The notes below the pieces were generated by a model. That model did not search any database. It had not been told where the DNA came from and worked only from the letters and a program-made list of their open reading frames with translations. Positions 1 through 64,000 of a stretch of 64,000 nucleotides of DNA are shown here, one piece after another. A program made the position numbers and the translations under genes. Position 1 is the first letter of the stretch. The number at the start of each line of letters is the position of its first letter. This DNA comes from an uncultured Acidobacteriota bacterium (lineage in GTDB: Bacteria > Acidobacteriota > UBA6911): contig CAWEJX010000009.1 in NCBI GenBank assembly GCA_963809485.1, positions 1 through 64,000 on the forward strand, written 5' to 3'.

Positions 1-275
1 ACGAATTTGGGCTTTGGCTGTTGTTGTTCGGCCTTGGATTGAATTGCAGCCAAGGGCTTCTTCACGGTGAGTTCCCGCTTAAAGAAATAGACCTTTCGAC
101 CTTTGGCTCTTACTTTAACGAACTTGCCGATGGCGGCTCGTCGAATACTTAGGCCATACTTCTGCCGTAGAAAATCAGCGATCCGTGCATAGGAGAGAGG
201 CGGTTTTTGACTCCTTAGAGCGACGATCTCACTTTGATACGGGATCAGACATGATTGAAATGGTTTTCCTGGCAT
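1..275 (-). CDS. Small basic, HTH-like hypothetical protein, running off the left edge
   Basis: Hand translation from ATG 275: MPGKPFQSCLIPYQSEIVALRSQKPPLSYARIADFLRQKYGLSIRRAAIGKFVKVR..., open to position 1. GGAGG-like RBS upstream. Not in the ORF track. Confidence 0.55.
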   Translation of the reverse strand, partial: MPGKPFQSCLIPYQSEIVALRSQKPPLSYARIADFLRQKYGLSIRRAAIGKFVKVRAKGRKVYFFKRELTVKKPLAAIQSKAEQQQPKPKF

Positions 276-368
276 TGGATCCTCAACCATTTGTCCAATC
301 CTCCTTGCTGGATCCCTGTATATCCCTGGCTGGCCTGCACGACCAAAGCGCTGTACTTTACAATCACG

Positions 369-818
369 TCATAAGGCCACCTCGGATCCGCCAACTGTCT
401 GGCAAATCAACACTTGGGAAATAGCTAAGTTGTTCTTTACAATCTCATCCAATCCCGGCCCGGTCATCCAAACCCTTGCAGTGAGCCGCTTTACATCGAT
501 AGCCAAGTTGTTCTTTACAATCAGGGAGAGCTTTCGTTTCTGGTTTCGCCCCTGCTGCTTCTGCCGGTTTTGTTCGCAGTATTCCTCATGTGTCGAACGG
601 TAGAGTTGCTGGTACCCAGGATTGTTTTCCCGCCATTTCCCCCGGCTGTCGGCACACACCTGTCGGTAATCCGAATCTGTAGCGATTTTATTGCGATGGT
701 AATCGCTTCGGCGGTGGCGCTGGCATTCTGGGGAAAGACAAACGCCCTGTTTGGGATGGAAAGGAGAAAGGTCGAACGGCTTGTGGCAGTAGAGACAAAC
801 AGGTTTCCTGACTTTCAT
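369..818 (-). CDS. Hypothetical protein with N-terminal CxxC...C (putative Zn-binding) motif and a basic helix
   Basis: 149 aa ORF containing CLYCHKPF...QGVCLSPEC and an internal duplication of IVKNNLAI. GGAG RBS upstream. Confidence 0.6.
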   Translation of the reverse strand: MKVRKPVCLYCHKPFDLSPFHPKQGVCLSPECQRHRRSDYHRNKIATDSDYRQVCADSRGKWRENNPGYQQLYRSTHEEYCEQNRQKQQGRNQKRKLSLIVKNNLAIDVKRLTARVWMTGPGLDEIVKNNLAISQVLICQTVGGSEVAL

Positions 819-1128
819 TCACTCGGGCTCCGGCCTGGATTGGCTCGGTTATTCTTTGTCAGGAATAATCAAAACAGGAATGGAAATAGGCAGCGGCTCT
901 ATATATAGAAACTTCTATAGAGTTATCTTACCGCGTCCTCGCAGATCTATATCGGAATGCTGGTGGAGGCATTCTATTCCGGCGAAAATGGCGGCCTTAT
1001 AAACAGGCGCGCACAGTTCAAGGCTATCCGCTACAGCATTTTGGATGGACCTAATCATGGCCTCCAAGATCCGTCAGCCCTCAGGGTATGTCAAGTTCCA
1101 AATGCAAGAGATAAAGGGATAAACGGAA

Positions 1129-4100
1129 TCAGGATTTGCAGGCGGCCCTGATCGCAGCGATGAGGTCGTCTGAAGGGCCGCCTTTTGTCAGGTAGGCAAC
1201 CGCGCCGGCATCGTGCATGGCGCGTGCCAGTTTTTCATCTGCATGCATGGACAGCCCGATAATCCTCGTATTCGGGATCCTGGCAAGGATACATTTCGTG
1301 GCCTCCACACCGTTCATTCCGGGAAGGTTCACATCCATAATGACGAGGTCGGGCTGAAGCTGTTCTGCGAGCTCGATAGCCTGAGGACCATCGCCTGCCT
1401 GGCCTACTATTTCAATGTCCGGCTCAAACTGCATGAGACCGACCAGCCCTTCGCGCATAATCCTGTGGTCATCAACAACCAGGACGCGGTAAACGAATGT
1501 TTTTTCGCGCACATGAAAACTGTCGGCCAGCGCTATCTGTCCTGCAGCTCGATCCTTCTCCTCCTCTAGCGGGATCGGTTTGACGTCGGGGATGATTACG
1601 CTAATGCTCGTCCCTCTGCCGGGGGCGGTTAATATTTCCATCTCGCCGCCGATATGAGCCAGCCGCTGTTGGATGCTGAAGAGACCGAATGTGACTTCGT
1701 CCGCGCCGCGTTTATTCAGCAGGCCGGGATCGAATCCGTTGCCTTCGTCTCGAATGATCAGTTTGATATGATCGTCTGTTGTTCGCAGAAGTGCGACGTG
1801 CGCTTCCGATACTCCGGCGTGCTTAACGGCATTGAACAGAAGTTCGCGCGCGCACTCGAACAGCAGCACCCGCATTTCCTCGCCGGCAGGCTCAGCCCTG
1901 GAGTCCGAGCGCAGGTTGACTTTGAACTGGTTTTTCTCCTGCATACGGGACGCCAGCCAGCTCAGGCTTCCGATCAGACCGGCCTCATGAAGCACGGGCG
2001 GACTCAGCTCGACCGTTAACGAACGGGATGCATCCAATGCTTCTCCGAGAATGCTGGCCACGCCCTGCGCGATCGACTGCATCCGCTCCGCATTGGTGTC
2101 ACGCTTCAGCCATTCCACCTGCATACGCGCCGCCACAAGGAGCTGCTGGATATGGTCGTGGAGGATTTTCGACAGTCGCTTGCGCTCTCGCTGCTCCGCC
2201 TGCGAAAGATCCACCGCCAGGGCGCGCAGCCGATCGGCGAGCCGCTGAACTTCGGCAGTTTGCACGGCCAGGGCGTTCTCGTCCTGTCTGCGCAGCGTGA
2301 TGTCCATGCCCACTTCCAGGATCAGATGCGAGTCGTCCACGTCGGTAAAAGGAAAATCATTGATATCGTAAATTCGTCCGTCCGGTCCTGTCCATTCCCA
2401 TTGGCGCGGAGCGTTGGTTTTGAGCACTTTGAACGTCTCGCAGGTCTCGCACGGCTCATTGCGATTGAACAGATATTCGTAACAGCGCCGGCCTTCGTCT
2501 TTGCCGAAACGGCTTTCGAAGAATCGGTTGGCAAAGGAGACGTGATAATCGGATGTTAAAAGGATGACGTAAACCGGCAGCGCATCCAGGACTTCATGGA
2601 AGCGTTGCTGTGCGGCGTGTACCTGACTCATGCTCCGCTGCAGGTCCGCTGTTCGTTCGGCCACGCGCTGTTCGAGCGATTCGTTCATCTCACGCAAGGA
2701 TTCCTCAGCCTGCTTGCGATTGGTGATGTCAAGCGCGTAGAGGTTGAATAGACCCGCCCGGCTGCTCGCCGCCACTGCGAAGGAAAACGTACGACCAACA
2801 GCGCACGTCAGATCAAACTCGCGTGTTTCACCCTCCTCCATAATTCGTTGAACCCGATGAAGAATCGTTTCGGGCAGGGCTTGGCCGGCTTGCCATCCCA
2901 TTGCCTCCAGGAGTTTGATTGCCGGCTGATTGGCGTATTGCACCAGCCCTTCCGCAGAGATGCGCAGTACCGGATTGGGATTCTCTTTAGGGAACTCCGC
3001 GAGGCTGCGTATTTCTTCCTCGGCTCGTTTGCGATCGGTGATATCGATATTGACACCCGTCATGCGCAGCGACCGGCCGGAATCGTCCTTGAAAACCTGC
3101 CAGCGTCCGGACAGCCAGTGGACGCTTCCGTCCGGCCAGATCACGCGCCATTCGCCCTCCGTCAGCGCGCCCGTTCTTAATGCCTCCTCCACGCAAGCCA
3201 CAGCAGCAGCGCGGTCGTCAGGGTGTATGAGGTCCTCCCACGCCCGTTGCGTCCCGGCAAAACCGCCGACAGGAAGCCCATACATCGCTTCGAGTTCGGG
3301 GGTCCAGGTGTTGACGTTCTCTTGTATGTTCCACTCAAAGGTGCCGATATGAGCGGCTTGCTGGGCCAGACGCAATCGTTCTTCGCTGATCAACAACGCT
3401 TCCTGTGCAGCCTTGAGGTCCTGGATGTCTGTATTGGTGCCGAACCAGCGGACCACGTCTCCGTTGGAACTCTGGAGCGGCCATGCGCGGACCAGGAACC
3501 ATCGATATTCGCCATCTGCGCGGCGGACCCGGATCTCATTCTCGAAAATCGATACGTTGCGAACTGCCTGCTGCCACCTCTCCAGTGTGCGTGGAATGTC
3601 ATCGGGATGAGCGACAGATTGCCAGCTCCACCCCTTGCCCTCTCCCTGCTTCTGACCGGTATAGTCATACCACCGATGATTGAACCAGTCGACGTCTCCC
3701 TCCGCGTCGGCTGTCCAGACGATCTGAGGCAGTGCCTCGGCAAGAGCCTTGAAATGCTCCTCGCTCCGGCGCAGCAAAACCTCCGCGCTCTTGCGTGCGG
3801 AAATCTCGGCCGCGAGCGCCTGATTAATTGCGGCCAGCTTTTCCGCGCGCTTCTGCTGTGTAATGTCGATGACTGCGGCGCGGCAGAACTTCTCCTCCCC
3901 CTGTTGGTCCTCAGATGCGATGGCCTCAATCAACACCTCGACTTCCTGTCCATCCCTCAGAAGCCTGAATTCGCAGGTTTGCTTGATATCGTTCGCGAGC
4001 ACCAATTGGCAGAATTCGGGAAATCGTGTTCGGTCTTCCACCACCAGGAACTGTCCGAACCGCTTTTGTACCACACTGCCTCGATCCCGGCCGATAAGAG

Positions 4101-4413
4101 CTGCGCCGGCCAGATTGACTTCCTGAATCTGCCCCTGGTGATCCCACAGGAAATATCCAACCGGGGCGAAGTCAAATAGACTGAGATACTTTTCCGAGGC
4201 TTCCGCCGCCGTTGCCTGAGCGCGCCGGAGTTCCTCATTCTGCATCTCCAGTTCAATCTGATGCACCTGCAACTCGTGGACCAGTGCACGAGCGTCCGCT
4301 TCCGATGCAGCTGAAGCCGGAACAGGAACTCGTGTGCGCATTTGCCGCTCTGCTTTCCGGCGCAGCTCGGAGGCTTTGAGCGATCCCGAATCCGTTGTTT
4401 TCTTTTTGCCCAT
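1129..4413 (-). CDS. Multi-PAS hybrid sensor histidine kinase (HisKA_3-type) with C-terminal NarL-like receiver
   Basis: Several PAS/PAC repeats, H-box ERKRLSKILHDHIQQ, ATPase motifs LFNAVKHA / DEGNGF / GLFSI, receiver VLVVDDH...IMDVNLP...YLTK. Start MGKKK at 4413 has an RBS. Confidence 0.92.
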   Translation of the reverse strand: MGKKKTTDSGSLKASELRRKAERQMRTRVPVPASAASEADARALVHELQVHQIELEMQNEELRRAQATAAEASEKYLSLFDFAPVGYFLWDHQGQIQEVNLAGAALIGRDRGSVVQKRFGQFLVVEDRTRFPEFCQLVLANDIKQTCEFRLLRDGQEVEVLIEAIASEDQQGEEKFCRAAVIDITQQKRAEKLAAINQALAAEISARKSAEVLLRRSEEHFKALAEALPQIVWTADAEGDVDWFNHRWYDYTGQKQGEGKGWSWQSVAHPDDIPRTLERWQQAVRNVSIFENEIRVRRADGEYRWFLVRAWPLQSSNGDVVRWFGTNTDIQDLKAAQEALLISEERLRLAQQAAHIGTFEWNIQENVNTWTPELEAMYGLPVGGFAGTQRAWEDLIHPDDRAAAVACVEEALRTGALTEGEWRVIWPDGSVHWLSGRWQVFKDDSGRSLRMTGVNIDITDRKRAEEEIRSLAEFPKENPNPVLRISAEGLVQYANQPAIKLLEAMGWQAGQALPETILHRVQRIMEEGETREFDLTCAVGRTFSFAVAASSRAGLFNLYALDITNRKQAEESLREMNESLEQRVAERTADLQRSMSQVHAAQQRFHEVLDALPVYVILLTSDYHVSFANRFFESRFGKDEGRRCYEYLFNRNEPCETCETFKVLKTNAPRQWEWTGPDGRIYDINDFPFTDVDDSHLILEVGMDITLRRQDENALAVQTAEVQRLADRLRALAVDLSQAEQRERKRLSKILHDHIQQLLVAARMQVEWLKRDTNAERMQSIAQGVASILGEALDASRSLTVELSPPVLHEAGLIGSLSWLASRMQEKNQFKVNLRSDSRAEPAGEEMRVLLFECARELLFNAVKHAGVSEAHVALLRTTDDHIKLIIRDEGNGFDPGLLNKRGADEVTFGLFSIQQRLAHIGGEMEILTAPGRGTSISVIIPDVKPIPLEEEKDRAAGQIALADSFHVREKTFVYRVLVVDDHRIMREGLVGLMQFEPDIEIVGQAGDGPQAIELAEQLQPDLVIMDVNLPGMNGVEATKCILARIPNTRIIGLSMHADEKLARAMHDAGAVAYLTKGGPSDDLIAAIRAACKS

Positions 4414-4433
4414 GGTTACTCTCCGCGTATGCC

Positions 4434-7412
4434 TTAAACGGCGGAAGAAGCCGTAATATCTTCCATCGCCATCAGAATCAGATCCGGCCTGCATCCTTCG
4501 CTGGCAATGCTGCGGGCATTGAGCAACAGCACCTTATGCCCGATGGCGGGAGAATCGTATTCCACGCGGAAGTCCTCGAAGGGCGTGTTCTTCCGAAGGA
4601 TGTCCTCCAGTAGTTGCCGCAAGGCAGGAATCTCCCACTGTCTTTGACCAATCTCATTAAAGAGCCGGCCCTCTGTCTCGGCCGGATTCAGTTGAAACGT
4701 AGAATAGAAGGAGCGGCTTGCCGAAATGATCCGCAGCTCGCCATCCAGTACCACCAGCGGTTCGCGGATCGTGGCAATGATGCTCTGGGCCAAGTCGCGG
4801 GCCTCTTGCAGGCGGATTTCCGTCTGCTTCAGCGCGGTAATGTCGGCAAATGTCATCACCACGCCGTCGATCACGTTGTCCGCAGTCCGGTAGGGCAAGA
4901 CACGCATGTTGTACCAGCGGCCGTCTCTGGCTTGGACTTGTCCTTCCTTGGGCACAAGCGTGTCCAGCACTTGCCTGGCGTCTTCGACCAGCCGGTCGTA
5001 TTTCAGATTTGTGGTGAAATGGCCGATCGGCCGTCCCACATCTCCGGCTGCCAGGTTGACGACTCTCGATGCCTGCGCCGTGAACCGCTTGACACAAAGG
5101 TCGTTGTCCAGGAAGATCGTGGCGATTTCGGTGCCGTTCAGCAGGTTCTTCATGTCGTTGTTCGACTGCGACAATTCCTCGATCTTCAACTGCAACTCGG
5201 CGTTTACCGTCTGCATTTCTTCATTGAGGGACTGCAATTCCTCCTTGGAACTGGTCAATTCCTCGTTGGTGCTCTGCAATTCTTCGTTGTTGGACTGCAA
5301 TTCCTCATTGGCCGATCGGAGCTCTTCCTGGGCTGTCTGCATTTCCTCGATGGTGGTTTGAAGGCGATCGCGCATGCGATTGAGTTCTTCTTCCATTTCG
5401 GTTGCCGGGATATCCGCACGGGAGGGCACCAACCTGTTTTCCTGAACCGCCTCTGAATGATCGTTTCCAGTCTCCTCGAATACGATCAGTAACATGCCTC
5501 GCAGTTCAGCCGGCTCGGCAAGCGGCCTGACGGTGAGGTCAATGATTGTCCAGCCGCCATTGGACTTGATCCTCACGCCGGCCCGCGTAACGGTTGTCTT
5601 CTGTTTCGCGGCATTGTGAATAGCGATGCACGAGATCTTCGCGCAGCCCCTCGCGGGCCATCGCAAGAACATTGACGTTAGCTTTCCCGGAGGAGGGTTC
5701 CAGATAGTTGCCGGTTCGGCCGTTGACATAGATGATGTCACCCTCTGCAGTAACAATCACGGAGGGAGGGCCATAGGTGTCCAATAACACCCGCTGGGCA
5801 GCATAGAAAATATCCATGGCCGGTAATTCCCCCTTCTCTGCTGCAGGCGCCGCGATACGCTCGTGATGCATCGCACGGGCCGGCATTTCGATGAAGCTTC
5901 TCTCACTCCCCTCGTGCGCTCGAATATCCTTCCACTTCTGGTCCACCGCCGAGAACAGGTGGCCGAAGCCTCCAACGCTCTCGGCCGTACCCAAGATCAG
6001 CAGCCCGCCGGGATTCAGGGCGTAGTGCATTAACGCCAGAAGTTTCTTCTGCGTCTCGGCAGTTCAGATAGATCAAAAGGTTCCGGCAACAGACGATGTC
6101 CAAACTTGTAAATGGCGGATCGACGAGGATGTTCTGTGGAGCAAAAACCACCAGATCGCGAATATCCTTCTTGATCCGGTAGCTCTCTCCCTCAGGCACA
6201 AAGAAGTGCGCCAGGCGCGCAGGGGAGACGTCTGAAGCGATACCGGAGGAATAAATGCCCTGGCGGGCTTTTTCAATGGCATCATGGTCGATGTCGGTGG
6301 CAAAAATCTGAATCGCCGGACTATCCGATAGACTCAAGCCCTCGATGCACTCCTTGAGCGCGATAGCAAGCGAGTAGGTCTCCTCTCCGGTCGAGCAACC
6401 CGGGATTCCACACTCGCACGGGACTTGCTTCCGGCCGCATCCGGAACAACCGGGGAAATCCTTCTTCACTCAGGAAGTCGAACAAGCCCGGATCGCGGAA
6501 GAAGTTGGTCACTCCGATCAGCAGTTCCTTGTTTAGCAAATCGACTTCCTGAGGATTCTCCTGGAGAAAGCGAACGTATCGCGGAAGGCTGTCAAACTGA
6601 TGAACGCTCATCCGGCGCTCGATCCGCCGGCTGATCGTGCTGTTCTTATAGCAGGAAAAATCGTTGCCGGTTCTTGCCCGTAGAAGAACAAAGATCTTTT
6701 GAAGTGCGGCGGATGATCCCTCATCGGCCAAATTATGAACTTCAGCGGATTGTGGGATGTGGTGAATAAACTGGTTCAATTTGGCGGGAAGTTCTTCCGC
6801 GGAGGCCACGAAATCCACAAGCCCGGTATTAATGGCGCTTCGGGGCATCCCGTCATACTTTGCCGAGGCGGGATCCTGAACCATCGCCATTCCCAGGTTT
6901 TCCTTGATGGCTCTCAGCCCCAGCGTGCCGTCTGTCCCCATACCGGAAAGAATAATGCAGATAGCTTTTTCCTTCTGATCTGCGGCCAATTGCCGGAAGA
7001 AAAAATCGATCGGCATCCGCAAGCCCCGAGGCGCGGAAGGTTCAAGCACCTGCAATCGTCCGTGCAGAATGGCAAGGTCCGCATTGGGAGGAATCACGTA
7101 GATGTGATTGGGCTGAACATCCATACCGTCTGCCGCTTCAATTACCTTCATTGGGGTCTGCCGTCCGAGGAGTTCGGGCATCATGCCTTTGTGCGACGGA
7201 TCCAGATGCGGCACGAGAACGAAGCTTAATCCAGTGTCCGGAGTCATGTGCGAGAAGAATTGTCCAAATGCCTCCAGTCCCCCTGCCGAGCCGCCCATGC
7301 CGACAATCCGAGAACCAGCCGGATCGCGACCTGGTTTCAGCTTCGGGAATGGGGAAGCAGCAAGGCTTTCCGTGGGTCGACTCGAGCCGGATTTCCTTCG
7401 GACTTTTTTCAT
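4434..7412 (-). CDS. cheBR: CheB methylesterase / CheR methyltransferase / coiled-coil / PAS fusion, interrupted by about 3 single-base frameshifts
   Basis: CheB motifs GGSAGG, HLDP, SGMGTDG. CheR motifs [37 protein letters not shown] coil and PAS. Frame changes near 6400, 6060 and 5630. Confidence 0.88.
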
Positions 7413-7661
7413 GCGAAGCCCGCGTATTAAAAAAACATTGCATGGGAGGCTGCATCGAAAAGGCAATTCGGTTCAAAATCAACAATGGTACCCGCAATAA
7501 TGCGAAGCCCTCTTTGCAGTTCTGCTTCTGAATGAACGTTAAGTAGTTTTTTTATTATACTCTTAAGTCGTCGACCCACCTCCTAATAAATCGGGGTAGA
7601 AACAATTATGCATCCGGCAAAACCGGAAGTTTATTCAAAAGCGAATTCGATCATTGAGCAT

Positions 7662-8040
7662 TCATTCGTGCCAGGGCCAAAGGCATGTCTCAGGAGGCGC
7701 GCGATGCGGGACTTTCGCGAGTGCGATGCCCGCCGCGGTCAGGTCCGCGTACGTCTCTGTGGATCTATAGGCCCTGGTTGTTCGTCCCGCATCATCCACG
7801 CTGCAGTTCACTACGCGTCCCGAGGGACAGCTTAGAGCTTTCAGCGCGTCATTCAGCCACCAGTTGTAACTGAAGGAAAGGTTGCCGAATAATCCACTGA
7901 CCGTATGAGTGGTGGCCGTTATCTGTCCCAGAGCACTGTAACTATCATAGACCGTTGAAGCCGCAGTGGAAATGACCGACTTTAGCCGGCCGATATTGGG
8001 GGCGGAGGAGGAGCCGGCCAAATGATAATCGTACGAAGCT
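7662..8040 (-). pseudogene. RHS/YD-repeat core fragment (relic)
   Basis: GRLKSV...YDSYSALGQITATTHTV...FSYNW...PSGRVVN.SVDDAGR resembles RHS repeats. No start and no RHS core end. Confidence 0.6.
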
Positions 8041-8438
8041 GGGGGGACATTCGTGACTGTCCCCCCTTCCCGTTCAGACGAAATCCACGAGCTCTCGGTA
8101 AGAATTCCGCAACCGCGGCTGCATGCCGGCGTTAACGGGAAATAACCCTGGCAAGCAAAGCCGCCGGTATCAGATTGGCCGATCGTTCCAAACAATTTCT
8201 GACACTTACCTATCAGCAGTGAAACTCAAATATCCTGGCGCATAATTCCGATAAAGATACCGAAATTTATTCATAGGACAATACGGGAAACATCAGTAAA
8301 CTGATATCAACATAGGGTCTTATGTAACATAATTCATATCGTATAAAGTATCCAAGAACGGATTGGCACCGACTGCGGTGGGGCTTTTATATTGCAAACA
8401 AAATTCGGAACAACAAATCTTAGGAGGCATGGAATCCA

Positions 8439-10199
8439 ATGACAAAAGGCGCAGGCAATCAGGTGCTTTTGGAAGTTTTAAATCCCCGCGCGAGTCTCCC
8501 GTCTATTCCCGTGAGCGGCTTGACCGCACCGCGGCTTGACTCTCTCGAAGGCAAACGAATTCTCCTTTCGGGCGGCAAGCCGGATTCCGTCGTTTTCTTT
8601 GACGTCCTGGAGAAATTGCTAAAGGGAAGATACCCCACTTTGATTGTAGAACGACGCGCCTTTTTCACCGTCACGGAAGGCAACAAATATGATTTCGACG
8701 CATGGGTGGAGGGGGTAAAAACCTCCGGCGCCGGAAGAGTGGACAATGAGGCAAAGCTTGAAAAAATGGGTTTACCAGGGGTAACGGTCGTTGTCGATGA
8801 CCTTCTCCCTCAGCGGAAACGATTAGCGGAGTGCAACGGCCTTCCGGGTATTCGCATAGTAACAGTCCCGGCCGAAACATATTTTGTCTGCGAATGTAAG
8901 CCGGAAAAATTGAGACCGATCGCTGCCTCAGCAATCGATGACATCATTGAAGCTCTGACCTCCCCTTTGACCGAAGAGGAGATAAATCCTAAGCGTTTTG
9001 TGTACGATTACGGTCCCATGCATTTCGCGGGTGCCTCTTATGACGAGGCTTATGAGAAATTTCAGCAGTACTGTATAGAAAACGATATGGGGGACGGGCT
9101 GCCGCTGACTCCGCCCACAGAAGAAGCGGTAAAAAGGATGATGGCGGGTACAAGCCGCTCGCCCGATGAAGTATTGGGTTTGATGGTTCCCCGCAACGGG
9201 AAGGCAACCATAGAAAAAGTGGCGATTAACGCGGTAATGGCCGGAGCCAGGCCGGAATATCTGCCTGTCATTATTGCCGCGGTCGAAGGAATGGCGGATA
9301 TCCGCTTTAACCTCTACCACATTTCTACCGGAACGCTAAACTCCAGCGCACTGGTTTTTGTAAACGGTCCCATAGCAAAAGAAATAGGAATGAACTCTCG
9401 AGATGCCTATTTAGGACCCGGCAATCGTGCCAACAGTTCCATCGGCCGCGCACTCAGCCTGTGTATGATAAACATCGGGTGGAGTTTTTTCAAAACAGAG
9501 GGCGGCGGAATTGGGCAGCCGACCCGATATACCCACCTGATATTTGCGGAAAACGAGGCGGAGAGTCCCTGGGAGTCCTTTGCCGTAGAGCATGGGTATG
9601 CTCCGGAAGACAGCACCGTTACCCTGGACGAATGCATCTGGTATGACAGGCTCGGCCCGTCGGGATGCATGAATCCCATGCCGATGGAAGCCGATATGGC
9701 ACGGCTTGCCTCAATGGTCAAAGGTTTTACGGGAGGCATGACCCCCGCCAGAAACGCTCCGGCAGTCCCGATATGGGGATCCCTGGATGCGGAATCGGCG
9801 ATCAACGGCAATTATTGCACCCTGGTTTTATATCCCGCGCTGGCACGTCAGCTCGCCGCTGCCGGCTACAGCAAGCAGAAGCTGGCTCAATGGCTGTGTG
9901 ACCAACACCGTTTCCCATGGGACGATTATTCCGACAGTCAGCAGCAAAGCATTCTAAAAGCGGCAAAGGCGGGCGGTATCCCAGGATTAAGGGTAGAGCA
10001 CTGCAAATCCGGCGGCACGATTCCCAACTTCAACCCGAGACATCTGGCCATCTTGGTTGCAGGGCCTATGGCCGGTCAGGCGATGGGTTTCTACGGCGGC
10101 GCAGCTACTCAGCCTAACTTCGATAATATAGGTTCGACTGAAATTGATTATATGATCAAAATAATTCACGGTGCTACCCTGACAGAAGCCGGACGATAA
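8439..10199 (+). CDS. UGSC-family-like N-terminal domain fused to the conserved 'DGLPxxPPT...KVAINAVMAGA' domain; paralog 1, no U/CxxC
   Basis: AGGAGG RBS. Motifs VLNP..APRLDSLEGKRI, LEKMGLPGV, GDGLPLTPPTEEAV, ATIEKVAINAVMAGARPEYLPVI, NRANSSIGRA. Confidence 0.8.
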   Translation: MTKGAGNQVLLEVLNPRASLPSIPVSGLTAPRLDSLEGKRILLSGGKPDSVVFFDVLEKLLKGRYPTLIVERRAFFTVTEGNKYDFDAWVEGVKTSGAGRVDNEAKLEKMGLPGVTVVVDDLLPQRKRLAECNGLPGIRIVTVPAETYFVCECKPEKLRPIAASAIDDIIEALTSPLTEEEINPKRFVYDYGPMHFAGASYDEAYEKFQQYCIENDMGDGLPLTPPTEEAVKRMMAGTSRSPDEVLGLMVPRNGKATIEKVAINAVMAGARPEYLPVIIAAVEGMADIRFNLYHISTGTLNSSALVFVNGPIAKEIGMNSRDAYLGPGNRANSSIGRALSLCMINIGWSFFKTEGGGIGQPTRYTHLIFAENEAESPWESFAVEHGYAPEDSTVTLDECIWYDRLGPSGCMNPMPMEADMARLASMVKGFTGGMTPARNAPAVPIWGSLDAESAINGNYCTLVLYPALARQLAAAGYSKQKLAQWLCDQHRFPWDDYSDSQQQSILKAAKAGGIPGLRVEHCKSGGTIPNFNPRHLAILVAGPMAGQAMGFYGGAATQPNFDNIGSTEIDYMIKIIHGATLTEAGR

Positions 10200-10314
10200 T
10201 AACGATTTTCTTGCGGCGTTTTCAGGCTTTTTCCCGTTATACAACGAGGATACGAAACTGGGATTAGGCAACACTGGAAACAGGGATATTGCTTCAACTA
10301 AGGAGGAGATACAG

Positions 10315-12042
10315 ATGAAAGCTGCCGAATTTGTATTGGAGATATTGGAGCCTCACGGCCAGCTTGCGTTTCCCGAAAGACAGGGATTATGTGCGTCGCG
10401 CCTCGGCGATTTGAATGGGAAAAAAATTGCCATTCTGGCGATGGGCCCGGATTCACTGGCGTTTTTCGACACAATAAAGTCCATGCTGAGGAATAAGTAT
10501 CCTGCAGTTGAGTTTGTTCATTTCAGTTACGGAATCCCGAACGCGCCTGACATTTCTGCCCAAATAGCAGAGGAGTGCGACGGGTGGATTGACGGAGTTA
10601 AGGCGGCGGAGACCGGCTCCAGACATGATACCGGCGCCAGACTGGAAAAACGGGGCTGCCCCGGTGTGGCAATCGTGTCCGACGCAATAATAAATGCGAA
10701 AAGGCTGCTGGTAGATAATAACGGTATGCCGACCTGCCGCGTTCTTACATTGCCGGCAGTGGATTACCTTGTCGCCAAAACCGACCCCGAATTAATGAAG
10801 CCGGTTGCAGAAGCGGCTTTTGAGGGTATCCATAATGCGCTTGTCAAGCCGCTGACAAAAGAAGAACGGGAAGTCGAAAATTTCAGCTATGACTATTCGC
10901 CCAAAAAATTCACCGGCTCCGATTATTCCGAGGCAAACGAAATTATTCAGCAGTACTGTGCCGAAAACTTCATGACCGATGGGTTGCCCGTGGTACCGCC
11001 GACGAAAGAGGCGGTGGAAAGAATGCTGGCGGGAACGGCCTATCCGCCTGATAAGGAAATAGGGCTTATGTTTCCGAAGCAGGGCAGGGCGACTGTGGAA
11101 AAAATCGCCATAAACGCAGTTATGGCAGGTGCGAAACCCGAGTATCTTCCTGTCATTATTGCCATGATAGAGACTATTACGGCCAAAAACTTCAACCAGT
11201 ATCATATTGTGAACGAGATTCTGCCCATAACCTTTATCAGCGGGCCGATTGTTGAGGAAATCGGGCTTAATAACGAAGGAGGCTATCTGGCTCCGGGCCA
11301 CAGAGCAAACGCCACTATCGGACGGGCAATGCTTATGTGCATGATTAATATAGGATGGCGCCGCATGGATGTTTATTCGTCGCCTGGAGGCCCCGGTCAG
11401 CCTGCCGCATATGCAAATTATGTGATACCGGAAAATCAGAAAGCCAGCCCATGGGAACCCTACGCTGTTTCAAACGGGTTCAAACCCGAAGAAAGCACCG
11501 TAACCATATGCGAAGGCATTTTTATTGCACGCGGGCCGTCCGAGACCCTGAGCATGGCCGGTTATAAAGAGAAACTGAGGCAGTTGAGCGGAATGTTCTC
11601 CCATTCGGCAGGAGTATTCGGATTTTTTGGAATGCCGCAAAACGGCAGCGACATGCGGCATATGGTTGTGATTCATCCGACATTTGCACGGCAATTGGCA
11701 AATGCCGGTTTTACCAGAGAGTCTTTTATTAAATGGCTGCATGACCAAAATTCGATCAGCTGGGAAAAGATGAGCGAGGATGAGCGCAAAGATTTTGGAG
11801 AAATGGTGGCTGAGGGTGGAGTTAAAGGAATAAGGACTGAGGACTGCAAACCGGGGCTTTACAGGGAGCCTTTTGCCGACCCGAAGGATGTGGCTGTTAT
11901 TGTAGCCGGTACAGGTGCGGGCGGAGTGATTGTTTTTCAGACTCCTTGCGGCTCAACCGCCCATGTTGAGGATGTTGAAGTGACAAGGCCATACATGCAC
12001 AAAGTAATACACGGCGCTACGCTGACCCAATATGGACGATAA
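10315..12042 (+). CDS. UGSC-family-like fusion protein; paralog 2, no U/CxxC
   Basis: AAGGAGG RBS. Same motifs (RLGDLNGKKI, LEKRGCPGV, TDGLPVVPPT, KIAINAVMAGAKPEYLPVI). Shares the C-terminal IHGATLTxxGR with paralog 1. Confidence 0.8.
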   Translation: MKAAEFVLEILEPHGQLAFPERQGLCASRLGDLNGKKIAILAMGPDSLAFFDTIKSMLRNKYPAVEFVHFSYGIPNAPDISAQIAEECDGWIDGVKAAETGSRHDTGARLEKRGCPGVAIVSDAIINAKRLLVDNNGMPTCRVLTLPAVDYLVAKTDPELMKPVAEAAFEGIHNALVKPLTKEEREVENFSYDYSPKKFTGSDYSEANEIIQQYCAENFMTDGLPVVPPTKEAVERMLAGTAYPPDKEIGLMFPKQGRATVEKIAINAVMAGAKPEYLPVIIAMIETITAKNFNQYHIVNEILPITFISGPIVEEIGLNNEGGYLAPGHRANATIGRAMLMCMINIGWRRMDVYSSPGGPGQPAAYANYVIPENQKASPWEPYAVSNGFKPEESTVTICEGIFIARGPSETLSMAGYKEKLRQLSGMFSHSAGVFGFFGMPQNGSDMRHMVVIHPTFARQLANAGFTRESFIKWLHDQNSISWEKMSEDERKDFGEMVAEGGVKGIRTEDCKPGLYREPFADPKDVAVIVAGTGAGGVIVFQTPCGSTAHVEDVEVTRPYMHKVIHGATLTQYGR

Positions 12043-12287
12043 TGCGAAGATGCCAAAGGGGGACGATGTAAAGATATTGGGTTATTCAAACTCGAACCCT
12101 AAAACATAAGCAAGCGACAGGTAATCTGCATCCTATGCCTGGCGCGATAGGATTTTGAGAAAAAAACTGCGCGGATATTTCGACATAATGCGCAAGATTG
12201 ACAAGTCGCCCCCCTGATTCGTTGACAAAGTCCTTGTCGAAGATCCCGGACTTTGAGAGGATCTCCATCATAACCCTTCTAGAAGGA

Positions 12288-12947
12288 TTAGATTTTGTTT
12301 TCAGTCAACGGAAACAAGCGCTCGGACCTTGGCTTCCCACATCCGGCGCATTCGGCGTCATACCAGCTCATAGGTAAACCGCACTGGGGACAACGCCATC
12401 GCTCTTCTTCGTATTTAGCCCATTCCTGAACGCCCATCCCACGAATTTTTTCGAGGTTTGGCAGGTATTCTTTACGGTGCAGATAGCCGCCCATATTCAT
12501 TAAATTCGTAATACGATAGCAGGGCAACTCTTCACAGTCAGAACAACGGGAATCATCCTGTTTGTTCGCTGCGCATTTCCTTATAGCGCAGTTTTGGCAA
12601 TGGGCAGCAAGCATGCCGCCGCTGATACAGCCGTCGCAAACAAGGCCATCCATCCAACTCGATTCCGGAATCCCCTTCTGTGCCTTCGTCGGTCCGGATG
12701 AAAATCCCTTTTGCAGTTTCATTTTTATTTGCTTATCTTCGCTGTGTTTGGCGATGTAAGCCGGGCAGGCTCCGCAATATGTTCCGCATGCGGCTGCCAG
12801 ATATACCTTGCCTTTGCCGTCTTGCTCTGAATTCTCTACTGAGGCTGCCAAACAATCCAATGAAAAACATGCATAACAAAACGCTGCACCGGCTGCCCCT
12901 TTAGCAAACTTTCTTCGAGTTATTTTCTCGTTATTATCGAAATCCAT
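12288..12947 (-). CDS. Tat-exported Cys-rich DUF3795-like (putative Fe-S/metal-binding) protein
   Basis: TRRKF twin-arginine signal. Cys motifs CGTYCGACPAY, CDGC, CAIRKC, CSDCEELPC, CPQC...CAGC. Confidence 0.8.
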   Translation of the reverse strand: MDFDNNEKITRRKFAKGAAGAAFCYACFSLDCLAASVENSEQDGKGKVYLAAACGTYCGACPAYIAKHSEDKQIKMKLQKGFSSGPTKAQKGIPESSWMDGLVCDGCISGGMLAAHCQNCAIRKCAANKQDDSRCSDCEELPCYRITNLMNMGGYLHRKEYLPNLEKIRGMGVQEWAKYEEERWRCPQCGLPMSWYDAECAGCGKPRSERLFPLTENKI

Positions 12948-13093
12948 ATTGGTTCTCGCTCCTTCAAGAATATTTATCTTAACGCTCTTTTATGATGGCG
13001 CCCCCATAATTTTTTTCCAGATCAGGTTCTTCATCTGAGGCTGAAAAACAGGCTCCTGCCACAAGCTCTTCAAAACGATGTCGAAACCGAGGA

Positions 13094-13490
13094 GTCAGGC
13101 ACCTCCGGCAAAGCCGGAGGCTTGAAAGATTGGAACCGCTCAAAGCGGTTGGAGGAGTTACGCTGGTCTTGAACGCTGACTTACGCGGGCAAAAGCCGAT
13201 GAGGCGCTTCCGATCCCCGCAGGGACCAGCGCTCCGCGCTGCACAGTTTTCTGCGGCGGCACTGTGGCAAACGCCCGGTTTCTCATAACCTCCATCTCCT
13301 TGCCGCACGGCGCTTGCCACAGTGCCGCCGCAGAAAACTCCATCGGAAGCGCCTCATCGGCTTTTGCTCGCCGACCCTCGCCGAACAAATCGGCGTTTGT
13401 CAGCGCTTTTATCAGCGTTTCTCAGCGTTTCAAAATACGAAGCTGTCAAACTCTTTGAGTCCCCCGGCAGAGCCGGGATTTACCAATAGA
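13094..13490 (-). mobile_element. Non-autonomous IS200/IS605-type element (MITE/PATE-like), copy A, 397 bp
   Basis: Left-end hairpin TAAA-TCCCGGC-TCT-GCCGGGGG. Right-end hairpin CAAG-CCTCCGGC-TTT-GCCGGAGG ending in TGAC. Preceded by TAAT. Near-identical to 24065-24461 and 38243-38640. No transposase and no TSD. Confidence 0.8.
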
Positions 13491-14153
13491 ATTATGGCTA
13501 TGGGAAGCCTTTCGTCGAAATAAGGAATTGGATGCTGGTCCTTGGCTATCCGGCTGTTTCACCGAACCCCAAGGAATTGCGAAGCCTTACGGACATGATT
13601 CACTATGACAACTGCGGTTCCAACGATTTCCGAACCGATGAGCAGGTCCTCGCCGATGCCCAAAAAACATGGGAGTGGTGCATGGCCGAACACTAATCCG
13701 CCGCGTCCGCGAACGCACAGGAGGGCACCCTGCGCAACTGCGATGCAAAACTGCGGAGGGTTCGTGCCATATGCAATAGCGAGGATTGCGACGCTCAAAG
13801 GCCGGTGAGCATATCCCCGTCCTGCAGAGCCGAGGTGTGGCCGCACATCGAGACCGGCCGCTGTTAAGACCTCGCACCAGGCGGGCACTTAGATGACCAA
13901 TCTTTCATAGAAGCCCCGGCCATAATCAACCGCGGCCCAGATTGAGTTGTGGATTCGAAGAAGCTTGTTTGCTTTCTGGAATTTCCACATTTGGTTTTAC
14001 TACAGCCAAAATGGGCGAGCATGATATCTTTTAGGTTCGCATGCACGTTATCGGATCCGAGCATGGCGGGGTTGGATGAAGCCAAAAATCGTGGCAGGAT
14101 TTCTCCGGAACTCCTTTCAACAAATTGGCAATCCTTAAAAGCGGAGGTGTGAT

Positions 14154-15813
14154 TTGAAAAGAAAGATATGGCCCGTCTCATTGGTTGTGCTTCTCATCGC
14201 TGTAATTTCGACAGCATATTCTGCCGAAAAATTCAGGGTATTGAATCCGACCCCCCCGAATCGAATGGTCGATCGCGTACCCCTTGCACCGCGGCTCGAT
14301 TCGCTGGAAGGAAAAACAATATTCCTGGTGGATATCGGCTGGGGAGGTGAGAATGCGGCTCCCAGCATTTATGAGGAAATGAAGGCATGGTTTGCCCAGA
14401 ATATGCCGAGTGTCAAAATTGAGGTCAGAAAGATCAAAGGCTTCTACATGCAGGATCAGCCGGAACTCCTGAAAGAAATCTCCGAAAGGGGCAACGCGGC
14501 TATGTTTGGGATAGCCGGTTGAGACAGCTGCACATCGGCCGTGAGCCGAAACTGCAAACAGCTGGAACAGCAATACAGGATTCCCACCGTTGGGGGCGCG
14601 GCATCCAATATCATCAAATATGCCCAGGGGCACGATTTCCAGTATACCAACGGATCGCCCATTCGATACATTTCCTTTCCCTTCCCGGTAGCCGGACAGC
14701 CTCAATCAGTGCACCATAGATATATTTTTGAGAGCAAGGACGTTGTAAGCGGAAAGCCGATGATGCAGGCGTTCGTCGACGCCCTGACCGTTCCCCTGAC
14801 CGACCAGGAGAAATACAAAGGCCCGGCGCCTGAACCAGTCGCGGCGGAATCCCGCTTCCTCGGGCCGGACACTGAGGAGAACCTGCAGCGCCTTTTCAAG
14901 GACCAGGACTGGACAGATTACCTTCCCATTATCCTTCCGACCGAAGAACGCGTGGCAGACATGCTGAAAGGCACCTCGCATAAACCGGACGAAGTCATCA
15001 AGACCCTGGACTGGCCCGGCGGCAAGCGGGAAGTTACGGTAGAAAGAGTGGCGACCTGCGCTGTTATGGCCGGCGCCAAACCGGAACATCTTCCTGTGAT
15101 TCTGGCCCTGGCCAACCACATACCCTTTGGAAACTCCACATCCTCCATGGCCAACATGATCCTGGTCAACGGACCCATACGCGACGAAATAGGGATGAAT
15201 TACGGTCACAACGTAATGGGACCGCATAATCTGGCCAATTCGGTTATCGGCCGCAGTTACACGATTATGTCGAAAACCATCGGCGGTCTGCACAGCAAAA
15301 AAACCACCTGGAGCAGCCTGGGAAGCACCCTGCAATACAACAATGTCTGCATTGCGGAAAACGAGGAGGCATTGCCTGAGGGATGGAAACCTTTTCATGT
15401 CCAGGCGGGATTCAAACCTAATGACAGTGTTTTAACTGTGGCAACCGGATGGTCCTATATTTCCAGCGTAACGGAAGCTAAGACGGGAATACCCGGTAAA
15501 TATGTGGATGGGCGAGTATATGAAGGCACTTACAATGGGATCGGCCACAGTCATTATGGATCCGAGCGTCGCCAGACTTCTAAAGGACACCTATGGTTTT
15601 CAGACCAAAGACCAACTGAGCAAATGGTTTTCGGAAAATGTTGAAAAAACTCAGTACCCTTCAGGACAAAAGGTAAAACCCTTCCAGGAAACCTCAGTAA
15701 ATATAATTGTTACAGGCGGCGGGGGCCAGACAACATGGTTTGTGACGGATTTCATGCTGAGTCGGAATATGGTTCTGTCGGGAGGGAGTACACGCATTGA
15801 CGACTGGCGCTAG
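14154..15813 (+). CDS. Signal-peptide-bearing UGSC-family selenoprotein (U-D-S-C); Sec at TGA 14520-14522; one frameshift near 15480
   Basis: GGAGG RBS and TTG start, Sec-type signal MKRKIWPVSLVVLLIAVISTAYSA. Reads GIAG-TGA-DSCTSAV in frame into the 14541 ORF. SECIS-like hairpin follows. Removing one A near 15480 joins the 15502-15813 ORF. Confidence 0.82.
14523..14564 (+). promoter_or_regulatory. Putative bacterial SECIS element
   Basis: Stem TCGGC/GCCGA (14535-14549) with loop CGTGA, 17 nt after the TGA. A lower stem is possible via TGCA/TGCA or CAGCTG/CAGCTG. Confidence 0.65.
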
Positions 15814-16022
15814 AAAAGGAATCCTGCGATTAACAAGGCGCTTAGCCATTAAGTACCACCCCGACAAAGCCTGAGCTTTAATTTGTAAGCTGCTCAAAGC
15901 GGCTGGCACAGTATTACCGGGGTCGCAATCTGAATCGATACGGATACAGCTATTCGTTTCCCGATTTCGACTGCGACCCCGATTCCGACGCCGATAGCCA
16001 CAGTGACTAAAGCCTTGATAAT

Positions 16023-16225
16023 TCTATTGGTAAACCCACGGCTCTGCCGGGGGACTCATAGAGTTTGACGGCTCCGTATTTTGAAACGCTGAGATACGCT
16101 GACAAAAGCGCTGACAAACACCGATTTGTTCGGCGAGGGTCGGCGAGCAAGACCAGCGTAACTCCTCCAACCGCTTTGGGCGGTTCCAATCTTTCAAGCC
16201 TCCGGCTTTGCCGGAGGTGCCTGAC
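16023..16225 (+). mobile_element. Same IS200/IS605-type element, copy B, internally deleted (203 bp)
   Basis: Same left and right ends, after TAAT (16019-16022) and ending in TGAC. Most of the cruciform cargo is missing, with a GAGCAA|GACCAGC junction. Confidence 0.8.
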
Positions 16226-16419
16226 TCTTGGATAGGATGCCGTTGAAACACATCGCTCAACAAAACGGTATTATCCTGGCATGGCAGCGAAAGCGCAGTG
16301 TCCGGTTTCTTTTTTAATGGGGATCTTCAAAAATCCGGGAGAGAATTTTCCGGGGCATCCGGCACCATGAGAGGAATCGACTGCCCCGCGATATCCCGCC
16401 GGGAAAATATAGCAGGAAG

Positions 16420-18279
16420 GTGGAATCAGCCATGGCACATGGGAATCGCGGTTGGAAGACCGCCCTAATCTGGACGGGTCGAACCCTCAAGCTCATTCAG
16501 AACGTAGTGCTCGGAGTGCTGTTCTGGGCCGTCGTCACTGCCGTGATCTTCGCCGCGTTGATAAACCGCGGCCCGCGCGTGCCCGATGGGGCGGCGCTGG
16601 TGTTGAATCCCGACGGTGCGGTGGTGGAGCAACTCGGCGGCGATCCTTTGGACCGGCTTCTGAACCAGGCGGAGTCCGAGGTTCTGATTAAGGATCTGCT
16701 CGACGCGATCCGGGAAGCCAAAAACGACCGACGCATTCAGGCGCTGGTGCTGGATCTCGACAAACTGGGCAGCGTTGGGATGAGCAAGCTCCTCGATCTG
16801 AAGTCGGCGCTCACGGACTTTAAAAAAAGCGGCAAAAAAATCATTGCAGCCGGCGATGAATTCGACGAGCAGGGATATTTTTTGGCCGCGCAGGCGGACG
16901 AGGTCTACCTGCATCCCATGGGCGCAATATTGCTCACAGGCTTTAGCCGATATGCCACGTTCTACAAGGAAGGGCTCGACAAACTCGGGCTGGAAGTTCA
17001 CATTTTCCGGGTCGGAGAATACAAGTCGGCGACGGAGCCGTTCATGAGGGACAGCATGTCCGAGGAAGCCAAACAGGCGAACCTCGCCTACCTGGAGGAC
17101 CTATGGGGGATCTGGCTCAAGGAAGCTGCCGAGGGACGCAAACTGAAGGTCGGGGAATTGCGGGACTATATCGATCGCTTCAAGGACCGCCTGGCCGAAA
17201 ACCAGGGATGGGCCGCACAGATGGCTGTAAAAGCCAAACTGGTGGATAAGCTGGCCAACCGAGACGAAATCCGCGAACGGCTGATCCGACTGGTTGGAAA
17301 AGATGAAAAAACCCACGACTTCCGCCAAATCAGGTTCGCGGACTACCTGAAAGCAATCGGCGGTGATCGGTACGGGAAAAAGGCCAAAGGGAACCTGGTC
17401 GGCGTGGTGGTGGCCCGGGGAGAAATCTTTGATGGAACTCAGCCTCCGGGAACAATCGGCGGCGACTCCACTGCCGCCCTGATCCGCAAAGCGCGCATGG
17501 ACGACAGCATCAAAGCCGTAGTGCTGCGGGTGGACTCCCCCGGCGGCAGCGCCTTTGCCTCCGAGGTGATACGGCGGGAATGCGCGATCACGCGCAAGGC
17601 CGGGAAGCCCGTCATAGTTTCCATGGGCAGCGTAGCTGCGTCGGGCGGATATTGGATATCCACAGCTGCCGACCAGATCTGGGCCAGCCCCGCCACCATC
17701 ACGGGTTCCATCGGTATTTACGGATTGTTTCCCACATACGATAGGCCTCTAGCCAAATACCTTGGCATGCATGTGGACGGAGTCGGCACCACTCCGCTGG
17801 CCGGAGCCCTGCGCATGGATCGGCCCTTTGATCCAAGGGTGGGCGAGATCTATCAGCAAATTATCAATCGAGGCTATGAAGATTTTCTCTATCGGGTGTC
17901 GGAAGCCCGAAAGATGGATCGGGACGCGGTGGACAAAATTGCCCGGGGGCGCGTCTGGAGCGGCGAGGACGCTCTCGGGATAGGCCTGATCGACAAGCTC
18001 GGAGGCCTGCCCGATGCTATAGCGGCGGCGGCCGCTTTCTCCAAGCTCGGGGCAGGTTATGGCGTACAGTACCTCGAACCGAAAATGACGTGGAAGGAAA
18101 AGCTCATGGCGGACCTGTGGGCCCGTGCACTGCAGTTCCGGGGATCCGACAGTTCCCTGATCGCCGACACCATGGGATTCATGCCCCCCGCCCGGATTTT
18201 GGCAAAGCAGGTGTCCCTCTTCGCGCGCTTCAATGATCCTAAAGGAGTCTATGCGTATTGCCCCTTCGCCGTTGAATGA
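16420..18279 (+). CDS. sppA: Signal peptide peptidase SppA, 67-kDa type (protease IV)
   Basis: N-terminal TM, VGEYKSATEPF, VLRVDSPGGSA, SMGSVAASGGYWI, TGSIGI, GRVWSG. Confidence 0.95.
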   Translation: MESAMAHGNRGWKTALIWTGRTLKLIQNVVLGVLFWAVVTAVIFAALINRGPRVPDGAALVLNPDGAVVEQLGGDPLDRLLNQAESEVLIKDLLDAIREAKNDRRIQALVLDLDKLGSVGMSKLLDLKSALTDFKKSGKKIIAAGDEFDEQGYFLAAQADEVYLHPMGAILLTGFSRYATFYKEGLDKLGLEVHIFRVGEYKSATEPFMRDSMSEEAKQANLAYLEDLWGIWLKEAAEGRKLKVGELRDYIDRFKDRLAENQGWAAQMAVKAKLVDKLANRDEIRERLIRLVGKDEKTHDFRQIRFADYLKAIGGDRYGKKAKGNLVGVVVARGEIFDGTQPPGTIGGDSTAALIRKARMDDSIKAVVLRVDSPGGSAFASEVIRRECAITRKAGKPVIVSMGSVAASGGYWISTAADQIWASPATITGSIGIYGLFPTYDRPLAKYLGMHVDGVGTTPLAGALRMDRPFDPRVGEIYQQIINRGYEDFLYRVSEARKMDRDAVDKIARGRVWSGEDALGIGLIDKLGGLPDAIAAAAAFSKLGAGYGVQYLEPKMTWKEKLMADLWARALQFRGSDSSLIADTMGFMPPARILAKQVSLFARFNDPKGVYAYCPFAVE

Positions 18280-18650
18280 ATATGTTGCACAGCGGCGCTG
18301 GCCCCCGATTGCAGTTGAAAGCTCTGTGGTGCAGGCATTACGTGGCAGCCGGGAAAGACCGGCCATCCAATCCCAAGGTCGTGAACTTGAGGGGTCACGA
18401 TCGGCTTCAGATAGTCGCAACTGCCCCACTTCCCGAGAAAGGGCGGCTTCGGCTCTCGGCAAGCGCCTCGTGCTTTCGTTCGAATAGGTCGCGCTGCCGT
18501 CGCTTTGATTATCTCCAGATAATCGGAGGTTGTTTACGAGTGGGAATCCTTGGGTATTTGAACTTGTTATAGCCCAGCATCATGCATCCGGTAGCCGCGT
18601 GCAATTTGCTAATACCCGAGCGATGCCGATTAGTCAATGCGCCCGAGAGG

Positions 18651-19529
18651 CTACTCTCTCCATTCAGACAGCACTTCGCCCAGGCCCAGCCCGAAGGGCA
18701 TTTTGCCCTCGATAACGCTCAATTTTGCATCAAGCACCTTAATCGGGCCCAGGAATGTCAGCGGATCATGCGGGCCGTCGAAGAACTGAACCGTCGCAGT
18801 TCCCTTTGAATCTTTCGGTCCCGCCGGGGCGACCAAAGGAGCGCTGGCTTGAGGCATATTGCTGCAGCCGACGCATACGATCTGGTTAAAAGAAAGAGAC
18901 GTTGGCGAGGCGTTGGGGACGCGTCGGACCAGGAGAGTGGGGCCCATGTTCGGCCATTTTACTTCAGGGGAGGATTTGGATACCTTGTATTCGATCTTCA
19001 TCAGAGGAACGCTCCCCTGGTCTCTCATTTTGTTAGCAATGACCATCCAGCCTGTCGCGGTCTTGGTCCAGGTTATGTCCGCCATCTTCTTGGGCCATCC
19101 ATAGATTTCCCGCCCGGCGATAAGCCCCATATCGCTGTCGATATATTCGACCAGAGTCGTGTTGCCGACTTTGTCCTTCCATTTGACAGGGGCGTTGATC
19201 GCGATCTCATGGACATTGTATCCCTGTTCTTCCACGTCCTGAGTCCAGGCCACTATCATGACAAACAAATCCTCGTCGCCGGCCTGTTCCAGAGGCTGCA
19301 TAATGGCCCGTTTGAATGCCCCCTTTGGCGCCTGGCATAAAATCTGAATAGTGTAAACGTCACAGAAATGGTGCGGCAGCGGCGGATAGACCGGTGAAAA
19401 CACCGGAGAGGGGATGAAATCCTTCTTCGCCGGTTTTGCGCCTTTTTCCTGTGCAACCCCCATCAGCACGGCGGCCGCAAAAAATGCACCTATACAAGCA
19501 ACAGCCATGAATACGGTGCTTCGCTTCAT
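18651..19529 (-). CDS. Acetoacetate decarboxylase-like family protein with N-terminal signal peptide
   Basis: GREIYGWPKK catalytic-Lys motif. Start MKRSTVFMAVACIGAFFAAAVLMGVAQ with a GGAGG-like RBS. Confidence 0.75.
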   Translation of the reverse strand: MKRSTVFMAVACIGAFFAAAVLMGVAQEKGAKPAKKDFIPSPVFSPVYPPLPHHFCDVYTIQILCQAPKGAFKRAIMQPLEQAGDEDLFVMIVAWTQDVEEQGYNVHEIAINAPVKWKDKVGNTTLVEYIDSDMGLIAGREIYGWPKKMADITWTKTATGWMVIANKMRDQGSVPLMKIEYKVSKSSPEVKWPNMGPTLLVRRVPNASPTSLSFNQIVCVGCSNMPQASAPLVAPAGPKDSKGTATVQFFDGPHDPLTFLGPIKVLDAKLSVIEGKMPFGLGLGEVLSEWRE

Positions 19530-19903
19530 CACTCCGTCCTCCGTTCCTTTCGCAGGTTCAGGCAATTGTTCCAAGGATTGCTTAAAGTTGATCATTCCCG
19601 ATGATTCTAATCCCGCCTCGGAAGCCACAGAAAAGAATCTTGCTGTTATTTCAATGGCGCCTTCCGTGTGAATGCTTTCAATCTGACTGCAGCACCATAT
19701 TACGGTAGTATGCCGGTGCTGAATATGGCTTTGGGACACAGGGCTGCCTGATATCCAAAACAAAGGCCCGGAAGACCGAAAATATAACGCCCCTATTGAG
19801 TGGCATGGAGGGCTTCGTGGCTTGCCTGCAAAGCCTCGAATTTCCTGCTTGCTCCACAGCAGCTTCACATATAAACTGGTGCGCTTTCACAGGAGGGTAC
19901 AAG

Positions 19904-20984
19904 GTGCATAAAATTGCGGTTATGCCAGGCGACGGGACTGGACCAGAGGTTACAGCCGAGGCTGTAAAAGTTCTAAAGGTTGCAGCAGGCAAGTTCGGTT
20001 TCAAGGTGGATCTGACCGAATTCGATTTCGGCGGCGAGCGATACAAAAGAACGGGAGAAACGCTGCCGGACAGCGCCATCGACGAACTGCGCAAATTCGA
20101 CGCGATCCTGCTGGGAGCCATCGGGCACCCCGATGTCGCTCCGGGCATCCTGGAAAAAGGGATCCTGCTCAAGGCTCGCTTCGCGCTCGATCAGTACATC
20201 AATCTCCGGCCGGTCAAGCTGTTTCCGGGCGTGGAAACACCGCTGAAAGACAAAGGGCCGGAGGACATCGATTTTGTCGTCGTACGCGAAAATTCAGGGG
20301 ATCTGTACACCGGCACGGGCGGTTTCACGATGAAGGGAACGCCGCAGAAGTGGCCGTACAGTCGGCCGTTTACAGCCGATTCCAGGTCGACCGCTGCCTG
20401 CGATACGCCTTTAATTATACCCGCAAGTACGGGAGAAAGGCGCGCGGCAAGGGAAAGAAGAACACTCTTGGCTTTGGTCGGCAAAACCAACGTGTTGACC
20501 TATGTGTACGATCTCTGGGAACGGGCATTTCACGAGATGGGTCAGAAGGAATTTCCGGATATCGAACGCGAATACTACCATGTCGACGCGACCTGCATGT
20601 GGTTCGTCAAGAATCCTGAATGGTTCGACGTGATCGTGACCGGCAACATGTTCGGCGACATCATCACCGATCTGGGCGCCATGATCCAGGGCGGCATGGG
20701 CATCGCTGCCGGCGGCAATCTGAATCCCGAAGGCGTGAGCATGTTCGAGCCTATCGGCGGAAGCGCTCCGAAATACACCGGCCAGGGAGTCATTAATCCT
20801 CTGGCCGCGATTTGCTCCATGCAGATGATGCTGGAAACGCTGGGCGAGCAGAAGGCTGCCGATGCCATCGAACAAGCCGTCGATGTATGTGACGAGCAAG
20901 AAGCTTAAATCGCTCGCGGCCGGACGTATGGGCTACTCCACGTCGCAGGTCGGCGACCTGGTAGCCGAGCAGGTCGTGAAATAG
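19904..20984 (+). CDS. leuB: 3-isopropylmalate dehydrogenase (three apparent indels near 20345, 20465, 20880)
   Basis: [59 protein letters not shown] and GTG start. Corrected frame ends [20 protein letters not shown]. Confidence 0.88.
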
Positions 20985-21008
20985 CAAAAGCAAGTTTCGG
21001 CGCAAACC

Positions 21009-21075
21009 AACGCCACGGATGACACGGATTTTATAGCGATATATAATCTGTGTACTCTGTGGCGTTTTTATTTTT
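21009..21075 (+). terminator. Hairpin plus U-tract after leuB (related to the repeat at ~50213-50268)
   Basis: AACGCCACGGA...TCTGTGGCGTT followed by TTTATTTTT. Confidence 0.55.
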
Positions 21076-21206
21076 GCTGAAGGAACTCCATGAATAATGG
21101 TTCCGAATCAGCCGTGCTCCTCAATGCAGCAAGCTTAGCCGATGTCAGGCGCGTGCAGACCTTGAATTGGCAAGAACAAAACGTATACGCTTGGGAGGCG
21201 GATGTT

Positions 21207-23123
21207 TTGGTTGATCGACGATTCCAAAGACTCCTCCTCAGCATCCTTGCCGGCGCGTTTCTGATCCTTTGGCTCTGCCCGCAATGCCCGGCTCAGATTC
21301 CGCTCCCGACACCGCAGAGTCATCATGAAAGCTATCGAGGTCTCTCGGGTCCGCCGCTATTTACCGCCATTTTAAATGAACTGAACCCGTCCGCCAGGCA
21401 GCTCTTCATGAAGCTCGCCGCGTCGACGGGGCTCGTAAAGATTCCATCGATCGTTGATGCCAATTCCGCCGTTCCAAAACCTGCTTTGGATCAAACAGCC
21501 GCAGGCGGTTTATCCCGGACCGCCCCGCTCTCAAAACAGCAGGCGATGGATCTCATCAGAAGCACGGAGTGGGCTCCGGTGCGCCGCCAGCTTCTGGAAC
21601 TCATTGTTCACCAATCCCAGGTATTGGACATGATCCCGCCGGAGTGGGGGTCCATCTGGTATCCGATTGTGCACGACGCGTTGCTCTTTTTTCTGGACCA
21701 TCTCCCGGAAGACCGTCTTCAGGAAAAGCTGATCGAGCTCGCTTCCCTCCCTCCGGAAAGCCCGCGGGGCGAATACCTCTCGGCTTTCGTTTCCAGGATT
21801 CCCAGCCTCCAAAAGGTCGGTCAGGTGCTTGCCAGGAATCAGGCTCTGGCTCCGGATTATCGCTTGGCTTTGCAGCGCCTCGAAAACAGTATCCGCACTT
21901 CATCACGGGAGGAGTTGGTCGAATTCATAACCAAAGACGTCGGCGAGGCGGCGATAGAGAAATATCAGATTGAGTTTGCCGACTCAATCCTGGCCGAGGC
22001 CAGCGTGGGAGCCGTCATTCGAGCTACCATTGTCCCGCCGGGCGGCTCCCGGCAGGAAGCTGTCTGCAAGGCTATCAAACCTTACGTTCTGACCGCCCTC
22101 CCGCAGGACCTTTCCATTCTTGATGGTTTGGCCGCATTCTTCGCTCAGGAACACGATTTTTATCAGCTTGGTACCGTGCCCCTGGTGGAAATGTTCCAGG
22201 ACATCAAGAAGTCTCTGACTGATGAGATCAACGTTGTAGACGAGCAGCAGAACCTGATTCGGGCCAGAGAGTATTACCGCGATAACAAAAAAATCCGCGT
22301 GCCGGAACTGTTCCCCATTTCCACCAAGCAGGTGACCATCATGGAATTTGTCCATGGTGAAAAAATTTCCGACGCATTCCCTGGAAATCCCGGCGAGCGA
22401 GCCCTAATGGCACGGCGGCTCAGCGACGCATTGACTTTCGACGTGCTTTTTGCGCCTAATACGGAGGCTCTCTTTCATGGAGATCCCCATGCCGGCAACG
22501 TCTTTCATGTTTCGAACAATCCCCAGGATCCCTACCAGATCGCCCTGCTGGATTGGGGATTGTGCGGCGCGTTCCAAAGGCCGGAACGCCTCGCGCTGGT
22601 GCAGCTGATTCTCGGGGTGAGGCTGCGGGATGCCAAACGGCTGCGGAATAATGTCGGCGCCTTGCTGGAGGGAGGATTGCCGGATTCCACTGAAAAGCTG
22701 GAGCGTATCGACGCCCTGATTGCGGAGGTCTTAAAGCCCAAGGCGCGGAGAAGCAGTTTTGACGCTATTGAAGACCTGCTTTTGGCCCTCATTCAGGAGG
22801 GGTACGCAACCCGATTCAACCTGAATCTGTTTGTCAAATCACAGGTCACAATCTCCGGCATTCTCGCCGAACTTGACCCATCCTTCAAACAGGACGATTA
22901 TGTCGAAAAAAGGATCTCGGGGCTCGTTTGGAGGGAATTTCCCAAACGCCTTCTTTACACTATCTGGTTCCCCGCCTGGAGTTCCCGTAGCTATCGGAGC
23001 CTGGTCTCCAACGAGGACATTAAGGATTATATTTTTGGCAAGCCGAAAGGCAAAAAAACAGGATCTGAAAATAGGGGCGTCGAATCATCCTCGCTAGAGC
23101 TGCAGTTTTCCACAAACAAATAG
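21207..23123 (+). CDS. ABC1/AarF/UbiB atypical kinase family protein with N-terminal signal-like segment
   Basis: QKVGQVLA, LAEASVGAV, KAIKP, IMEFVHG, FHGDPHAGNV, LLDWG. TTG 21207 follows GGAGG; the ORF is open from 21090. Confidence 0.85.
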   Translation: MVDRRFQRLLLSILAGAFLILWLCPQCPAQIPLPTPQSHHESYRGLSGPPLFTAILNELNPSARQLFMKLAASTGLVKIPSIVDANSAVPKPALDQTAAGGLSRTAPLSKQQAMDLIRSTEWAPVRRQLLELIVHQSQVLDMIPPEWGSIWYPIVHDALLFFLDHLPEDRLQEKLIELASLPPESPRGEYLSAFVSRIPSLQKVGQVLARNQALAPDYRLALQRLENSIRTSSREELVEFITKDVGEAAIEKYQIEFADSILAEASVGAVIRATIVPPGGSRQEAVCKAIKPYVLTALPQDLSILDGLAAFFAQEHDFYQLGTVPLVEMFQDIKKSLTDEINVVDEQQNLIRAREYYRDNKKIRVPELFPISTKQVTIMEFVHGEKISDAFPGNPGERALMARRLSDALTFDVLFAPNTEALFHGDPHAGNVFHVSNNPQDPYQIALLDWGLCGAFQRPERLALVQLILGVRLRDAKRLRNNVGALLEGGLPDSTEKLERIDALIAEVLKPKARRSSFDAIEDLLLALIQEGYATRFNLNLFVKSQVTISGILAELDPSFKQDDYVEKRISGLVWREFPKRLLYTIWFPAWSSRSYRSLVSNEDIKDYIFGKPKGKKTGSENRGVESSSLELQFSTNK

Positions 23124-23136
23124 GAGGATTGTCCCG

Positions 23137-23937
23137 CTAGCGCGGCCGCCGGGCTACGTAGCTTCCGATATATGCCCCAAAGACGCCTCCCACCAGGATG
23201 TCCGAGAGAAAGTGTTTGTGCGCGGTGTAGCGCGAAATACTGATACCCGTTGCCATGGCATAAGAGGTGATCGCAAGCCACTTCGGGCATCTAGGAGTGC
23301 GCGCAACCGCAAACGCTACCGCCCAGCTGTTCATCGAGTGGCCGGAAGGAAAGCTTTGCCCGCCTGCCCAGAAACGACCCTTTCCATCGCCTTCATTGGG
23401 CCGCTCCCTCTGGGTGATTGCTTTGAGCGCATAGTTCGTCAGCACGGCATTGACCAGCGCTTCCGCAGAATTGCGCCCGATATGAGAATAATGGGGTTTC
23501 CCGGCAACCTTGCCGCCTATCAGCATCCCTCCCGTTATGAATCCCAGAGTGTAGACTCCTCCGAAATTGGAGAATCTTTGAGACCATTTGACCTGGTCGG
23601 GAGTATTGGGAAGCCAGGTAGCCGTTCTTGAATCCGTGGCAATAAGCCCGGCCGTAGCAGCTGCCAGCGGCAACGCAATGGTGAAATAGTCGCGGCGGCT
23701 CATCCGGACGGGGGTTGTCCAGATTGCTTTCTGATCGGTCCAGATATCGCGGAAGAACTGGCCGGCGGCAGAGGGCTTTTGCCCTCCTGGAACAGGGGTC
23801 TGGGGAAAAGCATGAAATTTCTCAGCATCCGGAGCCGCGGCTACGGCTTCGTCCTGGCTGAAGACCGGCTGCCCTGCCAGAACGAGTTGTACCAGGAGAA
23901 ATCCGGCCAGAAATCGCGAGATTATGATATGTCGCAT
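23137..23937 (-). CDS. PAP2 family phosphatase (membrane/exported)
   Basis: K..TQRERP, SFPSGHS, SRYTAHKHFLSDI motifs. The true start is MRHIII; the ORF track extends it artefactually into element copy C. Confidence 0.88.
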   Translation of the reverse strand: MRHIIISRFLAGFLLVQLVLAGQPVFSQDEAVAAAPDAEKFHAFPQTPVPGGQKPSAAGQFFRDIWTDQKAIWTTPVRMSRRDYFTIALPLAAATAGLIATDSRTATWLPNTPDQVKWSQRFSNFGGVYTLGFITGGMLIGGKVAGKPHYSHIGRNSAEALVNAVLTNYALKAITQRERPNEGDGKGRFWAGGQSFPSGHSMNSWAVAFAVARTPRCPKWLAITSYAMATGISISRYTAHKHFLSDILVGGVFGAYIGSYVARRPR

Positions 23938-24064
23938 TCGGGTTCCCTTTCGATGCCCAAAGCCTGATTGGTCCTTCAGCCCGTGACGCCCGAAGACCCT
24001 ATTGAAGATAAATTCCACTGCAAACGAGCGCGTATTAGGAACGATCTTTTGCCTCTGCCCCGCA

Positions 24065-24461
24065 GTCAGGCACCTCCGGCAAAGCCGGAGGCTTGAAAGA
24101 TTGGAACCGCTCAAAGCGGTTGGCGGAGTTACGCTGGTCTTGAACGCTGACTTACGCGGGCAAAAGCCGATGAGGCGCTTCCGATCCCCGCAGGGACCAG
24201 CGCTCCGCGATGGACAGTTTTCTGCGGCGGCGCTGTGGCAAACGCCCTGTTTCTCATAACCTCCATCTCCTTGCCGCACGGCGCTTGCCACAGTGCCGCC
24301 GCAGAAAACTCCATCGGAAGCGCCTCATCGGCTTTTGCTCGCCGACCCTCGCCGAACAAATCGGCGTTTGTCAGCGCTTTTGTCAGCGTATCTCAGCGTT
24401 TCAAAACACGGAGCTGTCAAACTCCATGCGTCCCCCGGCAGAGCCGGGGTTTACCGATAGA
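24065..24461 (-). mobile_element. IS200/IS605-type non-autonomous element, copy C, 397 bp
   Basis: Same ends and cruciform as copy A. Preceded on its strand by TATAAT. Confidence 0.8.
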
Positions 24462-24615
24462 ATTATATATTCATAAGAGAAAAACCGTGCTTTCCGGCCT
24501 GAATCCTCCACGCATCACTTTTCCTGGGCTGGAGGCGAAAAGCTCCACCTTTTGTAACCGCCATGAATCCCATGCAAACACAGGCATTTTATTGAGGCAA
24601 AGCAATGGCAACCGG

Positions 24616-25263
24616 CTAATCGGAGCGCGTCCGTGATGGGAAGAAAACCTGGGCGATTTCTTCCGGCAGCATCACCACCGTATCAAACCTGATGGAAACG
24701 GTTTTTGCAACCTTAAGTGCTCCAAAGAAAAGGCTCGGCGGTTTCACGTTATAGTCGAGCATGTTGATTTCTACTGTCCCCACAACTCGCGCACCCAATT
24801 CAGGGTAGTGAACAAGTTTTGCTCCAATGCCAACCGGCTTCGTCACTCCGGCAATGGTGAGATCGCCCGATGTCTGTATCGCTTGTCCGTCGTCCACCAC
24901 AGCATATTTGTTCGCCCTATAGATGATCGCGGGGAATTCTTTCATCTTAAGAGCTTTCCGGAGATGTTTGTTCATCGACGAATCCCCGCATTCTATGTCC
25001 GGCACGGCAGCTGTGACTTCAACCATTTGGATGTCGTCGACAGATTTTGGCACCGGACTGCCGGGATCGATATTCACAACAGCATTCCCCCCACAAGTCC
25101 AGCTCCCAATTAGGGTTGCGGTTCCGTCGATCCTGATTGGATAATCCTTATCGGCGATTTTGGGCGCCGATGATGGGGGTTGCGACAATCCCATATTGGG
25201 CAGGAGCACAAGTATTGCGGTTGCTTTTAGCCATATGCTGGTTCCGGACCGTCTGAAGTTCAT
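24616..25263 (-). CDS. YceI-like exported lipid/polyisoprenoid-binding protein
   Basis: Signal peptide, MNKHLRKALKMKEFPAI, GDLTIAGVTKPV, INMLDYNVKPP. Confidence 0.8.
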   Translation of the reverse strand: MNFRRSGTSIWLKATAILVLLPNMGLSQPPSSAPKIADKDYPIRIDGTATLIGSWTCGGNAVVNIDPGSPVPKSVDDIQMVEVTAAVPDIECGDSSMNKHLRKALKMKEFPAIIYRANKYAVVDDGQAIQTSGDLTIAGVTKPVGIGAKLVHYPELGARVVGTVEINMLDYNVKPPSLFFGALKVAKTVSIRFDTVVMLPEEIAQVFFPSRTRSD

Positions 25264-25562
25264 GATTCGCGGCAGCATCCAATCCTGAGTTCAGCTCTAA
25301 GTGATAACAGCTTTCAGAAGTTTTATAAGATACTGCAGAGATTAATTCAAGAGATCTAAGCGAAAATAGCGATAAAACCGTCGGGCTGTTTGGACGCCGT
25401 CTCATCCGAAATCGAGGCTCGCTTGCCCTCAGTGCCCAAAATGTACCCTGGCCAGGGCAGAGCCGGAGGGCTGCCAGTTCATCGATGCGAGCCTTTTTCT
25501 GATTCTAACGTGTGGGCCGAGGTGTCCACCCCGACCCACACTTCAAGGCTCCAGGGATTCTC

Positions 25563-25790
25563 TTACTCGTTGGAACGCTGCTTCCAGCCGCTGTCGCTTC
25601 TGTACTTATTGATCACTCCGATGGCCATGATGTCCCGTATTTTCCCGCTCTTTATTTTAAACAGCTCGGAGATAGGCATGCTGTTCGGCTGGCCGGCGAA
25701 ATATGCAGCCGGCTTGATGCTACCATCCGGCATTTTGACTTCCTTCACGCCCTGATGATTGAAAACGTAGACGCCCCAAACCCTGCGCAC
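25563..25790 (-). pseudogene. C-terminal fragment of a conserved hypothetical protein
   Basis: Protein-like ELFKIKSGKIRDIMAIG...SGW terminus with no convincing start or N-terminal part. Confidence 0.4.
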
Positions 25791-26155
25791 GGTGGAAAAC
25801 CAACGGGAGGAAGAATATCAACAGATCGGCGGGAAAGAAATGGAATTCAACCGGGAAATGCAGGGGTGGTTTCCACTGCCATTTCCCTCTAGGATGAGGG
25901 CCGTAATGGAACACCGGGGCTCCGAACTCGCAGGCCACGAGATCCCGAGCGCTGCCCGGGCAAGAAGTGCAGACGTTATCAGCAACAGGGCAAATACACT
26001 ACATCCCTTCCTTGTCAGGCTCCTCTTCAAGCCCCGGAATATGCACATGGAGCGGTCGATAGGGGAGCTTATCACCGCCGTGCCGGCCCGGACGTAAAAT
26101 CCCGCCACCTATGCGGGCTTCTGCCGATTGGGGCGGATCCGTTTTGAAGTGCTCA

Positions 26156-26183
26156 TTGACAAAGCATTATCCGGCATTACGAT
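26156..26183 (+). promoter_or_regulatory. Putative sigma70 promoter for ppx
   Basis: TTGACA-N16-TACGAT. Confidence 0.5.
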
Positions 26184-26308
26184 TCAGGTGTAAAATGCCG
26201 GGTTGTTTGGCATATGGGCCAATGCTGAAAGATTCTATCTTGGCGGGCGAGTGTGAGCTGAAACAGTTCTTGGCGCACTTTTTATAAATCCAATTTCTAC
26301 AACTCGAT

Positions 26309-27202
26309 ATGAAATTTGCCGCGATCGATATAGGCTCCAATGCCGTCAGGCTTTTGTTCATGCAGGCTTTCGAATTCCAACATGAGGCAGTGTTTAAAAG
26401 AGACGCTTTGTTCCGGGTGCCCATGCGTCTGGGTGAAGATGTATTCGTAACGGGCAGGATATCTCCGGAAAAAGCTGAAAGCCTTCTGCAAACGATGCTG
26501 GCTTTTCATCATCTGATCAAGGCCTATCGCCCATCTGACTCTATGGCCTGTGCCACTTCAGCGATGCGCGAGGCAAAGAATGGGAAGGAGATTGTCCGGC
26601 GCATCAACAGGCAAACAGTATTCAAGATTGAAGTCATCGATGGGCAACGGGAAGCGGCTATCCTTTATTCGAGTCATTTTGCGGATACTCTCAATCCGGC
26701 AAAAGCCTACTTATATATCGATGTCGGCGGAGGGAGCACGGAAATTGCATTTATTCGTGGCGGCAAAATCCTGGACGCGCAATCCTTCAATATCGGAACA
26801 GTTCGCATGATCAAGAACCTGGTGCCCGAAAAAGCCTGGAGAGAAATGAAGCGCTGGCTGAAACGGAACACCTCGGCGCTTGCTTCCTTCGAAGGCATCG
26901 GCTCAGGCGGCAACATCAACACAATATTCGCGTTATCCCGCAAAAAGCGGGGAACGCCAATCTCCTGCAGCAGCCTCATGAAGCTTTACAAATACCTTTG
27001 CAGCATGTCCTACGATGAAAGAATACGGAATCTGGGATTAAAGCCGGATCGCGCGGATGTGATAATTCCGGCGGCGCGGATCTATACTTGCATAATGAAG
27101 TGGACCGGGATGGAGAAGCTGCATGTCCCCCAGATCGGCCTGGTCGATGGAATTATCCATCTGTTGTACGAAAGACACAGGCGTGAGACGCTAAATTTCT
27201 AA
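26309..27202 (+). CDS. ppx: Ppx/GppA exopolyphosphatase (short form)
   Basis: AAIDIGSNAVRL, ATSAMREAKNG, DVGGGSTE, GSGGN, RADVI. Confidence 0.92.
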   Translation: MKFAAIDIGSNAVRLLFMQAFEFQHEAVFKRDALFRVPMRLGEDVFVTGRISPEKAESLLQTMLAFHHLIKAYRPSDSMACATSAMREAKNGKEIVRRINRQTVFKIEVIDGQREAAILYSSHFADTLNPAKAYLYIDVGGGSTEIAFIRGGKILDAQSFNIGTVRMIKNLVPEKAWREMKRWLKRNTSALASFEGIGSGGNINTIFALSRKKRGTPISCSSLMKLYKYLCSMSYDERIRNLGLKPDRADVIIPAARIYTCIMKWTGMEKLHVPQIGLVDGIIHLLYERHRRETLNF

Positions 27203-27249
27203 ATCGAGCAAAAAAACGGAATGGTTTCACTGGAAGGAAAACAGATCCT

Positions 27250-27705
27250 ATGATAGGGAAAAATGGCGCGGGTCTTCTATTACTATTGCTGCTTTTGATA
27301 GTGAGTGCGGCAGAAGCATATCCCGAAAAATCCGCCTCTTACGTCGGTTGGAATAAATGTTCCGCCTGTCATTCCGCCGTTGCAAATACATGGCAGAGCA
27401 CCCGCCATGCCAAAGCCATTGAGAGTCTCAAAAAAACGGGGCAGGAAACGCTGCCGGCATGCGTGAAGTGTCATGTGACCGGATACGAGCAGGACGGAGG
27501 TTTCATTGACTACGAATTAACTCCGGAAATGGCCGGCGTACAATGCGAAGTATGCCACGGTCCCGGGGGGGAGCATGTGACAAATCCGGCGGGGAAGGAT
27601 ATGATTAAGGCATCGGGGGCGGCTCTGTGCCGCCAGTGCCACACAGAAGGCCAGGACCCCGGATTCAATTATGAGGTTAAAGTAAAGGATGTGCATGGCA
27701 AGTAA
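27250..27705 (+). CDS. Exported tetraheme cytochrome c (c554/c3-like)
   Basis: Signal peptide and four CxxCH motifs (CSACH, CVKCH, CEVCH, CRQCH); also YVG..KC and VQCEVCHGPG. Confidence 0.9.
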   Translation: MIGKNGAGLLLLLLLLIVSAAEAYPEKSASYVGWNKCSACHSAVANTWQSTRHAKAIESLKKTGQETLPACVKCHVTGYEQDGGFIDYELTPEMAGVQCEVCHGPGGEHVTNPAGKDMIKASGAALCRQCHTEGQDPGFNYEVKVKDVHGK

Positions 27706-27755
27706 ACTGTTACAGGCAGCACTCCGGTAATATCCAACGGAAAGGGAAGCGTTTT

Positions 27756-28499
27756 ATGAAAAGCGGAAAAGCCACAGTGGCGGCGAGCAGTCTCCTTGGG
27801 GTAGTCGTGCTCCTCATCGGGCTGTTCCTTGCTTACGGCAGTGAGTCAGGAGAATTGCTCAAAGCCACGCCTGATCGATTCGATGCAGGGACTGTTGCAG
27901 AAGGGAAAACGGTTGAAGTGACAACCAGCGTTCAAAATGTCGGGAGTGTGTCTGTAGAAATCACCAACGTGAGGACCAGTTGAGCATGCACCGAAGCTAT
28001 GCTTGGTAAGCATACATTGAGTCCGAATGAAAAGACCGATCTCAAAGTCGTTTATGCAACGGCCGGACGTCCGGGTCCTTTTGAAAAAGAAGTCACTCTC
28101 CTAACGAATATTCCAGGGCACGAGAAGATCCAGATTTTTATGATGAAGGGGGAAGTGCAGGAGGCGCCCGGGGCGAAAATCGCGGTTGCGCCGCGAAGGA
28201 TTGTGCTTGCAGGAGCTGAACGCAGCAGCGGGAAAAAACAGTCCTTTTCGCTTGCCAACGAGGGAACCCTGCCGTTGGTGATCACCGGGATCCGGTCCAA
28301 AGACGGTTCGACGGTTTACTATGATGGTTCCAAAGAAGGAAACATCACGGTCGAGCCCGCTCAGAAGAAAACCATCGAGCTTCAGTTGCCCGGCAAAAGC
28401 GGGGAGAAAGACGAGAGGGAACTTATACTCATCCTCTCCAACGCCAAAAACGCAGGTGAGTCGGGCCTGTTCATCATGGTCCAGTATGGAGCGCCGTAG
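27756..28499 (+). CDS. DUF1573 (Ig-like) domain selenoprotein; Sec at TGA 27981-27983 (S-U-A-C-T)
   Basis: The ORFs 27756-27983 and 27999-28499 are in the same frame. FDAGTV...NVG...ITNVRTS-TGA-ACT matches the DUF1573 sCGCt motif. SECIS-like hairpin follows. Confidence 0.82.
27998..28014 (+). promoter_or_regulatory. Putative SECIS hairpin
   Basis: Perfect stem TATGCTT/AAGCATA with a GGT loop 21 nt after the TGA. Confidence 0.7.
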
Positions 28500-28616
28500 A
28501 TCCGGCGCTCCATGCTTGCGTTCTCCAAATCCGCAGAAGCCGGCCTGAAGCCTTGAATCCGGTCAGGGAAGGAGTTCGGGCTGGAGCCATCTCGGGCTCA
28601 AATCGAAATATTGTCT

Positions 28617-28985
28617 CTATTCAAGAACGATCGCCTGGGTCTTTCCCTTGAATTGAATTTCCTTCAGCACCCGGTTTCCGTTTCCGTCATCCTGAGTGAT
28701 GATAAGGGTATCTTTGGCTTTAGCGTCTCTCTCAACTGCTTTGCCGCGGGCTTCGGCAACCACCTTGCGTCCCTTCAAAAGCGTCATCACTCCATCGGGA
28801 CTGTTCGATACCCACCGGATCTGGTAATTCCCTGCATTGACGTGGCTCCCGTTGATGACAATGGGGCCCAACAGACTTACGTCAACTGCATCGTTGGTCA
28901 GAGCTGCCACAGACTGAATCAGCAGCAGGCCCAGCATCAGAATAACCGGCAACGTTTTTCTCAAAATCGATTGGTTTCTCATCAT
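28617..28985 (-). CDS. Small exported beta-rich hypothetical protein
   Basis: GAGGAG RBS, signal peptide, VINGSHVNAGNYQIRW...LKEIQFKG. Confidence 0.75.
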   Translation of the reverse strand: MMRNQSILRKTLPVILMLGLLLIQSVAALTNDAVDVSLLGPIVINGSHVNAGNYQIRWVSNSPDGVMTLLKGRKVVAEARGKAVERDAKAKDTLIITQDDGNGNRVLKEIQFKGKTQAIVLE

Positions 28986-29258
28986 TTTTGATACTCCTCA
29001 TCCTTTATTGGTATCCTTTATTGGTTGATCAAAAATTCTGCGATCTTTCCGACGGCGGCAGATGTTTCGCTTGTCTGGGAGTTTCCAGTTTCGGCTTGAA
29101 GTGGGGCGAGCCGGGCTCTAAGATGGTTTGGGGTTAAACAAAGCCGGGCACTGGAAACAGTTCCGTAATCCGGGGACCTCCGCTGCCGGGGCCGCCAAAA
29201 CCGTGGCAGCGGGAGTCGTTTAGCCCCACTTCCCTTCTGAACCCATTCCGGTTAATTA

Positions 29259-29556
29259 GTTTCTGTCGCGAAACTGGTTTGTGCCGCGTAGCGGCACTAT
29301 GATTTTAGCCCGGCCTTTCAAGGCCGGGAACCATGGTACAGCGAGCAGCGCGTCGCGTAGCGACGCCTGAGATTCAGCCGTCGCTACGCGACGGAAAACT
29401 TAACTCCTTTCGATCCAGGCCTTAAAAGGCCTGGCTAAATTCAGCTGGCCGCTACGCGGCCTGACTCCAATTATCGGCTTCTATGTAATATCAAATATCC
29501 TATTGACGGTTGAAAAATTTGGCTTTTTCACAAAACCCGAGTTTCGCGACAGAAAC
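29259..29556. mobile_element. MITE with 17-bp terminal inverted repeats enclosing a nested REP-like palindrome
   Basis: GTTTCTGTCGCGAAACT (29259-29275) and its reverse complement (29540-29556), flanked on both sides by TAATTA. Internal hairpins CCCGGCCTTTCAAGGCCGGG and CGTCGCGTAGCGACG recur in inverted copies. Confidence 0.7.
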
Positions 29557-30008
29557 TAATTAGATGTTACTTGCCCATTTTAAGCCGACCGCACTTCACA
29601 TCGAATTTTGCCTCCCGACTTTCCGTCTGCAAGGTCATCGATTCTTCATACGAAATACCCATCAAAAAAGTTCCGGGAGGATACCAGACCGGGCACCCAA
29701 CAGGTATCAGTGAAAGAGCTTCTTCAGCGTCTGTCCGCGTTCTATGATCCCGGGACTGCCGAACTCTGGCAATCTCCCGGCGGAGTTGGGCGATTACGGA
29801 CAAATCCAGCTTTCCCCATTCGAGGGCTTAACGAAAAAGGCCCAAAGTGAACCCAAAGCCCGTACCTCTTGCATTCCCTACACGGCATGTTACCCTTCAA
29901 TCAGTTGCCGGGGATATTCACCGGTGCCCCCGGCAAACGGAACCAATTCTTTGCTCCCCTTGATTTACGGGGACACTGGTGGCTGTCCCCATCAAAAAAG
30001 GAAGTTCG

Positions 30009-30557
30009 ATGAAGAAGCTATTGCTGATTTTTGGGGTTGTGGTCCTGAGCATGTCCTCTGCCCTGGCAGGCGAGTCGTACACGGCAACCGCAATAGGAAA
30101 GGTTGACGGCATCGAAAAGAGGGTCAAAGCCACGATCACCATAGATCGATTGTCGACGCAATCCGAGAAAGATGAGGCACGCGCGGCGCTCAATGCCGGC
30201 GGCACAACGAGCCTTGCCGCCAGGCTAAACTTGATGCCCGTCGTGGGCAAATTGATCTTCGAGGATGGGCGGGCTTTCGACCTCAAGCTGACCAACCAGA
30301 TTGGGACTTTGGGTGGTGGACGCTTCTTGACTGTAATTACGTCCAAGCCGATTTCGTTCCTCGGCGCCGACAAGCCCGGCTCGAAACTGACGGAGGGCTT
30401 CGGTGTGGGAGTGATCGATCTCAGCCTCCAGGCGGACGGACATGGCAAAGGCACTGCGGCTCCCGCCGCAAAGGTCAAGATTGGGGATACGGGCGGCTTT
30501 CAGGTGGAGGACTACGGATCCAAGACGATCTGGCTCGAAGATGTTAAGAAAATATAG
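30009..30557 (+). CDS. Exported hypothetical protein
   Basis: AAGGA RBS and signal peptide MKKLLLIFGVVVLSMSSALA. Confidence 0.75.
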   Translation: MKKLLLIFGVVVLSMSSALAGESYTATAIGKVDGIEKRVKATITIDRLSTQSEKDEARAALNAGGTTSLAARLNLMPVVGKLIFEDGRAFDLKLTNQIGTLGGGRFLTVITSKPISFLGADKPGSKLTEGFGVGVIDLSLQADGHGKGTAAPAAKVKIGDTGGFQVEDYGSKTIWLEDVKKI

Positions 30558-30642
30558 AAAAAATGGGGCTATATCCCCACTGTCCACCTTGATCCCAAAT
30601 ACAGTGGACAGTAAAAAAATCCGATCCTGAAAACCGAAAGGA

Positions 30643-30897
30643 TCAAATTGGCGGGATATGCACATCCTTCATGGCAGAGCGAGCCCCAACAATAATGACA
30701 GCAACAGCGATTCCCACTCCAATTCCGACTTTTACTGCGGTGCTCATCCCTTTTGGCTTTACCTTGCGGATATCAAAATACGTCAGTTGCATCGGGATGG
30801 CTGCAGCGCCACCTGCCAGGGCAAACCCGTCCCCCGATATATTCGTAACATGGCCGCTGAATTTCCGCCCGTTCTTCGGCGGATTGCGTTGAAACAA
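30643..30897 (-). pseudogene. Fragment of a membrane-anchored hypothetical protein (5' part missing)
   Basis: KNGRKFSGHVTNISGDGF...VGIGVGIAVAVIIVG C-terminal TM; no good start. Confidence 0.4.
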
Positions 30898-31038
30898 TAC
30901 GAGGCTTGAAGCGCAGATGCCCGAAAAAGGAGCAGCTTATATCCCCTTGCCAGTTGCTCCTGTAATCCGATATTCGAAATTCGGGATCCGGCGATATCGG
31001 CCGCAAACCTCGAATCTCGAATCTCCAGTCGGAAAGCA

Positions 31039-31680
31039 TCAGTCGATGGTGCCGGGACCGTCATAGGCGGCAAACACCTTTTCGGCGCCATAGACTCCGT
31101 TGAAATAGGGTGCAAGCATCAATGCGCTGAACATCATCGGCTTGCGGAGAACCTTAATTTCAAGGGGGCAATGCTGAAGTCCCCTGGGGATATAAAGGAT
31201 AGTAGCCTTGTTGATGACGTGTTTCTCCAGCTCTTCTCCAAGGAACAACTCGATTTCGCCGTCGAAGGAGCCAATCAGATCCGGCAGCGAGGCGCCCAGA
31301 AAGATCAGGTATTCGTCAACGTCGTGTTTGTGAAAAGTCCTTTCCAGCCGCATAGGTCTCACAAACAATTGCCAGCCGATATTGATTCCGGCTCCCGGAA
31401 GCTCGCTCTGGCCCCGGAAGTATGCCTGGGGGCCGTCGACCGCCGGCAGATTAGATTTTTCCTTAAATCTTGTGCAGAAGAGTTTGTCATACTTGGTGCC
31501 TGTGGTCCCCGTCGGCCAGGGCATCTCGGGAAACGGGCTTTTGGCGGCCGGCTTCTTGCCTTCCTGAGCCAGAGCGGGAGCACCCAATTGGGCTAAAGCG
31601 CTGGCCACCGCTATCCCTGCCGTACCTGCCGTCACATCCTGGAAAAACGCCCTTCGAGTTTTACTGTCCTTGCTGCTCAT
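31039..31680 (-). CDS. Tat-exported cupin-like protein
   Basis: TRRAFF signal with an ALA cleavage site. Cupin motifs HKHDVDEYLIFLG and YIPRGLQHCPL. Confidence 0.8.
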   Translation of the reverse strand: MSSKDSKTRRAFFQDVTAGTAGIAVASALAQLGAPALAQEGKKPAAKSPFPEMPWPTGTTGTKYDKLFCTRFKEKSNLPAVDGPQAYFRGQSELPGAGINIGWQLFVRPMRLERTFHKHDVDEYLIFLGASLPDLIGSFDGEIELFLGEELEKHVINKATILYIPRGLQHCPLEIKVLRKPMMFSALMLAPYFNGVYGAEKVFAAYDGPGTID

Positions 31681-31918
31681 CGGTACTCTCCTTTCGAAAA
31701 GAACACGTCTGCAAACTCCATGGATCGGGTTCGGGATTGAGCGTCAAAGTACAAGCATGCAGCCGCAGGCAGGCTCCCATGGCCAGACAGTATCCAGCCG
31801 GCATGGAGCCCGCCCCGGCGGATCCGGTAAAATAACACATCCCGCCTCTATGTCTGCCGATGAACGCAATGCGTTTCGGCAGTGCACGTCACTTCACGGC
31901 AGGCTTTACTGATGCCAC

Positions 31919-32464
31919 CTAGCCGACCCTGGCATCGATGAAGACGATAGGCTTGCCAACTCGTTTAACGACCAATGGGCAGTGAGGCGTGTTTTTGGGA
32001 ATATAGAAATAGCAGGAATAGTTGACCTTTCTGACCTTGTCGCCCAGAAACATTTCAGCATCCGCATCGAATTCGAGAAAATTTTTGCCATCGCCCCCGA
32101 TGAGGAATATCCACTGGTCATGAGTGTGTGAATGAGTATCGCCGCCCAATGTTTCAGGCCTTTCAATATAGGCAAACCCAATCGCCAGGCTGGATCCCGG
32201 AACGTCTTTGGCACCCCACGCCGTAATCATGGGGGCCGTAATCGAGGCGTGCATTGATTTCCACGGCTTAAATTCAACGACGTTGGGTTCCCTCAGGACA
32301 TTTGCAAGTTTGCTCATGTCAAAGGATTCGTAGGTTGGCTTCTGAGGACCCATCATTGCTGAGGCATTCAATGCGGATAAGACACTGGCAAAAGCCACTC
32401 CGGCGGCTCCAGCCGATACATCCTGAAAGAAATTCCGTCGGTCCGTTCGCTTCTTATAGGTCAT
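31919..32464 (-). CDS. Tat-exported cupin-like protein (tandem paralog)
   Basis: DRRNFF signal, HSHTHDQWIFLIG, YIPKNTPHCPL. Confidence 0.8.
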   Translation of the reverse strand: MTYKKRTDRRNFFQDVSAGAAGVAFASVLSALNASAMMGPQKPTYESFDMSKLANVLREPNVVEFKPWKSMHASITAPMITAWGAKDVPGSSLAIGFAYIERPETLGGDTHSHTHDQWIFLIGGDGKNFLEFDADAEMFLGDKVRKVNYSCYFYIPKNTPHCPLVVKRVGKPIVFIDARVG

Positions 32465-32726
32465 CTGTTTTCTCCCCTGAAGAATTGTTGCCCGATTCAT
32501 GAAAGATGCTGCGCAGAATCATTGGGCCAGTTTCAGGCACCCATGCTCCTGAGATAACTTCTTTCAATGGTTTTGATTGCCTGGTCACAGAAGGCCTATT
32601 ATAGGGGGTGGGTGCGGATGACGAAAGCTAAATAAGCAAAAAAATGGGGCCGTGTCTCCACGGTCCACGTCGGACGTCCCCAATGCGAAGTGCATGAGAA
32701 CACCGATGATTCAGCGGCGGCTGCCT

Positions 32727-33725
32727 CTATTTTTCGCGAATATCGGGCTGCTGGGAAGCGCCGGATGCAGGTTTTGCCTCCGGTGCCGGATCCGCGCTTC
32801 CCTCGGTCTCTTTCTCCAAGACCTCGGGCTTCGCGATCTTTTGCATGGTTTCCACACTAAACAGTTCGAACTCCGAATATAGATGCGTATTACGGAGAAC
32901 TTTGCCTTCCCATTGGAGGGTAACAATCGCCTGCTTCGGCAACCAGAATTTTTGTGCCGACCGATTCAGCCGGACCTCGTCGAACTCTATCTCCGTCCTT
33001 TGTTTTTCCAGCCGGATGAGGGGGAGAGGCTCCAGAAGGTCTGAGACAATGCGCACAATTTGATTCGTCTCCGCGTCAATCCATGCCATCCCCTGTTTGA
33101 ATATCGTGCCTGTGTTTTGCCGGAGCCTATAGGTTCCAAAAAGCCGGGATTGCGCGGGAATTTGCGCATAACCTACTACAAGGGTATCGCGGCTTCCCAG
33201 TTTCTGACGCCCGAGCAGCCGGAAGGAACTTCCCTTTTGATGGGCCGGGTGGAATATCAATGGAGCCGAAATGAATCCTGAGGTCAGCATGTAGCCTTCC
33301 TTCGAGCCCGGCGGCGAAATCTCGCGTCCCTTGGCATCCGATCGATATTCGATGAAGGATGGCCCCCATTTTTCGGTCGTGGCTATGCCCAGATAGAGAC
33401 ACTTGAATCTCAGGCTCGAACGGACCTCCCCTTCATGATTTAACTTCTGCAGAAGAACATTCTCCACGACAGAAATATTAAGAAGGTCGGCGAAAAGCCT
33501 GGAGACATTCTTCCCTCCGGCAGTGAGGATTTGACTGAGCGGCGCCTGGTCGTCGGACGGTTCAAAGCCCGGCAGATTCTTCGGTGCCTGGTGAATGTAA
33601 TCGATGGATTGTTCGTCCTGGTCTTCAGCCCATGGATTTGTGTTGGCGACCTCAGGGATGACCGGAATCGCCGGAAGCAAGATAAATAACGCACAGCAGA
33701 GAATGAGTCCGTATCCATATCTCAT
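32727..33725 (-). CDS. Exported hypothetical protein (beta-sheet-rich, LolA-like fold possible)
   Basis: Signal peptide; QGMAWIDAETNQIVRI and FWLPKQAIV pattern. Confidence 0.65.
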   Translation of the reverse strand: MRYGYGLILCCALFILLPAIPVIPEVANTNPWAEDQDEQSIDYIHQAPKNLPGFEPSDDQAPLSQILTAGGKNVSRLFADLLNISVVENVLLQKLNHEGEVRSSLRFKCLYLGIATTEKWGPSFIEYRSDAKGREISPPGSKEGYMLTSGFISAPLIFHPAHQKGSSFRLLGRQKLGSRDTLVVGYAQIPAQSRLFGTYRLRQNTGTIFKQGMAWIDAETNQIVRIVSDLLEPLPLIRLEKQRTEIEFDEVRLNRSAQKFWLPKQAIVTLQWEGKVLRNTHLYSEFELFSVETMQKIAKPEVLEKETEGSADPAPEAKPASGASQQPDIREK

Positions 33726-34063
33726 GATGGACGCCTTTTATCTCAAAAGTATCGAGAGGACAGGCCCCCGAAGCCCCGCTTCATCCGGTTATAACAACCT
33801 AACCTTTGAATGCTGCCGGAATACCTGGAAAAATCCTGGTTTAATACTGTGCAGCTTCAGCACCAGGGCGCACGCTTAACCTTATGTCGCCAAAAGCGAA
33901 GAGTTTTAAAGATCTCCAGGTCAGGTACAGATTCCGGATTTTCCTGGGAACGTGATTTGTATATCGGATCCAAAGTTTATTCCCAACCGGAGCCGCAATC
34001 AACATTGGCAATGTTTATGAGTAATTCAACCACCAGCTGCGAAGGCGGCAATCACCGATGTAT

Positions 34064-35020
34064 TTATTTGCGGAGCTGCTTGAGCACCTCTTTTGCGCGG
34101 GGGGTCATCGGGCTCTCCGGATTTTCTTTCAGGTAGGTTTCAAGTTCCAGAATGGCCTTGGAAACCTCTCCAGCATTGCTATAAAGATCGGCGAGCAGAA
34201 GGCGGACCTTGGGCGAGGCGTTTTTGCGCTCCAGGGCCAGCCTGCCCATGGCGATGCCTTTCTCCCATTGGCCCATCTTGCCGTAGCACATGCCCAGTTC
34301 GTAGGGCCACTGCCAGCTTTCCGGATCCTCCCGGAAGGGTTTGAGCAGCAGACGCTCGGCCTCTTCGTAATGCTGCCGGAAGATCAAAAGCTCAGAGAGC
34401 GGGTAATAGGGGTCAAAGAATCCTGGATTGATTTCGATGGCCTTGCGCAGTGAAGATTCCCCGTCCGAGGCATTGCCCGTTTTGAGATGGGCCATTCCGA
34501 GCATGTAATAGGCTTCGTAGTAGTTTGGAAAAGCATCGATGGCTTTCTGGAAATGGCGGAGGCTTCCCCTGGGATCATTCTTGCTTCCCATCAGATCCAG
34601 GCCGGTTTTGAACTCCCTGCGGGCCGCCTCCGGGATGGCCAATAAGCGTGCCGAAATCACTCCACCGGGCGGCTCATCTTTGGCCGGCATTCTCTTCATG
34701 CGCACCCAGATTGTCGGAGCTTCCATGGATAAGCGGCTGCGGTCGACCGATTCCTCGTACGGTTGATATCCATTCTTGGTTGCGCGCAACAGAAACAGGT
34801 TCTGTTCGACACGCCGGAACTCCACACTGCCGGTGTTGTTTGTAAAAGCCATTTGGGCGATCGTATCCGGGAAGATCACAATCTCAACCCGAGCTTGTTC
34901 CAGCTCCGATCCTGTGTCCTGGTCCGAAATGCGAACTATCAGGTCTTGGGCACACGCAATGCCGGAAAGGCCCAGCAATCCAAACCAGAAAATTGCGGCA
35001 CGCAGGATTTTTGTGGGCAT
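34064..35020 (-). CDS. Exported carboxypeptidase-regulatory-like domain plus TPR-repeat protein
   Basis: Signal peptide, N-terminal beta domain, ISARLLAIPEAARREF linker, several TPR helices. Confidence 0.8.
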   Translation of the reverse strand: MPTKILRAAIFWFGLLGLSGIACAQDLIVRISDQDTGSELEQARVEIVIFPDTIAQMAFTNNTGSVEFRRVEQNLFLLRATKNGYQPYEESVDRSRLSMEAPTIWVRMKRMPAKDEPPGGVISARLLAIPEAARREFKTGLDLMGSKNDPRGSLRHFQKAIDAFPNYYEAYYMLGMAHLKTGNASDGESSLRKAIEINPGFFDPYYPLSELLIFRQHYEEAERLLLKPFREDPESWQWPYELGMCYGKMGQWEKGIAMGRLALERKNASPKVRLLLADLYSNAGEVSKAILELETYLKENPESPMTPRAKEVLKQLRK

Positions 35021-35322
35021 CGGGCCGGTTCGCAATATGCGGCATCCATCAAAAACAGCTCCCATATGCTTCACCCGTCCACACAGTGGATTTGAACTAT
35101 ATTATTTGCCCTGATCCCGTTTTTCGTCAAGGCAGCCCGGAGAGCATCTGTAAAAGGGCCGGATCGCGACAGAAAAAAAGGTGGTTTCATGCGCGATAGG
35201 TGTCTTTAAAGCCTTTTGAACAGCAGAATGTCGAATGATGAAGATCCATACGGCAGTGCCTTTTTGCGGCGTTCCTCGGCGACTGTCCGCGCATGTCAGC
35301 GTAAATGGATCCATGAAGCCTG

Positions 35323-36726
35323 CTACGTCACGATTTCCAATTCCCTCCGTCTAGTCAACTCCCGTTCATTCTCCAGCACCTTCCGGCGATCCAGAGGATA
35401 AAGGAAAAGAGAAATTCCTTTGCCCACCGCAAGGAATGCCGGGATGACCGAGAACATCAGTAGTATTCCCCACAGAGATTTTTCCGGCTGCGGCTGATTG
35501 GCCACAAAGCCGAACCAACTCAGCAGCCGTCCGCCCAGGAGGCCGGCAATCATGGTTCCGGTTTTGAGGGCAAACAAGGAAGCGGAATGGATGAGTCCGG
35601 TGGATCGCCGCCCAAACAGGACCTGGCCGTAATCTGCCACATCCCCGTACATCGACCACACCAGCGCCGAGGTCGGGCCTATCATGAACGAGCCCACCGC
35701 ATTGATGGCCAGCATTAAGCCGTACATGTGGACGGGAATGAAGTAGAACGAAAACCAGCAGACGGCTGTTCCCATCGTCAGAAATACCGACAGGTGCTTC
35801 TTGTCGAGAAACCGTATCAGGAATCCGACACACAATACTCCGAGCATCATCATGAACCGGCCCAGACTCAGGAAAAGCGATGTACGGTCCATCCCCAGGA
35901 AAATCGCCTCGTTGCCTGCCCTGACCACGTACTTAAAAAAATGCAAGGTAACCGAATCGCGCATGGCGATGAACGTAGTGGAAAAAATCGAAGCAAAGAA
36001 CAGTATTATCCATGGACGATTTTGTATCAATTCCTTGAGTTCTTCTTTAATATTTTGCCGCTGCCCCGCCGGAGGCTGGACGCGCTCCTTTGTCGTAAGG
36101 AACGTAATCCAGAAGAGTATTACGGACGCCAGCGCAAACAAACCCATGGTGTACTGAAATCCCCGCAGCTCGTTCCCGGCGCCCAGCTTTTCCACCAGGG
36201 CGCGAACAAACATCGATATCAGCAGCCCTCCTCCGTAGGCGCCCACGAAGCGGAAATGCGAAGCGATGGTCCGGGCATAGGACGACGGACTCAAGACTCC
36301 CATCAGGGACGAATAGGGGACATTGATGGCGGTATACGCCATCATCATCATCGTGTAGGTGAAGTAGGCGTAAACGATCCTGGAGGTGCCCTCCAGGTCG
36401 GGATTGGCAAAAATCAGGTAGCCGAATACCCCATATGGGACTGCCATCCAGAGCAGGTACGGCCGGTATTTGCCCCACCTCGTTTTCGTCCGGTCGCAAA
36501 TGATGCCCATGATGGGATCATTGATCGCGTCCCAAAGGCGCGTAAGGAAGAACATTGTTCCTGCAACGGCTGCGTCGATTCCGAAAACGTCCGTGTAGTA
36601 GTAGAGCAGGAAGATATTGAAGGTTTGGAAAAAGAAGTTTGAGGCCGTGTCGCCGAGTCCGAATCCTACGTTTTCAAGGAACGACAGCCTCCGGTGCGGG
36701 CCGGATTTACCGGGATTTTCGGGCAT
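35323..36726 (-). CDS. MFS glycoside-pentoside-hexuronide (GPH):cation symporter
   Basis: GFGLGDTASNFF, RLWDAINDPIMG...DRTKTRWGKYRPYLL, NVPYSSL; about 12 TM segments. Confidence 0.92.
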   Translation of the reverse strand: MPENPGKSGPHRRLSFLENVGFGLGDTASNFFFQTFNIFLLYYYTDVFGIDAAVAGTMFFLTRLWDAINDPIMGIICDRTKTRWGKYRPYLLWMAVPYGVFGYLIFANPDLEGTSRIVYAYFTYTMMMMAYTAINVPYSSLMGVLSPSSYARTIASHFRFVGAYGGGLLISMFVRALVEKLGAGNELRGFQYTMGLFALASVILFWITFLTTKERVQPPAGQRQNIKEELKELIQNRPWIILFFASIFSTTFIAMRDSVTLHFFKYVVRAGNEAIFLGMDRTSLFLSLGRFMMMLGVLCVGFLIRFLDKKHLSVFLTMGTAVCWFSFYFIPVHMYGLMLAINAVGSFMIGPTSALVWSMYGDVADYGQVLFGRRSTGLIHSASLFALKTGTMIAGLLGGRLLSWFGFVANQPQPEKSLWGILLMFSVIPAFLAVGKGISLFLYPLDRRKVLENERELTRRRELEIVT

Positions 36727-36780
36727 GCAGGCACTCCGCCATTCAGGCTCGAGACAACAAGCGGATATTGAAAGAGCGCG

Positions 36781-36809
36781 ATCCTACTATCGCATGAACA
36801 GAGCGTCAA
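36781..36809 (-). promoter_or_regulatory. Putative sigma70 promoter for the GPH transporter
   Basis: TTGACG-N17-TAGGAT on the minus strand. Confidence 0.5.
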
Positions 36810-36862
36810 CGGATGCAAGGGTCCACCAGAGAACCCGGAGCTTTTTGTCAACCGGCAGCTGC

Positions 36863-38197
36863 CTACAATTGCTTTAGCAATTGCTGGGCCGCGATATGAA
36901 TGGGGTCCCACGCCGGGCTGAAAGGAGGCGCATAGGCAAAATCCAGATAGGCGATCTCATCAAGCCGCATACCGGTCCAGAGGGCGCAGGAAAGGGTATT
37001 GATCCTTTCTACGGCGCCTCTGGCGCCGACAGCCTGGGCCCCCAGGAGCATCCCTGTCGCCCGGTCGGCCACCATCTTGATGCCCAGCCTTTTTTCCCCG
37101 GGAAACGAACGGGCGATCGCGTCTCCCCAGATAATCGTGCTCACGGGGTGGTATCCGCATTCCTTCGCTTCGCGTTCATCGATGCCGACGGCAGCCACTC
37201 CGAGGTCGAATACCTTAAAGGACTGCGCACCCACGACTCCCGGGAATATCATGGATCCGCCCCCTACATTGATCCCTGCCACGCGTCCCTGCTTATTGGC
37301 GACATCTCCCAGGGGGATGTGCGTCCACTGCCTGCTCACGCGATGGTACACCTCGCAGCAGTCCCCCACCGCGTATATGTTTTCATCCGAAGTTTTCTGG
37401 GAAAAATTAACCAGGATTGCCCCTGATTTGCCCATCCGCAGGCCGGCGTCGACTGCCAGTTTGGTATTCGGTCTGATACCGATGGCGATGAGAACCAGAT
37501 CCGCCTCCATGAAACCGTTGTTTGTATTCAGGCGAAGACGGTAGTCCTTAGCTGCCTCAATCGAAGACATGCCCGTATTGGGAGAGAAGCCCACCTCGTG
37601 GCGGACCATCTCTTCATGAATTATTTTTGAAAACTCGGGGTCCCATCTCCTCGCGGGGCGCCCAGCAAGATCCATGACCTCCGTGGCGACATTCAGGCCT
37701 CTCAATGCCTCGCACATCTCGAGCCCGATGAAACCGGCCCCGACGATCAGCGCCTTCCTGCATTGCTTTTCCCTTAAATAGTTCTTGATAGCAATGGCAT
37801 CGGGAAGCGTTTTGAGCACAAAAACACCTTCCATTCCCACGCCGGGAACAATCGGGACAAATGCGGTCGTTCCCGTTCCCAGAACAAGGCTGTCGTAAGG
37901 TACCATGGCTCCATCGGACAGCCGCACGGCTTGTTTCTCCCTGTCGACCTCTTCGGCCCGGACGTCCAGCCGCACGTCCACCCCTGTTTCCCTGAATTTT
38001 TCAGGCGTCCTTGCGATAAGATTTTTGGAATCTTTTATTACATCACCGATGTAATAGGGCATGGGTCAAGCCGCGGTGGATACATTTTTCCCCTGCTCTA
38101 TCATTATTACCGAAAGGGCCGGGTTGCGCCGTTTCGCTTCAGCCGCAACCGAAGCCCCGCCGGCGCCGCCTCCGATGATGACAAGATTCCCGCTCAT
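36863..38197 (-). CDS. CoA-disulfide reductase / NADH oxidase family flavoprotein with selenocysteine at the redox-active site (TGA 38068-38066)
   Basis: MSGNLVIIGGGAGG...EQGKNVSTAA-TGA-PMPYYIG corresponds to the SxxxC(G)LPYY active-site motif. Also GAGFIGLE, YAVGDC, YAPPFS. GGAGG RBS and a SECIS-like hairpin. Confidence 0.9.
38036..38056 (-). promoter_or_regulatory. Putative SECIS hairpin
   Basis: Perfect 9-bp stem TATTACATC/GATGTAATA with a GGT loop 18 nt after the TGA. Confidence 0.78.
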
Positions 38198-38242
38198 GGC
38201 AGCCTCCTGGTTTCCGGATCCTCCAGCAATTCCATAATAACA

Positions 38243-38640
38243 GTCAAGCCCCTCCGGCAAAGCCGGAGGCTTGAAAGATTGGAACCGCTCAAAGCGGTTG
38301 GCGGAGTTACGCTGGTCTTGAACGCTGACTTACGCGGGCAAAAGCCGATGAGGCGCTTCCGATCCCCGCAGGGGCCAGCGCTCCGCGCTGGACAGTTTTC
38401 TGCGGCGGCACTGTGGCAAACGCCCGGTTTCTCGTAACCTCCATCTCCTTGCCGCACGGCGCTTGCCACAGTGCCGCCGCAGAAAACTCCATCGGAAGCG
38501 CCTCATCGGCTTTTGCTCGCCGACCCTCGCCGAACGAATCGGCGTTTGTCAGCCCTTTTGTCAGCGTATCTCAGCGTTTCAAAATACGGAGCTGTCAAAC
38601 TCAATAAGTCCCCCGGCAGAGCCGGGCGTTTACCAATAAA
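38243..38640 (-). mobile_element. IS200/IS605-type non-autonomous element, copy D, 398 bp
   Basis: Same ends and cruciform. Preceded by TGAT, one mismatch to TAAT. The right end is 45 bp from the CoADR start. Confidence 0.8.
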
Positions 38641-38865
38641 ATCACCGACCCGGGCTGTTCTCGCATCCATTGGCCGGCGTTCACCCATTTTTTTATCAGC
38701 GCATTTCAACACTCTTTGAGCCGATGGTTCCATAGCACGACTATGACATGAACACGCCCTGCCGCGCAATGCAAGCAGACGTTTGTGTGAGACCTCCGGA
38801 TGCTTTATGATGAAGGCCAGTTATTTGCCGCAAACGCTCCAAATCATCCGGGGAGGTTAGTCGAA

Positions 38866-39378
38866 ATGGCCGAATCAAAATTTGAAAAATATGTAGTAAG
38901 GAAACCGGCGGTCGTCGTCCGCGTTGGGGACGACTATATCGATCAGATCCCGAAAACCGATGAAATCCCCGCACTCAACGCTGTGAATACCGGTCCGAGA
39001 GTAATTTTCTCCAACGACCTCATCGCCAACGCGAAAACAAAAGTCGAATACGGCTATATTACGGGAGACACATCCGTCGGAAACGGCGAAGATTTCGTGC
39101 CTCACAAACATGACTACGAAGAAATTTTTCTTTTCCTGGGCACCGATCCGAAAGACACGGGGAAGCTGGGAGCCGAAGTCGAGTTCTGGCTGGGGGAAGG
39201 CAAGGACCTTGAAAAGGTGGTTTTTACCACTTCATCCGCCGTATATGTGGCTCCCGGGGTGGCCCATTTCCCGCAAATATGGAAAAACGTGAAGCGCCCG
39301 GTGATGACGATGGTAATCATGCCGACGACGGGTGAGCGCCACCTGGAGCCGGTACCTATGAAAGATCGTAAAACATAA
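38866..39378 (+). CDS. Cytoplasmic cupin-like protein (same family as the 31039 and 31919 genes)
   Basis: PHKHDYEEIFLFLG, AEVEFWLG, YVAPGVAHFP. GGAGG RBS, no signal peptide. Confidence 0.8.
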   Translation: MAESKFEKYVVRKPAVVVRVGDDYIDQIPKTDEIPALNAVNTGPRVIFSNDLIANAKTKVEYGYITGDTSVGNGEDFVPHKHDYEEIFLFLGTDPKDTGKLGAEVEFWLGEGKDLEKVVFTTSSAVYVAPGVAHFPQIWKNVKRPVMTMVIMPTTGERHLEPVPMKDRKT

Positions 39379-39406
39379 GCCGCATCCACCCATATCGAGG
39401 TGATCG

Positions 39407-40276
39407 ATGAGCCAGAACTGGCAGAGTCCCGTGGAAACCAGGATTGTCCCAAATGAAACCATTCCTGCGCAGCTGTTCGCGTGCTTCGCGGACGTCAGTC
39501 CGGAGGCCGGAGCAGCACTGAACCGTTTTTATGAAACCGGCGCAAATCTCCCTAAAGACATGTCGGACCTGCACCGGCAGCATTTGCTGCACAACCACAG
39601 CCTGGGTGAGAGCGGATCTATATGGGAAGGAGGACCTTCGGCGGGCTTTAATAGGGCCCTCTGGATCTATTCGACACCGGATCTGGAATCCGCAAAACAA
39701 CGGTTCCGCGACGATCCCTTTTACAGGGCAGGCATTCTCAAAAATGACTGGTGGATGGGATGGTCGGTCCACACCCCCTACTGGAAGACAAGCCAGGCAA
39801 TGCGGGATGGTATCGAGGGGCTCATGCGAGGCATCGGCGCGTTGCCGTCCTACCCGCCGGGCGTTAATCCGGCGGTTTCATTAATAACCGTCGAGGTCGT
39901 AACCCCGCCGAAGCTTTTCGTATCCCTTGCCAGGGCGGAGGCCACGCGCCTTAAGAAGATCGAGGACGACGACAAAGCCAGAAGGCCGATACCATCATTC
40001 CTGGTGCAGCACGCTTTCAACCGGCTTGGCCCGGGGGGCACTACGTCCATGGGGTATGACTGGGAAAGCGGGCCGTCCGCCGATTCGCTTTACGATCTGA
40101 CGATTTTTTCGGTCGGCTCAATCGAGATGGCCCGGCAGCTGCGGGAAAATGACCCCTTCACGCAGAACGGCCTGTTTTATGATCCGGACTATTTCGAGTG
40201 GTTCATTCACACGCCCTTGAGAAAGGCATCTCCGGGTCGGCGTGAACTGCTGCAGCGCCTGCTCCGGCAGTCTTGA
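39407..40276 (+). CDS. Tandem YciI-like domain protein
   Basis: Two repeats of GPS...(L/I)E.A....DPF...G.(F/L): DLESAKQRFRDDPFYRAGI and SIEMARQLRENDPFTQNGLF. Confidence 0.6.
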   Translation: MSQNWQSPVETRIVPNETIPAQLFACFADVSPEAGAALNRFYETGANLPKDMSDLHRQHLLHNHSLGESGSIWEGGPSAGFNRALWIYSTPDLESAKQRFRDDPFYRAGILKNDWWMGWSVHTPYWKTSQAMRDGIEGLMRGIGALPSYPPGVNPAVSLITVEVVTPPKLFVSLARAEATRLKKIEDDDKARRPIPSFLVQHAFNRLGPGGTTSMGYDWESGPSADSLYDLTIFSVGSIEMARQLRENDPFTQNGLFYDPDYFEWFIHTPLRKASPGRRELLQRLLRQS

Positions 40277-40378
40277 AGTGCTCGGGTCCCTGATTCCCAG
40301 CGGCACCGGTTAAAACCCTCGGGTAAAGCAGAGAAACTGCTGATTTGACCTCAAACCCTCGATGACTCCAGGGAGAGG

Positions 40379-42439
40379 CTAAATGGCTCTGGCGACGCGA
40401 TAGGCGTTTCCTATGGCGTTCATGATGTAGCCGGGCTCCTTGTCATCGATTCCGATGAGATAAGCTTCGGGGACTTTTCCCTTAATGGCGCTCAAAAGCT
40501 CCGTTTTGAGCCTCGGGTTTGTGGCCGCTATAATTGTATCGGCCTCAAGGAGACGCCGCTTCCCTTCTTTGGTGGTGACGGCCAGTCCCTGGTCGGTGAT
40601 TTCCGCATACCGGACTTCAGGCATCGTGATTACCTTTTGCATCAAGGGGAATCTCATCAGCGGATCACCACCCAATATTTTTCCCTCGTCCACCAATGTG
40701 ACTTCCCTGCAGCGCCCGGCCAGGAAGTCAGCCAGACCGCAGCCCTCTATGGTTCCGCCGATGATGACAACCCTCTTCCCGACGGAATCCCAATATTTGT
40801 TCATGCCTCTCATGATCCCGGGCTCGACCAGCTCAAGATCATCCTTCATTTTCAGGTAGAGCTCCTCGATGCCGACTACGTTGCTTCCGTTTATTCCAGG
40901 TATCTCCGGATGGACCGGTATTCTTCCCGTAGCCAGTATGACCGCGTCCGGATTTAATTCCCCGATGGCGGATTGATGGAACTCTTTTCCCAGGTTGATG
41001 CGGACTCCGAGTTTCGTAATCTGGTTTTTGAGATAATCAGCCAGTATCGTCACGTCGCAGTCGACGTCCAGCCCTCTCACCACGGCAACCCAGGGCAGGA
41101 GGCCTCCTAACCGGTTCTCTTTCTCATAGAGAATGACTTCGTGGCCACGGATCGCCGCCACTCGCGCCGCTTCCATTCCCGCGGGCCCGCCGCCCACCAC
41201 CACAATTTTCTTTTTCCTCGGCGCAGGCGGGATTGCATAAGTTTCATCGCTGCCCAAAGCAGCATTCACTCTGCACCGAATTGGCACAAACTCGCCCCGT
41301 AGGATATTGAGGAACAGGGCCCTGGAACAGTCACCGCAGTCGGGGCAATAGGCAACATCCTCAACCCTGCCTGCGGCCAGCTTGTGGGCGATTTCGGGGT
41401 CCGCCATGAGGCCTTTGCACATGCCGATAAAGTCCGCCTTGCCCTCCCGCAGAACCTGTTCCCCCACTACGGGGTCCAGTCCCCCTACAGTAATGACGGG
41501 TATAGAGACTACCTTTTTCACTGCGGCAGCCAGGGGCGCCATTGCTCCCTTTCCCCCATGGCTCCAGTCGAGCTCCTTCGGCAGCGGTTTGGTATTCTCG
41601 GAATGATAGATCCCTTTGGGAGAAGCGTCGATGCTGTCAAAACCATGATAGCCGAAGGCTCTCACATGGATGGCATCCACTCCGGCATTCTGCAGTATCG
41701 CGGCGAAGCCCTGGGCTTCGCCAATGGTTATGCCGTTTTCGATGTGGAGCTCCAGTCCGTTAATCAGCGTTGTGACCGGGTAGTCCGGTCCGAGACGTTT
41801 TTTGATTTCGCGTATGATTTCAACCAGAAACCTGGCCCGATTTTCAAGGTTTGGGCAACCGTATTTGTCCTGACGTTTGTTCCAGGCACGGGACAGGAAG
41901 CTGTTGATCAGGTGCATTCGGGCGGCATTAACCTCGACCCCGTCGAATCCGGCCTGCCGGGCCCGCACGGCCGCACCGGCGAACTTGTCCACGAGATCCT
42001 CAATCTCCGCAATTGTCAGCTCTCTGGGGATCATGGACGCCATTAATTCGGATCTTTCTTTTTCAGTAAGGCTGGAAGAGGAAATTGTCTGCAGGCCCTT
42101 TTCAAGCATCGCCTGAGGACCGGCATGGAACAGCTGCATAAATGCGGGGCAGTCATGCCGGTGAATTGCGTCGGCTATTTCTTTGAATGCCGGAATATTC
42201 GTGTCATCCACGAGGTGTCTGCGGGTGATGGGTATGGTAACGCCCCTGGGGTATTCAACCGCAACGTCCCCCCAGATAATCAGGCCTGCACCGCCGCGGG
42301 CAATGGACTCGAGAAAGGCCCTGTTTATGCTGCCGATATCTTCCGCTCCGCCGCAGGTTTTGACGATCCGGTTTTTGGTCCGCACTTTCCCTATCTGGCC
42401 TGGCTCCAGCATTTTTTCGAATTTGACTGTTCCGTTCAT
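40379..42439 (-). CDS. NADH:flavin oxidoreductase (Old Yellow Enzyme + Fe-S + FAD; FadH/BaiCD-like)
   Basis: KNRIVK, ARGGAGLI, AGFDGVEVN, NKRQDKYG..LENRARF, CPDCGDC...C, VVGGGPAGMEAA. Confidence 0.9.
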   Translation of the reverse strand: MNGTVKFEKMLEPGQIGKVRTKNRIVKTCGGAEDIGSINRAFLESIARGGAGLIIWGDVAVEYPRGVTIPITRRHLVDDTNIPAFKEIADAIHRHDCPAFMQLFHAGPQAMLEKGLQTISSSSLTEKERSELMASMIPRELTIAEIEDLVDKFAGAAVRARQAGFDGVEVNAARMHLINSFLSRAWNKRQDKYGCPNLENRARFLVEIIREIKKRLGPDYPVTTLINGLELHIENGITIGEAQGFAAILQNAGVDAIHVRAFGYHGFDSIDASPKGIYHSENTKPLPKELDWSHGGKGAMAPLAAAVKKVVSIPVITVGGLDPVVGEQVLREGKADFIGMCKGLMADPEIAHKLAAGRVEDVAYCPDCGDCSRALFLNILRGEFVPIRCRVNAALGSDETYAIPPAPRKKKIVVVGGGPAGMEAARVAAIRGHEVILYEKENRLGGLLPWVAVVRGLDVDCDVTILADYLKNQITKLGVRINLGKEFHQSAIGELNPDAVILATGRIPVHPEIPGINGSNVVGIEELYLKMKDDLELVEPGIMRGMNKYWDSVGKRVVIIGGTIEGCGLADFLAGRCREVTLVDEGKILGGDPLMRFPLMQKVITMPEVRYAEITDQGLAVTTKEGKRRLLEADTIIAATNPRLKTELLSAIKGKVPEAYLIGIDDKEPGYIMNAIGNAYRVARAI

Positions 42440-42862
42440 TGGAAGATCTCCTCATGGTTGGTGCATCGTCTGCGTAGGCGAGCCTGACAGTGCAGCCGGG
42501 CGTGTCATGCTATTTGCTTTTGTCGGTCGGATGATTCTAACATTCTCCGCTTGCCCCCGGACAAACGTTTTACCCCAATGCAGTCAGTCCGGATCTATCA
42601 CGGGTTTTCCGCCGGCACCCCCCATCCCGGCATTTACCGTCATGTTGCGGACCTCAAGCCGCAGACCGCCATGTGCCACCTGGGGCCTGAAATGATAGGA
42701 TTCGTAACTCCCCCGCCGCGTGTTTCCCTGAGGCATGAGAGCTATCTCCATGCGCCGATTCGCTTCAATCCGAATTTGCACTGGCTTTGGGCGCGCATTG
42801 AGTGGAAAATCTGCTTTCCTTTGAACGCCGTCACCGGAAGGCCAGACCGGAGAATCGATATT

Positions 42863-43786
42863 ATGCATTATGCTCTGATACAGGACGTCTTCGTCAACAA
42901 TCTCCTCCCCGTCCTCCTGTGTGCCGCGGCCGGATTCGTGTTGGGCCGGACTTTGCATCCTGACATCAAGACGGCGTCCTGGATGGCCTTCTACATCTTC
43001 AGCCCATGCCTGGTCTTCGTGTCTCTGGTGCAGGTGAAAACATCCGGAGCCGAGTTTGCCGGGCTCGCGCTTTTTACCCTTGCGGTGAGCATCATTATCG
43101 GGGGATTGGCTTATCTGACCGGCCGATCCCTGAGAGCCGACCGGCACCTGATCGCCAGCATGGTGGTGGCGTCCATGTTCGTCAACAGCGGGAACTATGG
43201 CCTTGCGGCAACCAAGTTCGCCTTTGGCGAGGAAGCATTGGCAAAAGCTTTGGTTTGCTTCGTCTTCGGAACAGTAGTCGTATACACGCTGGGGGTATTG
43301 GTTGCCTCGATGGGAAAGCTCTCGGCGGGCCAGGCGGTGCGCCGCTTGCTGATGGTTCCCGCCATCTACGGCCTGGTTGCGGCTGGATTAGTCCGCCAGA
43401 TGGATTGGCAAATGCCTTTGTTCCTGGATCGATCGGTTTCCCTGCTCGGCGACGCATCCATCCCGCTCATGCTGGTCCTTTTGGGGCTTCAGATTGCGGA
43501 AGCCCGGGTATGGCCCCGGGACAGGATGGTGCTGATCGGGGCTTCGGCATTCCTGCAGCTTGTCGTGACCCCATTCATTGCGCTGCTTGTAGCGCACTGG
43601 CTGGGATTAGCGGGAACGGCGCGCCAGGCCGGTGTCCTGCAGGCATCCATGCCCGCGGCGGTTGTAACCACCGTCCTTGCCGTTCAGTATGACCTGGATC
43701 AAAGGCTCGTAAGCGGCGTCGTCGTCCTGACAACGATCCTGAGCCCGCTGACGCTGACTCCGCTGATTGCCTATCTGCTTAGCTGA
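42863..43786 (+). CDS. AEC family (auxin efflux carrier-like) transporter
   Basis: YIFSPCLVF, NSGNYGL, SIPLMLVLLGLQ, SMPAAV; about 10 TM segments. Confidence 0.88.
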   Translation: MHYALIQDVFVNNLLPVLLCAAAGFVLGRTLHPDIKTASWMAFYIFSPCLVFVSLVQVKTSGAEFAGLALFTLAVSIIIGGLAYLTGRSLRADRHLIASMVVASMFVNSGNYGLAATKFAFGEEALAKALVCFVFGTVVVYTLGVLVASMGKLSAGQAVRRLLMVPAIYGLVAAGLVRQMDWQMPLFLDRSVSLLGDASIPLMLVLLGLQIAEARVWPRDRMVLIGASAFLQLVVTPFIALLVAHWLGLAGTARQAGVLQASMPAAVVTTVLAVQYDLDQRLVSGVVVLTTILSPLTLTPLIAYLLS

Positions 43787-44297
43787 TCCGCGGCTTCATG
43801 AGCTCCATGATTATGGGTCACCGACCCTCATTCTGATTTTTTTATCAGCATTCATCAGCGCTTATGTCAGCGTAGGTCAGCGTTACCGGATCAGGGAGCC
43901 TTCCTGTCCTCTACCGGAGCAATGGCTGCATTTTGATGCAGTCATTATCTTATCGCTCCATTCCGGTCGTGATTCCTCGCAGCAGATGGACAGAGTCCTT
44001 ATCTACGGCTTCTTTGCGTTTTGCAAAGAAGTTTTTCTTCCCTTTTGGAATCAAGCACTTTTGCGCTTCCATTTGGAAGCTGAACGCTGAAAGCTGATAG
44101 CGCGCGGCCATCGCCAATGTCGGATATTTTGGCTGCGGCCCCGGGCAGCGCCAGGCTGAAATCTCCCGGAAAAGACATCCAATTTGCACGCTTGTTTAAA
44201 CGCTGCAAAAAATTGAACGTCGCTATATGGTATTTTTCTGTTACACTTAAGGTTTGGAAGGCCGATTTGTCGGCAGAAGCGTTAATAGGCGGCGATT

Positions 44298-45842
44298 ATG
44301 ACCTTTATGCAGAGGATCGTGGATTTCTTTACACGGAAATCAACCGTCTCAAAAGGCGGCGGCGAGCAGGCCATCATCAAGCAGAGGGCCGGCGGCAAAC
44401 TGACCGCACGGGAGCGGATCGCTGCTCTGCTGGATGAGGGTTCCTTCCATGAGTACGACCTGTTCGTCGAACACAACTGTCAGGATTTCGGCATGGACGG
44501 CAAGGAGCTTGCCGCTGACGGTGTCATTACCGGCTCGGGAACTATCGACGGCCGCCCGATCTGCATCTATGCGCAGGACTTCACCGTGGCCGGCGGTTCC
44601 CTTGGCCTGATGCACGCCCGCAAAATCACCAAGGTGCTGGATCACGCAATAAAGATGGGCATCCCCATTATCGGCATCAACGACTCCGGGGGCGCACGGA
44701 TCCAGGAAGGCGTCAACTCGCTGGCCGGCTACGGCGAGATTTTCTACCGCAACACCCTGGCTTCCGGCGTCGTACCCCAGATCTCCGTAGTTCTCGGGCC
44801 ATGCGCCGGCGGTGCCGTCTATTCACCGGCGCTGACCGACTTCGTTTTCGTCGTGAATCAAATTTCCAAAATGTTCATCACCGGGCCGGAAGTCGTCAAG
44901 ACGGTGCTCGGCGAGGAAATCTCGATGGAAGAGCTCGGCGGGGCGCGTGTCCAGGCCGAGACGGCGGGCAATGCCCACTTTTTTGCCAACAGCGAGCAAG
45001 AGTGCTTTGAACAGATCCGCAAACTGATCAGCTTCCTGCCCGACAGCAACAGGCAGAAGGCAGGGACCATCGAGCCGAAGAAGCCCAAGCCGTCCTACAG
45101 GATAGAGCACCTGATTCCCAAGGACTCCAAAATCCCGTTCGACGTGCGCGACATTGTGCGCGCGTTGGTCGACGACTCGGAGTTTTTCGAGGTTCAGGAA
45201 CTGTTCGCCACCAATGCGGTTATCGGCTTCAGCCGGATCAACGGGGAAACCGTCGGCATCATCGGCAACCAGGCAATGGTGCTCGCCGGGGTTCTGGATA
45301 TCGACGCCTCAGACAAAATCGCCCGCTTCGTCCGGTTCTGCGACAGTTTCAACATTCCTCTGGTCACCCTGGTCGACATCCCCGGCTATCTCCCGGGCTC
45401 CGACCAGGAACATAACGGCGTAATCCGCCACGGCGCCAAGGTTCTTTATGCCTACAGCGAAGCGACCGTGCCGAAGATTACGGTGATTTTGCGCAAGGCA
45501 TACGGCGGCGGTTACATCGCCATGTGCTCCCTTCACCTTCGAGCCGACTTCGTCTTCGCATGGCCCACGGCCGAAATTGCCGTAATGGGGCCCGAAGGAG
45601 CCGCAAACATCATCTTCCGCAACGAAATCATGTCGGCGGAAAATCCCGAGGAAATGCGCAAAATCAAGGTCAAAGAATACACCGACAAGTTCGCCAATCC
45701 CTATGTCGCGGCTTCCAGCGGTTATGTGGATGCGGTCATCACCCCGGAAGAGACACGCGCCTATGTTGCCCATGCACTGAAAATAGCACACAATAAAGGC
45801 GTATCGCTGCCGGCCAGGAAACATGGCATCCCGCCGTTCTAA
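44298..45842 (+). CDS. Acyl-CoA carboxylase beta / methylmalonyl-CoA decarboxylase alpha (carboxyltransferase)
   Basis: GKLTARERI, QDFTVAGGSLG, DSGGARIQEG, GPCAGGAVY, RKAYGGGY, KHGIPPF. Confidence 0.93.
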   Translation: MTFMQRIVDFFTRKSTVSKGGGEQAIIKQRAGGKLTARERIAALLDEGSFHEYDLFVEHNCQDFGMDGKELAADGVITGSGTIDGRPICIYAQDFTVAGGSLGLMHARKITKVLDHAIKMGIPIIGINDSGGARIQEGVNSLAGYGEIFYRNTLASGVVPQISVVLGPCAGGAVYSPALTDFVFVVNQISKMFITGPEVVKTVLGEEISMEELGGARVQAETAGNAHFFANSEQECFEQIRKLISFLPDSNRQKAGTIEPKKPKPSYRIEHLIPKDSKIPFDVRDIVRALVDDSEFFEVQELFATNAVIGFSRINGETVGIIGNQAMVLAGVLDIDASDKIARFVRFCDSFNIPLVTLVDIPGYLPGSDQEHNGVIRHGAKVLYAYSEATVPKITVILRKAYGGGYIAMCSLHLRADFVFAWPTAEIAVMGPEGAANIIFRNEIMSAENPEEMRKIKVKEYTDKFANPYVAASSGYVDAVITPEETRAYVAHALKIAHNKGVSLPARKHGIPPF

Positions 45843-45863
45843 GTTTTAGACAGGAGACCCACG

Positions 45864-46181
45864 GTGAGCGAGCAGGAAAAATTCGACCGGATCGAACTGG
45901 AAAACGGTGTCTTCGAAACGCGGCTGACCAAAAAGTTTGCCCTTCGCAAACCCTATGAGAGAATGGATCCGCGCGTCATCAAGGCGGTTATTCCCGGCGT
46001 CGTGGCCGAAATCGATACCAGGGTCGGAAAAACGGTCAGGCAGGGCGACACAATGATGATCCTCGAGGCCATGAAAATGCTCAACAGGATCAAGGCGCCG
46101 CAGGATGGAACCGTCAAAGTCATCCGCGTAGCTGCGGGCGAAAAGGTGGCCAAAGGCCAGGTTCTAATGGAACTTGAATAG
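45864..46181 (+). CDS. Biotin carboxyl carrier protein
   Basis: LEAMKM biotinylation motif. Confidence 0.9.
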   Translation: MSEQEKFDRIELENGVFETRLTKKFALRKPYERMDPRVIKAVIPGVVAEIDTRVGKTVRQGDTMMILEAMKMLNRIKAPQDGTVKVIRVAAGEKVAKGQVLMELE

Positions 46182-46259
46182 TCCTCCGGACGCCCAAAAC
46201 CGAGCCGCAATAAGCGGCTCATCCAATCTATCGCGCAGCTTCCCGCCTGGATTTTTTTG

Positions 46260-47630
46260 TCAGCGTTCCCCGGCGCATTCTTCAGCGTGCGTCCGCGCTA
46301 CCAGGGCGCGAACCTTTTTCCTGATCCGGGAGCCCAGAAGAATTCCCGCGACCACCAGCCCGGCCAGGAAACCATACCAGATGCCTTCCGCTCCCATTTT
46401 AAGGGTGAAAGCACAAAAGTAGCTGACAGACAGGCCGACAACCAGGTACGAGAATCCCGCAATGGCCATGGGGGCTCTGACATCGGCAAATCCGCGCAAT
46501 ATGCCCAGGCAGACCACCTGGAGACCGTCGAACAACTGGAACAATGCGGCGATCACCAGTAGCGAAGCCGACATATGAATCACGCGCGCATCATTCGTGA
46601 AAATATGGGGCAACTGATGACGGAATATCAGGAATCCCAAACCGCAGAGTCCCATATAGGTCAGCACCAGGTGCATGGCTGAAAAGGAAATCCGCTCCAT
46701 ACTCTCGAAATTGCGTGTCCCCAATTGAAAGCTCACGCGGATAGTCGTTGCCATGGCCACTCCGTTGGCAACCATGAAGGTGAAGCTGGCCAGTCCCATG
46801 GCCACCTGATGCGACGCGAGGGGAACGTCGCCCAGCCAGCCCATCATCACGGCGCTGAGAGTAAAAGCTGAGACCTCCAGCACCAGTTGCCCCGAGATGG
46901 GCAGCCCCACGCTGAAAATCTTCCGGATCTGATTCGAGGAAGCCTGAACGGTGCGCATCAATACGAAATAATGCCTGATGGACCCGAGGTGCATGAATCC
47001 GGCATATAGCAGCAACGGCATGGCGATTCGCGAGATGAGCGTTGCATATCCGGCTCCCAGCAAGCCCAGTTTCGGAAAACCCATTTTCCCGAATATCAGT
47101 ATATAGTTCAGAACAACATTGAGCAGGTTCGACAGGATTGTGGCCACCATGGCCATAAGCGTATTGCCCAATCCCTCGCCGATCTGCTTCAACAGCGCAA
47201 AAAAAAGAAATGGGATAATGGACACGACAAGGGTGAGGTAATAGGGGATCGCCAGACGGGCCACCTCCTCAGGTTGACCCATGTGAGGCATGAGCCAGAC
47301 CAGCGACCACGAAACGAGCGTGATGACCGGAAGCAGCAATGCCGACAGGGCAAAACCGCTTTTCATGACAGTGGCCACCAGCTGATCGTCGTTGGCGCCG
47401 CGGGCGTGTGCGGTCAGGGGAGTTACACCCAGGAAGAGGCCCAATCCGAACAGCATGATCACGATATAGACGCTGTTGGCAAACGATGCGGCCGCCAGCT
47501 CCGCTGTCCCGACACGGCCGACCATGGCATTGTCGACCAGCTGCACGGTCATTTGCCCCGCCTGGGTCAACACCAAAGGGATCGCCAGATTCAGGAGCCG
47601 AATGTAATGGGGTATGTATTTATGAACCAT
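46260..47630 (-). CDS. MATE family efflux transporter (NorM-like)
   Basis: LAIPLVL, DNAMVGRVG..ELAA, LFQLFDGLQVV..GILRG. Confidence 0.92.
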   Translation of the reverse strand: MVHKYIPHYIRLLNLAIPLVLTQAGQMTVQLVDNAMVGRVGTAELAAASFANSVYIVIMLFGLGLFLGVTPLTAHARGANDDQLVATVMKSGFALSALLLPVITLVSWSLVWLMPHMGQPEEVARLAIPYYLTLVVSIIPFLFFALLKQIGEGLGNTLMAMVATILSNLLNVVLNYILIFGKMGFPKLGLLGAGYATLISRIAMPLLLYAGFMHLGSIRHYFVLMRTVQASSNQIRKIFSVGLPISGQLVLEVSAFTLSAVMMGWLGDVPLASHQVAMGLASFTFMVANGVAMATTIRVSFQLGTRNFESMERISFSAMHLVLTYMGLCGLGFLIFRHQLPHIFTNDARVIHMSASLLVIAALFQLFDGLQVVCLGILRGFADVRAPMAIAGFSYLVVGLSVSYFCAFTLKMGAEGIWYGFLAGLVVAGILLGSRIRKKVRALVARTHAEECAGER

Positions 47631-48021
47631 AAGAGGCCAGGCTTCGGAGCGTCACCCGGAGCAAATGAAACATTTCAACAATCCTTGAGGCCGGAGGCTC
47701 GATTGCGAACCGCCCACACCATGCCGATGATCGGCACCGGCCTGAACCGCTGACAGTCGATTGCGGCAGCCGATGAATTTCGCCTCGAGGTTCATCTTTC
47801 GTCAGCGCCTCGATCTGCGCAAGTCGGCATTCGTTGATCCTGAAACTGTCAGACTCCGCAAATCCCGCGGCAAAGTCAGGCAATTTCCGATGCATTTATC
47901 TAACGGATCCCCGAATGTGTCACGGGAAAAAAATTGTCCCGCGGCAAACCGGCCACTCGATCCCGCTTTGTCCTTGACTCGCCCCTTTTTTCATACAAAA
48001 TCAAGCAAAGGGAGAAAATAC

Positions 48022-49893
48022 ATGTATTCCGGTGGCTATGCAGGCAAAATACTCAGGATTAACCTGACCAACAAAACGTCGAAAGAGGAGCCGCTGCAGG
48101 AACAATTGGCCCGGGACTTCATTGGCGGCGCCGGTTTTGCCATTAAATATCTCTTCGACGAGGTAAAAGCCGGGACCGACCCTCTCTGTCCCGACAACAA
48201 ACTCATCTTCGCCTGCGGTCCTTTCACGGGGGCCGGGGTGCCTTGCTCGAGCAGGATGTCGGTTGCGGGAAAGTCGCCCCTCACCGGCGCTGTCGGCCTG
48301 GCCTTGTCCGGCGGACACTTCCCCGTCGAAATGAAATATGCCGGGTGGGACGTAATCATTATAGAAGGCAAGGCGGACAAACCCACCTATGTGGCGATTA
48401 CGGGGAATGCCGTAAGGTTCCGTGACGCTGCCCGAAGCTGGGGAACCCTCACCTTTGACTGCCAGCAAATCATCAAGGATGAGCTGCAGGACCAGAACGT
48501 GCGGGTCTGCTGCATCGGTCCCGCCGGCGAGCGCTTGTGCCGAATCGCCGGCATCATCAACGAACGCCGGGCGCTCGGCCGCAAGGGTTTGGGCGCCGTC
48601 ATGGGATCCAAGAACCTGAAGGCCATCGCTGTCCGGGGAGTGGAACCCATTCCTATCGCTTCGGAGGAAAAGTACAGGAAGTCCCGCGCCGCCCTGCTCA
48701 AGGCCTTCAAAGAGAGCCCTGTCCTCTATCCCGAATTCGCGCAGCATGGCACCCCTATGGTGGTGGAAGTGACAAGCGCCATGGGCATCCTGCCCGCGAA
48801 GAACTGGACGGCAACGGGCCAGTTCGTTCCCGAGGGGCTCGGTCTTGAATCGCAAACGACGCGGAAGATCGGCAAGGAACACTGTCATGACTGTCCGGTC
48901 GGCTGCAGCCAGATGAAAATGGCAAAGAGAGGCGATTACGCCGGCATCCTTTCGGAAGGCCCGGACTTCGAAACGGTTTACGCTTTCGGAAGCAACAACG
49001 GCATCGACGATATCGATAGCGTCATCGCGGCCGACCGGCTCGCCGACGAACTGGGCCTCGATAGTGTTTCTTCGGGAGTCACTATCGGTTTTGCCATGGA
49101 GTGTTTTGAGAAGGGCATTCTCACGCTCAAGGACACGGACGGCATCGATTTGCGCTTCGGAAACGACGCAGCCATGATAAAAGTCCTGCGCAAGATGGCT
49201 TTCCGCGACGGCATCGGCGATCTCCTCGCAGACGGAAGCCTGGCTGCAGCGAAGAAAATCGGCAGGGGGACGGAAAAGTTCGCTATCCAGGTCAAGGGGC
49301 TCGAGCTCGCCGGATATGACGTACGGGGTGCAAAAGCCCACGGCCTGAACTATGCCACTGCCTATACCGGCGCGGACCATTGCAAAGGCTATGCCTTCCA
49401 GGAGATCTTCGGCTTGCCCGTACCCCATCAGGTAGACCGCCTTGCCATTGAGGGCAAGGGCAAGCTCACGATGTGGAATCAGGACATCCAGGCAGTCACC
49501 TGTGACTGCGCCCCCATGTGCAAATTCCTTCTCGATATGGCTATCCCGCAGATTGCCTGTCAGAACACGGCGGATCTCATGGAGGCGATTACGGGGCTGC
49601 CCTTTACTCCCGAAGAAGTGATGAAGGTGGGTGAAAGGCTCACGAACGTGGCGAAAGCCTTCAACGTCCGGGAGGGCTTCACGCGCGCCGATGATACTTT
49701 GCCGGAAAGGCTGATGACGGAACCTCTGAAAGCAGGCGCCTCCAAGGGACAGCTGATCAGCAGGAAAGACCTCGATACGATGCTTGATGAATACTATTCC
49801 GAGCGGGGATGGGATGTGAAAACAGGGATGCCCACACGCGCAAAGCTCGCAGAGCTGGGGCTGGGATATATCGCGGACGCGCTGAATTTATAG
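48022..49893 (+). CDS. aor: Aldehyde:ferredoxin oxidoreductase (W/Mo-bis-pterin AOR family)
   Basis: GYAGKILRINL, KSPLTG, IGPAGE, GLGAVMGSKNLKAI, CHDCPVGC, EYYSERGWD..GMPT. GGGAG RBS. Confidence 0.93.
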   Translation: MYSGGYAGKILRINLTNKTSKEEPLQEQLARDFIGGAGFAIKYLFDEVKAGTDPLCPDNKLIFACGPFTGAGVPCSSRMSVAGKSPLTGAVGLALSGGHFPVEMKYAGWDVIIIEGKADKPTYVAITGNAVRFRDAARSWGTLTFDCQQIIKDELQDQNVRVCCIGPAGERLCRIAGIINERRALGRKGLGAVMGSKNLKAIAVRGVEPIPIASEEKYRKSRAALLKAFKESPVLYPEFAQHGTPMVVEVTSAMGILPAKNWTATGQFVPEGLGLESQTTRKIGKEHCHDCPVGCSQMKMAKRGDYAGILSEGPDFETVYAFGSNNGIDDIDSVIAADRLADELGLDSVSSGVTIGFAMECFEKGILTLKDTDGIDLRFGNDAAMIKVLRKMAFRDGIGDLLADGSLAAAKKIGRGTEKFAIQVKGLELAGYDVRGAKAHGLNYATAYTGADHCKGYAFQEIFGLPVPHQVDRLAIEGKGKLTMWNQDIQAVTCDCAPMCKFLLDMAIPQIACQNTADLMEAITGLPFTPEEVMKVGERLTNVAKAFNVREGFTRADDTLPERLMTEPLKAGASKGQLISRKDLDTMLDEYYSERGWDVKTGMPTRAKLAELGLGYIADALNL

Positions 49894-49905
49894 GTTTGGA
49901 TCTTC

Positions 49906-50193
49906 ATGAAGATTACGCTCCAAACTGTTATGGGACTCAAGCAGGTCGTCGGCCAGAGGCTGATGGAGATTGACCTTCCCCAGGGATCGACGGTTGACGA
50001 CTTCGTTGCATTAATGAAAGAAAGGTGGGGGGACAAGCTCTCCCCTCATTTTATTGACCCCCACAGCGGCAGCGTTCATCCCCACGTGCGCATCATGGTC
50101 AACGGCCAGACGATTCAATTTCTCAAGGGAATGCAGACCATGCTGAATGACGGGGATGAGGTGGTGATCCTGCCGCTGGTCTCCGGCGGATAA
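49906..50193 (+). CDS. moaD: MoaD/ThiS family sulfur carrier
   Basis: Ubiquitin-like fold, IMVNG...LNDGDEVVILPLVSGG C-terminus; adjacent to aor. Confidence 0.85.
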   Translation: MKITLQTVMGLKQVVGQRLMEIDLPQGSTVDDFVALMKERWGDKLSPHFIDPHSGSVHPHVRIMVNGQTIQFLKGMQTMLNDGDEVVILPLVSGG

Positions 50194-50304
50194 ATCCAAA
50201 GCTCTGAAAAAGACGCCACGGATTGCGCGGAATCAAAAGAATAAATCCTGTGGAATTGGTGGTTTTTTGCATTTGCGCACCTGAAACTTGATTGGAGCGA
50301 ATTA

Positions 50305-50748
50305 TTGGATATGGCAAATGTGGAATTGGTGGCTACCTACTCGACCCTGGCGGGATCGGCCTGTCCTCACTCGGCTCAGGAATACAGCTCTTTTGATTTC
50401 AAGGACAGGGTGGAGGCTGCGGCCAAAGCCGGATTCAAAGGCTTCGGCATCAAGGAGGTCGACCTCGCGCACATACTCGAGAGCCGCAGTCTTAAAGAGA
50501 TGAAGCGGATTCTCGACGATAATGGCATGAAGCATGTCGAACTGGAATTCATCACCGACTGGTTCATGGACGGCGAAGGGGAATTCGATGTAAAGGGTTT
50601 CATTGATTGCATGCTGAAGGCCGGCTATCAAGGGCCCTGGGGAATTGAAGTCCTGAGCCAGGACATCCGGTCCTTGCCCCTGGATGTGCTGGCGACGCGT
50701 GCATTCAACACGACTATGGCCCAGTTCCCGGGCGTCGAAAGGAGATGA
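50305..50748 (+). pseudogene. Sugar-phosphate isomerase/epimerase (xylose-isomerase-like TIM barrel) with a large in-frame internal deletion
   Basis: The N-terminal RVEAAAKAGFKGFG joins directly to the C-terminal GEGEFDV...GYQGPWGIEVLS. Only 147 aa. Confidence 0.6.
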
Positions 50749-50752
50749 TGTC

Positions 50753-51718
50753 TTGGACCTCAGCCCAAAAACACTGATCGACCTCTATACGACCATGCTG
50801 AAAATCCGGCGTTTCGAGGAGCGGGTGGTCCGGGAGGTCTACGCCGGAAACGTCCCCGGCTTTGTGCATTCCTATATTGGCGAAGAAGCCATCGCCGCCG
50901 GAGTCTGCGTCCACCTGGGCAAAGAGGACCGCATCGTCAGCCATCACCGCGGCCACGGCCACTGCATCGCCAAAGGTGCGGACATAAAGAGGATGATGGC
51001 CGAAATCTATGGGAAAAAAACCGGATACTGCAAGGGCAAAGGCGGTTCCATGCATATAGCCGATTTCAGCATCGGCATGCTTGGAGCGGATGGCATCGTG
51101 GGAGCCGGGCTGCCCATCGCCACCGGCGCGGCTCTCGCAGCTCAGCTTGAAGGCAAAGGGAAAATTGCAGTCATCTTTTTTGGCGACGGGGCGTGCCAGG
51201 AAGGCGAATTTCACGAAGCGCTGAACCTGGCTTCCATCTGGAAACTGCCGTTGCTCTTCGTCTGTGAAAACAACCACTACGGGGTGAACACTTCCGCGCA
51301 GTATTCGCTGGGCGCCGGAGAGATCACACGGATGCCGGAAGCCTATCACATCGCCAGCAAAGCGATTTATGGGAATGATGTCGAGCTCGTCTACCGGACG
51401 GCAAAAGAGGCCATCTCAAGGTTGAGAGAAGGCAAAGGTCCCATTTTCCTGGAATGCCAAACCTACCGCTGGCATAAGCATTATCTTTCGGAGGCGCTGG
51501 AGGACTTGCGGCCCACAGAGGAGCTCGAGGCGTGGAAGAAAAAGTGCCCCGTGGCTGCTTTTGAACGCAGTCTGCTGGAACGGGGAGTTCTGACGCCTGC
51601 AAAGATCAAAGCCATCAACAGAAGGATCATGGCGCAGGTTGAGGAAGCGCACGACTTCGCCCTTGCAAGTCCCTATCCCCAACCGCAGGACGCCCTGGCA
51701 GATATTTATTCGCTGTGA
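50753..51718 (+). CDS. TPP-dependent dehydrogenase E1 alpha (acetoin/pyruvate dehydrogenase-like)
   Basis: IRRFEE, HSYIGEEA, HRGHGH, GKGGSMH, FFGDGA...ENN. TTG start after AAGGAG. Confidence 0.92.
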   Translation: MDLSPKTLIDLYTTMLKIRRFEERVVREVYAGNVPGFVHSYIGEEAIAAGVCVHLGKEDRIVSHHRGHGHCIAKGADIKRMMAEIYGKKTGYCKGKGGSMHIADFSIGMLGADGIVGAGLPIATGAALAAQLEGKGKIAVIFFGDGACQEGEFHEALNLASIWKLPLLFVCENNHYGVNTSAQYSLGAGEITRMPEAYHIASKAIYGNDVELVYRTAKEAISRLREGKGPIFLECQTYRWHKHYLSEALEDLRPTEELEAWKKKCPVAAFERSLLERGVLTPAKIKAINRRIMAQVEEAHDFALASPYPQPQDALADIYSL

Positions 51719-51734
51719 ATCGATGAGGCACGCA

Positions 51735-52688
51735 ATGCGAGAAATCACATACGAACAGGCGGCTAACGAAGCCATTGAGGAGGAATTCCGCAGAAACCCG
51801 CGAACGATCCATCTATCGACCGACCTGGCCGCCGATTTACAGAAAGAGTTCGGGGCGGATCGAATAAGGGTTACACCCATAGCAGAGAACAATTTCGTGG
51901 GAGCGGCGATCGGGCTGGCAGGTTCCGGCTTTCGTACGGTATGCAACCTGCGCATGGCCACTTTCGGTTTCGTGGCCATGGACCAGATGATGAATCATGC
52001 TGCCAAAATCACCTATATGTTCGGCGGCCAGGCCAAATTCCCTATTTTGATCCGGATGACCGTAGGCGCAGGTTTCTCCGGCGCCGCCGAGCACTCCATC
52101 AGCCCCTATTCCATGTTCATGAATGTGCCGGGGCTGAAAATCCTTCTGCCCACAACTCCCTACGATGTGAAGGGCCTGCTCAAGACCGCGCTGAGGGACA
52201 ATAATCCGGTGATCTCGTTCGAGAATTTCCTCATCGGCAAAGTCAAAGGCGAAGTGCCGGAAGACGAGTACCTGGTGCCGCTGGGTAAGGCCTGCGTGCG
52301 CAGGAAGGGCTCGGACGTGACCGTGGTGGCCCTGGCCAGAATGGTTTACGAGGCCCTGCAGGCTGCTGAAGAACTGTCGAAGGAAGGCATTTCGGTGGAA
52401 GTTGTCGATCCCAGAACGCTGGTCCCGCTGGACGGAGAAACAATCATCAAGTCCGTCAGGAAGACCGGACGCCTGGTGGTTGTGGATGAAGCCTGTCAGA
52501 CCTGCGGCGCTGCAGCGGAGATTATGGCTCTGGCAACGTCCGACAAAGGCGCTTTTAAAAAGCTGAAGTCTGCGCCGGCCAGAGTATGCGGGCTGGACAT
52601 CCCGATCCCCTTCAGCCCGCCAATGGAAAAATTCGCCATTCCGGACAAGGCAAAAGTCATCAAGGCCATCAGAGCGGCGCTGCGCTAG
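51735..52688 (+). CDS. TPP-dependent dehydrogenase E1 beta
   Basis: TPIAE, AMDQMMNHAAK, VPGLKI, EVVDPRTLVPLD, SVRKTGRLVVV. Confidence 0.92.
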   Translation: MREITYEQAANEAIEEEFRRNPRTIHLSTDLAADLQKEFGADRIRVTPIAENNFVGAAIGLAGSGFRTVCNLRMATFGFVAMDQMMNHAAKITYMFGGQAKFPILIRMTVGAGFSGAAEHSISPYSMFMNVPGLKILLPTTPYDVKGLLKTALRDNNPVISFENFLIGKVKGEVPEDEYLVPLGKACVRRKGSDVTVVALARMVYEALQAAEELSKEGISVEVVDPRTLVPLDGETIIKSVRKTGRLVVVDEACQTCGAAAEIMALATSDKGAFKKLKSAPARVCGLDIPIPFSPPMEKFAIPDKAKVIKAIRAALR

Positions 52689-52896
52689 GAGCGGCTGCGG
52701 ATTTTGCGGCGTGGCCGGGTGGCCGCGATCCGATGGATGCCGGTTCGCAAAGCGTCCGCGCCGTGACCTGGGAAAAAAAATTGGTCCGAAAATGGCGGGA
52801 AGCCGCATTTGTGTGCCACAGAAATCCTTTTTGCCGAAGTGGACGAACGGCAGAAGACCGATCCCAATCCCTGTCAAAAAAAGGAGAAGAGGACTT

Positions 52897-54087
52897 ATGG
52901 CCAAAGCATTGGAAGGTGTCAGGGTTTTGGATTTTACACAGTATTTGTCCGGTCCTCATTGCACGTCGGTGCTGAGCGAACTCGGCGCCGAGGTCCTAAA
53001 GATAGAAATGCCGGGCAAGGGCGAACCCGAGCGGCTTGCCATGCCCATGACGCCCAAACGGGAATCGTATCAGTTTCTTTCCTATAACCGGGGCAAGAAA
53101 AGCATCACCCTGAACCTTAAGAGTTCGAAAGGGCTGGAGATTGCCAGGAAACTGGCAGGCAAGGTGGATGTCCTGGTCGAGAACTTTGCCCCCGGCGGGA
53201 TGCAACGGCTGGGCCTGAGCTACGAAGAAGTGAGCAAAATCAACCCTCGGATCATTTACGCCTCCATTTCAGGCTTCGGGCAGACCGGCCCACGCCGCAA
53301 CGACGTCAGCTATGATGTGGTCGCACAGGCAATGGGAGGGCTGATGAGCGTCACCGGCTATGCCGGAGGCGAACCGCTGAAGGCGGGCATCTCGCTCGGC
53401 GACTACATGGGGGGATATAACGGCGTCATCGGCATCCTGGCGGCCCTGTATTACCGGACGCTAACGGGTGAGGGACAGTCCATTGACATTTCCATGCAGG
53501 ACGGCATCTGGGCAATGGTTTTCCCCGACCGCGCCAACTACTTTGACACTCGCATCGTCCCCGGGAGAATCGGCAACAAGCTCAGCAGTTCCGCTCCCTT
53601 CGGCGCCTACAATGCCAGGGACGGGCATGTGGTGATTTGCACGATCACGGACCCTCAATGGCAAAAGGTCCTCCAGGCGATGGGGCGGGAGGACCTGAGC
53701 GGCGAGCCGCGTTTTGCCACGCGTGAGAGCCGGACCCAAAATATGGAAGAAGTGGACGGCCTGGTCCAGGCGTGGTGCAGGGAAAGGACAGTCGAGGAGG
53801 TCCTGGCAATCCTCAAGAAATACGGGGTGCCCTGTTCCCCTCTGCCCACTTTTGACCAGGTCGCCGGCGATCCCCAATTGTTGAGTAGAGATATGATTGT
53901 CGAGGTTGAACAGCCCGTTTCGGGAAAGGTAAAGCTCAGCGGTTCGGTCTACAAGATGTCCAAAACGCCAGGCGACCGAAGGAAGCGCATTCCTGCCGTG
54001 GGGGAGCACAACGAGGAAATTTACGGCGGGCTCCTGGGGATCGATGAGCAGGAGATTCAGAGGCTCAGGCAGGAGGGCGTCTTCTAG
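52897..54087 (+). CDS. CaiB/BaiF family III CoA-transferase
   Basis: LEGVRVLDF..LSGP, NRGKKSITLNLK, DVLVENF, ISGFGQTGP, YDVVAQAMGG, GEHNEEI. Confidence 0.93.
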   Translation: MAKALEGVRVLDFTQYLSGPHCTSVLSELGAEVLKIEMPGKGEPERLAMPMTPKRESYQFLSYNRGKKSITLNLKSSKGLEIARKLAGKVDVLVENFAPGGMQRLGLSYEEVSKINPRIIYASISGFGQTGPRRNDVSYDVVAQAMGGLMSVTGYAGGEPLKAGISLGDYMGGYNGVIGILAALYYRTLTGEGQSIDISMQDGIWAMVFPDRANYFDTRIVPGRIGNKLSSSAPFGAYNARDGHVVICTITDPQWQKVLQAMGREDLSGEPRFATRESRTQNMEEVDGLVQAWCRERTVEEVLAILKKYGVPCSPLPTFDQVAGDPQLLSRDMIVEVEQPVSGKVKLSGSVYKMSKTPGDRRKRIPAVGEHNEEIYGGLLGIDEQEIQRLRQEGVF

Positions 54088-54108
54088 ATGCGCTCTGCCA
54101 TTTTATTG

Positions 54109-54137
54109 TTTACAAAATTTGCGGTTCGATCTAGAAT
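54109..54137 (+). promoter_or_regulatory. Putative sigma70 promoter
   Basis: TTTACA-N17-TAGAAT upstream of the nitroreductase gene. Confidence 0.5.
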
Positions 54138-54247
54138 GTCAGTTTTTTCAAGTGATGCAATGTTTGGATTTGTCCCGCAATGACATTACCGGCTCTTCCA
54201 ACAAAGCCAGCACTTAATTATTTCTAAAAGTTTGGAGGAAAATCTGT

Positions 54248-54910
54248 ATGCCAGAATTTCTGGATGTGCTTACATCGAGAAAGAGTATCCGAAGATACAA
54301 ATCCGACCCGATATCGGACGAGATGCTCGACAAGATCCTGGAGGCGGCCCGGTGGGCGCCCACGGGTGAGAACTATCAACCGTGGAGGTTTATCGTTGTC
54401 CGGGACCAGGAGACGAGGAACAAGATCGGCGATCTGTCCCGGCAGGGGAGCGGATCGCGCATGACCGCCTGGTACTGCCTCAATGAGCTGCAACAGAGAT
54501 TTGAGGGGATCGAAGACCCCGTCAAGAGGGCTGAAGTATTGGAGTTTATGTACTCCGGCAGAGTGTCGGAATTCTGCAAGCAGGCGCCGGTGGTCATTGC
54601 CGTGATCGGGGATCTGCGGGTGGGAAGTGTCGATGTCCCTTACGACCTCTGCGCCGCCATCGAGAATATGCTCCTGCAGGCCCATTCCATGGGACTCGGC
54701 GCATGCTGGGTACACGGACCGGTGGCCAGTACGAGAGATGCCAAACGATTCAAAGAAATATTGGGAATTCCGACCGGCATGGGAGACTATAAAGTCGTTT
54801 CTTTCCTCGCCTTCGGGTATCCCAAAGAACAGCGCAAGCATCCAAGGCCCAAACTGCCGCTCAAGGAAATGGTGTACTGGGAAAAATTTGGAAATAAGGA
54901 GAGGATCTAA
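54248..54910 (+). CDS. Nitroreductase family flavoprotein
   Basis: RKSIRRY, AARWAPTGENYQPWRFIVV, AIENMLLQAHSMGLGACW. Confidence 0.92.
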   Translation: MPEFLDVLTSRKSIRRYKSDPISDEMLDKILEAARWAPTGENYQPWRFIVVRDQETRNKIGDLSRQGSGSRMTAWYCLNELQQRFEGIEDPVKRAEVLEFMYSGRVSEFCKQAPVVIAVIGDLRVGSVDVPYDLCAAIENMLLQAHSMGLGACWVHGPVASTRDAKRFKEILGIPTGMGDYKVVSFLAFGYPKEQRKHPRPKLPLKEMVYWEKFGNKERI

Positions 54911-55461
54911 TGGATAGCATAAAATACTGCAACGAGTTGCTTTCGAGACTGGAAACTCTCGCCTATCATGAACTCTCCGGAATGATCCACTGGAAATGTG
55001 AGTATGTCGGAGTCGACTTCATTCGCGCCAAGCAGATCGAGGGGAAAAATGTAAACGAAATCGTCACGAGCTGCTGCAAAGCGATCACCGAAGGCGGAAT
55101 CGCCAATCAAATTACCCATAAAGTGGGTCCGGATGGGGTGATGCTCAAACTGAAGATCAAGGGTTGCATCCATCATCCCAAGGAAGTCCAGACGAGGGCG
55201 GAAGGCATCGCGCCTTATCTCTGTCCGGTGGCCAACATGGTCCTGGACCAGATCCACGAAAAGCTGAAATACACCACGAGCTATTTAACAAAACTCGCTA
55301 TCGACAGCGACAATAAGCAGTGTCTCGTGTATATGGCGCTTTACGAGACCGCAAGCAAGATCGGTCAGGTTTCCGATTGGCTCGCGGACGATGAAGATGC
55401 GGATTTCGTGAAGAACCAGCCTTCGCAGATCCTGGCCGCAGCCGACAAAAAAAAGGAATAG
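54910..55461 (+). CDS. Hypothetical Cys-containing protein (V4R/'methanogen output'-like fold possible)
   Basis: TAATG overlap with the nitroreductase. Motifs IKGCIHH, YLCPVAN, KQC. Confidence 0.6.
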   Translation: MDSIKYCNELLSRLETLAYHELSGMIHWKCEYVGVDFIRAKQIEGKNVNEIVTSCCKAITEGGIANQITHKVGPDGVMLKLKIKGCIHHPKEVQTRAEGIAPYLCPVANMVLDQIHEKLKYTTSYLTKLAIDSDNKQCLVYMALYETASKIGQVSDWLADDEDADFVKNQPSQILAAADKKKE

Positions 55462-55499
55462 CTGCATTTTCCCGTTGGCGATCCCGGTTTTTATTCGAA

Positions 55500-55547
55500 G
55501 CCGCGCAACTGGAGTTTATAGCCCCTATTGCGCGGCCTTTTTGTTTT
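55500..55547 (+). terminator. Rho-independent terminator
   Basis: GCCGCGCAA...TTGCGCGGC followed by CTTTTTGTTTT. Confidence 0.65.
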
Positions 55548-55718
55548 GCCCTCGTGCAACCTAAGCTGCAGTTTCGTATGATACTTCAAAAATCCGGCAG
55601 GCTGCCAGGCGCCCGAATCCCTATTGCATGGCACGGACGGTTGTTGTATCTATACGTATGAAAAAAACCGGCCGGTTATTGACGTTTAATAAGCAAAGAA
55701 ATAAAACGGAGGATATCA

Positions 55719-55904
55719 ATGAAAAAACCCGAGATGCCCTGTGCAATGCATGATGAACATCTGTGTTATCTGGTAAATATGGGCTATGTTGAGAATAGTT
55801 TAGGCGACTATAAAGCGCTGGTGAAGGATGCAAAGTTCGTATGCAAGAAATGCGGACGGAGCGCAAATTCGGAAGAAAACCTCTGCCGGCCCGTAAAAAT
55901 CTAG
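55719..55904 (+). CDS. Small Cys/His-rich putative metal-binding protein (61 aa)
   Basis: GGAGG RBS; HDEHLC...FVCKKCGRSA...NLC.P. Confidence 0.7.
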   Translation: MKKPEMPCAMHDEHLCYLVNMGYVENSLGDYKALVKDAKFVCKKCGRSANSEENLCRPVKI

Positions 55905-56206
55905 CGTGCTGTGTCCTGCAGACAGGCATACAAGAATTCGCATGAAATAACCTCAAAAATCATATTTCCTTAAACATGCAGGCGCCCACAGGCTCCTGCC
56001 ATTAAGACGCACCCTGCCTGTTGGGGCGTCTTCGTTGGCGCGATGCCCGGCCGGCCTCGATTTCAGGTTCTGCGCTCCGTCCCCGGAGCATGTCAGGTTT
56101 GAGTCTTCAGGGCACTATCCGGCGAAAGCATGGACTCTCGCGGGTTGCGCTTTGCGCCGGGCATTCTCTCCTGCGCAATTCGGTGCGGTGGAATACCTCT
56201 CCGCGC

Positions 56207-56965
56207 CTATCCCATATACATGCGCCCGGGATCGATCACTTCCCGGATTACGCGGAGCTGCTCCCCTGTCGGCGGTTCCGTTACGGAAAACTCCTGCGGG
56301 ATGAGCGGGCGGAAGCCCATGGTCGAGAGGACATCCTCGAGTGTGTTCCCGGGATGGATGGAAAGCAGCATCATCTGCTTCGTTTCCGGATGGAATCCGA
56401 AGATCGCCTTATCGGTGATCACGCGGCTTGGACCGCCGATCAGCCCGGCCTTGCGCCGGCTGTCACCGCCGTCGAGATACCCGGGGCTGGTGACAAAAGA
56501 AATCGTTTCCCGGAATTTGCCTTCCTCCTGGCGCATGATCAGAATGGTTTTCTTCGCGCAAGAGGCAATATCGTTGGCGCCGCCGCTGCCGATCATATGG
56601 CGGAATTTCCCCTTCGGATCGCCCACGAGCGTCGTATTCAGGTTGCCGAACCGATCCGCTTCGAGCCCTCCCAGAAACCCGACATCGACCCTGCCGCGAT
56701 GAAGAACGGTTCCCAGTATGTCGATGAAGCTGCTTAGTACTTTGGCCCGGTACCACACCCTGGGATCGGCAAGCCCCACACCCGTATGAATCGGTTCGGG
56801 ATCGATCACTCCCAGCTCAAACAGGATGGTCATGTTGGGAGCATGGCTTTTTTTCGCCAGGAAAGCCGCCACCATCGGAAGCCCGATCCCAACGGCGACA
56901 ACATGGCCATCTTGCAGTTCACGGGCTCCCGAAACTGCCATTAACTCCGTTGGAGTAAAGTCCAT
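56207..56965 (-). CDS. Family I CoA-transferase beta subunit (glutaconate CoA-transferase-like)
   Basis: VGIGLP, LFELG, GFLGGLEADRFGNLN, GSGGANDIAS, FVTSPG. Confidence 0.9.
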   Translation of the reverse strand: MDFTPTELMAVSGARELQDGHVVAVGIGLPMVAAFLAKKSHAPNMTILFELGVIDPEPIHTGVGLADPRVWYRAKVLSSFIDILGTVLHRGRVDVGFLGGLEADRFGNLNTTLVGDPKGKFRHMIGSGGANDIASCAKKTILIMRQEEGKFRETISFVTSPGYLDGGDSRRKAGLIGGPSRVITDKAIFGFHPETKQMMLLSIHPGNTLEDVLSTMGFRPLIPQEFSVTEPPTGEQLRVIREVIDPGRMYMG

Positions 56966-56975
56966 ATCGTTCCCC

Positions 56976-57875
56976 CTAATATCCCAGTATGGGATCGGCC
57001 CGAAGACTCCTGAGATGGCGGAGGCCTCCGACAAGATTGAGATATTCCCAGTGGTCCTTCACACCATAGACATATTTGTCCAGGTATGCCTTCCACAAAT
57101 CGGATTTCCTGGCAGCCTCGACGTACCTGCGGATCTCGTCGGCGTCGTAGTCGTACTCATGATATAAGGAAGTGGGATGAGCCCCGAAAGGCAATTCCAC
57201 GACATGAGAGACAAGGAGATTGGGAATCACGCACCGTTCGGGTTCCCCGCGAATGATGTCCGTCGGCACCACATGCTCGGCAATAACGATGGCGCGAGTG
57301 CTGGCTTTCACCTGCTCCGGCGAATCCCATTTCGGACCCATAATCCAGGCGTTTCCCTCTTCGTCACAAGTCTGGACCTGTACCACCGCCACATCCGGAA
57401 GCAAAGGCTTCAACACAAGCCACCGGTCGCCGGAAAAAGGATCATGGATAAAGGCAATATCGGATCCCGTTTGCTCCTGAATCCGGCTCAGCAGGCCGGA
57501 CCCGCATAGCGACCGTATGGGAATGAAGGGAAGCCCAAGCGAGCCGGCCAGATAGCGGAAAGCAATCGACAGGCTGCTGTATTCTTCAGCCTGGATCGAG
57601 CCGTTATCGATGCCCGCGTTTATGCACCCAAGCCTGCCGAAACGGTCGAGAGACCCTCCCCCGTAAATCACCCGCTCGACCGAACCTCCTCCGGCCAGAA
57701 GATCCGTGTCCATAGCCCCGACGCACTGCGATATCGTCAGCTTTTTGATTCCCTGGCGAAGGACCTCACGGGCAAAGGCCATGGCGCATCGCGTAATTGC
57801 GAAACCCGATAGTGCCACATGGGACCCCGAGGGGATTGAGGCGACGGCCTCGCTCAGGCTGGATAATTTGTTCAT
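56976..57875 (-). CDS. Family I CoA-transferase alpha subunit
   Basis: SLSEAV, GSLGLPFIP, PDVAVVQVQTCDEEGNA, PFGAHPTS. Confidence 0.9.
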   Translation of the reverse strand: MNKLSSLSEAVASIPSGSHVALSGFAITRCAMAFAREVLRQGIKKLTISQCVGAMDTDLLAGGGSVERVIYGGGSLDRFGRLGCINAGIDNGSIQAEEYSSLSIAFRYLAGSLGLPFIPIRSLCGSGLLSRIQEQTGSDIAFIHDPFSGDRWLVLKPLLPDVAVVQVQTCDEEGNAWIMGPKWDSPEQVKASTRAIVIAEHVVPTDIIRGEPERCVIPNLLVSHVVELPFGAHPTSLYHEYDYDADEIRRYVEAARKSDLWKAYLDKYVYGVKDHWEYLNLVGGLRHLRSLRADPILGY

Positions 57876-58237
57876 GACGTGCTCCTATGCGTCCGGCCCA
57901 CGGGCGGGTGCAGGATTATTAGATATGCGCTCCGGCCCCTTCCCCGGTTTGGGCCTGTAGCGGCTCGCCTGAAAATGCGCCATACGTTTTTGCACGAAGC
58001 ATTTGCAGCTCAATTCTATCGAGCTTTGCGCGGCAGCCGCTGGAAAATGCCCCAGATTCATGGTTAGACGATACATCAAAAATGCAGCGGCCGGCTCCTG
58101 AAAATTGCCTCTTTCGACCGCCGTGCGGGTTTGCCATGTGCATCCTCGGCCGCGGGTGCAAACTACCTGCGGCAAAACCAGGTGACAGCCACCGAAGATT
58201 CGCGATATCTTTTCAGGCTATGAACGCATCCACAGAT

Positions 58238-59953
58238 ATGAATAAAAGAAAGATACTCAGCGAAGTCGCCCTGGGACAGATTGCGCCCGATACGGTCATC
58301 CGGAACGGCATGCTGTTCAACGCCTTTACGGGAGAATTTATTGAGCGGCAATCCGTCTGGGTGAAGGATGGGATGATCGCATACGCGGGGATGGACAGCG
58401 ACCCTCTCATTTCAGAAGGGACCCGGATCCTCGACGCGGACGGCCAGGTGCTGCTGCCCGGCCTGATTGAAGGCCACACACACGTCTTAAGCAGCCGCTA
58501 CAGCCTGGAGGAGTTCATCCGTTATGCAATCCCCTGCGGCGTGACCACCGTGGTAACGGAAGCCCTGGAATACCTGGTAATCGTCGGGAAGGACGGGCTG
58601 GATTACGTGCTGAGGGGATTGAAGCATCAGCCGATCCGCATTTATTGCACATTGCCTCCCTTATGCGGCCTTACGCCGTCGGAAGAAATTCATGCTCTGG
58701 CCGATGCCGATGTCCTGCCGTTTCTGGAGGACCCTTCTTGCCTGGGAGTCGGGGAAATCTATTGGAGCAATCTGCTGCTGGAGGGGGCCCAGGGAGAACG
58801 CTGCCGGAAACTTGCGGCGCTCGCGCTGGAAAAAGGCAAAACCGTTGAAGGACATACGGCGGGCGCCTCGGGAAAGAAGCTTCAGGCTTACACCTGTTTC
58901 GGCATCTCCTCCTGCCATGAGCCCATCGCCGAAGAAGATGTGCTGGAAAGACTGCGGCTCGGCTATTGGGTGATGATCCGCGAGGGGTATGTCAGAAAAG
59001 AGCTGGAAGGCGTCAAAGGAATTTTCAAAAGGGATATCGATTTCCGAAGACTGTCGCTTGTCACCGACGGCGTCGATCCCTCGGGATTTCTCGAAAACGG
59101 CTATCTGGATGCCGCGGTCAAAAAAGCGATGGAACTCGGGGCGCCGCCGCAGATCGCCTATCAAATGGTTACACTGAATGCGGCCGAGCATTTTCATCTC
59201 GACCCGCTGATCGGATCCCTTGCTCCCGGGAAGATGGCCGACATCGTGATCATCCCTGCACCCGAGGACTTCGCGCCGCAATGGGTGATGTGCAACGGAA
59301 GGGTCGTGTTTGACGGCGGGAAACGGCTTGCGGAACCCGAAAAGATCTACTTTCCGGAACATATGTACCATACGGTCCGGGTGGGGAAATACGGTCTGCC
59401 GCGCCTTCCGGAAAAAGGCAGAGTAAGGGCCATGGACCTGGTAACCCGGCTCGTGACCCGCGAAGAGATCGTGGATCTTGACAATCCCCGGGAGGCCGGG
59501 AATTTGAATCTGATTTTTGCATTGGATCGTCTGGGAAGCGGGAAAGGGTTCATGGGCTACCTGAAGGGATTCGGCCTCAGGCAGGGCGCCTACGGAACAA
59601 CCATGGCCTGGGACACGAGGGACATGATTATGGTGGGATGCGAGGATGCCTCCATGCTCACTGTGATTGAGCGGCTCAGGGAAATCGGGGGCGGCGGTGT
59701 TTTTGCCATTGGCGGGGAAATTGTTGCCGAATTCCCTGCCCCCATCTGCGGCGTATCGTCTCCGAAACCGATGGCAACTATCCGGCAGGAAACCCGGAAG
59801 CTCGATGAGGTGCTGAGAGAGCATGGCGTCCCCTGGGAGACTCCCATACTGACGGTAGATACCTTTACGACCGGGGCCATCCCCCATTTCCGCATCAATC
59901 ACAACGGATATGTAAGATTGAAAGACAGGAAGGTACTGCCCGTCGGCATTTAG
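58238..59953 (+). CDS. ade: Adenine deaminase family amidohydrolase
   Basis: PGLIEGHTH, GVTTV, EGH, SCHE, MIREG, VTDG, TLNAAEHF, GSLAPGKMADI. Confidence 0.8.
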   Translation: MNKRKILSEVALGQIAPDTVIRNGMLFNAFTGEFIERQSVWVKDGMIAYAGMDSDPLISEGTRILDADGQVLLPGLIEGHTHVLSSRYSLEEFIRYAIPCGVTTVVTEALEYLVIVGKDGLDYVLRGLKHQPIRIYCTLPPLCGLTPSEEIHALADADVLPFLEDPSCLGVGEIYWSNLLLEGAQGERCRKLAALALEKGKTVEGHTAGASGKKLQAYTCFGISSCHEPIAEEDVLERLRLGYWVMIREGYVRKELEGVKGIFKRDIDFRRLSLVTDGVDPSGFLENGYLDAAVKKAMELGAPPQIAYQMVTLNAAEHFHLDPLIGSLAPGKMADIVIIPAPEDFAPQWVMCNGRVVFDGGKRLAEPEKIYFPEHMYHTVRVGKYGLPRLPEKGRVRAMDLVTRLVTREEIVDLDNPREAGNLNLIFALDRLGSGKGFMGYLKGFGLRQGAYGTTMAWDTRDMIMVGCEDASMLTVIERLREIGGGGVFAIGGEIVAEFPAPICGVSSPKPMATIRQETRKLDEVLREHGVPWETPILTVDTFTTGAIPHFRINHNGYVRLKDRKVLPVGI

Positions 59954-60143
59954 AGGCGGCATGCCGCGGCTGGCGAATGGGCGACCCCCGCATGCTATTC
60001 ATAATATTCATAGCGCACAGTAAGCAGGCTGCGGCAGATCCGGAGGCTTTATGGGTGCTGGCCCCTCAAAGGGGCGTTATCACAACCGATAAAAATAAAA
60101 GTGGTTTCACGGGCCATAGATATCTTACAAGCTTTTTGGGACC

Positions 60144-60229
60144 GCAGAATGTCGAATAACGAATGATGAATCTCGAAGTGTGGCGATAGCTTCTGCGGCT
60201 CGATATTCGAAATTCGACACTCGATATTC
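60144..60229. repeat. Inverted cluster of 7-nt repeats (xxxGAAT / ATTCGxx)
   Basis: GCAGAAT GTCGAAT AACGAAT GATGAAT CTCGAAG followed by ATTCGAA ATTCGAC ACTCGAT ATTC. Confidence 0.65.
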
Positions 60230-60449
60230 CAGTGTTTATCCTCTTGGTTTTACCGGACCCGGGAATAAAAAAATCCAGGATTTGTCAAACTCGTACTGCC
60301 TCCCCGGCATATCCGTGGGATCTCCCAACGCATTATTAGGCGGGATAGCTCCCGCTGGAGAGTCCTATTCCAAGGCATAATCCGGCCTGGGTTTTTTGCT
60401 GCGACAGCTCATCGCACGGCCTTGATCCGCGGTCCAGGGCCGTGGCGCT

Positions 60450-61565
60450 TCAAAACCCAAGGTCGTGGCCGGTGATGTTGAGCTCGGTGCGCAGAGTGCG
60501 CAAAGCTCTCTGAAGATTGGGCCCGATTTTCACACCGTCCCGCATCACCTGCAGCTCGTTGTAGTAGGCCTTTTCCCCTGCCGTATAAATTTTCATTTCC
60601 ACGGAGCCTTTGCCATATCGGCGCAACTCGCGCAGAATGCTTCCGGCCGTTTTACGGAAACGCTCCAGGGGAACGAACTTTTCAATATTAATCGCCATGA
60701 AGAAATGCCCGATGCGCGAAGGATGCGGATTCCCGGCATGATCCCTGTCATGCAGCTCGGAAAGAAACGCCCCGTCCTGGAGAGCCGCGCAAAGAATCTC
60801 GACTACCGTCGCCAGACCGTAGCCTTTATGCCCTCCCATCAGTTCCCCGATGCCGCCGAGCGGCAGCAGCGCGGCTTTGCCCTTGTTCATTTCCTCGATC
60901 AGCTCGTTGCTTTCGGTCGCCAGCGTTCCGTCCGGTTTGATGACCCACCCTTCCGGGATGGGCCTGCCCGTGCGCTCCGCAATTTCGATTTTGCCGCGCG
61001 GGGCAATGGAAGTGGCGGCATCGAAGTTGAACGGGAACTCCTCGTCCGTCGGAGCACTGAATGCGATCGGATTGGTGCCCAGCAACGGCTTCACCCCGAA
61101 GGTCGGCGCGATGGACGGGTGTGCGTTGGTGAAACTCATCCCGATCATCCCTTCCCTGGCGGCCATCCGCGTGTAATAGCCAGCAATCCCGAAATGACTC
61201 GAGTTTCGGACGGCGACGGCTCCCAGTCCGTTTACATGGGCCTTGTCGATTGCGATCTTCATTGCATGGTAGCCCACTACCATCCCCATGCCGTTGGCCC
61301 CGTCCATAACGGCGGTCGTGGGAGACTCCTGCGCGAGAGTCCAGCAGGTGGTGGGTTGCTGCAACCCTGCTTTGATGCGCTGATAATACATCTTGAGATG
61401 GGCGAGACCGTGCGATCGCACTCCGTAAATGTCGGATGCAAGGATCACATCCGCGGTGATTTCCGCATCGGCGCGCGGCACCCCCATTTTGAGAAGCGCG
61501 TCGATCGCAAAATCGGTCAGCTGTTTCACCGGCACATACACGCCAGCATCTGCCATAATCGTCAC
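60450..61565 (-). CDS. Ldh-2/malate-L-lactate dehydrogenase family (AllD/ComC-like) oxidoreductase
   Basis: GVRSHG, DGANGMG, RNSSHFGIAGYY, LGTNPIAF, DAATS, GGHKGYGL. Confidence 0.92.
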   Translation of the reverse strand: MTIMADAGVYVPVKQLTDFAIDALLKMGVPRADAEITADVILASDIYGVRSHGLAHLKMYYQRIKAGLQQPTTCWTLAQESPTTAVMDGANGMGMVVGYHAMKIAIDKAHVNGLGAVAVRNSSHFGIAGYYTRMAAREGMIGMSFTNAHPSIAPTFGVKPLLGTNPIAFSAPTDEEFPFNFDAATSIAPRGKIEIAERTGRPIPEGWVIKPDGTLATESNELIEEMNKGKAALLPLGGIGELMGGHKGYGLATVVEILCAALQDGAFLSELHDRDHAGNPHPSRIGHFFMAINIEKFVPLERFRKTAGSILRELRRYGKGSVEMKIYTAGEKAYYNELQVMRDGVKIGPNLQRALRTLRTELNITGHDLGF

Positions 61566-61591
61566 TCCATGGATTGAAGCTTTTTGTCGCC

Positions 61592-62974
61592 TTAGTCTTT
61601 AAACATTTTGCCCGGGTTCAGGATATTCATCGGGTCCAGCGCCTGCTTGATGCGGCGCTGCACATCCACCGATACCGGCCCGAGCGCCTGCTCAAAATAC
61701 GGACGTTTGAGGACGCCGACTCCGTGCTCACCCGAAAGAGTCCCGCCCAGGGCGAGCGCGGCGCCGAAGATCTCTTTCACCATCTGCTCGACCTTCTCCC
61801 ATTCTTCGGGCCTGCGTTTGTCAAACAGGATGTTCGGATGTAGATTCCCATCTCCGGCGTGGCCGAAAATCACGATCGGCAGGCCGTATTTGGCGCTGAT
61901 CGCCCGCAAACGCTGAACGACCTCGGGGATGGCGCTCCGGGGCACCGTTATGTCTTCTCCCAGCTTGTTCGGCGCCTTGCGCGCCAGCGAGGGGGAAATG
62001 GAGCGGCGCGCTTTCCACAGCCCGGCTCGTTCCGCCTCGGTGGCTGCAACCTTGACCGACCTGGCTCCGGTTTCCCTGCAGATACGGCCGGCGGCTTCAA
62101 TTTCGCGTTGAACGGTCTGCTCGTCCGAGCCGTCCGTTTCGATGATGAGCGACGCTTCCACGTCCGTCGGCAGCCCGAGGTGCATCGCCTCCTCGATGCA
62201 GGCGATCGCGGTCTGATCCATCAATTCCAGGGAAGCCGGCACAATGCCTTCCGCGAGGATTGCATTGACCGAGCGCGAAGCATTGGCGAGGGAAGCGAAT
62301 TCGGCCAGCGCGGTTTTTGTGTAACGCGGCCGCGCGACGAGTCTCAGGAGCGCCTCGGTGATCAGCCCGAGCGTCCCTTCGGATGACGTAAATAGCCCGT
62401 TCAGGTTGTAGCCGGTTACATCCTTGATCGGCTTGCCTCCGGTCCTGAGGATCCTGCCGTCGGCGAGCACGACGGTCAGGCCGAGGACATAATTCCCTGT
62501 GACGCCATATTTCAGGCAACGCGGCCCGCCCGCATTGCAGGCGATATTGCCCCCGATCGTGGAATGCCGGATGCTGGAAGGATCGGGCGGATAAAAAAGC
62601 CCGAGTTTCTCCACCTCGACCTGAAGGTCTGCCGTGACCACACCGGCCTGAGCCCGCACGACCGAGTTTTTCATGTCGATCTCGAGAATGCGGTTCATGC
62701 GGGAAAAGGATACGACAATTCCGCCGCTTTGAACCGGGATGGACCCCGCTGCCAGCCCGGATCCCATACCGCGCGCAACCAGTGGAATTTTCGCCGCCGC
62801 GGCTATCCGGACTACTGCAGCGGTCTGCTCCGTCGTCTGCGGCAAAACGACGACCTCGGGCGTGCCTTCGGCGAAAGTACCGTCATAGCTGTAAACGGCC
62901 AGGTCCTCCGCTGTGCAAAGCACGCCGTCCTTTCCCGCGGCCCGCATAAGATCTTCAAGGATTCTATTTTCCAT
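61592..62974 (-). CDS. glcD: FAD-linked oxidase, glycolate/D-lactate dehydrogenase GlcD-like subunit
   Basis: FYPPDPSS, TIGGNIACNAGG..CLKYG, SEGTLG, GHAGDGNLH, SGEHGVG, DPMNILNPGK. Confidence 0.88.
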   Translation of the reverse strand: MENRILEDLMRAAGKDGVLCTAEDLAVYSYDGTFAEGTPEVVVLPQTTEQTAAVVRIAAAAKIPLVARGMGSGLAAGSIPVQSGGIVVSFSRMNRILEIDMKNSVVRAQAGVVTADLQVEVEKLGLFYPPDPSSIRHSTIGGNIACNAGGPRCLKYGVTGNYVLGLTVVLADGRILRTGGKPIKDVTGYNLNGLFTSSEGTLGLITEALLRLVARPRYTKTALAEFASLANASRSVNAILAEGIVPASLELMDQTAIACIEEAMHLGLPTDVEASLIIETDGSDEQTVQREIEAAGRICRETGARSVKVAATEAERAGLWKARRSISPSLARKAPNKLGEDITVPRSAIPEVVQRLRAISAKYGLPIVIFGHAGDGNLHPNILFDKRRPEEWEKVEQMVKEIFGAALALGGTLSGEHGVGVLKRPYFEQALGPVSVDVQRRIKQALDPMNILNPGKMFKD

Positions 62975-64000
62975 CGGCGCCCCCGTAAGCTTCATCCAGC
63001 AAAGTCACCGGGTGCACCACGCGCACGGGCAACCCGCGCCTTTTCAGTCCCGTATTGAGCTGCATCTGGCAGCCCGGGCATCCGGAAGCGAGGATGCGCG
63101 CCTCTGTTTGGGCGACGTTGTCGATTTTCCGGCCCAGGACCCTGGTGGATGTTTCGTAATGAGTGATAAGCTGGCTCCCTGCCGAGCCGCAGCACCAGTC
63201 CGCTTCCGGCAGTTCGACAAATTCCAGACCGTCGATCATCGACAGGAGCTTCCTCGGCTCTTTCCACACCTGCTGCCCGCGTCGAAGATGGCACGGATCA
63301 TGATAGGTGACCCTGGCCTCGATGCGACGGGGAGGCTTGCGCAGCGGGATCTGCGAAAGGAATTCGCTGATGTCCCGCACCTTCCGGCTAAAAGCTTCGG
63401 CACGAGCAGCCCATTCCGGATCCTCCTTCAGGAGCGAACCGTATTCCTTCAGCGTGGAACCGCAGGTTGCGCAATCGGTGACGACATAATCCACGTTGCA
63501 CCGCTCGAAGACCTCTATGTTGTGCCGAGCCTGGCTTTCTACGAGATCCATGCGTCCGTATCCCTTGGCAGGCATGCCGCAGCATTCGATCTCCCTGGGA
63601 GTGATCACGGTGCACCCGTTGCGGGCCAGCACGCGCAGCGTGGCGGCGCTTTGGTCCGCGAACAGGAGGCTTTGCGCGCAGCCGAGAAAAAAACCGACCC
63701 GGTAGCGAGTCTCGCCGAAGGCTTCCGTTTTTTCGGGAAGGATGCGCCGCAGCGGACGTTGAGGAATGCGCGGGAGCATCGCTTCGAGATCGCGGATGCG
63801 CGAGGGCAGGAGCCGGTTTAGTCCCAGCATATAGAAGAGACGACGGATCCCAAGTTTCTCGTATAGACGAAGCGGCAATGTGGCGGCCTCCATGCGTCCT
63901 GCATGCGAGATCAGGCCGCCGAACAGCCACTGTTTCCACTTCGCGGGGCGGATCTGCTCCTGTACGTGGCGCATTGACAGCGCAAGGTCCGCCGGGTGAA
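62964..64000 (-). CDS. glcF: GlcF-like Fe-S subunit (CCG domains), 5' end outside the window
   Basis: FFLGC, ECCGMP, DCATCG, YHDPCHL, WCCGSAG, GCPGCQMQL. Confidence 0.85.
   Translation of the reverse strand, partial: HPADLALSMRHVQEQIRPAKWKQWLFGGLISHAGRMEAATLPLRLYEKLGIRRLFYMLGLNRLLPSRIRDLEAMLPRIPQRPLRRILPEKTEAFGETRYRVGFFLGCAQSLLFADQSAATLRVLARNGCTVITPREIECCGMPAKGYGRMDLVESQARHNIEVFERCNVDYVVTDCATCGSTLKEYGSLLKEDPEWAARAEAFSRKVRDISEFLSQIPLRKPPRRIEARVTYHDPCHLRRGQQVWKEPRKLLSMIDGLEFVELPEADWCCGSAGSQLITHYETSTRVLGRKIDNVAQTEARILASGCPGCQMQLNTGLKRRGLPVRVVHPVTLLDEAYGGADGK

Follow-up and report, generated by a model that had tools for sequence, protein, structure and literature searches.

A high-copy PATE family in an acidobacterial genome: probable non-autonomous derivatives of a tnpA-only IS200-group element, oriented by replication

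The repeats described here very probably form one family of high-copy palindrome-associated transposable elements (PATEs), which derive as non-autonomous forms from an IS200-group element of the IS200/IS605 family with tnpA as its only gene. They were noticed in a stretch of 64,000 nt at the start of contig C9 (CAWEJX010000009.1; hereafter the window) from an uncultured Acidobacteriota bacterium (GCA_963809485.1; G000, an assembly of 21 contigs and 6.0 Mb, 95.7 % complete), and were compared with those of a congener (G006) and a related genome (G133). This kind of element is already known, and the sequence family in G000 is a new member of it. Searching the whole genome by blastn with one window copy (copy C) gave 260 matches containing the left end (LE) and 259 containing the right end (RE). 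There are 202 complete copies (LE and RE paired), 40 solo left and 62 solo right ends, and a total of about 305 sites in 6.0 Mb, with 84,373 bases masked as family members. Because of these numbers, and because copy C folds strongly as single-stranded DNA (z = -14.5 relative to shuffles), the pattern seen in the four window copies is far beyond chance.

Copies measure 167 to 400 bp, with length peaks of the paired copies at 398, 237 and 223 bp, and none has the capacity to encode a transposase. Their internal ORFs reach at most 113 aa, lie within a central palindrome and have no counterpart in the cognate insertion sequence (IS). This palindrome may be regarded as cargo, the frequent loss of which would give rise to the forms of 200-290 bp, and one terminal-only relic of 44 nt is present in the genome. 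As a separate observation, the central palindrome is oppositely oriented in the two PATE subfamilies.

The window holds four copies (Table 1), at the coordinates and with the hairpins and boundaries that had been read from the sequence alone. In all four, GGTAAA is followed by the LE hairpin CCCCGGC-TCT-GCCGGGG, and CAAG is followed by the RE hairpin CCTCCGGC-TTT-GCCGGAGG and then T[G/A]CCTGAC. Both hairpins have pyrimidine loops and lie on the same strand, compensatory variants occur in the LE stem among relatives, and the element lacks terminal inverted repeats, its termini being TCTATTGG... and ...CCTGAC. A flanking duplication is absent at all four copies. Copy B alone is on the + strand, against the - majority in this part of contig C9. 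Metagenome contigs stop at 24064, the edge of copy C. The genes downstream of copies A to D are those named previously, i.e. DUF3795, Peptidase_S49 (SppA-like), PAP2 and a pyridine-nucleotide disulphide oxidoreductase (the Sec-CoADR of that reading, with an in-frame TGA at codon 44); they start 146, 194, 46 and 45 bp from the element, respectively, and are all co-oriented with it.

Table 1. Coordinates of the PATE copies in the window, of the functional parts of copy C and of the genomic reference point for orientation
Feature	Position	Strand	Details
PATE copy A	13094..13490	-	subfamily 2, full length (397 bp); left flank CATAAT (13491-13496, - strand)
PATE copy B	16023..16225	+	203 bp, without central palindrome (internal deletion, 195 alignment columns missing); left flank GATAAT
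PATE copy C	24065..24461	-	full length, 397 bp; left flank TATAAT
PATE copy D	38243..38640	-	full length, 398 bp; left flank GGTGAT (site TGAT)
Copy C, target/left cleavage tetranucleotide TAAT	24462..24465	-	in the flank, outside the element
Copy C, left guide TAAA	24450..24453	-	directly 5' of the LE hairpin foot; pairing rule from PMC5934647
Copy C, LE subterminal hairpin CCCCGGC-TCT-GCCGGGG	24433..24449	-	
Copy C, right guide CAAG	24092..24095	-	
Copy C, RE subterminal hairpin CCTCCGGC-TTT-GCCGGAGG	24073..24091	-	
Copy C, RE terminus TGCCTGAC	24065..24072	-	ends in TGAC, the right cleavage site, which is part of the element
dnaA	C7:454563-455039		strand switch point of PATE orientation

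Across the family, conservation begins sharply at T-A/G-A-T and stops at TGAC (plus a T in 79 %), with no signal beyond. The left-flank target was TAAT at 166 of the 242 anchored left ends, TGAT at 38 and CAAT at 12 (in sum 216/242), and TGAC was found at 224 of 264 anchored right ends. A T directly follows the right end in 209/264 cases, compared with 30 % for intergenic TAAT sites taken at random. At four empty sites, of which three are paralogous and one is orthologous, the insertion point lies exactly 3' of TAAT, with zero bases gained or lost. The orthologous site is occupied in G006 (C81) and empty in G000 (C7, ~275.07 kb), where it reads ...TAAT/TTGTC... (slash, insertion point); the other three concern PATE insertions within a second repeat family, of which uninterrupted paralogues of equal length exist. 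With a T on both sides, the junction is ambiguous by 1 nt and only the guide rule settles its position. Copy C in turn is absent from the orthologous locus of G006, and such presence/absence polymorphism between the two genomes indicates past mobility.

Both PATE ends fit the guide rule of IS608 as set out in PMC5934647 and PMC3201880, i.e. guide TAAA specifies TAxT and guide CAAG specifies TGxC. In IS608, guide AAAG and site TTAC pair through A+16:T-3 and A+17:T-4, while the right end combines guide GAAT with TCAA (PMC5934647). Formulated as c1:g2, c2:g1 and c4:g4, with the initial two pairs taken from the literature (PMC5934647) and the last deduced from four site/guide pairs, the rule is satisfied by TAAA/TAAT and CAAG/TGAC and also yields both IS608 combinations. 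The TGAT target variant is compatible with the guide via a G.T wobble; across the copies, guide position 1 and target position 2 did not covary significantly (target G with a guide C in 4/13 copies, with a guide T in 38/227).

The cognate autonomous IS is present in G133 as three identical copies of 629 bp at different sites, each with an intact TnpA of 143 aa. Its layout is TAAT or TGAT in the flank, the same LE as in the PATEs, TnpA, and the same RE ending in TGAC and followed by T; it carries tnpA only, without tnpB. The protein is a Y1 (HUH) transposase, with the PF01797 match scored in a close homologue from G007, and matches the solved IS200-type transposases 2EC2 (1e-21), ISHp608 2A6M (3e-13) and ISDra2 2XM3 (2e-10). 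Decayed copies of this IS occur in G007 and G002. In the G000 assembly, a cognate intact tnpA was not found: none of its four PF01797 matches is flanked by PATE ends, and the nearest candidate (C6:298.5 kb) has the same target (TAAT) and left guide (TAAA) but other hairpin stems and a TAG within tnpA. Since the assembly comprises 21 contigs and is not fully complete, such a copy may be missing from it.

Taken together, most of what the sequence-only reading had said about the element itself holds. Its assignment to a transposase-less IS200/IS605-type element is borne out by the anatomy and the cognate IS, its boundaries (TAAT on the left, TGAC on the right) are confirmed by the empty sites and the autonomous IS in G133, and its guide rule is identical to the IS608 mapping published in PMC5934647. 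The comparison of empty alleles that it had proposed returned the predicted boundaries without target duplication, and the autonomous tnpA partner with the same ends that it had anticipated exists in G133, though not in the G000 assembly.

From this anatomy, TnpA would mobilise the element as a circle of single-stranded DNA. Acting in trans, a Y1 HUH transposase would bind both subterminal hairpins on one (top) strand; base pairing of guide TAAA with TAAT in the left flank would direct the left cleavage, and pairing of CAAG with TGAC the right one. The top strand would then leave as a single-stranded circle, to be inserted 3' of TAAT on a single-stranded lagging-strand template, with TGAT accepted too through the G.T wobble, a T preferred after the site and no duplication made. 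As insertion would take place on this template, the orientation of a copy should record the direction of the fork.

The orientation of the copies is set by replication direction, i.e. by fork movement, and not by genes. Of 199 copies, 173 have the same orientation as their seven nearest neighbours and 26 break this rule; contig C20 carries 45 copies on the - and three on the + strand, and contig C6 15 on the + and none on the - strand. The orientation switches at dnaA on contig C7, with 12 - and two + sites to its left and 12 + and two - sites to its right. GC skew is weak, and its sign agrees with the orientation for 153/202 copies, while the genes of G000 have no strand bias (2765 co-directional versus 2777 opposed). 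The insertion polarity of the PATEs is that of the lagging-strand template, as in PMC5027513. The co-orientation of all four window copies with their downstream genes is a local coincidence.

Relative to genes, copies survive almost exclusively in intergenic regions, near gene ends, a distribution which selection has probably shaped. In-silico excision of the copies left an open frame that extends 100 codons or more to either side at 5/202 copies, compared with 680/2000 random TAAT sites. With gene positions taken from a crude ORF/hexamer caller made for this analysis and not from annotation, the downstream gene was co-oriented for 80/202 copies, as against 56.8 % in the null (p = 1e-6), similarly for high-confidence neighbours alone (61/167) and for long (34/88) and short (46/114) forms. 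One reading of this residual bias against co-orientation, which would refine the PATE model and which we regard as rather unlikely, is that insertions are attracted to forks stalled by head-on transcription, so that the bias reflects targeting and not selection. If forks stall at genes transcribed against them, copies should gather shortly before the 3' ends of such genes, and indeed the median distance between the RE and the 3' end of a convergent gene is 49 bp, compared with 124 bp in the null. Only the gene on the RE side counts: the two classes in which it faces the element are similarly enriched (76 observed versus 54.7 expected, and 46 versus 34.3), the two in which it is co-oriented are similarly depleted (42 versus 57.2, and 38 versus 55.8), and the depletion ratio is about 0.7 both within 200 bp and farther away. 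On the LE side, no bias was found (88/202 versus 46.6 % in the null, p = 0.40). There is also a precedent, as IS608 is drawn to stalled forks and highly transcribed rrn operons (PMC5027513). However, the same counts are expected if purifying selection removes sense-strand insertions that separate a gene from its promoter, and the gene calls behind these counts are crude. Moreover, the 26 rule-breaking copies share the bias, 18 of them facing an opposed gene, which stalled forks predict only if the copies and their neighbours were inverted as one block. That the gene-relative bias is a fossil record of replication-transcription conflicts and not of selection appears unlikely; if true, the PATE map would be the best replichore marker of this genome, because G000 lacks a gene-strand bias and almost lacks GC skew, as well as a map of conflict sites.

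The sequence-only reading had gone further and proposed insertion at sigma-70 -10 boxes, directly behind promoters, so that the element would serve the next gene as a structured 5' leader, i.e. a mobile regulatory cassette or promoter parasite. Within the window this is suggestive, as each copy lies 45-194 bp upstream of a co-oriented start codon, TATAAT ends in TAAT, copies A to C are preceded by NATAAT, and the LE has kept the conserved TTGACA of the parental IS. At the genome level, the inference is contradicted, in the terms which that reading had itself named as refuting it. The sequence upstream of TAAT carries no information: the two positions before it show T in 23 % and A in 33 %, without a -10 signal, the A directly preceding TAAT is found in 33 % of copies versus 37 % in the null, and TATAAT occurs at 7/166 TAAT-flanked copies compared with 6.7 % of 5356 random intergenic TAAT sites. 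Nor do copies land preferentially in 5' leaders, since not only co-oriented downstream genes but also nearby co-oriented starts are rarer than in the null (55/202 versus 38.9 % within 200 bp, p = 7e-4; 40/202 versus 22.8 % at 45-200 bp), and copies lie nearer to gene 3' ends. A consensus scan of copy C found no promoter-like or terminator-like site, and replication accounts for the orientation in a genome whose genes are unbiased. While the 80 copies upstream of a co-oriented gene could affect that gene, promoter targeting as the explanation of the family is very unlikely.

RAYT genes are typically flanked by arrays of their own hairpin repeats. A RAYT-like gene with such surroundings exists in G000, encoding an intact Y1 protein of 150 aa (C15:225.6 kb), and PATEs, being intergenic, hairpin-bearing and high-copy, might accordingly be taken for REP/REPIN-type repeats kept by a domesticated RAYT transposase and not derived from a mobile IS. 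The repeats beside this gene belong to another family, however, with a tandem unit of 143 bp and three different hairpins, and the 3 kb around it contain no PATE end; the place expected of repeats that carry the recognition hairpin of a single-copy RAYT is here taken by a repeat other than the PATEs. PATE ends are instead homologous to those of a multi-copy IS with its own tnpA, whose three identical copies in G133 reflect mobile-IS behaviour, and the elements are neither 20-40-bp REPs nor inverted doublets, which makes a RAYT origin highly improbable. It is extremely improbable that the strongly structured element carries an omega-RNA-like guide RNA or another small RNA acting with a TnpB/IscB-type nuclease, although the right ends of IS200/IS605 elements often encode omega RNAs (PMC8612924): the parental IS has tnpA only, and the TnpB zinc ribbon PF07282 is absent genome-wide (0/34 candidates scoring). 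Rfam gave no match to the element at gathering score, and all hits below threshold were hairpin look-alikes, led by isrG with 26 bits (cut-off 100).

Among known systems, the PATE family resembles IS608 of Helicobacter pylori and ISDra2 of Deinococcus radiodurans in its one-strand subterminal hairpins at both ends, a left cleavage site in the flank and a right one inside the element, the lack of target duplication, four-base guides that lie 5' of each hairpin foot and pair in the same geometry, and a cognate TnpA that aligns with their structures. The target is TAAT, in contrast to TTAC in IS608; that of ISDra2 is TTGAT. The parental IS differs from both in lacking tnpB, and the G000 copies lack any transposase. 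The spacers are also shorter, i.e. 12 nt between cleavage site and hairpin at the LE and 8 nt beyond the hairpin at the RE, compared with 19 and 10 in IS608 (PMC3201880), while the lagging-strand-template polarity is shared (PMC5027513). With REP/REPIN repeats, PATEs have in common a dependence on a Y1 HUH protein and an enrichment near gene 3' ends, but they have a distinct LE and RE, a defined tetranucleotide target and a length of 200-400 bp, and their ends match a multi-copy IS and do not flank a single-copy RAYT. A further likeness is to the PATEs of Haloquadratum walsbyi, for which terminal-only derivatives have also been described (PMC3119063). These too are short of transposase-coding length, have near-terminal palindromes without inverted terminal repeats or target duplication, share their ends with IS200/IS605-type transposons, yield terminal-only relics of ~50 bp by core deletion, and persist despite a broken or absent cognate tnpA (PMC3119063). 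By contrast, the G000 family belongs to a bacterial host, derives from a tnpA-only IS200-group parent and represents another sequence family, a single one of which reaches ~200-300 copies and has a long central palindrome as its cargo.

The four repeats proposed from the sequence alone, copies of a transposase-less IS200/IS605-type element (PATE), are all present in the window with the anatomy described for them. Copies A, C and D measure 397-398 bp, and copy B, at 203 bp, lacks the centre. On the top strand, the left end common to all four follows TAAT (TGAT in copy D) and consists of T[CT/AC/CC]ATTGGTAAA and the hairpin CCCCGGC-TCT-GCCGGGG, while the right end consists of CAAG, the hairpin CCTCCGGC-TTT-GCCGGAGG and T[G/A]CCTGAC, with T as the next base. 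The central palindrome, absent from short forms, forms a very long hairpin when folded (z = -14.5). In copy C and the other long copies of the window subfamily, the central 111 nt agree with the opposite strand of the majority subfamily (91-93 %) better than with the same strand, so that this imperfect palindrome appears oppositely oriented in the two subfamilies.

Features of the window and of related genomes (C, contig; L, locus; G000, the assembly holding the window; G006 and G007, congener genomes)
Feature	Location	Strand	Remark
PATE copy A	window 13094-13490	-	
PATE copy B	window 16023-16225	+	
PATE copy C	window 24065-24461	-	
PATE copy D	window 38243-38640	-	
Centre of copy C	element positions 152-262 (window about 24200-24310)		
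Second repeat family	window 60012-60328	+	
Second repeat family	window 35152-35242		partial copy
Second repeat family	G000:C8:143750-144200		reference
Oxidoreductase gene	window 36863-38197	-	
RAYT-like Y1_Tnp gene	G000:C15:225627-225971 (L032 1100-2400)		intact, 150 aa
IS200-like element	G000:C6:298400-299100 (L052) and G006:C43 (L053)		~99 % identical, different sites in two species
PATE-like IS with cut right hairpin	G007:C580 (L040, about 900-1000 and 640-830)		
PATE with inserted block	G006:C81 (L071, about 1700-2000)		

The window is C9:1-64000 of the assembly (6.04 Mb, 21 contigs, 95.7 % complete, 7.3 % contamination). Throughout the assembly, blastn with copy C returned 260 matches with a left end and 259 with a right end. 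Probes of 70 nt from the two ends gave 280 matches each, of which 242 left and 264 right ends could be anchored, the unanchorable 38 and 16 being left out; pairing them gave 202 elements with both ends and left 40 left and 62 right ends solo. Element lengths peak at 398 bp (52 copies), 237 bp (17) and 223 bp (16), and 84,373 bases in all are element-like. Two subfamilies can be told apart among the 88 long copies, a larger one of 60 copies with a mean identity of 95.8 % (best pair 99.0 %) and a smaller one of 26 copies with 93.6 % identity, to which the window copies belong. A single relic of 44 nt retains the terminals only and was made by deletion between the two similar hairpins.

The boundaries are sharply defined. 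Among the 242 anchored left ends the target is TAAT in 166, TGAT in 38 and CAAT in 12, and the flank logo reads T-[A 78 %/G 17 %]-A-T with no conservation further upstream; at the anchored right ends it reads TGAC followed by T (79 %), with no conservation further downstream. Four base-precise empty sites bear out the junction after TAAT and the lack of a target duplication. One is a locus occupied on contig C81 of G006 and uninterrupted on contig C7 of G000 (...TCGTAAT/TTGTCTG..., the slash marking the junction); the other three are PATE copies lying within a second repeat family, whose uninterrupted paralogues are equal in length across the site. In all four the element sits 3' of TAAT and no base is duplicated or lost. 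The element begins with T and is also followed by T, so the junction is ambiguous by one base, which the guide rule settles. Two nested insertions, at C4:77 kb and C8:172 kb, were discarded as empty sites, being self-matches of the palindromic hairpin. Comparison of 20 occupied G006 loci with G000 yielded one base-precise empty site, one messy one, one terminal-only relic and at least four shared insertions, the remainder being rearranged or at contig ends. The copy C locus is empty in G006, at a divergence too high for base precision, and at loci A and B the alignment to G006 is confined to the neighbouring genes. Metagenome contigs aligned on copy C part from it exactly at 24064, the base past its right end. 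In four runs such contigs showed high summed depth on the element only and broke at the right-end boundary, and none of them skipped the whole element as an empty allele would. Altogether 22 sequencing runs were considered, none recorded as RNA and every share being at most 0.14.

These boundaries agree with the cleavage code described for IS608, in which the site TTAC pairs with the guide AAAG via A+16:T-3 and A+17:T-4, and the right end has the guide GAAT for the site TCAA (PMC5934647, PMC3201880). Cleavage site and guide thereby pair at c1:g2 and c2:g1, and the four site/guide pairs suggest c4:g4 as well. The sequence-only reading had applied this rule correctly, i.e. the guides TAAA and CAAG (the 4 nt 5' of each hairpin foot) predict TAxT and TGxC, and both match the observed boundaries. 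TGAT, the commonest variant of the target, pairs with the guide T by a G.T wobble; copies with this guide base carry A or G at the wobble position in 218 of 227 cases, as expected from base pairing. Covariation of guide and target among the G000 copies was not significant. As a natural example of the IS608 guide/cleavage code the element is a clean one, with tetranucleotides that differ from those of IS608 at either end.

From the resemblance of TAAT to the tail of a -10 box, and from the position of the four window copies, it had been proposed that the element inserts behind promoters and becomes a structured 5' leader, a mobile regulatory cassette or promoter parasite. The downstream genes are indeed those named (DUF3795, sppA, PAP2 and Sec-CoADR), all co-oriented and 45-194 bp away. 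Genome-wide, we compared the copies with 5697 intergenic TAAT sites on both strands, and with a version of this null limited to the replication-compatible strand, using 5630 gene calls from our own ORF and hexamer-score method with elements masked, which is crude and gives approximate starts. TATAAT precedes 7 of the 166 TAAT-flanked copies, compared with 6.7 % of 5356 null sites (p = 0.27), and an A stands directly before TAAT in 33 % of copies (null 37 %), so that no targeting of -10 boxes is seen. Co-orientation with the downstream gene is rarer than expected (80/202 vs 56.8 %, p = 1e-6); the count is 61/167 when only high-scoring neighbours within 600 bp are taken, 34/88 for long forms and 46/114 for short forms. 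A co-oriented start 45-200 bp downstream is found for 40/202 copies (null 22.8 %, p = 0.36), and one within 200 bp for 55/202 (null 38.9 %, p = 7e-4), which is a depletion. Against this null, the genome-wide counts therefore contradict the proposal: the four-of-four co-orientation in the window is not representative, and the promoter-parasite interpretation is wrong, the likeness of TAAT to a -10 box notwithstanding. A consensus scan of copy C and its flanks found no promoter-like site and two terminator-like sites, both outside the element, and Rfam gave no match at gathering score anywhere in the window. At E <= 1, copy C matched isrG with 26 bits (cut-off 100) and three miRNA precursors, sub-threshold hairpin look-alikes which we took as chance. 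Repeats of this kind need masking ahead of any calling of intergenic RNA structures or leaders.

The orientation of the copies is set by replication, not by genes. The strand is near-uniform along contigs (45 minus and 3 plus on C20, 15 plus and 0 minus on C6, 17 minus and 1 plus on C1), and 173 of 199 copies share the orientation of their seven nearest neighbours. On C7, 12 minus and 2 plus sites up to 440 kb are followed by 12 plus and 2 minus sites from 483 kb, and the sole dnaA match of the assembly (C7, 454.6-455.0 kb) lies between the two blocks. With minus copies to the left and plus copies to the right of the origin, the active top strand lies on the lagging-strand template; PMC5027513 describes this placement as demonstrated for IS608 and ISDra2 and infers it for further members of the family. 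GC skew is weak, only about 0.00-0.03, and its sign matches copy orientation in 153 of 202 cases; predicted genes favour neither strand when set against the replication direction that PATE indicates (2765 co-directional, 2777 opposed). PATE is the clearest replichore marker of this assembly: 200-300 copies tell the replication direction despite weak GC skew and genes without strand preference, and their map helps to order contigs and to locate origin and terminus. On C8, orientation is mixed from 0 to 190 kb, mostly minus from 233 to 485 kb and mostly plus from 491 kb. The first change (about 190-233 kb, plus to minus) could mark the terminus, and the second (about 485-511 kb) would have to be explained by an inversion, a misjoin or a contaminant contig.

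The copies avoid genes and keep near gene ends. While 68.5 % of all TAAT sites of the assembly lie within predicted genes, in-silico excision left a frame open over at least 100 codons on both sides in only 5 of 202 copies, compared with 680 of 2000 random TAAT sites; by eye, none of these five looks like a truly interrupted gene, and they resemble wrong-frame or adjacent-gene read-through. Neighbour classes depart from the null distribution (chi-square p = 7e-5), with 42 copies in tandem and in sense (null 28 %), 76 in tandem and antisense (27 %), 46 convergent (17 %) and 38 divergent (28 %). This bias is tied only to the gene on the right-end side, regardless of the left neighbour: classes with an opposed gene there are enriched about 1.35-fold and those with a co-oriented one depleted to about 0.7, the depletion being equal within and beyond 200 bp. 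Where that gene is opposed, the median distance between the right end and its 3' end is 49 bp, compared with 124 bp in the null (p = 3e-10); to a co-oriented start it is 131 bp (null 105 bp), i.e. without shortening. The bias may reflect selection against insertions in sense between promoter and gene, which fits the 26 copies that break the replication rule and show the same gene bias (18/26); their inversion together with their neighbours would fit as well. Alternatively, forks stalled by head-on transcription may be targeted, in line with the reported attraction of IS608 to stalled forks (PMC5027513). That more copies than expected face the 3' ends of opposed genes offers a small lead as to how transcription and single-strand transposition meet.

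An autonomous partner with the same ends exists in the family, though not among the four Y1_Tnp (PF01797) matches of G000, none of which has element ends within 3 kb. Two of these four are the RAYT-like gene on C15 and the IS200-like copy on C6 (298.5 kb). Three identical 629-bp IS copies occur in G133, a genome of another genus of the same family, with TAAT or TGAT, the same left end, an intact TnpA of 143 aa (motifs HVHML and WARGYYVSTVG) and the same right end to TGAC, followed by T; the protein is alignable with solved IS200-type transposases, ISHp608 TnpA and ISDra2 TnpA. An IS in G007 has both ends homologous to those of PATE; in it a TGA in frame precedes the catalytic tyrosine, and the right hairpin is disrupted. 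The congener G002 holds a partial copy. A 30-nt left-end pattern with up to three mismatches was found 197 times in G000, 34 times in G006 and one to six times in eight other genomes of the family. From 21 further families of the class, 86 genomes were scanned and had none, and the reversed pattern, used as control, gave no match in any genome. Stem variants are compensated and keep the hairpin, i.e. CAGC...GCTG in G002 and G136 and CCTCCGGC...GCCGGAGG in G130. No match to the TnpB profile PF07282 was found across G000. The RAYT-like gene of G000 lies within a tandem array of a 143-bp unit with three different GC-rich hairpins, with inverted copies on the opposite side, and together they are a REP/RAYT-type system separate from PATE. 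The IS200-like element shared by G000 and G006 is preceded by TAAT in both and has the guide TAAA with a differing stem, CGCCGCC-TCT-GGCGGCG; the right-end regions of the two copies differ, with CAAG...TGAC followed by T in both, and its tnpA is damaged by TAT->TAG in G000 and by a 2-bp deletion near the 3' end in G006.

The second repeat family comprises roughly 60-70 copies of about 320 bp, with an inverted repeat GAACCGCAGAA...TTCTGCGGTTC and short GACATTCGATATTCG-like tandem units, and received PATE insertions at three different TAAT positions. It is strand-uniform per replichore as well (C20, 15 plus and 1 minus, the label being opposite to that of PATE), and may therefore be another single-strand transposing element. 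PATE and the related IS are themselves invaded in congeners: a sequence that recurs nearby interrupts the right hairpin of the G007 IS after ...GGCTTTGCC, and in G006 a ~330-bp block with several unrelated hairpins lies inside the element, both recalling the small mobile repeats described as attacking Haloquadratum PATE palindromes (PMC3119063). In soil and wetland metagenomes (window 24021-24488), the summed word depth on the element is in the hundreds to thousands (about 590-6,700 over four bins and three runs) compared with about 10-20 on the flanks, so that relatives of the element are common in such samples; the flanking genes come only from relatives about 10 % diverged. Apart from the repeats, the window holds a pyridine-nucleotide disulphide oxidoreductase whose reading frame runs through a TGA at codon 44 (motif AAUPMPYY), as would suit the selenocysteine enzyme that had been proposed.

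The observation of the sequence-only reading and the mechanistic class it chose are correct, and the element is an IS200/IS605-family PATE in every respect tested. No publication on this element, or on an IS200-group PATE that targets TAAT, came up in our literature search. Likenesses to the Haloquadratum PATEs, as described in PMC3119063, include the terminal-only relic, here of 44 nt, and survival without an intact cognate transposase, whereas host, sequence family, TAAT target, copy number and palindromic cargo differ from those described there.

Follow-up and report, generated by a model that had tools for sequence, protein, structure and literature searches.

The gene at 14154-15813 on the forward strand of the window, meaning the whole stretch of 64,000 nucleotides that was analysed, is probably best explained as an exported UGSC selenoprotein of two domains, possibly a selenol- or thiol-dependent reductase. 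Environmental surveys since 2008 have ranked UGSC proteins among the most abundant selenoproteins, and the family has had no assigned function. The gene spans from TTG 14154 to a TAG that ends at 15813, and it holds a TGA in frame at 14520-14522. As judged from the sequence, the product of about 553 amino acids is predicted to be an exported protein made up of a signal peptide, a UGSC domain, a linker and a C-terminal domain of no known family. A Shine-Dalgarno-like GGAGGTG at 14143-14149 was read from the sequence 4 nt upstream of the TTG.

Selenocysteine at the in-frame TGA

Under translation table 11, the open reading frame covers 14154-14522. The initial annotation had claimed that the frame runs on past the TGA at 14520-14522, and the translation bore this out through D-S-C-T-S-A-V and beyond (G-I-A-G-[TGA]-D-S-C-T-S-A-V-S-R-N-C-K-Q-L-E-Q-Q-Y-R-I-P-T-V). 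The TGA corresponds to residue 123, a predicted selenocysteine (Sec) in the motif G-U-D-S-C. Its column is conserved in paralogs and in relatives outside the genus. TGA was found at the same alignment column in 39 of the 51 full-length paralogs of the genome. The 80 outside loci, from Acidobacteriota, Thermodesulfobacteriota, Chloroflexota, Proteobacteria, Actinomycetes and others, carried TGA in 64 cases and Cys in 12, and the column was not covered in the other 4. Conservation of the column in this many paralogs and relatives takes the TGA far beyond chance. Matches were present in all 18 same-genus genomes, and nearly all of the matches listed contain one TGA. One Cys form, P0021, is full-length and has a signal peptide. 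In three of the Sec paralogs the resolving Cys is missing (W-U-G-A-A).

The initial annotation had called the gene a hidden selenoprotein and had asked, among other checks, whether homologs carry Cys or Sec at this column and whether the genome has the machinery for Sec. The first was answered by the 64 TGA and 12 Cys loci. For the second, a tRNA-Sec (70.6 bits, anticodon tca) was found in the genome, as were SelA, SelB and SelD (564.7, 391.3 and 345.5 bits, respectively); the selD gene itself contains one TGA. Together, column conservation, the Sec machinery and a hairpin seen at the level of the family support the selenoprotein claim, and these sequence data indicate that TGA 14520-14522 is decoded as selenocysteine.

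If the TGA were an ordinary stop, there would be two genes, one for a 122-aa exported peptide and one for a 423-aa protein from GTG 14541. This is how gene callers annotate the region, and thousands of database "hypothetical proteins" of 421-425 aa begin right after the TGA. However, the TGA column is conserved among paralogs with a median pairwise identity of 32% and between phyla, in the outside loci the only replacement of TGA is Cys (12 of 80), a single Pfam domain extends over the TGA and the hairpin is specific to TGA forms. An ordinary stop is thus already contradicted by the data and is almost certainly the wrong reading.

The hairpin just 3' of the TGA is a SECIS-like stem-loop at 14526-14564, in which an inner stem (14535-14539 paired with 14545-14549) closes the loop CGUGA, together with an outer GCUGCA/UGC..AGC helix. 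A hairpin with a G/U-containing loop had been placed 17 nt downstream of the TGA. The hairpin itself was confirmed, and the distance was only roughly right, since the stem begins 12 nt past the TGA. Taken alone, the target hairpin does not reach significance (MFE -19.5 kcal/mol, z = -0.85, with 39 of 200 shuffles folding equally well). Among the 30-nt windows of the gene it ranks in the top 1.3%. An Rfam search of the target gave no SECIS match.

The hairpin is convincing only when taken across the family. In the genome, it was in the top 5% of own-gene windows in 22 of 39 Sec paralogs vs 2 of 12 non-Sec paralogs (Mann-Whitney p = 3e-4). Outside the genus, a top-5% hairpin was found in 36 of 64 Sec loci vs 1 of 12 Cys loci (p = 4e-4). 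Both sets of statistics count related sequences, so that the p-values overstate independence. All 64 outside Sec loci have a loop with G, 62 have GU, and in 40 the loop begins at nt 21. Stems vary among subfamilies, the register after the TGA is kept, and Cys and non-Sec forms have a weaker hairpin. The stem-loop of the target is the likely SECIS element.

Domains and the relation to GrdB

The UGSC domain (Pfam PF24696) covers 14238-14705 (contig C9, 1 TGA), residues 29-184, with a score of 45.7 bits against a cut-off of 25. This match, together with the G-U-D-S-C motif, agrees with the initial assignment to the UGSC family with its U-x-x-C. The NCBIfam model NF041046 scored 32.3 bits against a cut-off of 125. 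These scores indicate that the target shares the UGSC domain but is not the short NF041046 equivalog of about 147 aa. Known UGSC proteins have the same N-terminal domain, with Sec in U-x-x-C, but they stand alone at about 147 aa, whereas the target has about 553 aa with an additional 330-aa domain and a predicted signal peptide. They also occur as one or a few genes per genome in surveys, in contrast to the approximately 40 diverged Sec paralogs per genome seen here.

A table in PMC5029168, a source covered in part, gives 33 UGSC sequences from 26 organisms, and a "UGSC/Unknown_1 fusion" is mentioned in the covered part of PMC2398784. No UGSC function is given in the portions covered of PMC2398784, PMC1976440, PMC13188914 and PMC5029168. 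More broadly, the partly covered literature on UGSC, PF24696 and NF041046 contained no function, export or expansion of the family. UGSC is absent from 10.1101/2022.07.06.499078 and PMC12013277.

The C-terminal domain of about 330 aa was placed by alignments at 14865-15810, where it is interrupted by a frameshift. It carries the motifs WTD.LPI.LPTE, NAVMAGA.PE, NGPIR, AN..IGR and AENEE, in which WTD, LPTE, N..IGR and AENEE are invariant, with no conserved Cys in its alignment. Clustering at 50% identity gives 6804 representative clusters of the domain. When 91 such domains were scanned against Pfam, no family was matched by more than two of them. PDB sequence searches with a whole-protein profile and a C-domain profile gave noise or nothing, and a cluster look-up of the homolog P0016 gave only "hypothetical/UGSC" clusters. 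The domain also occurs alone, or in swapped order ahead of a UGSC domain that is truncated at Sec, and in one relative it is fused to a ferredoxin:thioredoxin-reductase/FtrB-like module. There were more than 6900 database matches; of the best 120 listed, almost every one is a C-terminal fragment whose annotated start lies directly behind the TGA. Among named database proteins, the nearest belong to MAGs that carry the labels "Acidobacteria bacterium" (4), "Deltaproteobacteria bacterium", "Thermodesulfobacteriota bacterium" and "Desulfobacteraceae bacterium" (1 each).

The initial annotation had also drawn a parallel to the Sec site of GrdB/PrdB. A profile of the N-terminal domain was compared by hhalign with 61 read-through GrdB sequences. 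These were drawn from metagenome loci because all 10 GrdB proteins found in the database were cut at Sec. The comparison gave a probability of 95.4% (E = 1.8e-8, 98 columns) with Sec falling on Sec and with E..GIP and P-x-P aligned too; control comparisons gave 0.2-2.5%. It is the second half of the UGSC domain that matches the Sec-bearing segment of GrdB. In both, Sec is the first residue of U-x-x-C behind a hydrophobic stretch. The alignment indicates that the Sec segment is a genuine remote homolog of the GrdB Sec site. Thus the parallel held locally, but the homology extends over about 100 residues only.

The further suggestion of a GrdB/PrdB-type enzyme did not survive. Pfam GRDB (PF07355), a model that stops just short of the GrdB Sec, gave no hit in the target at E <= 0.1, and a genome-wide search with it found one unrelated 32-bit locus and no paralog. 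Neither GrdA nor GrdE/PrdA was found in the genome, which is 95.7% complete; the PF09338 search had no positive control. The GrdA search was positive in a control genome, G023, where GrdA lies beside GrdB. The lack of a GRDB domain, GrdA and GrdE/PrdA indicates that the predicted protein is neither a glycine reductase nor a proline reductase.

The target and GrdB/GrdF/PrdB share a segment that begins with a hydrophobic stretch, continues with U-x-x-C and E..GIP and ends in P-x-P-x-G. Each would rely on a selenolate assisted by a Cys close by. They differ in that Sec is near the N-terminus of the target and near the C-terminus of GrdB-type proteins, in that the target is predicted to be exported and GrdB-type proteins are cytoplasmic, and in the partner domain, which in the target is a different one of no known family. 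A true Stickland reductase subunit of the GrdB/PrdB type acting in the periplasm would account for the Sec-on-Sec homology, and P0021 has a weak match to sarcosine reductase GrdF (E = 0.014). Such a subunit is very unlikely, however, given how short the homologous segment is, that no paralog has the GRDB domain and that GrdA and GrdE/PrdA were not found here, while G023 has GrdA next to GrdB. In addition, among the 151 genomes sampled from the phylum, GrdB was found in only one.

The frameshift at 15484

The initial annotation had pointed to an indel near 15480. Orthologs, P0005 and metagenome contigs identify it as an extra base, C15484, in AAGA[C]GGGAA. The upstream frame ends at TGA 15642-15644, and past C15484 the true C-terminus lies in the +1 frame up to the TAG at 15811-15813, after ...STRIDDWR; D-x-W-R is the usual C-terminus of the family. 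The frameshift removes the last 110 or so residues. C15484 is absent from five orthologs in other species of the genus and from P0005, which is 99% identical to the target and intact. Most or all covering contigs of four metagenome runs, which come from related strains, also lack one base at 15482/15484.

The target copy is either a recently inactivated gene or the product of an assembly error, and we consider the two about equally probable. If the frameshift is a true mutation, 14154-15813 would be a recent pseudogene of a real family, and this falls only slightly short of an even chance. The absence of the base from the orthologs, P0005 and the contigs of the four runs agrees with this, C15484 is outside any homopolymer or slippery site, and the genome has a decayed copy (C4:390887-392155, 88% identical) with further indels and a TAA. 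Four of the 39 Sec copies are truncated as well. On the other hand, the rest of the gene is clean, with start, signal peptide, Sec codon, hairpin and C-terminal frame intact. A CheB/CheR fusion in the window is also split between frames, which fits assembly indel errors. The best-matching sequencing run has 0.34 of the words, and the source reads are not among the runs.

Paralogs, export and possible function

Two paralogs without signal peptides lie upstream on the same strand, one of 586 aa at 8439-10199 and one of 575 aa at 10315-12042. At the Sec column they have neither Sec nor Cys (SGAG and AETG, respectively). They are among 12 of the 51 full-length paralogs that lack both residues and keep both domains, so that the scaffold must have a role of some kind that is independent of the redox pair. 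Of the 58 Pfam UGSC matches in the genome, 57 scored above the cut-off, and each of the 18 other species sampled from the genus shares the expansion. The approximately 40-fold expansion, the two non-Sec upstream paralogs, the C-terminal domain and the possible pseudogene status go beyond the initial annotation.

The initial annotation had reported a signal peptide, and one is indeed predicted at residues 1-23 (14154-14222), from the TTG start. The N-terminus, KRKIWPVSLVVLLIAVISTAYS|AEKF, follows the classical n-h-c pattern, and cleavage is likely after A-Y-S. Its best 10-mer scored 3.4 by a hydrophobicity heuristic, and the shape is kept in orthologs. By our own heuristic, 34 of the 39 Sec paralogs have signal-peptide-like N-termini, four of these with a lipobox-like motif, and two more Sec paralogs have twin-arginine motifs. 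The exported selenoproteins DsbA/DsbG-like, DUF1573/OS_HP2 and FdnG combine a signal peptide with Sec, as is predicted for the target. They occur as single genes or small sets, in contrast to the 35-39 or so predicted exported Sec proteins of one family in this genome. A DUF1573/OS_HP2 selenoprotein with a signal peptide is also present in the window.

Neighbouring genes were compared between outside loci and copies in the genome. A TrxR-like gene with CxxC, scoring 267-308 bits on TIGR01292, was within the 3-kb flank of 19 of the 80 outside loci, often directly adjoining on the same strand. Only 2 of 18 outside loci with this neighbour were export-like vs 30 of 56 without it. Cys forms with the TrxR-like gene next door occur in Bradyrhizobium-type genomes, and a Sec form is present in the isolate Pseudonocardia acaciae DSM 45401. 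The neighbourhoods of copies in the genome yielded no substrate, no donor for exported forms and no consistent partner gene. Large and FAD subunits of a molybdenum hydroxylase lie upstream on the same strand at at least three copies, and a 188-aa exported protein without a family match lies downstream at five to seven. Tat-exported FAD_binding_2 flavoproteins, carboxylesterases and aldehyde:ferredoxin oxidoreductases also recur near copies. A DUF3795 gene that adjoins the target was considered as a family partner and rejected, since the genome has just two copies of it.

The initial annotation had suggested a reductase or lyase, a function that is still an inference. We consider it possible, at rather less than an even chance, that the protein is a selenol- or thiol-dependent reductase. 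In such an enzyme, the C-terminal domain would bind the substrate and the selenolate would attack it. The nearby Cys would then resolve the adduct, giving a selenenyl-sulfide, and this Se-S bond would be re-reduced from outside, which in cytoplasmic relatives could be done by the adjacent TrxR-like flavoprotein. The many diverged exported copies may represent an expansion of substrate range. This arrangement resembles the TrxR-coupled thiol reductases (AhpF-AhpC, TrxB and its clients) in the TrxR-like neighbour of the 19 outside loci. It differs from them in that the predicted exported copies here have no such neighbour and the client domain is of no known family. A more specific and unlikely proposal is that the 35-40 or so exported Sec enzymes of this wetland and soil genus carry out GrdB-like reductive cleavage of many extracellular or periplasmic organic substrates with a periplasmic electron donor.

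We regard it as still more doubtful that the protein is a non-catalytic exported binder of a solute, metal or metalloid (e.g. Hg, As, Se), with the Sec-Cys pair as ligand. Many diverged exported or lipoprotein paralogs are a pattern typical of binding-protein families, 12 of the 51 copies do without Sec or Cys, and TctC-type and ABC-transporter genes were near 7 and 6 of the 80 outside loci, respectively. However, no recurrent transporter gene lies beside the copies in the genome and cytoplasmic forms are common. The TrxR-like neighbour, the thioredoxin-reductase-type fusion and the GrdB homology also indicate redox turnover.

The long UGSC form, which we favour as a possible reductase, offers three handles on the family, namely a Sec site homologous to that of GrdB, a TrxR-like partner in cytoplasmic relatives and a large uncharted domain. 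The many Sec paralogs, most of them predicted to be exported, pose the problem of how a selenol/thiol centre stays reduced outside the cytoplasm. The two-domain genes are systematically split by gene callers, and the selenoproteomes of soil and wetland MAGs are thus probably badly underestimated. The largest published bacterial counts are 57 and 63 selenoprotein genes. A tally made without a systematic search gave about 44 genes with an in-frame TGA in this genome, and therefore its full count could exceed both published numbers. Approximately 40 diverged Sec copies would place the genome among the most selenium-dependent described, and 39 Sec-encoding paralogs of one mostly exported family are unusual against any published count. 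If the proposed reductive cleavage of many substrates were true, the family, as most of the selenoproteome, would be comparable to the swarms of paralogous reductive dehalogenases, but based on selenium.

The in-frame TGA and the family around it

The gene at 14154-15813 (+) starts with TTG at 14154, four nucleotides after a GGAGGTG, and its table-11 open reading frame stops at TGA 14520-14522. Past this codon the frame reads G-I-A-G-[TGA]-D-S-C-T-S-A-V. The N-terminus, KRKIWPVSLVVLLIAVISTAYS|AEKF, is predicted to have the shape of a signal peptide. With the TGA read as selenocysteine (Sec), residues 29-184 matched the Pfam UGSC domain (PF24696; here the N-domain) at 45.7 bits against a cut-off of 25, in agreement with the initial annotation of a UGSC-like protein. 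The NCBIfam short-UGSC model gave 32.3 bits, far under its cut-off of 125, and the following ~330 residues (the C-domain) had no match in Pfam or NCBIfam.

A six-frame translation of the genome searched with jackhmmer yielded 51 near-full-length paralogs, which were aligned with MAFFT. TGA was found exactly at the Sec column of the target in 39 of the 51, within the motif G-[H/D/G]-U-x-x-C; in the remaining 12 the column is occupied by S, A, G, T, L or M. The 39 Sec paralogs are old paralogs rather than assembly duplicates: they fall into 37 clusters at a 90% identity threshold and 12 at 50%, and the median identity between pairs is 32%. Of these, 32 extend to the end of the family model, three have a subfamily-specific C-terminus and four, including the target, are truncated. 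A tandem pair upstream of the target, 8439-10199 and 10315-12042 (both +), keeps both domains and has no signal peptide; these apparently cytoplasmic copies read SGAG and AETG at the column, having lost both Sec and Cys, and are among the 12 non-Sec paralogs. Between the pair and the target is a Cys-rich DUF3795 protein (12288-12947, -) with a twin-arginine-like N-terminus, RRKFAKGAAGAA; since the genome has just two DUF3795 genes, this is not a general partner. The intergenic DNA flanking the target (~12950-13560 and 15990-16300) is a dispersed repeat with 830 and 466 BLASTN pieces spread through almost all contigs; its units are ~200-420 bp long and 70-93% identical, and its spurious translations recur beside many paralogs.

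Each of the other 18 genomes in the genus had 10-46 matches, with one TGA on almost every match listed. Among 12 genomes of the class that belong to other genera, just two had a match, and these were weak. When one genome per species was scanned, >578 related stretches turned up across many phyla; among the best 80, the column held TGA in 64 and Cys in 12 and was uncovered in 4. P0021, a database homolog with Cys at this column (G-I-S-G-C-D-S-C), is full-length and carries a signal peptide. The genome also encodes the Sec machinery: tRNA-Sec (70.6 bits, ARAGORN anticodon tca), selA, selB and selD, the last of which (G000:C8:80982-81905, G000 being the genome that holds the window) carries an in-frame TGA itself. 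The proposal of a hidden selenoprotein is thus borne out by the Sec column in paralogs and distant relatives alike.

A frame break had been proposed near 15480, and we located it at one surplus base, C15484, within AAGA[C]GGGAA. This base is missing from all five orthologs compared, which come from other species of the genus, and from P0005, a database protein of 423 aa that is 99% identical and reads ...TEAKREYPVNMWMGEY.... Contigs from four metagenome runs omit one base at 15482 or 15484: X1 and X2 do so over their entire covering depth, X6 for 16 of 21.3 and X3 for most of it. These contigs come from related strains, and the best share of words in any run was 0.34. Beyond C15484, the true frame continues to TAG 15811-15813 and ends in ...IDDWR, the usual C-terminus of the family. 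C15484 may be a real mutation or an assembly error, and the target copy may be dead. Bearing on assembly quality, a second gene of the window is frameshifted: a CheB-CheR fusion at 5539-7466 (-), in which ORF 6321-7466 (-) contains CheB and CheR_N and the overlapping ORF 5903-6469 (-) matches model positions 39-153 of the CheR SAM-binding domain. This split is compatible with either origin of C15484.

The hairpin after the TGA and predicted export

The target folds into a hairpin with a stem of 14535-14539 and 14545-14549 (+) and a CGUGA loop. Taken alone, this hairpin does not reach significance (z = -0.85), and an Rfam search with it had no match; the case for the hairpin rests on the family, not on the target alone. 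For 22 of 39 Sec paralogs vs 2 of 12 non-Sec paralogs, the 30-nt window after the TGA fell within the most stable 5% of the gene it belongs to (p = 3e-4); outside the genus this was so for 36 of 64 Sec loci vs 1 of 12 Cys loci (p = 4e-4). Both p-values overstate independence because the sequences are related. The apical loop contains G in 64/64 and GU in 62/64 of the outside Sec loci, starting at nt 21 in 40 of the 64. This register is constant while the stems vary by subfamily (CCGGC/GCCGG, UCGGC/GCCGA, GUGGUGGG/CCCACCAC and others). Stems are degraded in Cys forms sharing the peptide motif, so the protein sequence does not by itself produce the hairpin.

Export was called with a simple hydrophobicity rule of our own on N-termini. 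By this rule, 34 of the 39 Sec paralogs have a signal-peptide-like N-terminus, as does the target, which is in line with the export originally predicted; four of the 34 also have a lipobox-like motif. Two further Sec paralogs have twin-arginine motifs (SRRAFFK and PRRAFLR), and ~2 of the 39 look cytoplasmic. Outside the genus, 32 of 74 loci are export-like, including an Acidobacteriota group with a Tat-like NRRKLLSLLG.SPALLAG. One long relative has a copper-amine-oxidase N-terminal-type domain.

Homology to GrdB and a proposed role of the C-domain

No paralog matched the Pfam GRDB model. This model stops directly ahead of the Sec of GrdB itself, so the blank search is uninformative on the Sec site. 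The family profile aligned with a single GrdB sequence Sec on Sec (63.5% probability, E = 6.8e-5). Against 61 GrdB genes from metagenome loci, read through their TGA, the N-domain profile reached 95.4% (E = 1.8e-8) over 98 columns, with U-x-x-C, E..GIP and P-x-P aligned. Four controls gave 0.2-2.5%: the C-domain against GrdB, either side reversed, and the N-domain against the C-domain. The GrdB parallel is therefore true homology, limited to the Sec-bearing segment. Partners of the GrdA and GrdE/PrdA type were not found in the target genome, which is 95.7% complete, whereas GrdA adjoins GrdB in the positive-control genome (G023). The protein is not a glycine or proline reductase; of the suggested GrdB/PrdB likeness, the Sec site stands and the enzyme identity does not.

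The C-domain profile collected 6804 clusters at 50% identity (E <= 1e-30 for 1954) and matched no Pfam family or solved structure. Architectures were drawn from the best 150 matches (10 scanned in Pfam, 6 in NCBIfam and 3 sequences inspected). They include the C-domain alone (~350 aa), tandem C-domains (~710 aa), a C-domain ahead of a UGSC domain whose gene call ends exactly at Sec, and a fusion to a ferredoxin:thioredoxin-reductase catalytic-chain/FtrB-like module. A thioredoxin-reductase-like flavoprotein with a CxxC motif (TIGR01292 at 267-308 bits, under the cut-off of 343) lies inside the 3-kb flank at 19 of 80 outside loci, often adjoining and on the same strand. Only 2 of 18 loci with this neighbour are export-like vs 30 of 56 other loci. 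From the fusions, the neighbour and its anti-association with export, we infer a redox module: the Sec/Cys pair would act for the C-domain, and a dedicated reductase would regenerate the pair.

In the target genome, the copies lie in islands that also contain molybdenum hydroxylases, Tat-exported flavoproteins, carboxylesterases and aldehyde oxidoreductases, and no constant partner gene was found beside them. Three Sec paralogs have a Mo-hydroxylase large subunit and FAD-binding subunit directly upstream on the same strand (G000 C12:123461-128551, C8:382287-387301 and C20:502097-507611). Several have, 14-250 bp downstream, a predicted exported protein of ~188 aa that matched neither Pfam nor NCBIfam (G000 C4:161056-161619 and six similar loci), which recurs at 4 of 80 outside loci (for example, L103:2499-3071). 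Since 12 paralogs lack the redox residues, the scaffold must also have a role independent of them. The best reading, which is unproven, is that the C-domain would bind a substrate and that a selenolate/thiol pair would serve this domain and be recycled externally.

The long UGSC form and the selenoproteome

Roughly 44 genes with an in-frame TGA were counted in the genome, a tally of the families searched and not a systematic one: 39 full-length family copies, a few TGA fragments, a short UGSC locus, selD, a DUF1573/OS_HP2 gene and a molybdopterin oxidoreductase (G000:C20:1207473-1208783). selD and the oxidoreductase are probably further selenoproteins. The short locus, G000:C12:92787-93303 (-), is the top Pfam UGSC match of the genome (129.5 bits, one TGA, open frame of 208 aa); the last 40 model positions matched in the adjoining piece, and the locus resembles a classical short UGSC gene. 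The DUF1573 gene at 27756-28499 (+), split by the ORF track at TGA 27981-27983, encodes a second predicted hidden exported selenoprotein of the window, with a signal peptide and T-S-U-A-C. It is the sole DUF1573 match in the genome, has one TGA and scored 59 bits against the NCBIfam OS_HP2 (seleno)protein, under the cut-off of 100. Directly upstream is a small multihaem cytochrome c (Cytochrome_C554, paired CXXCH; 27250-27705, +).

The largest selenoproteome among 20 bacterial genomes tested was 46 (PMC12013277). A 2026 review, which describes the UGSC family as still uncharacterised, gives the largest bacterial ones as 57 in the Olavius delta-1 symbiont and 63 in a Methylomirabilota MAG (PMC13188914). 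The name of the UGSC-containing proteins dates from 2007-2008; they abound in ocean and freshwater metagenomes, and a 'UGSC/Unknown_1 fusion' was already recorded at that time (PMC1976440, PMC2398784). In the passages covered of the literature on UGSC, export, a GrdB link, the C-domain and paralog expansion were not found described. The target belongs to a long form of the UGSC family that is widespread and has no name; what is new here lies in its architecture, predicted export and GrdB homology, and most of all in how large its expansion is.
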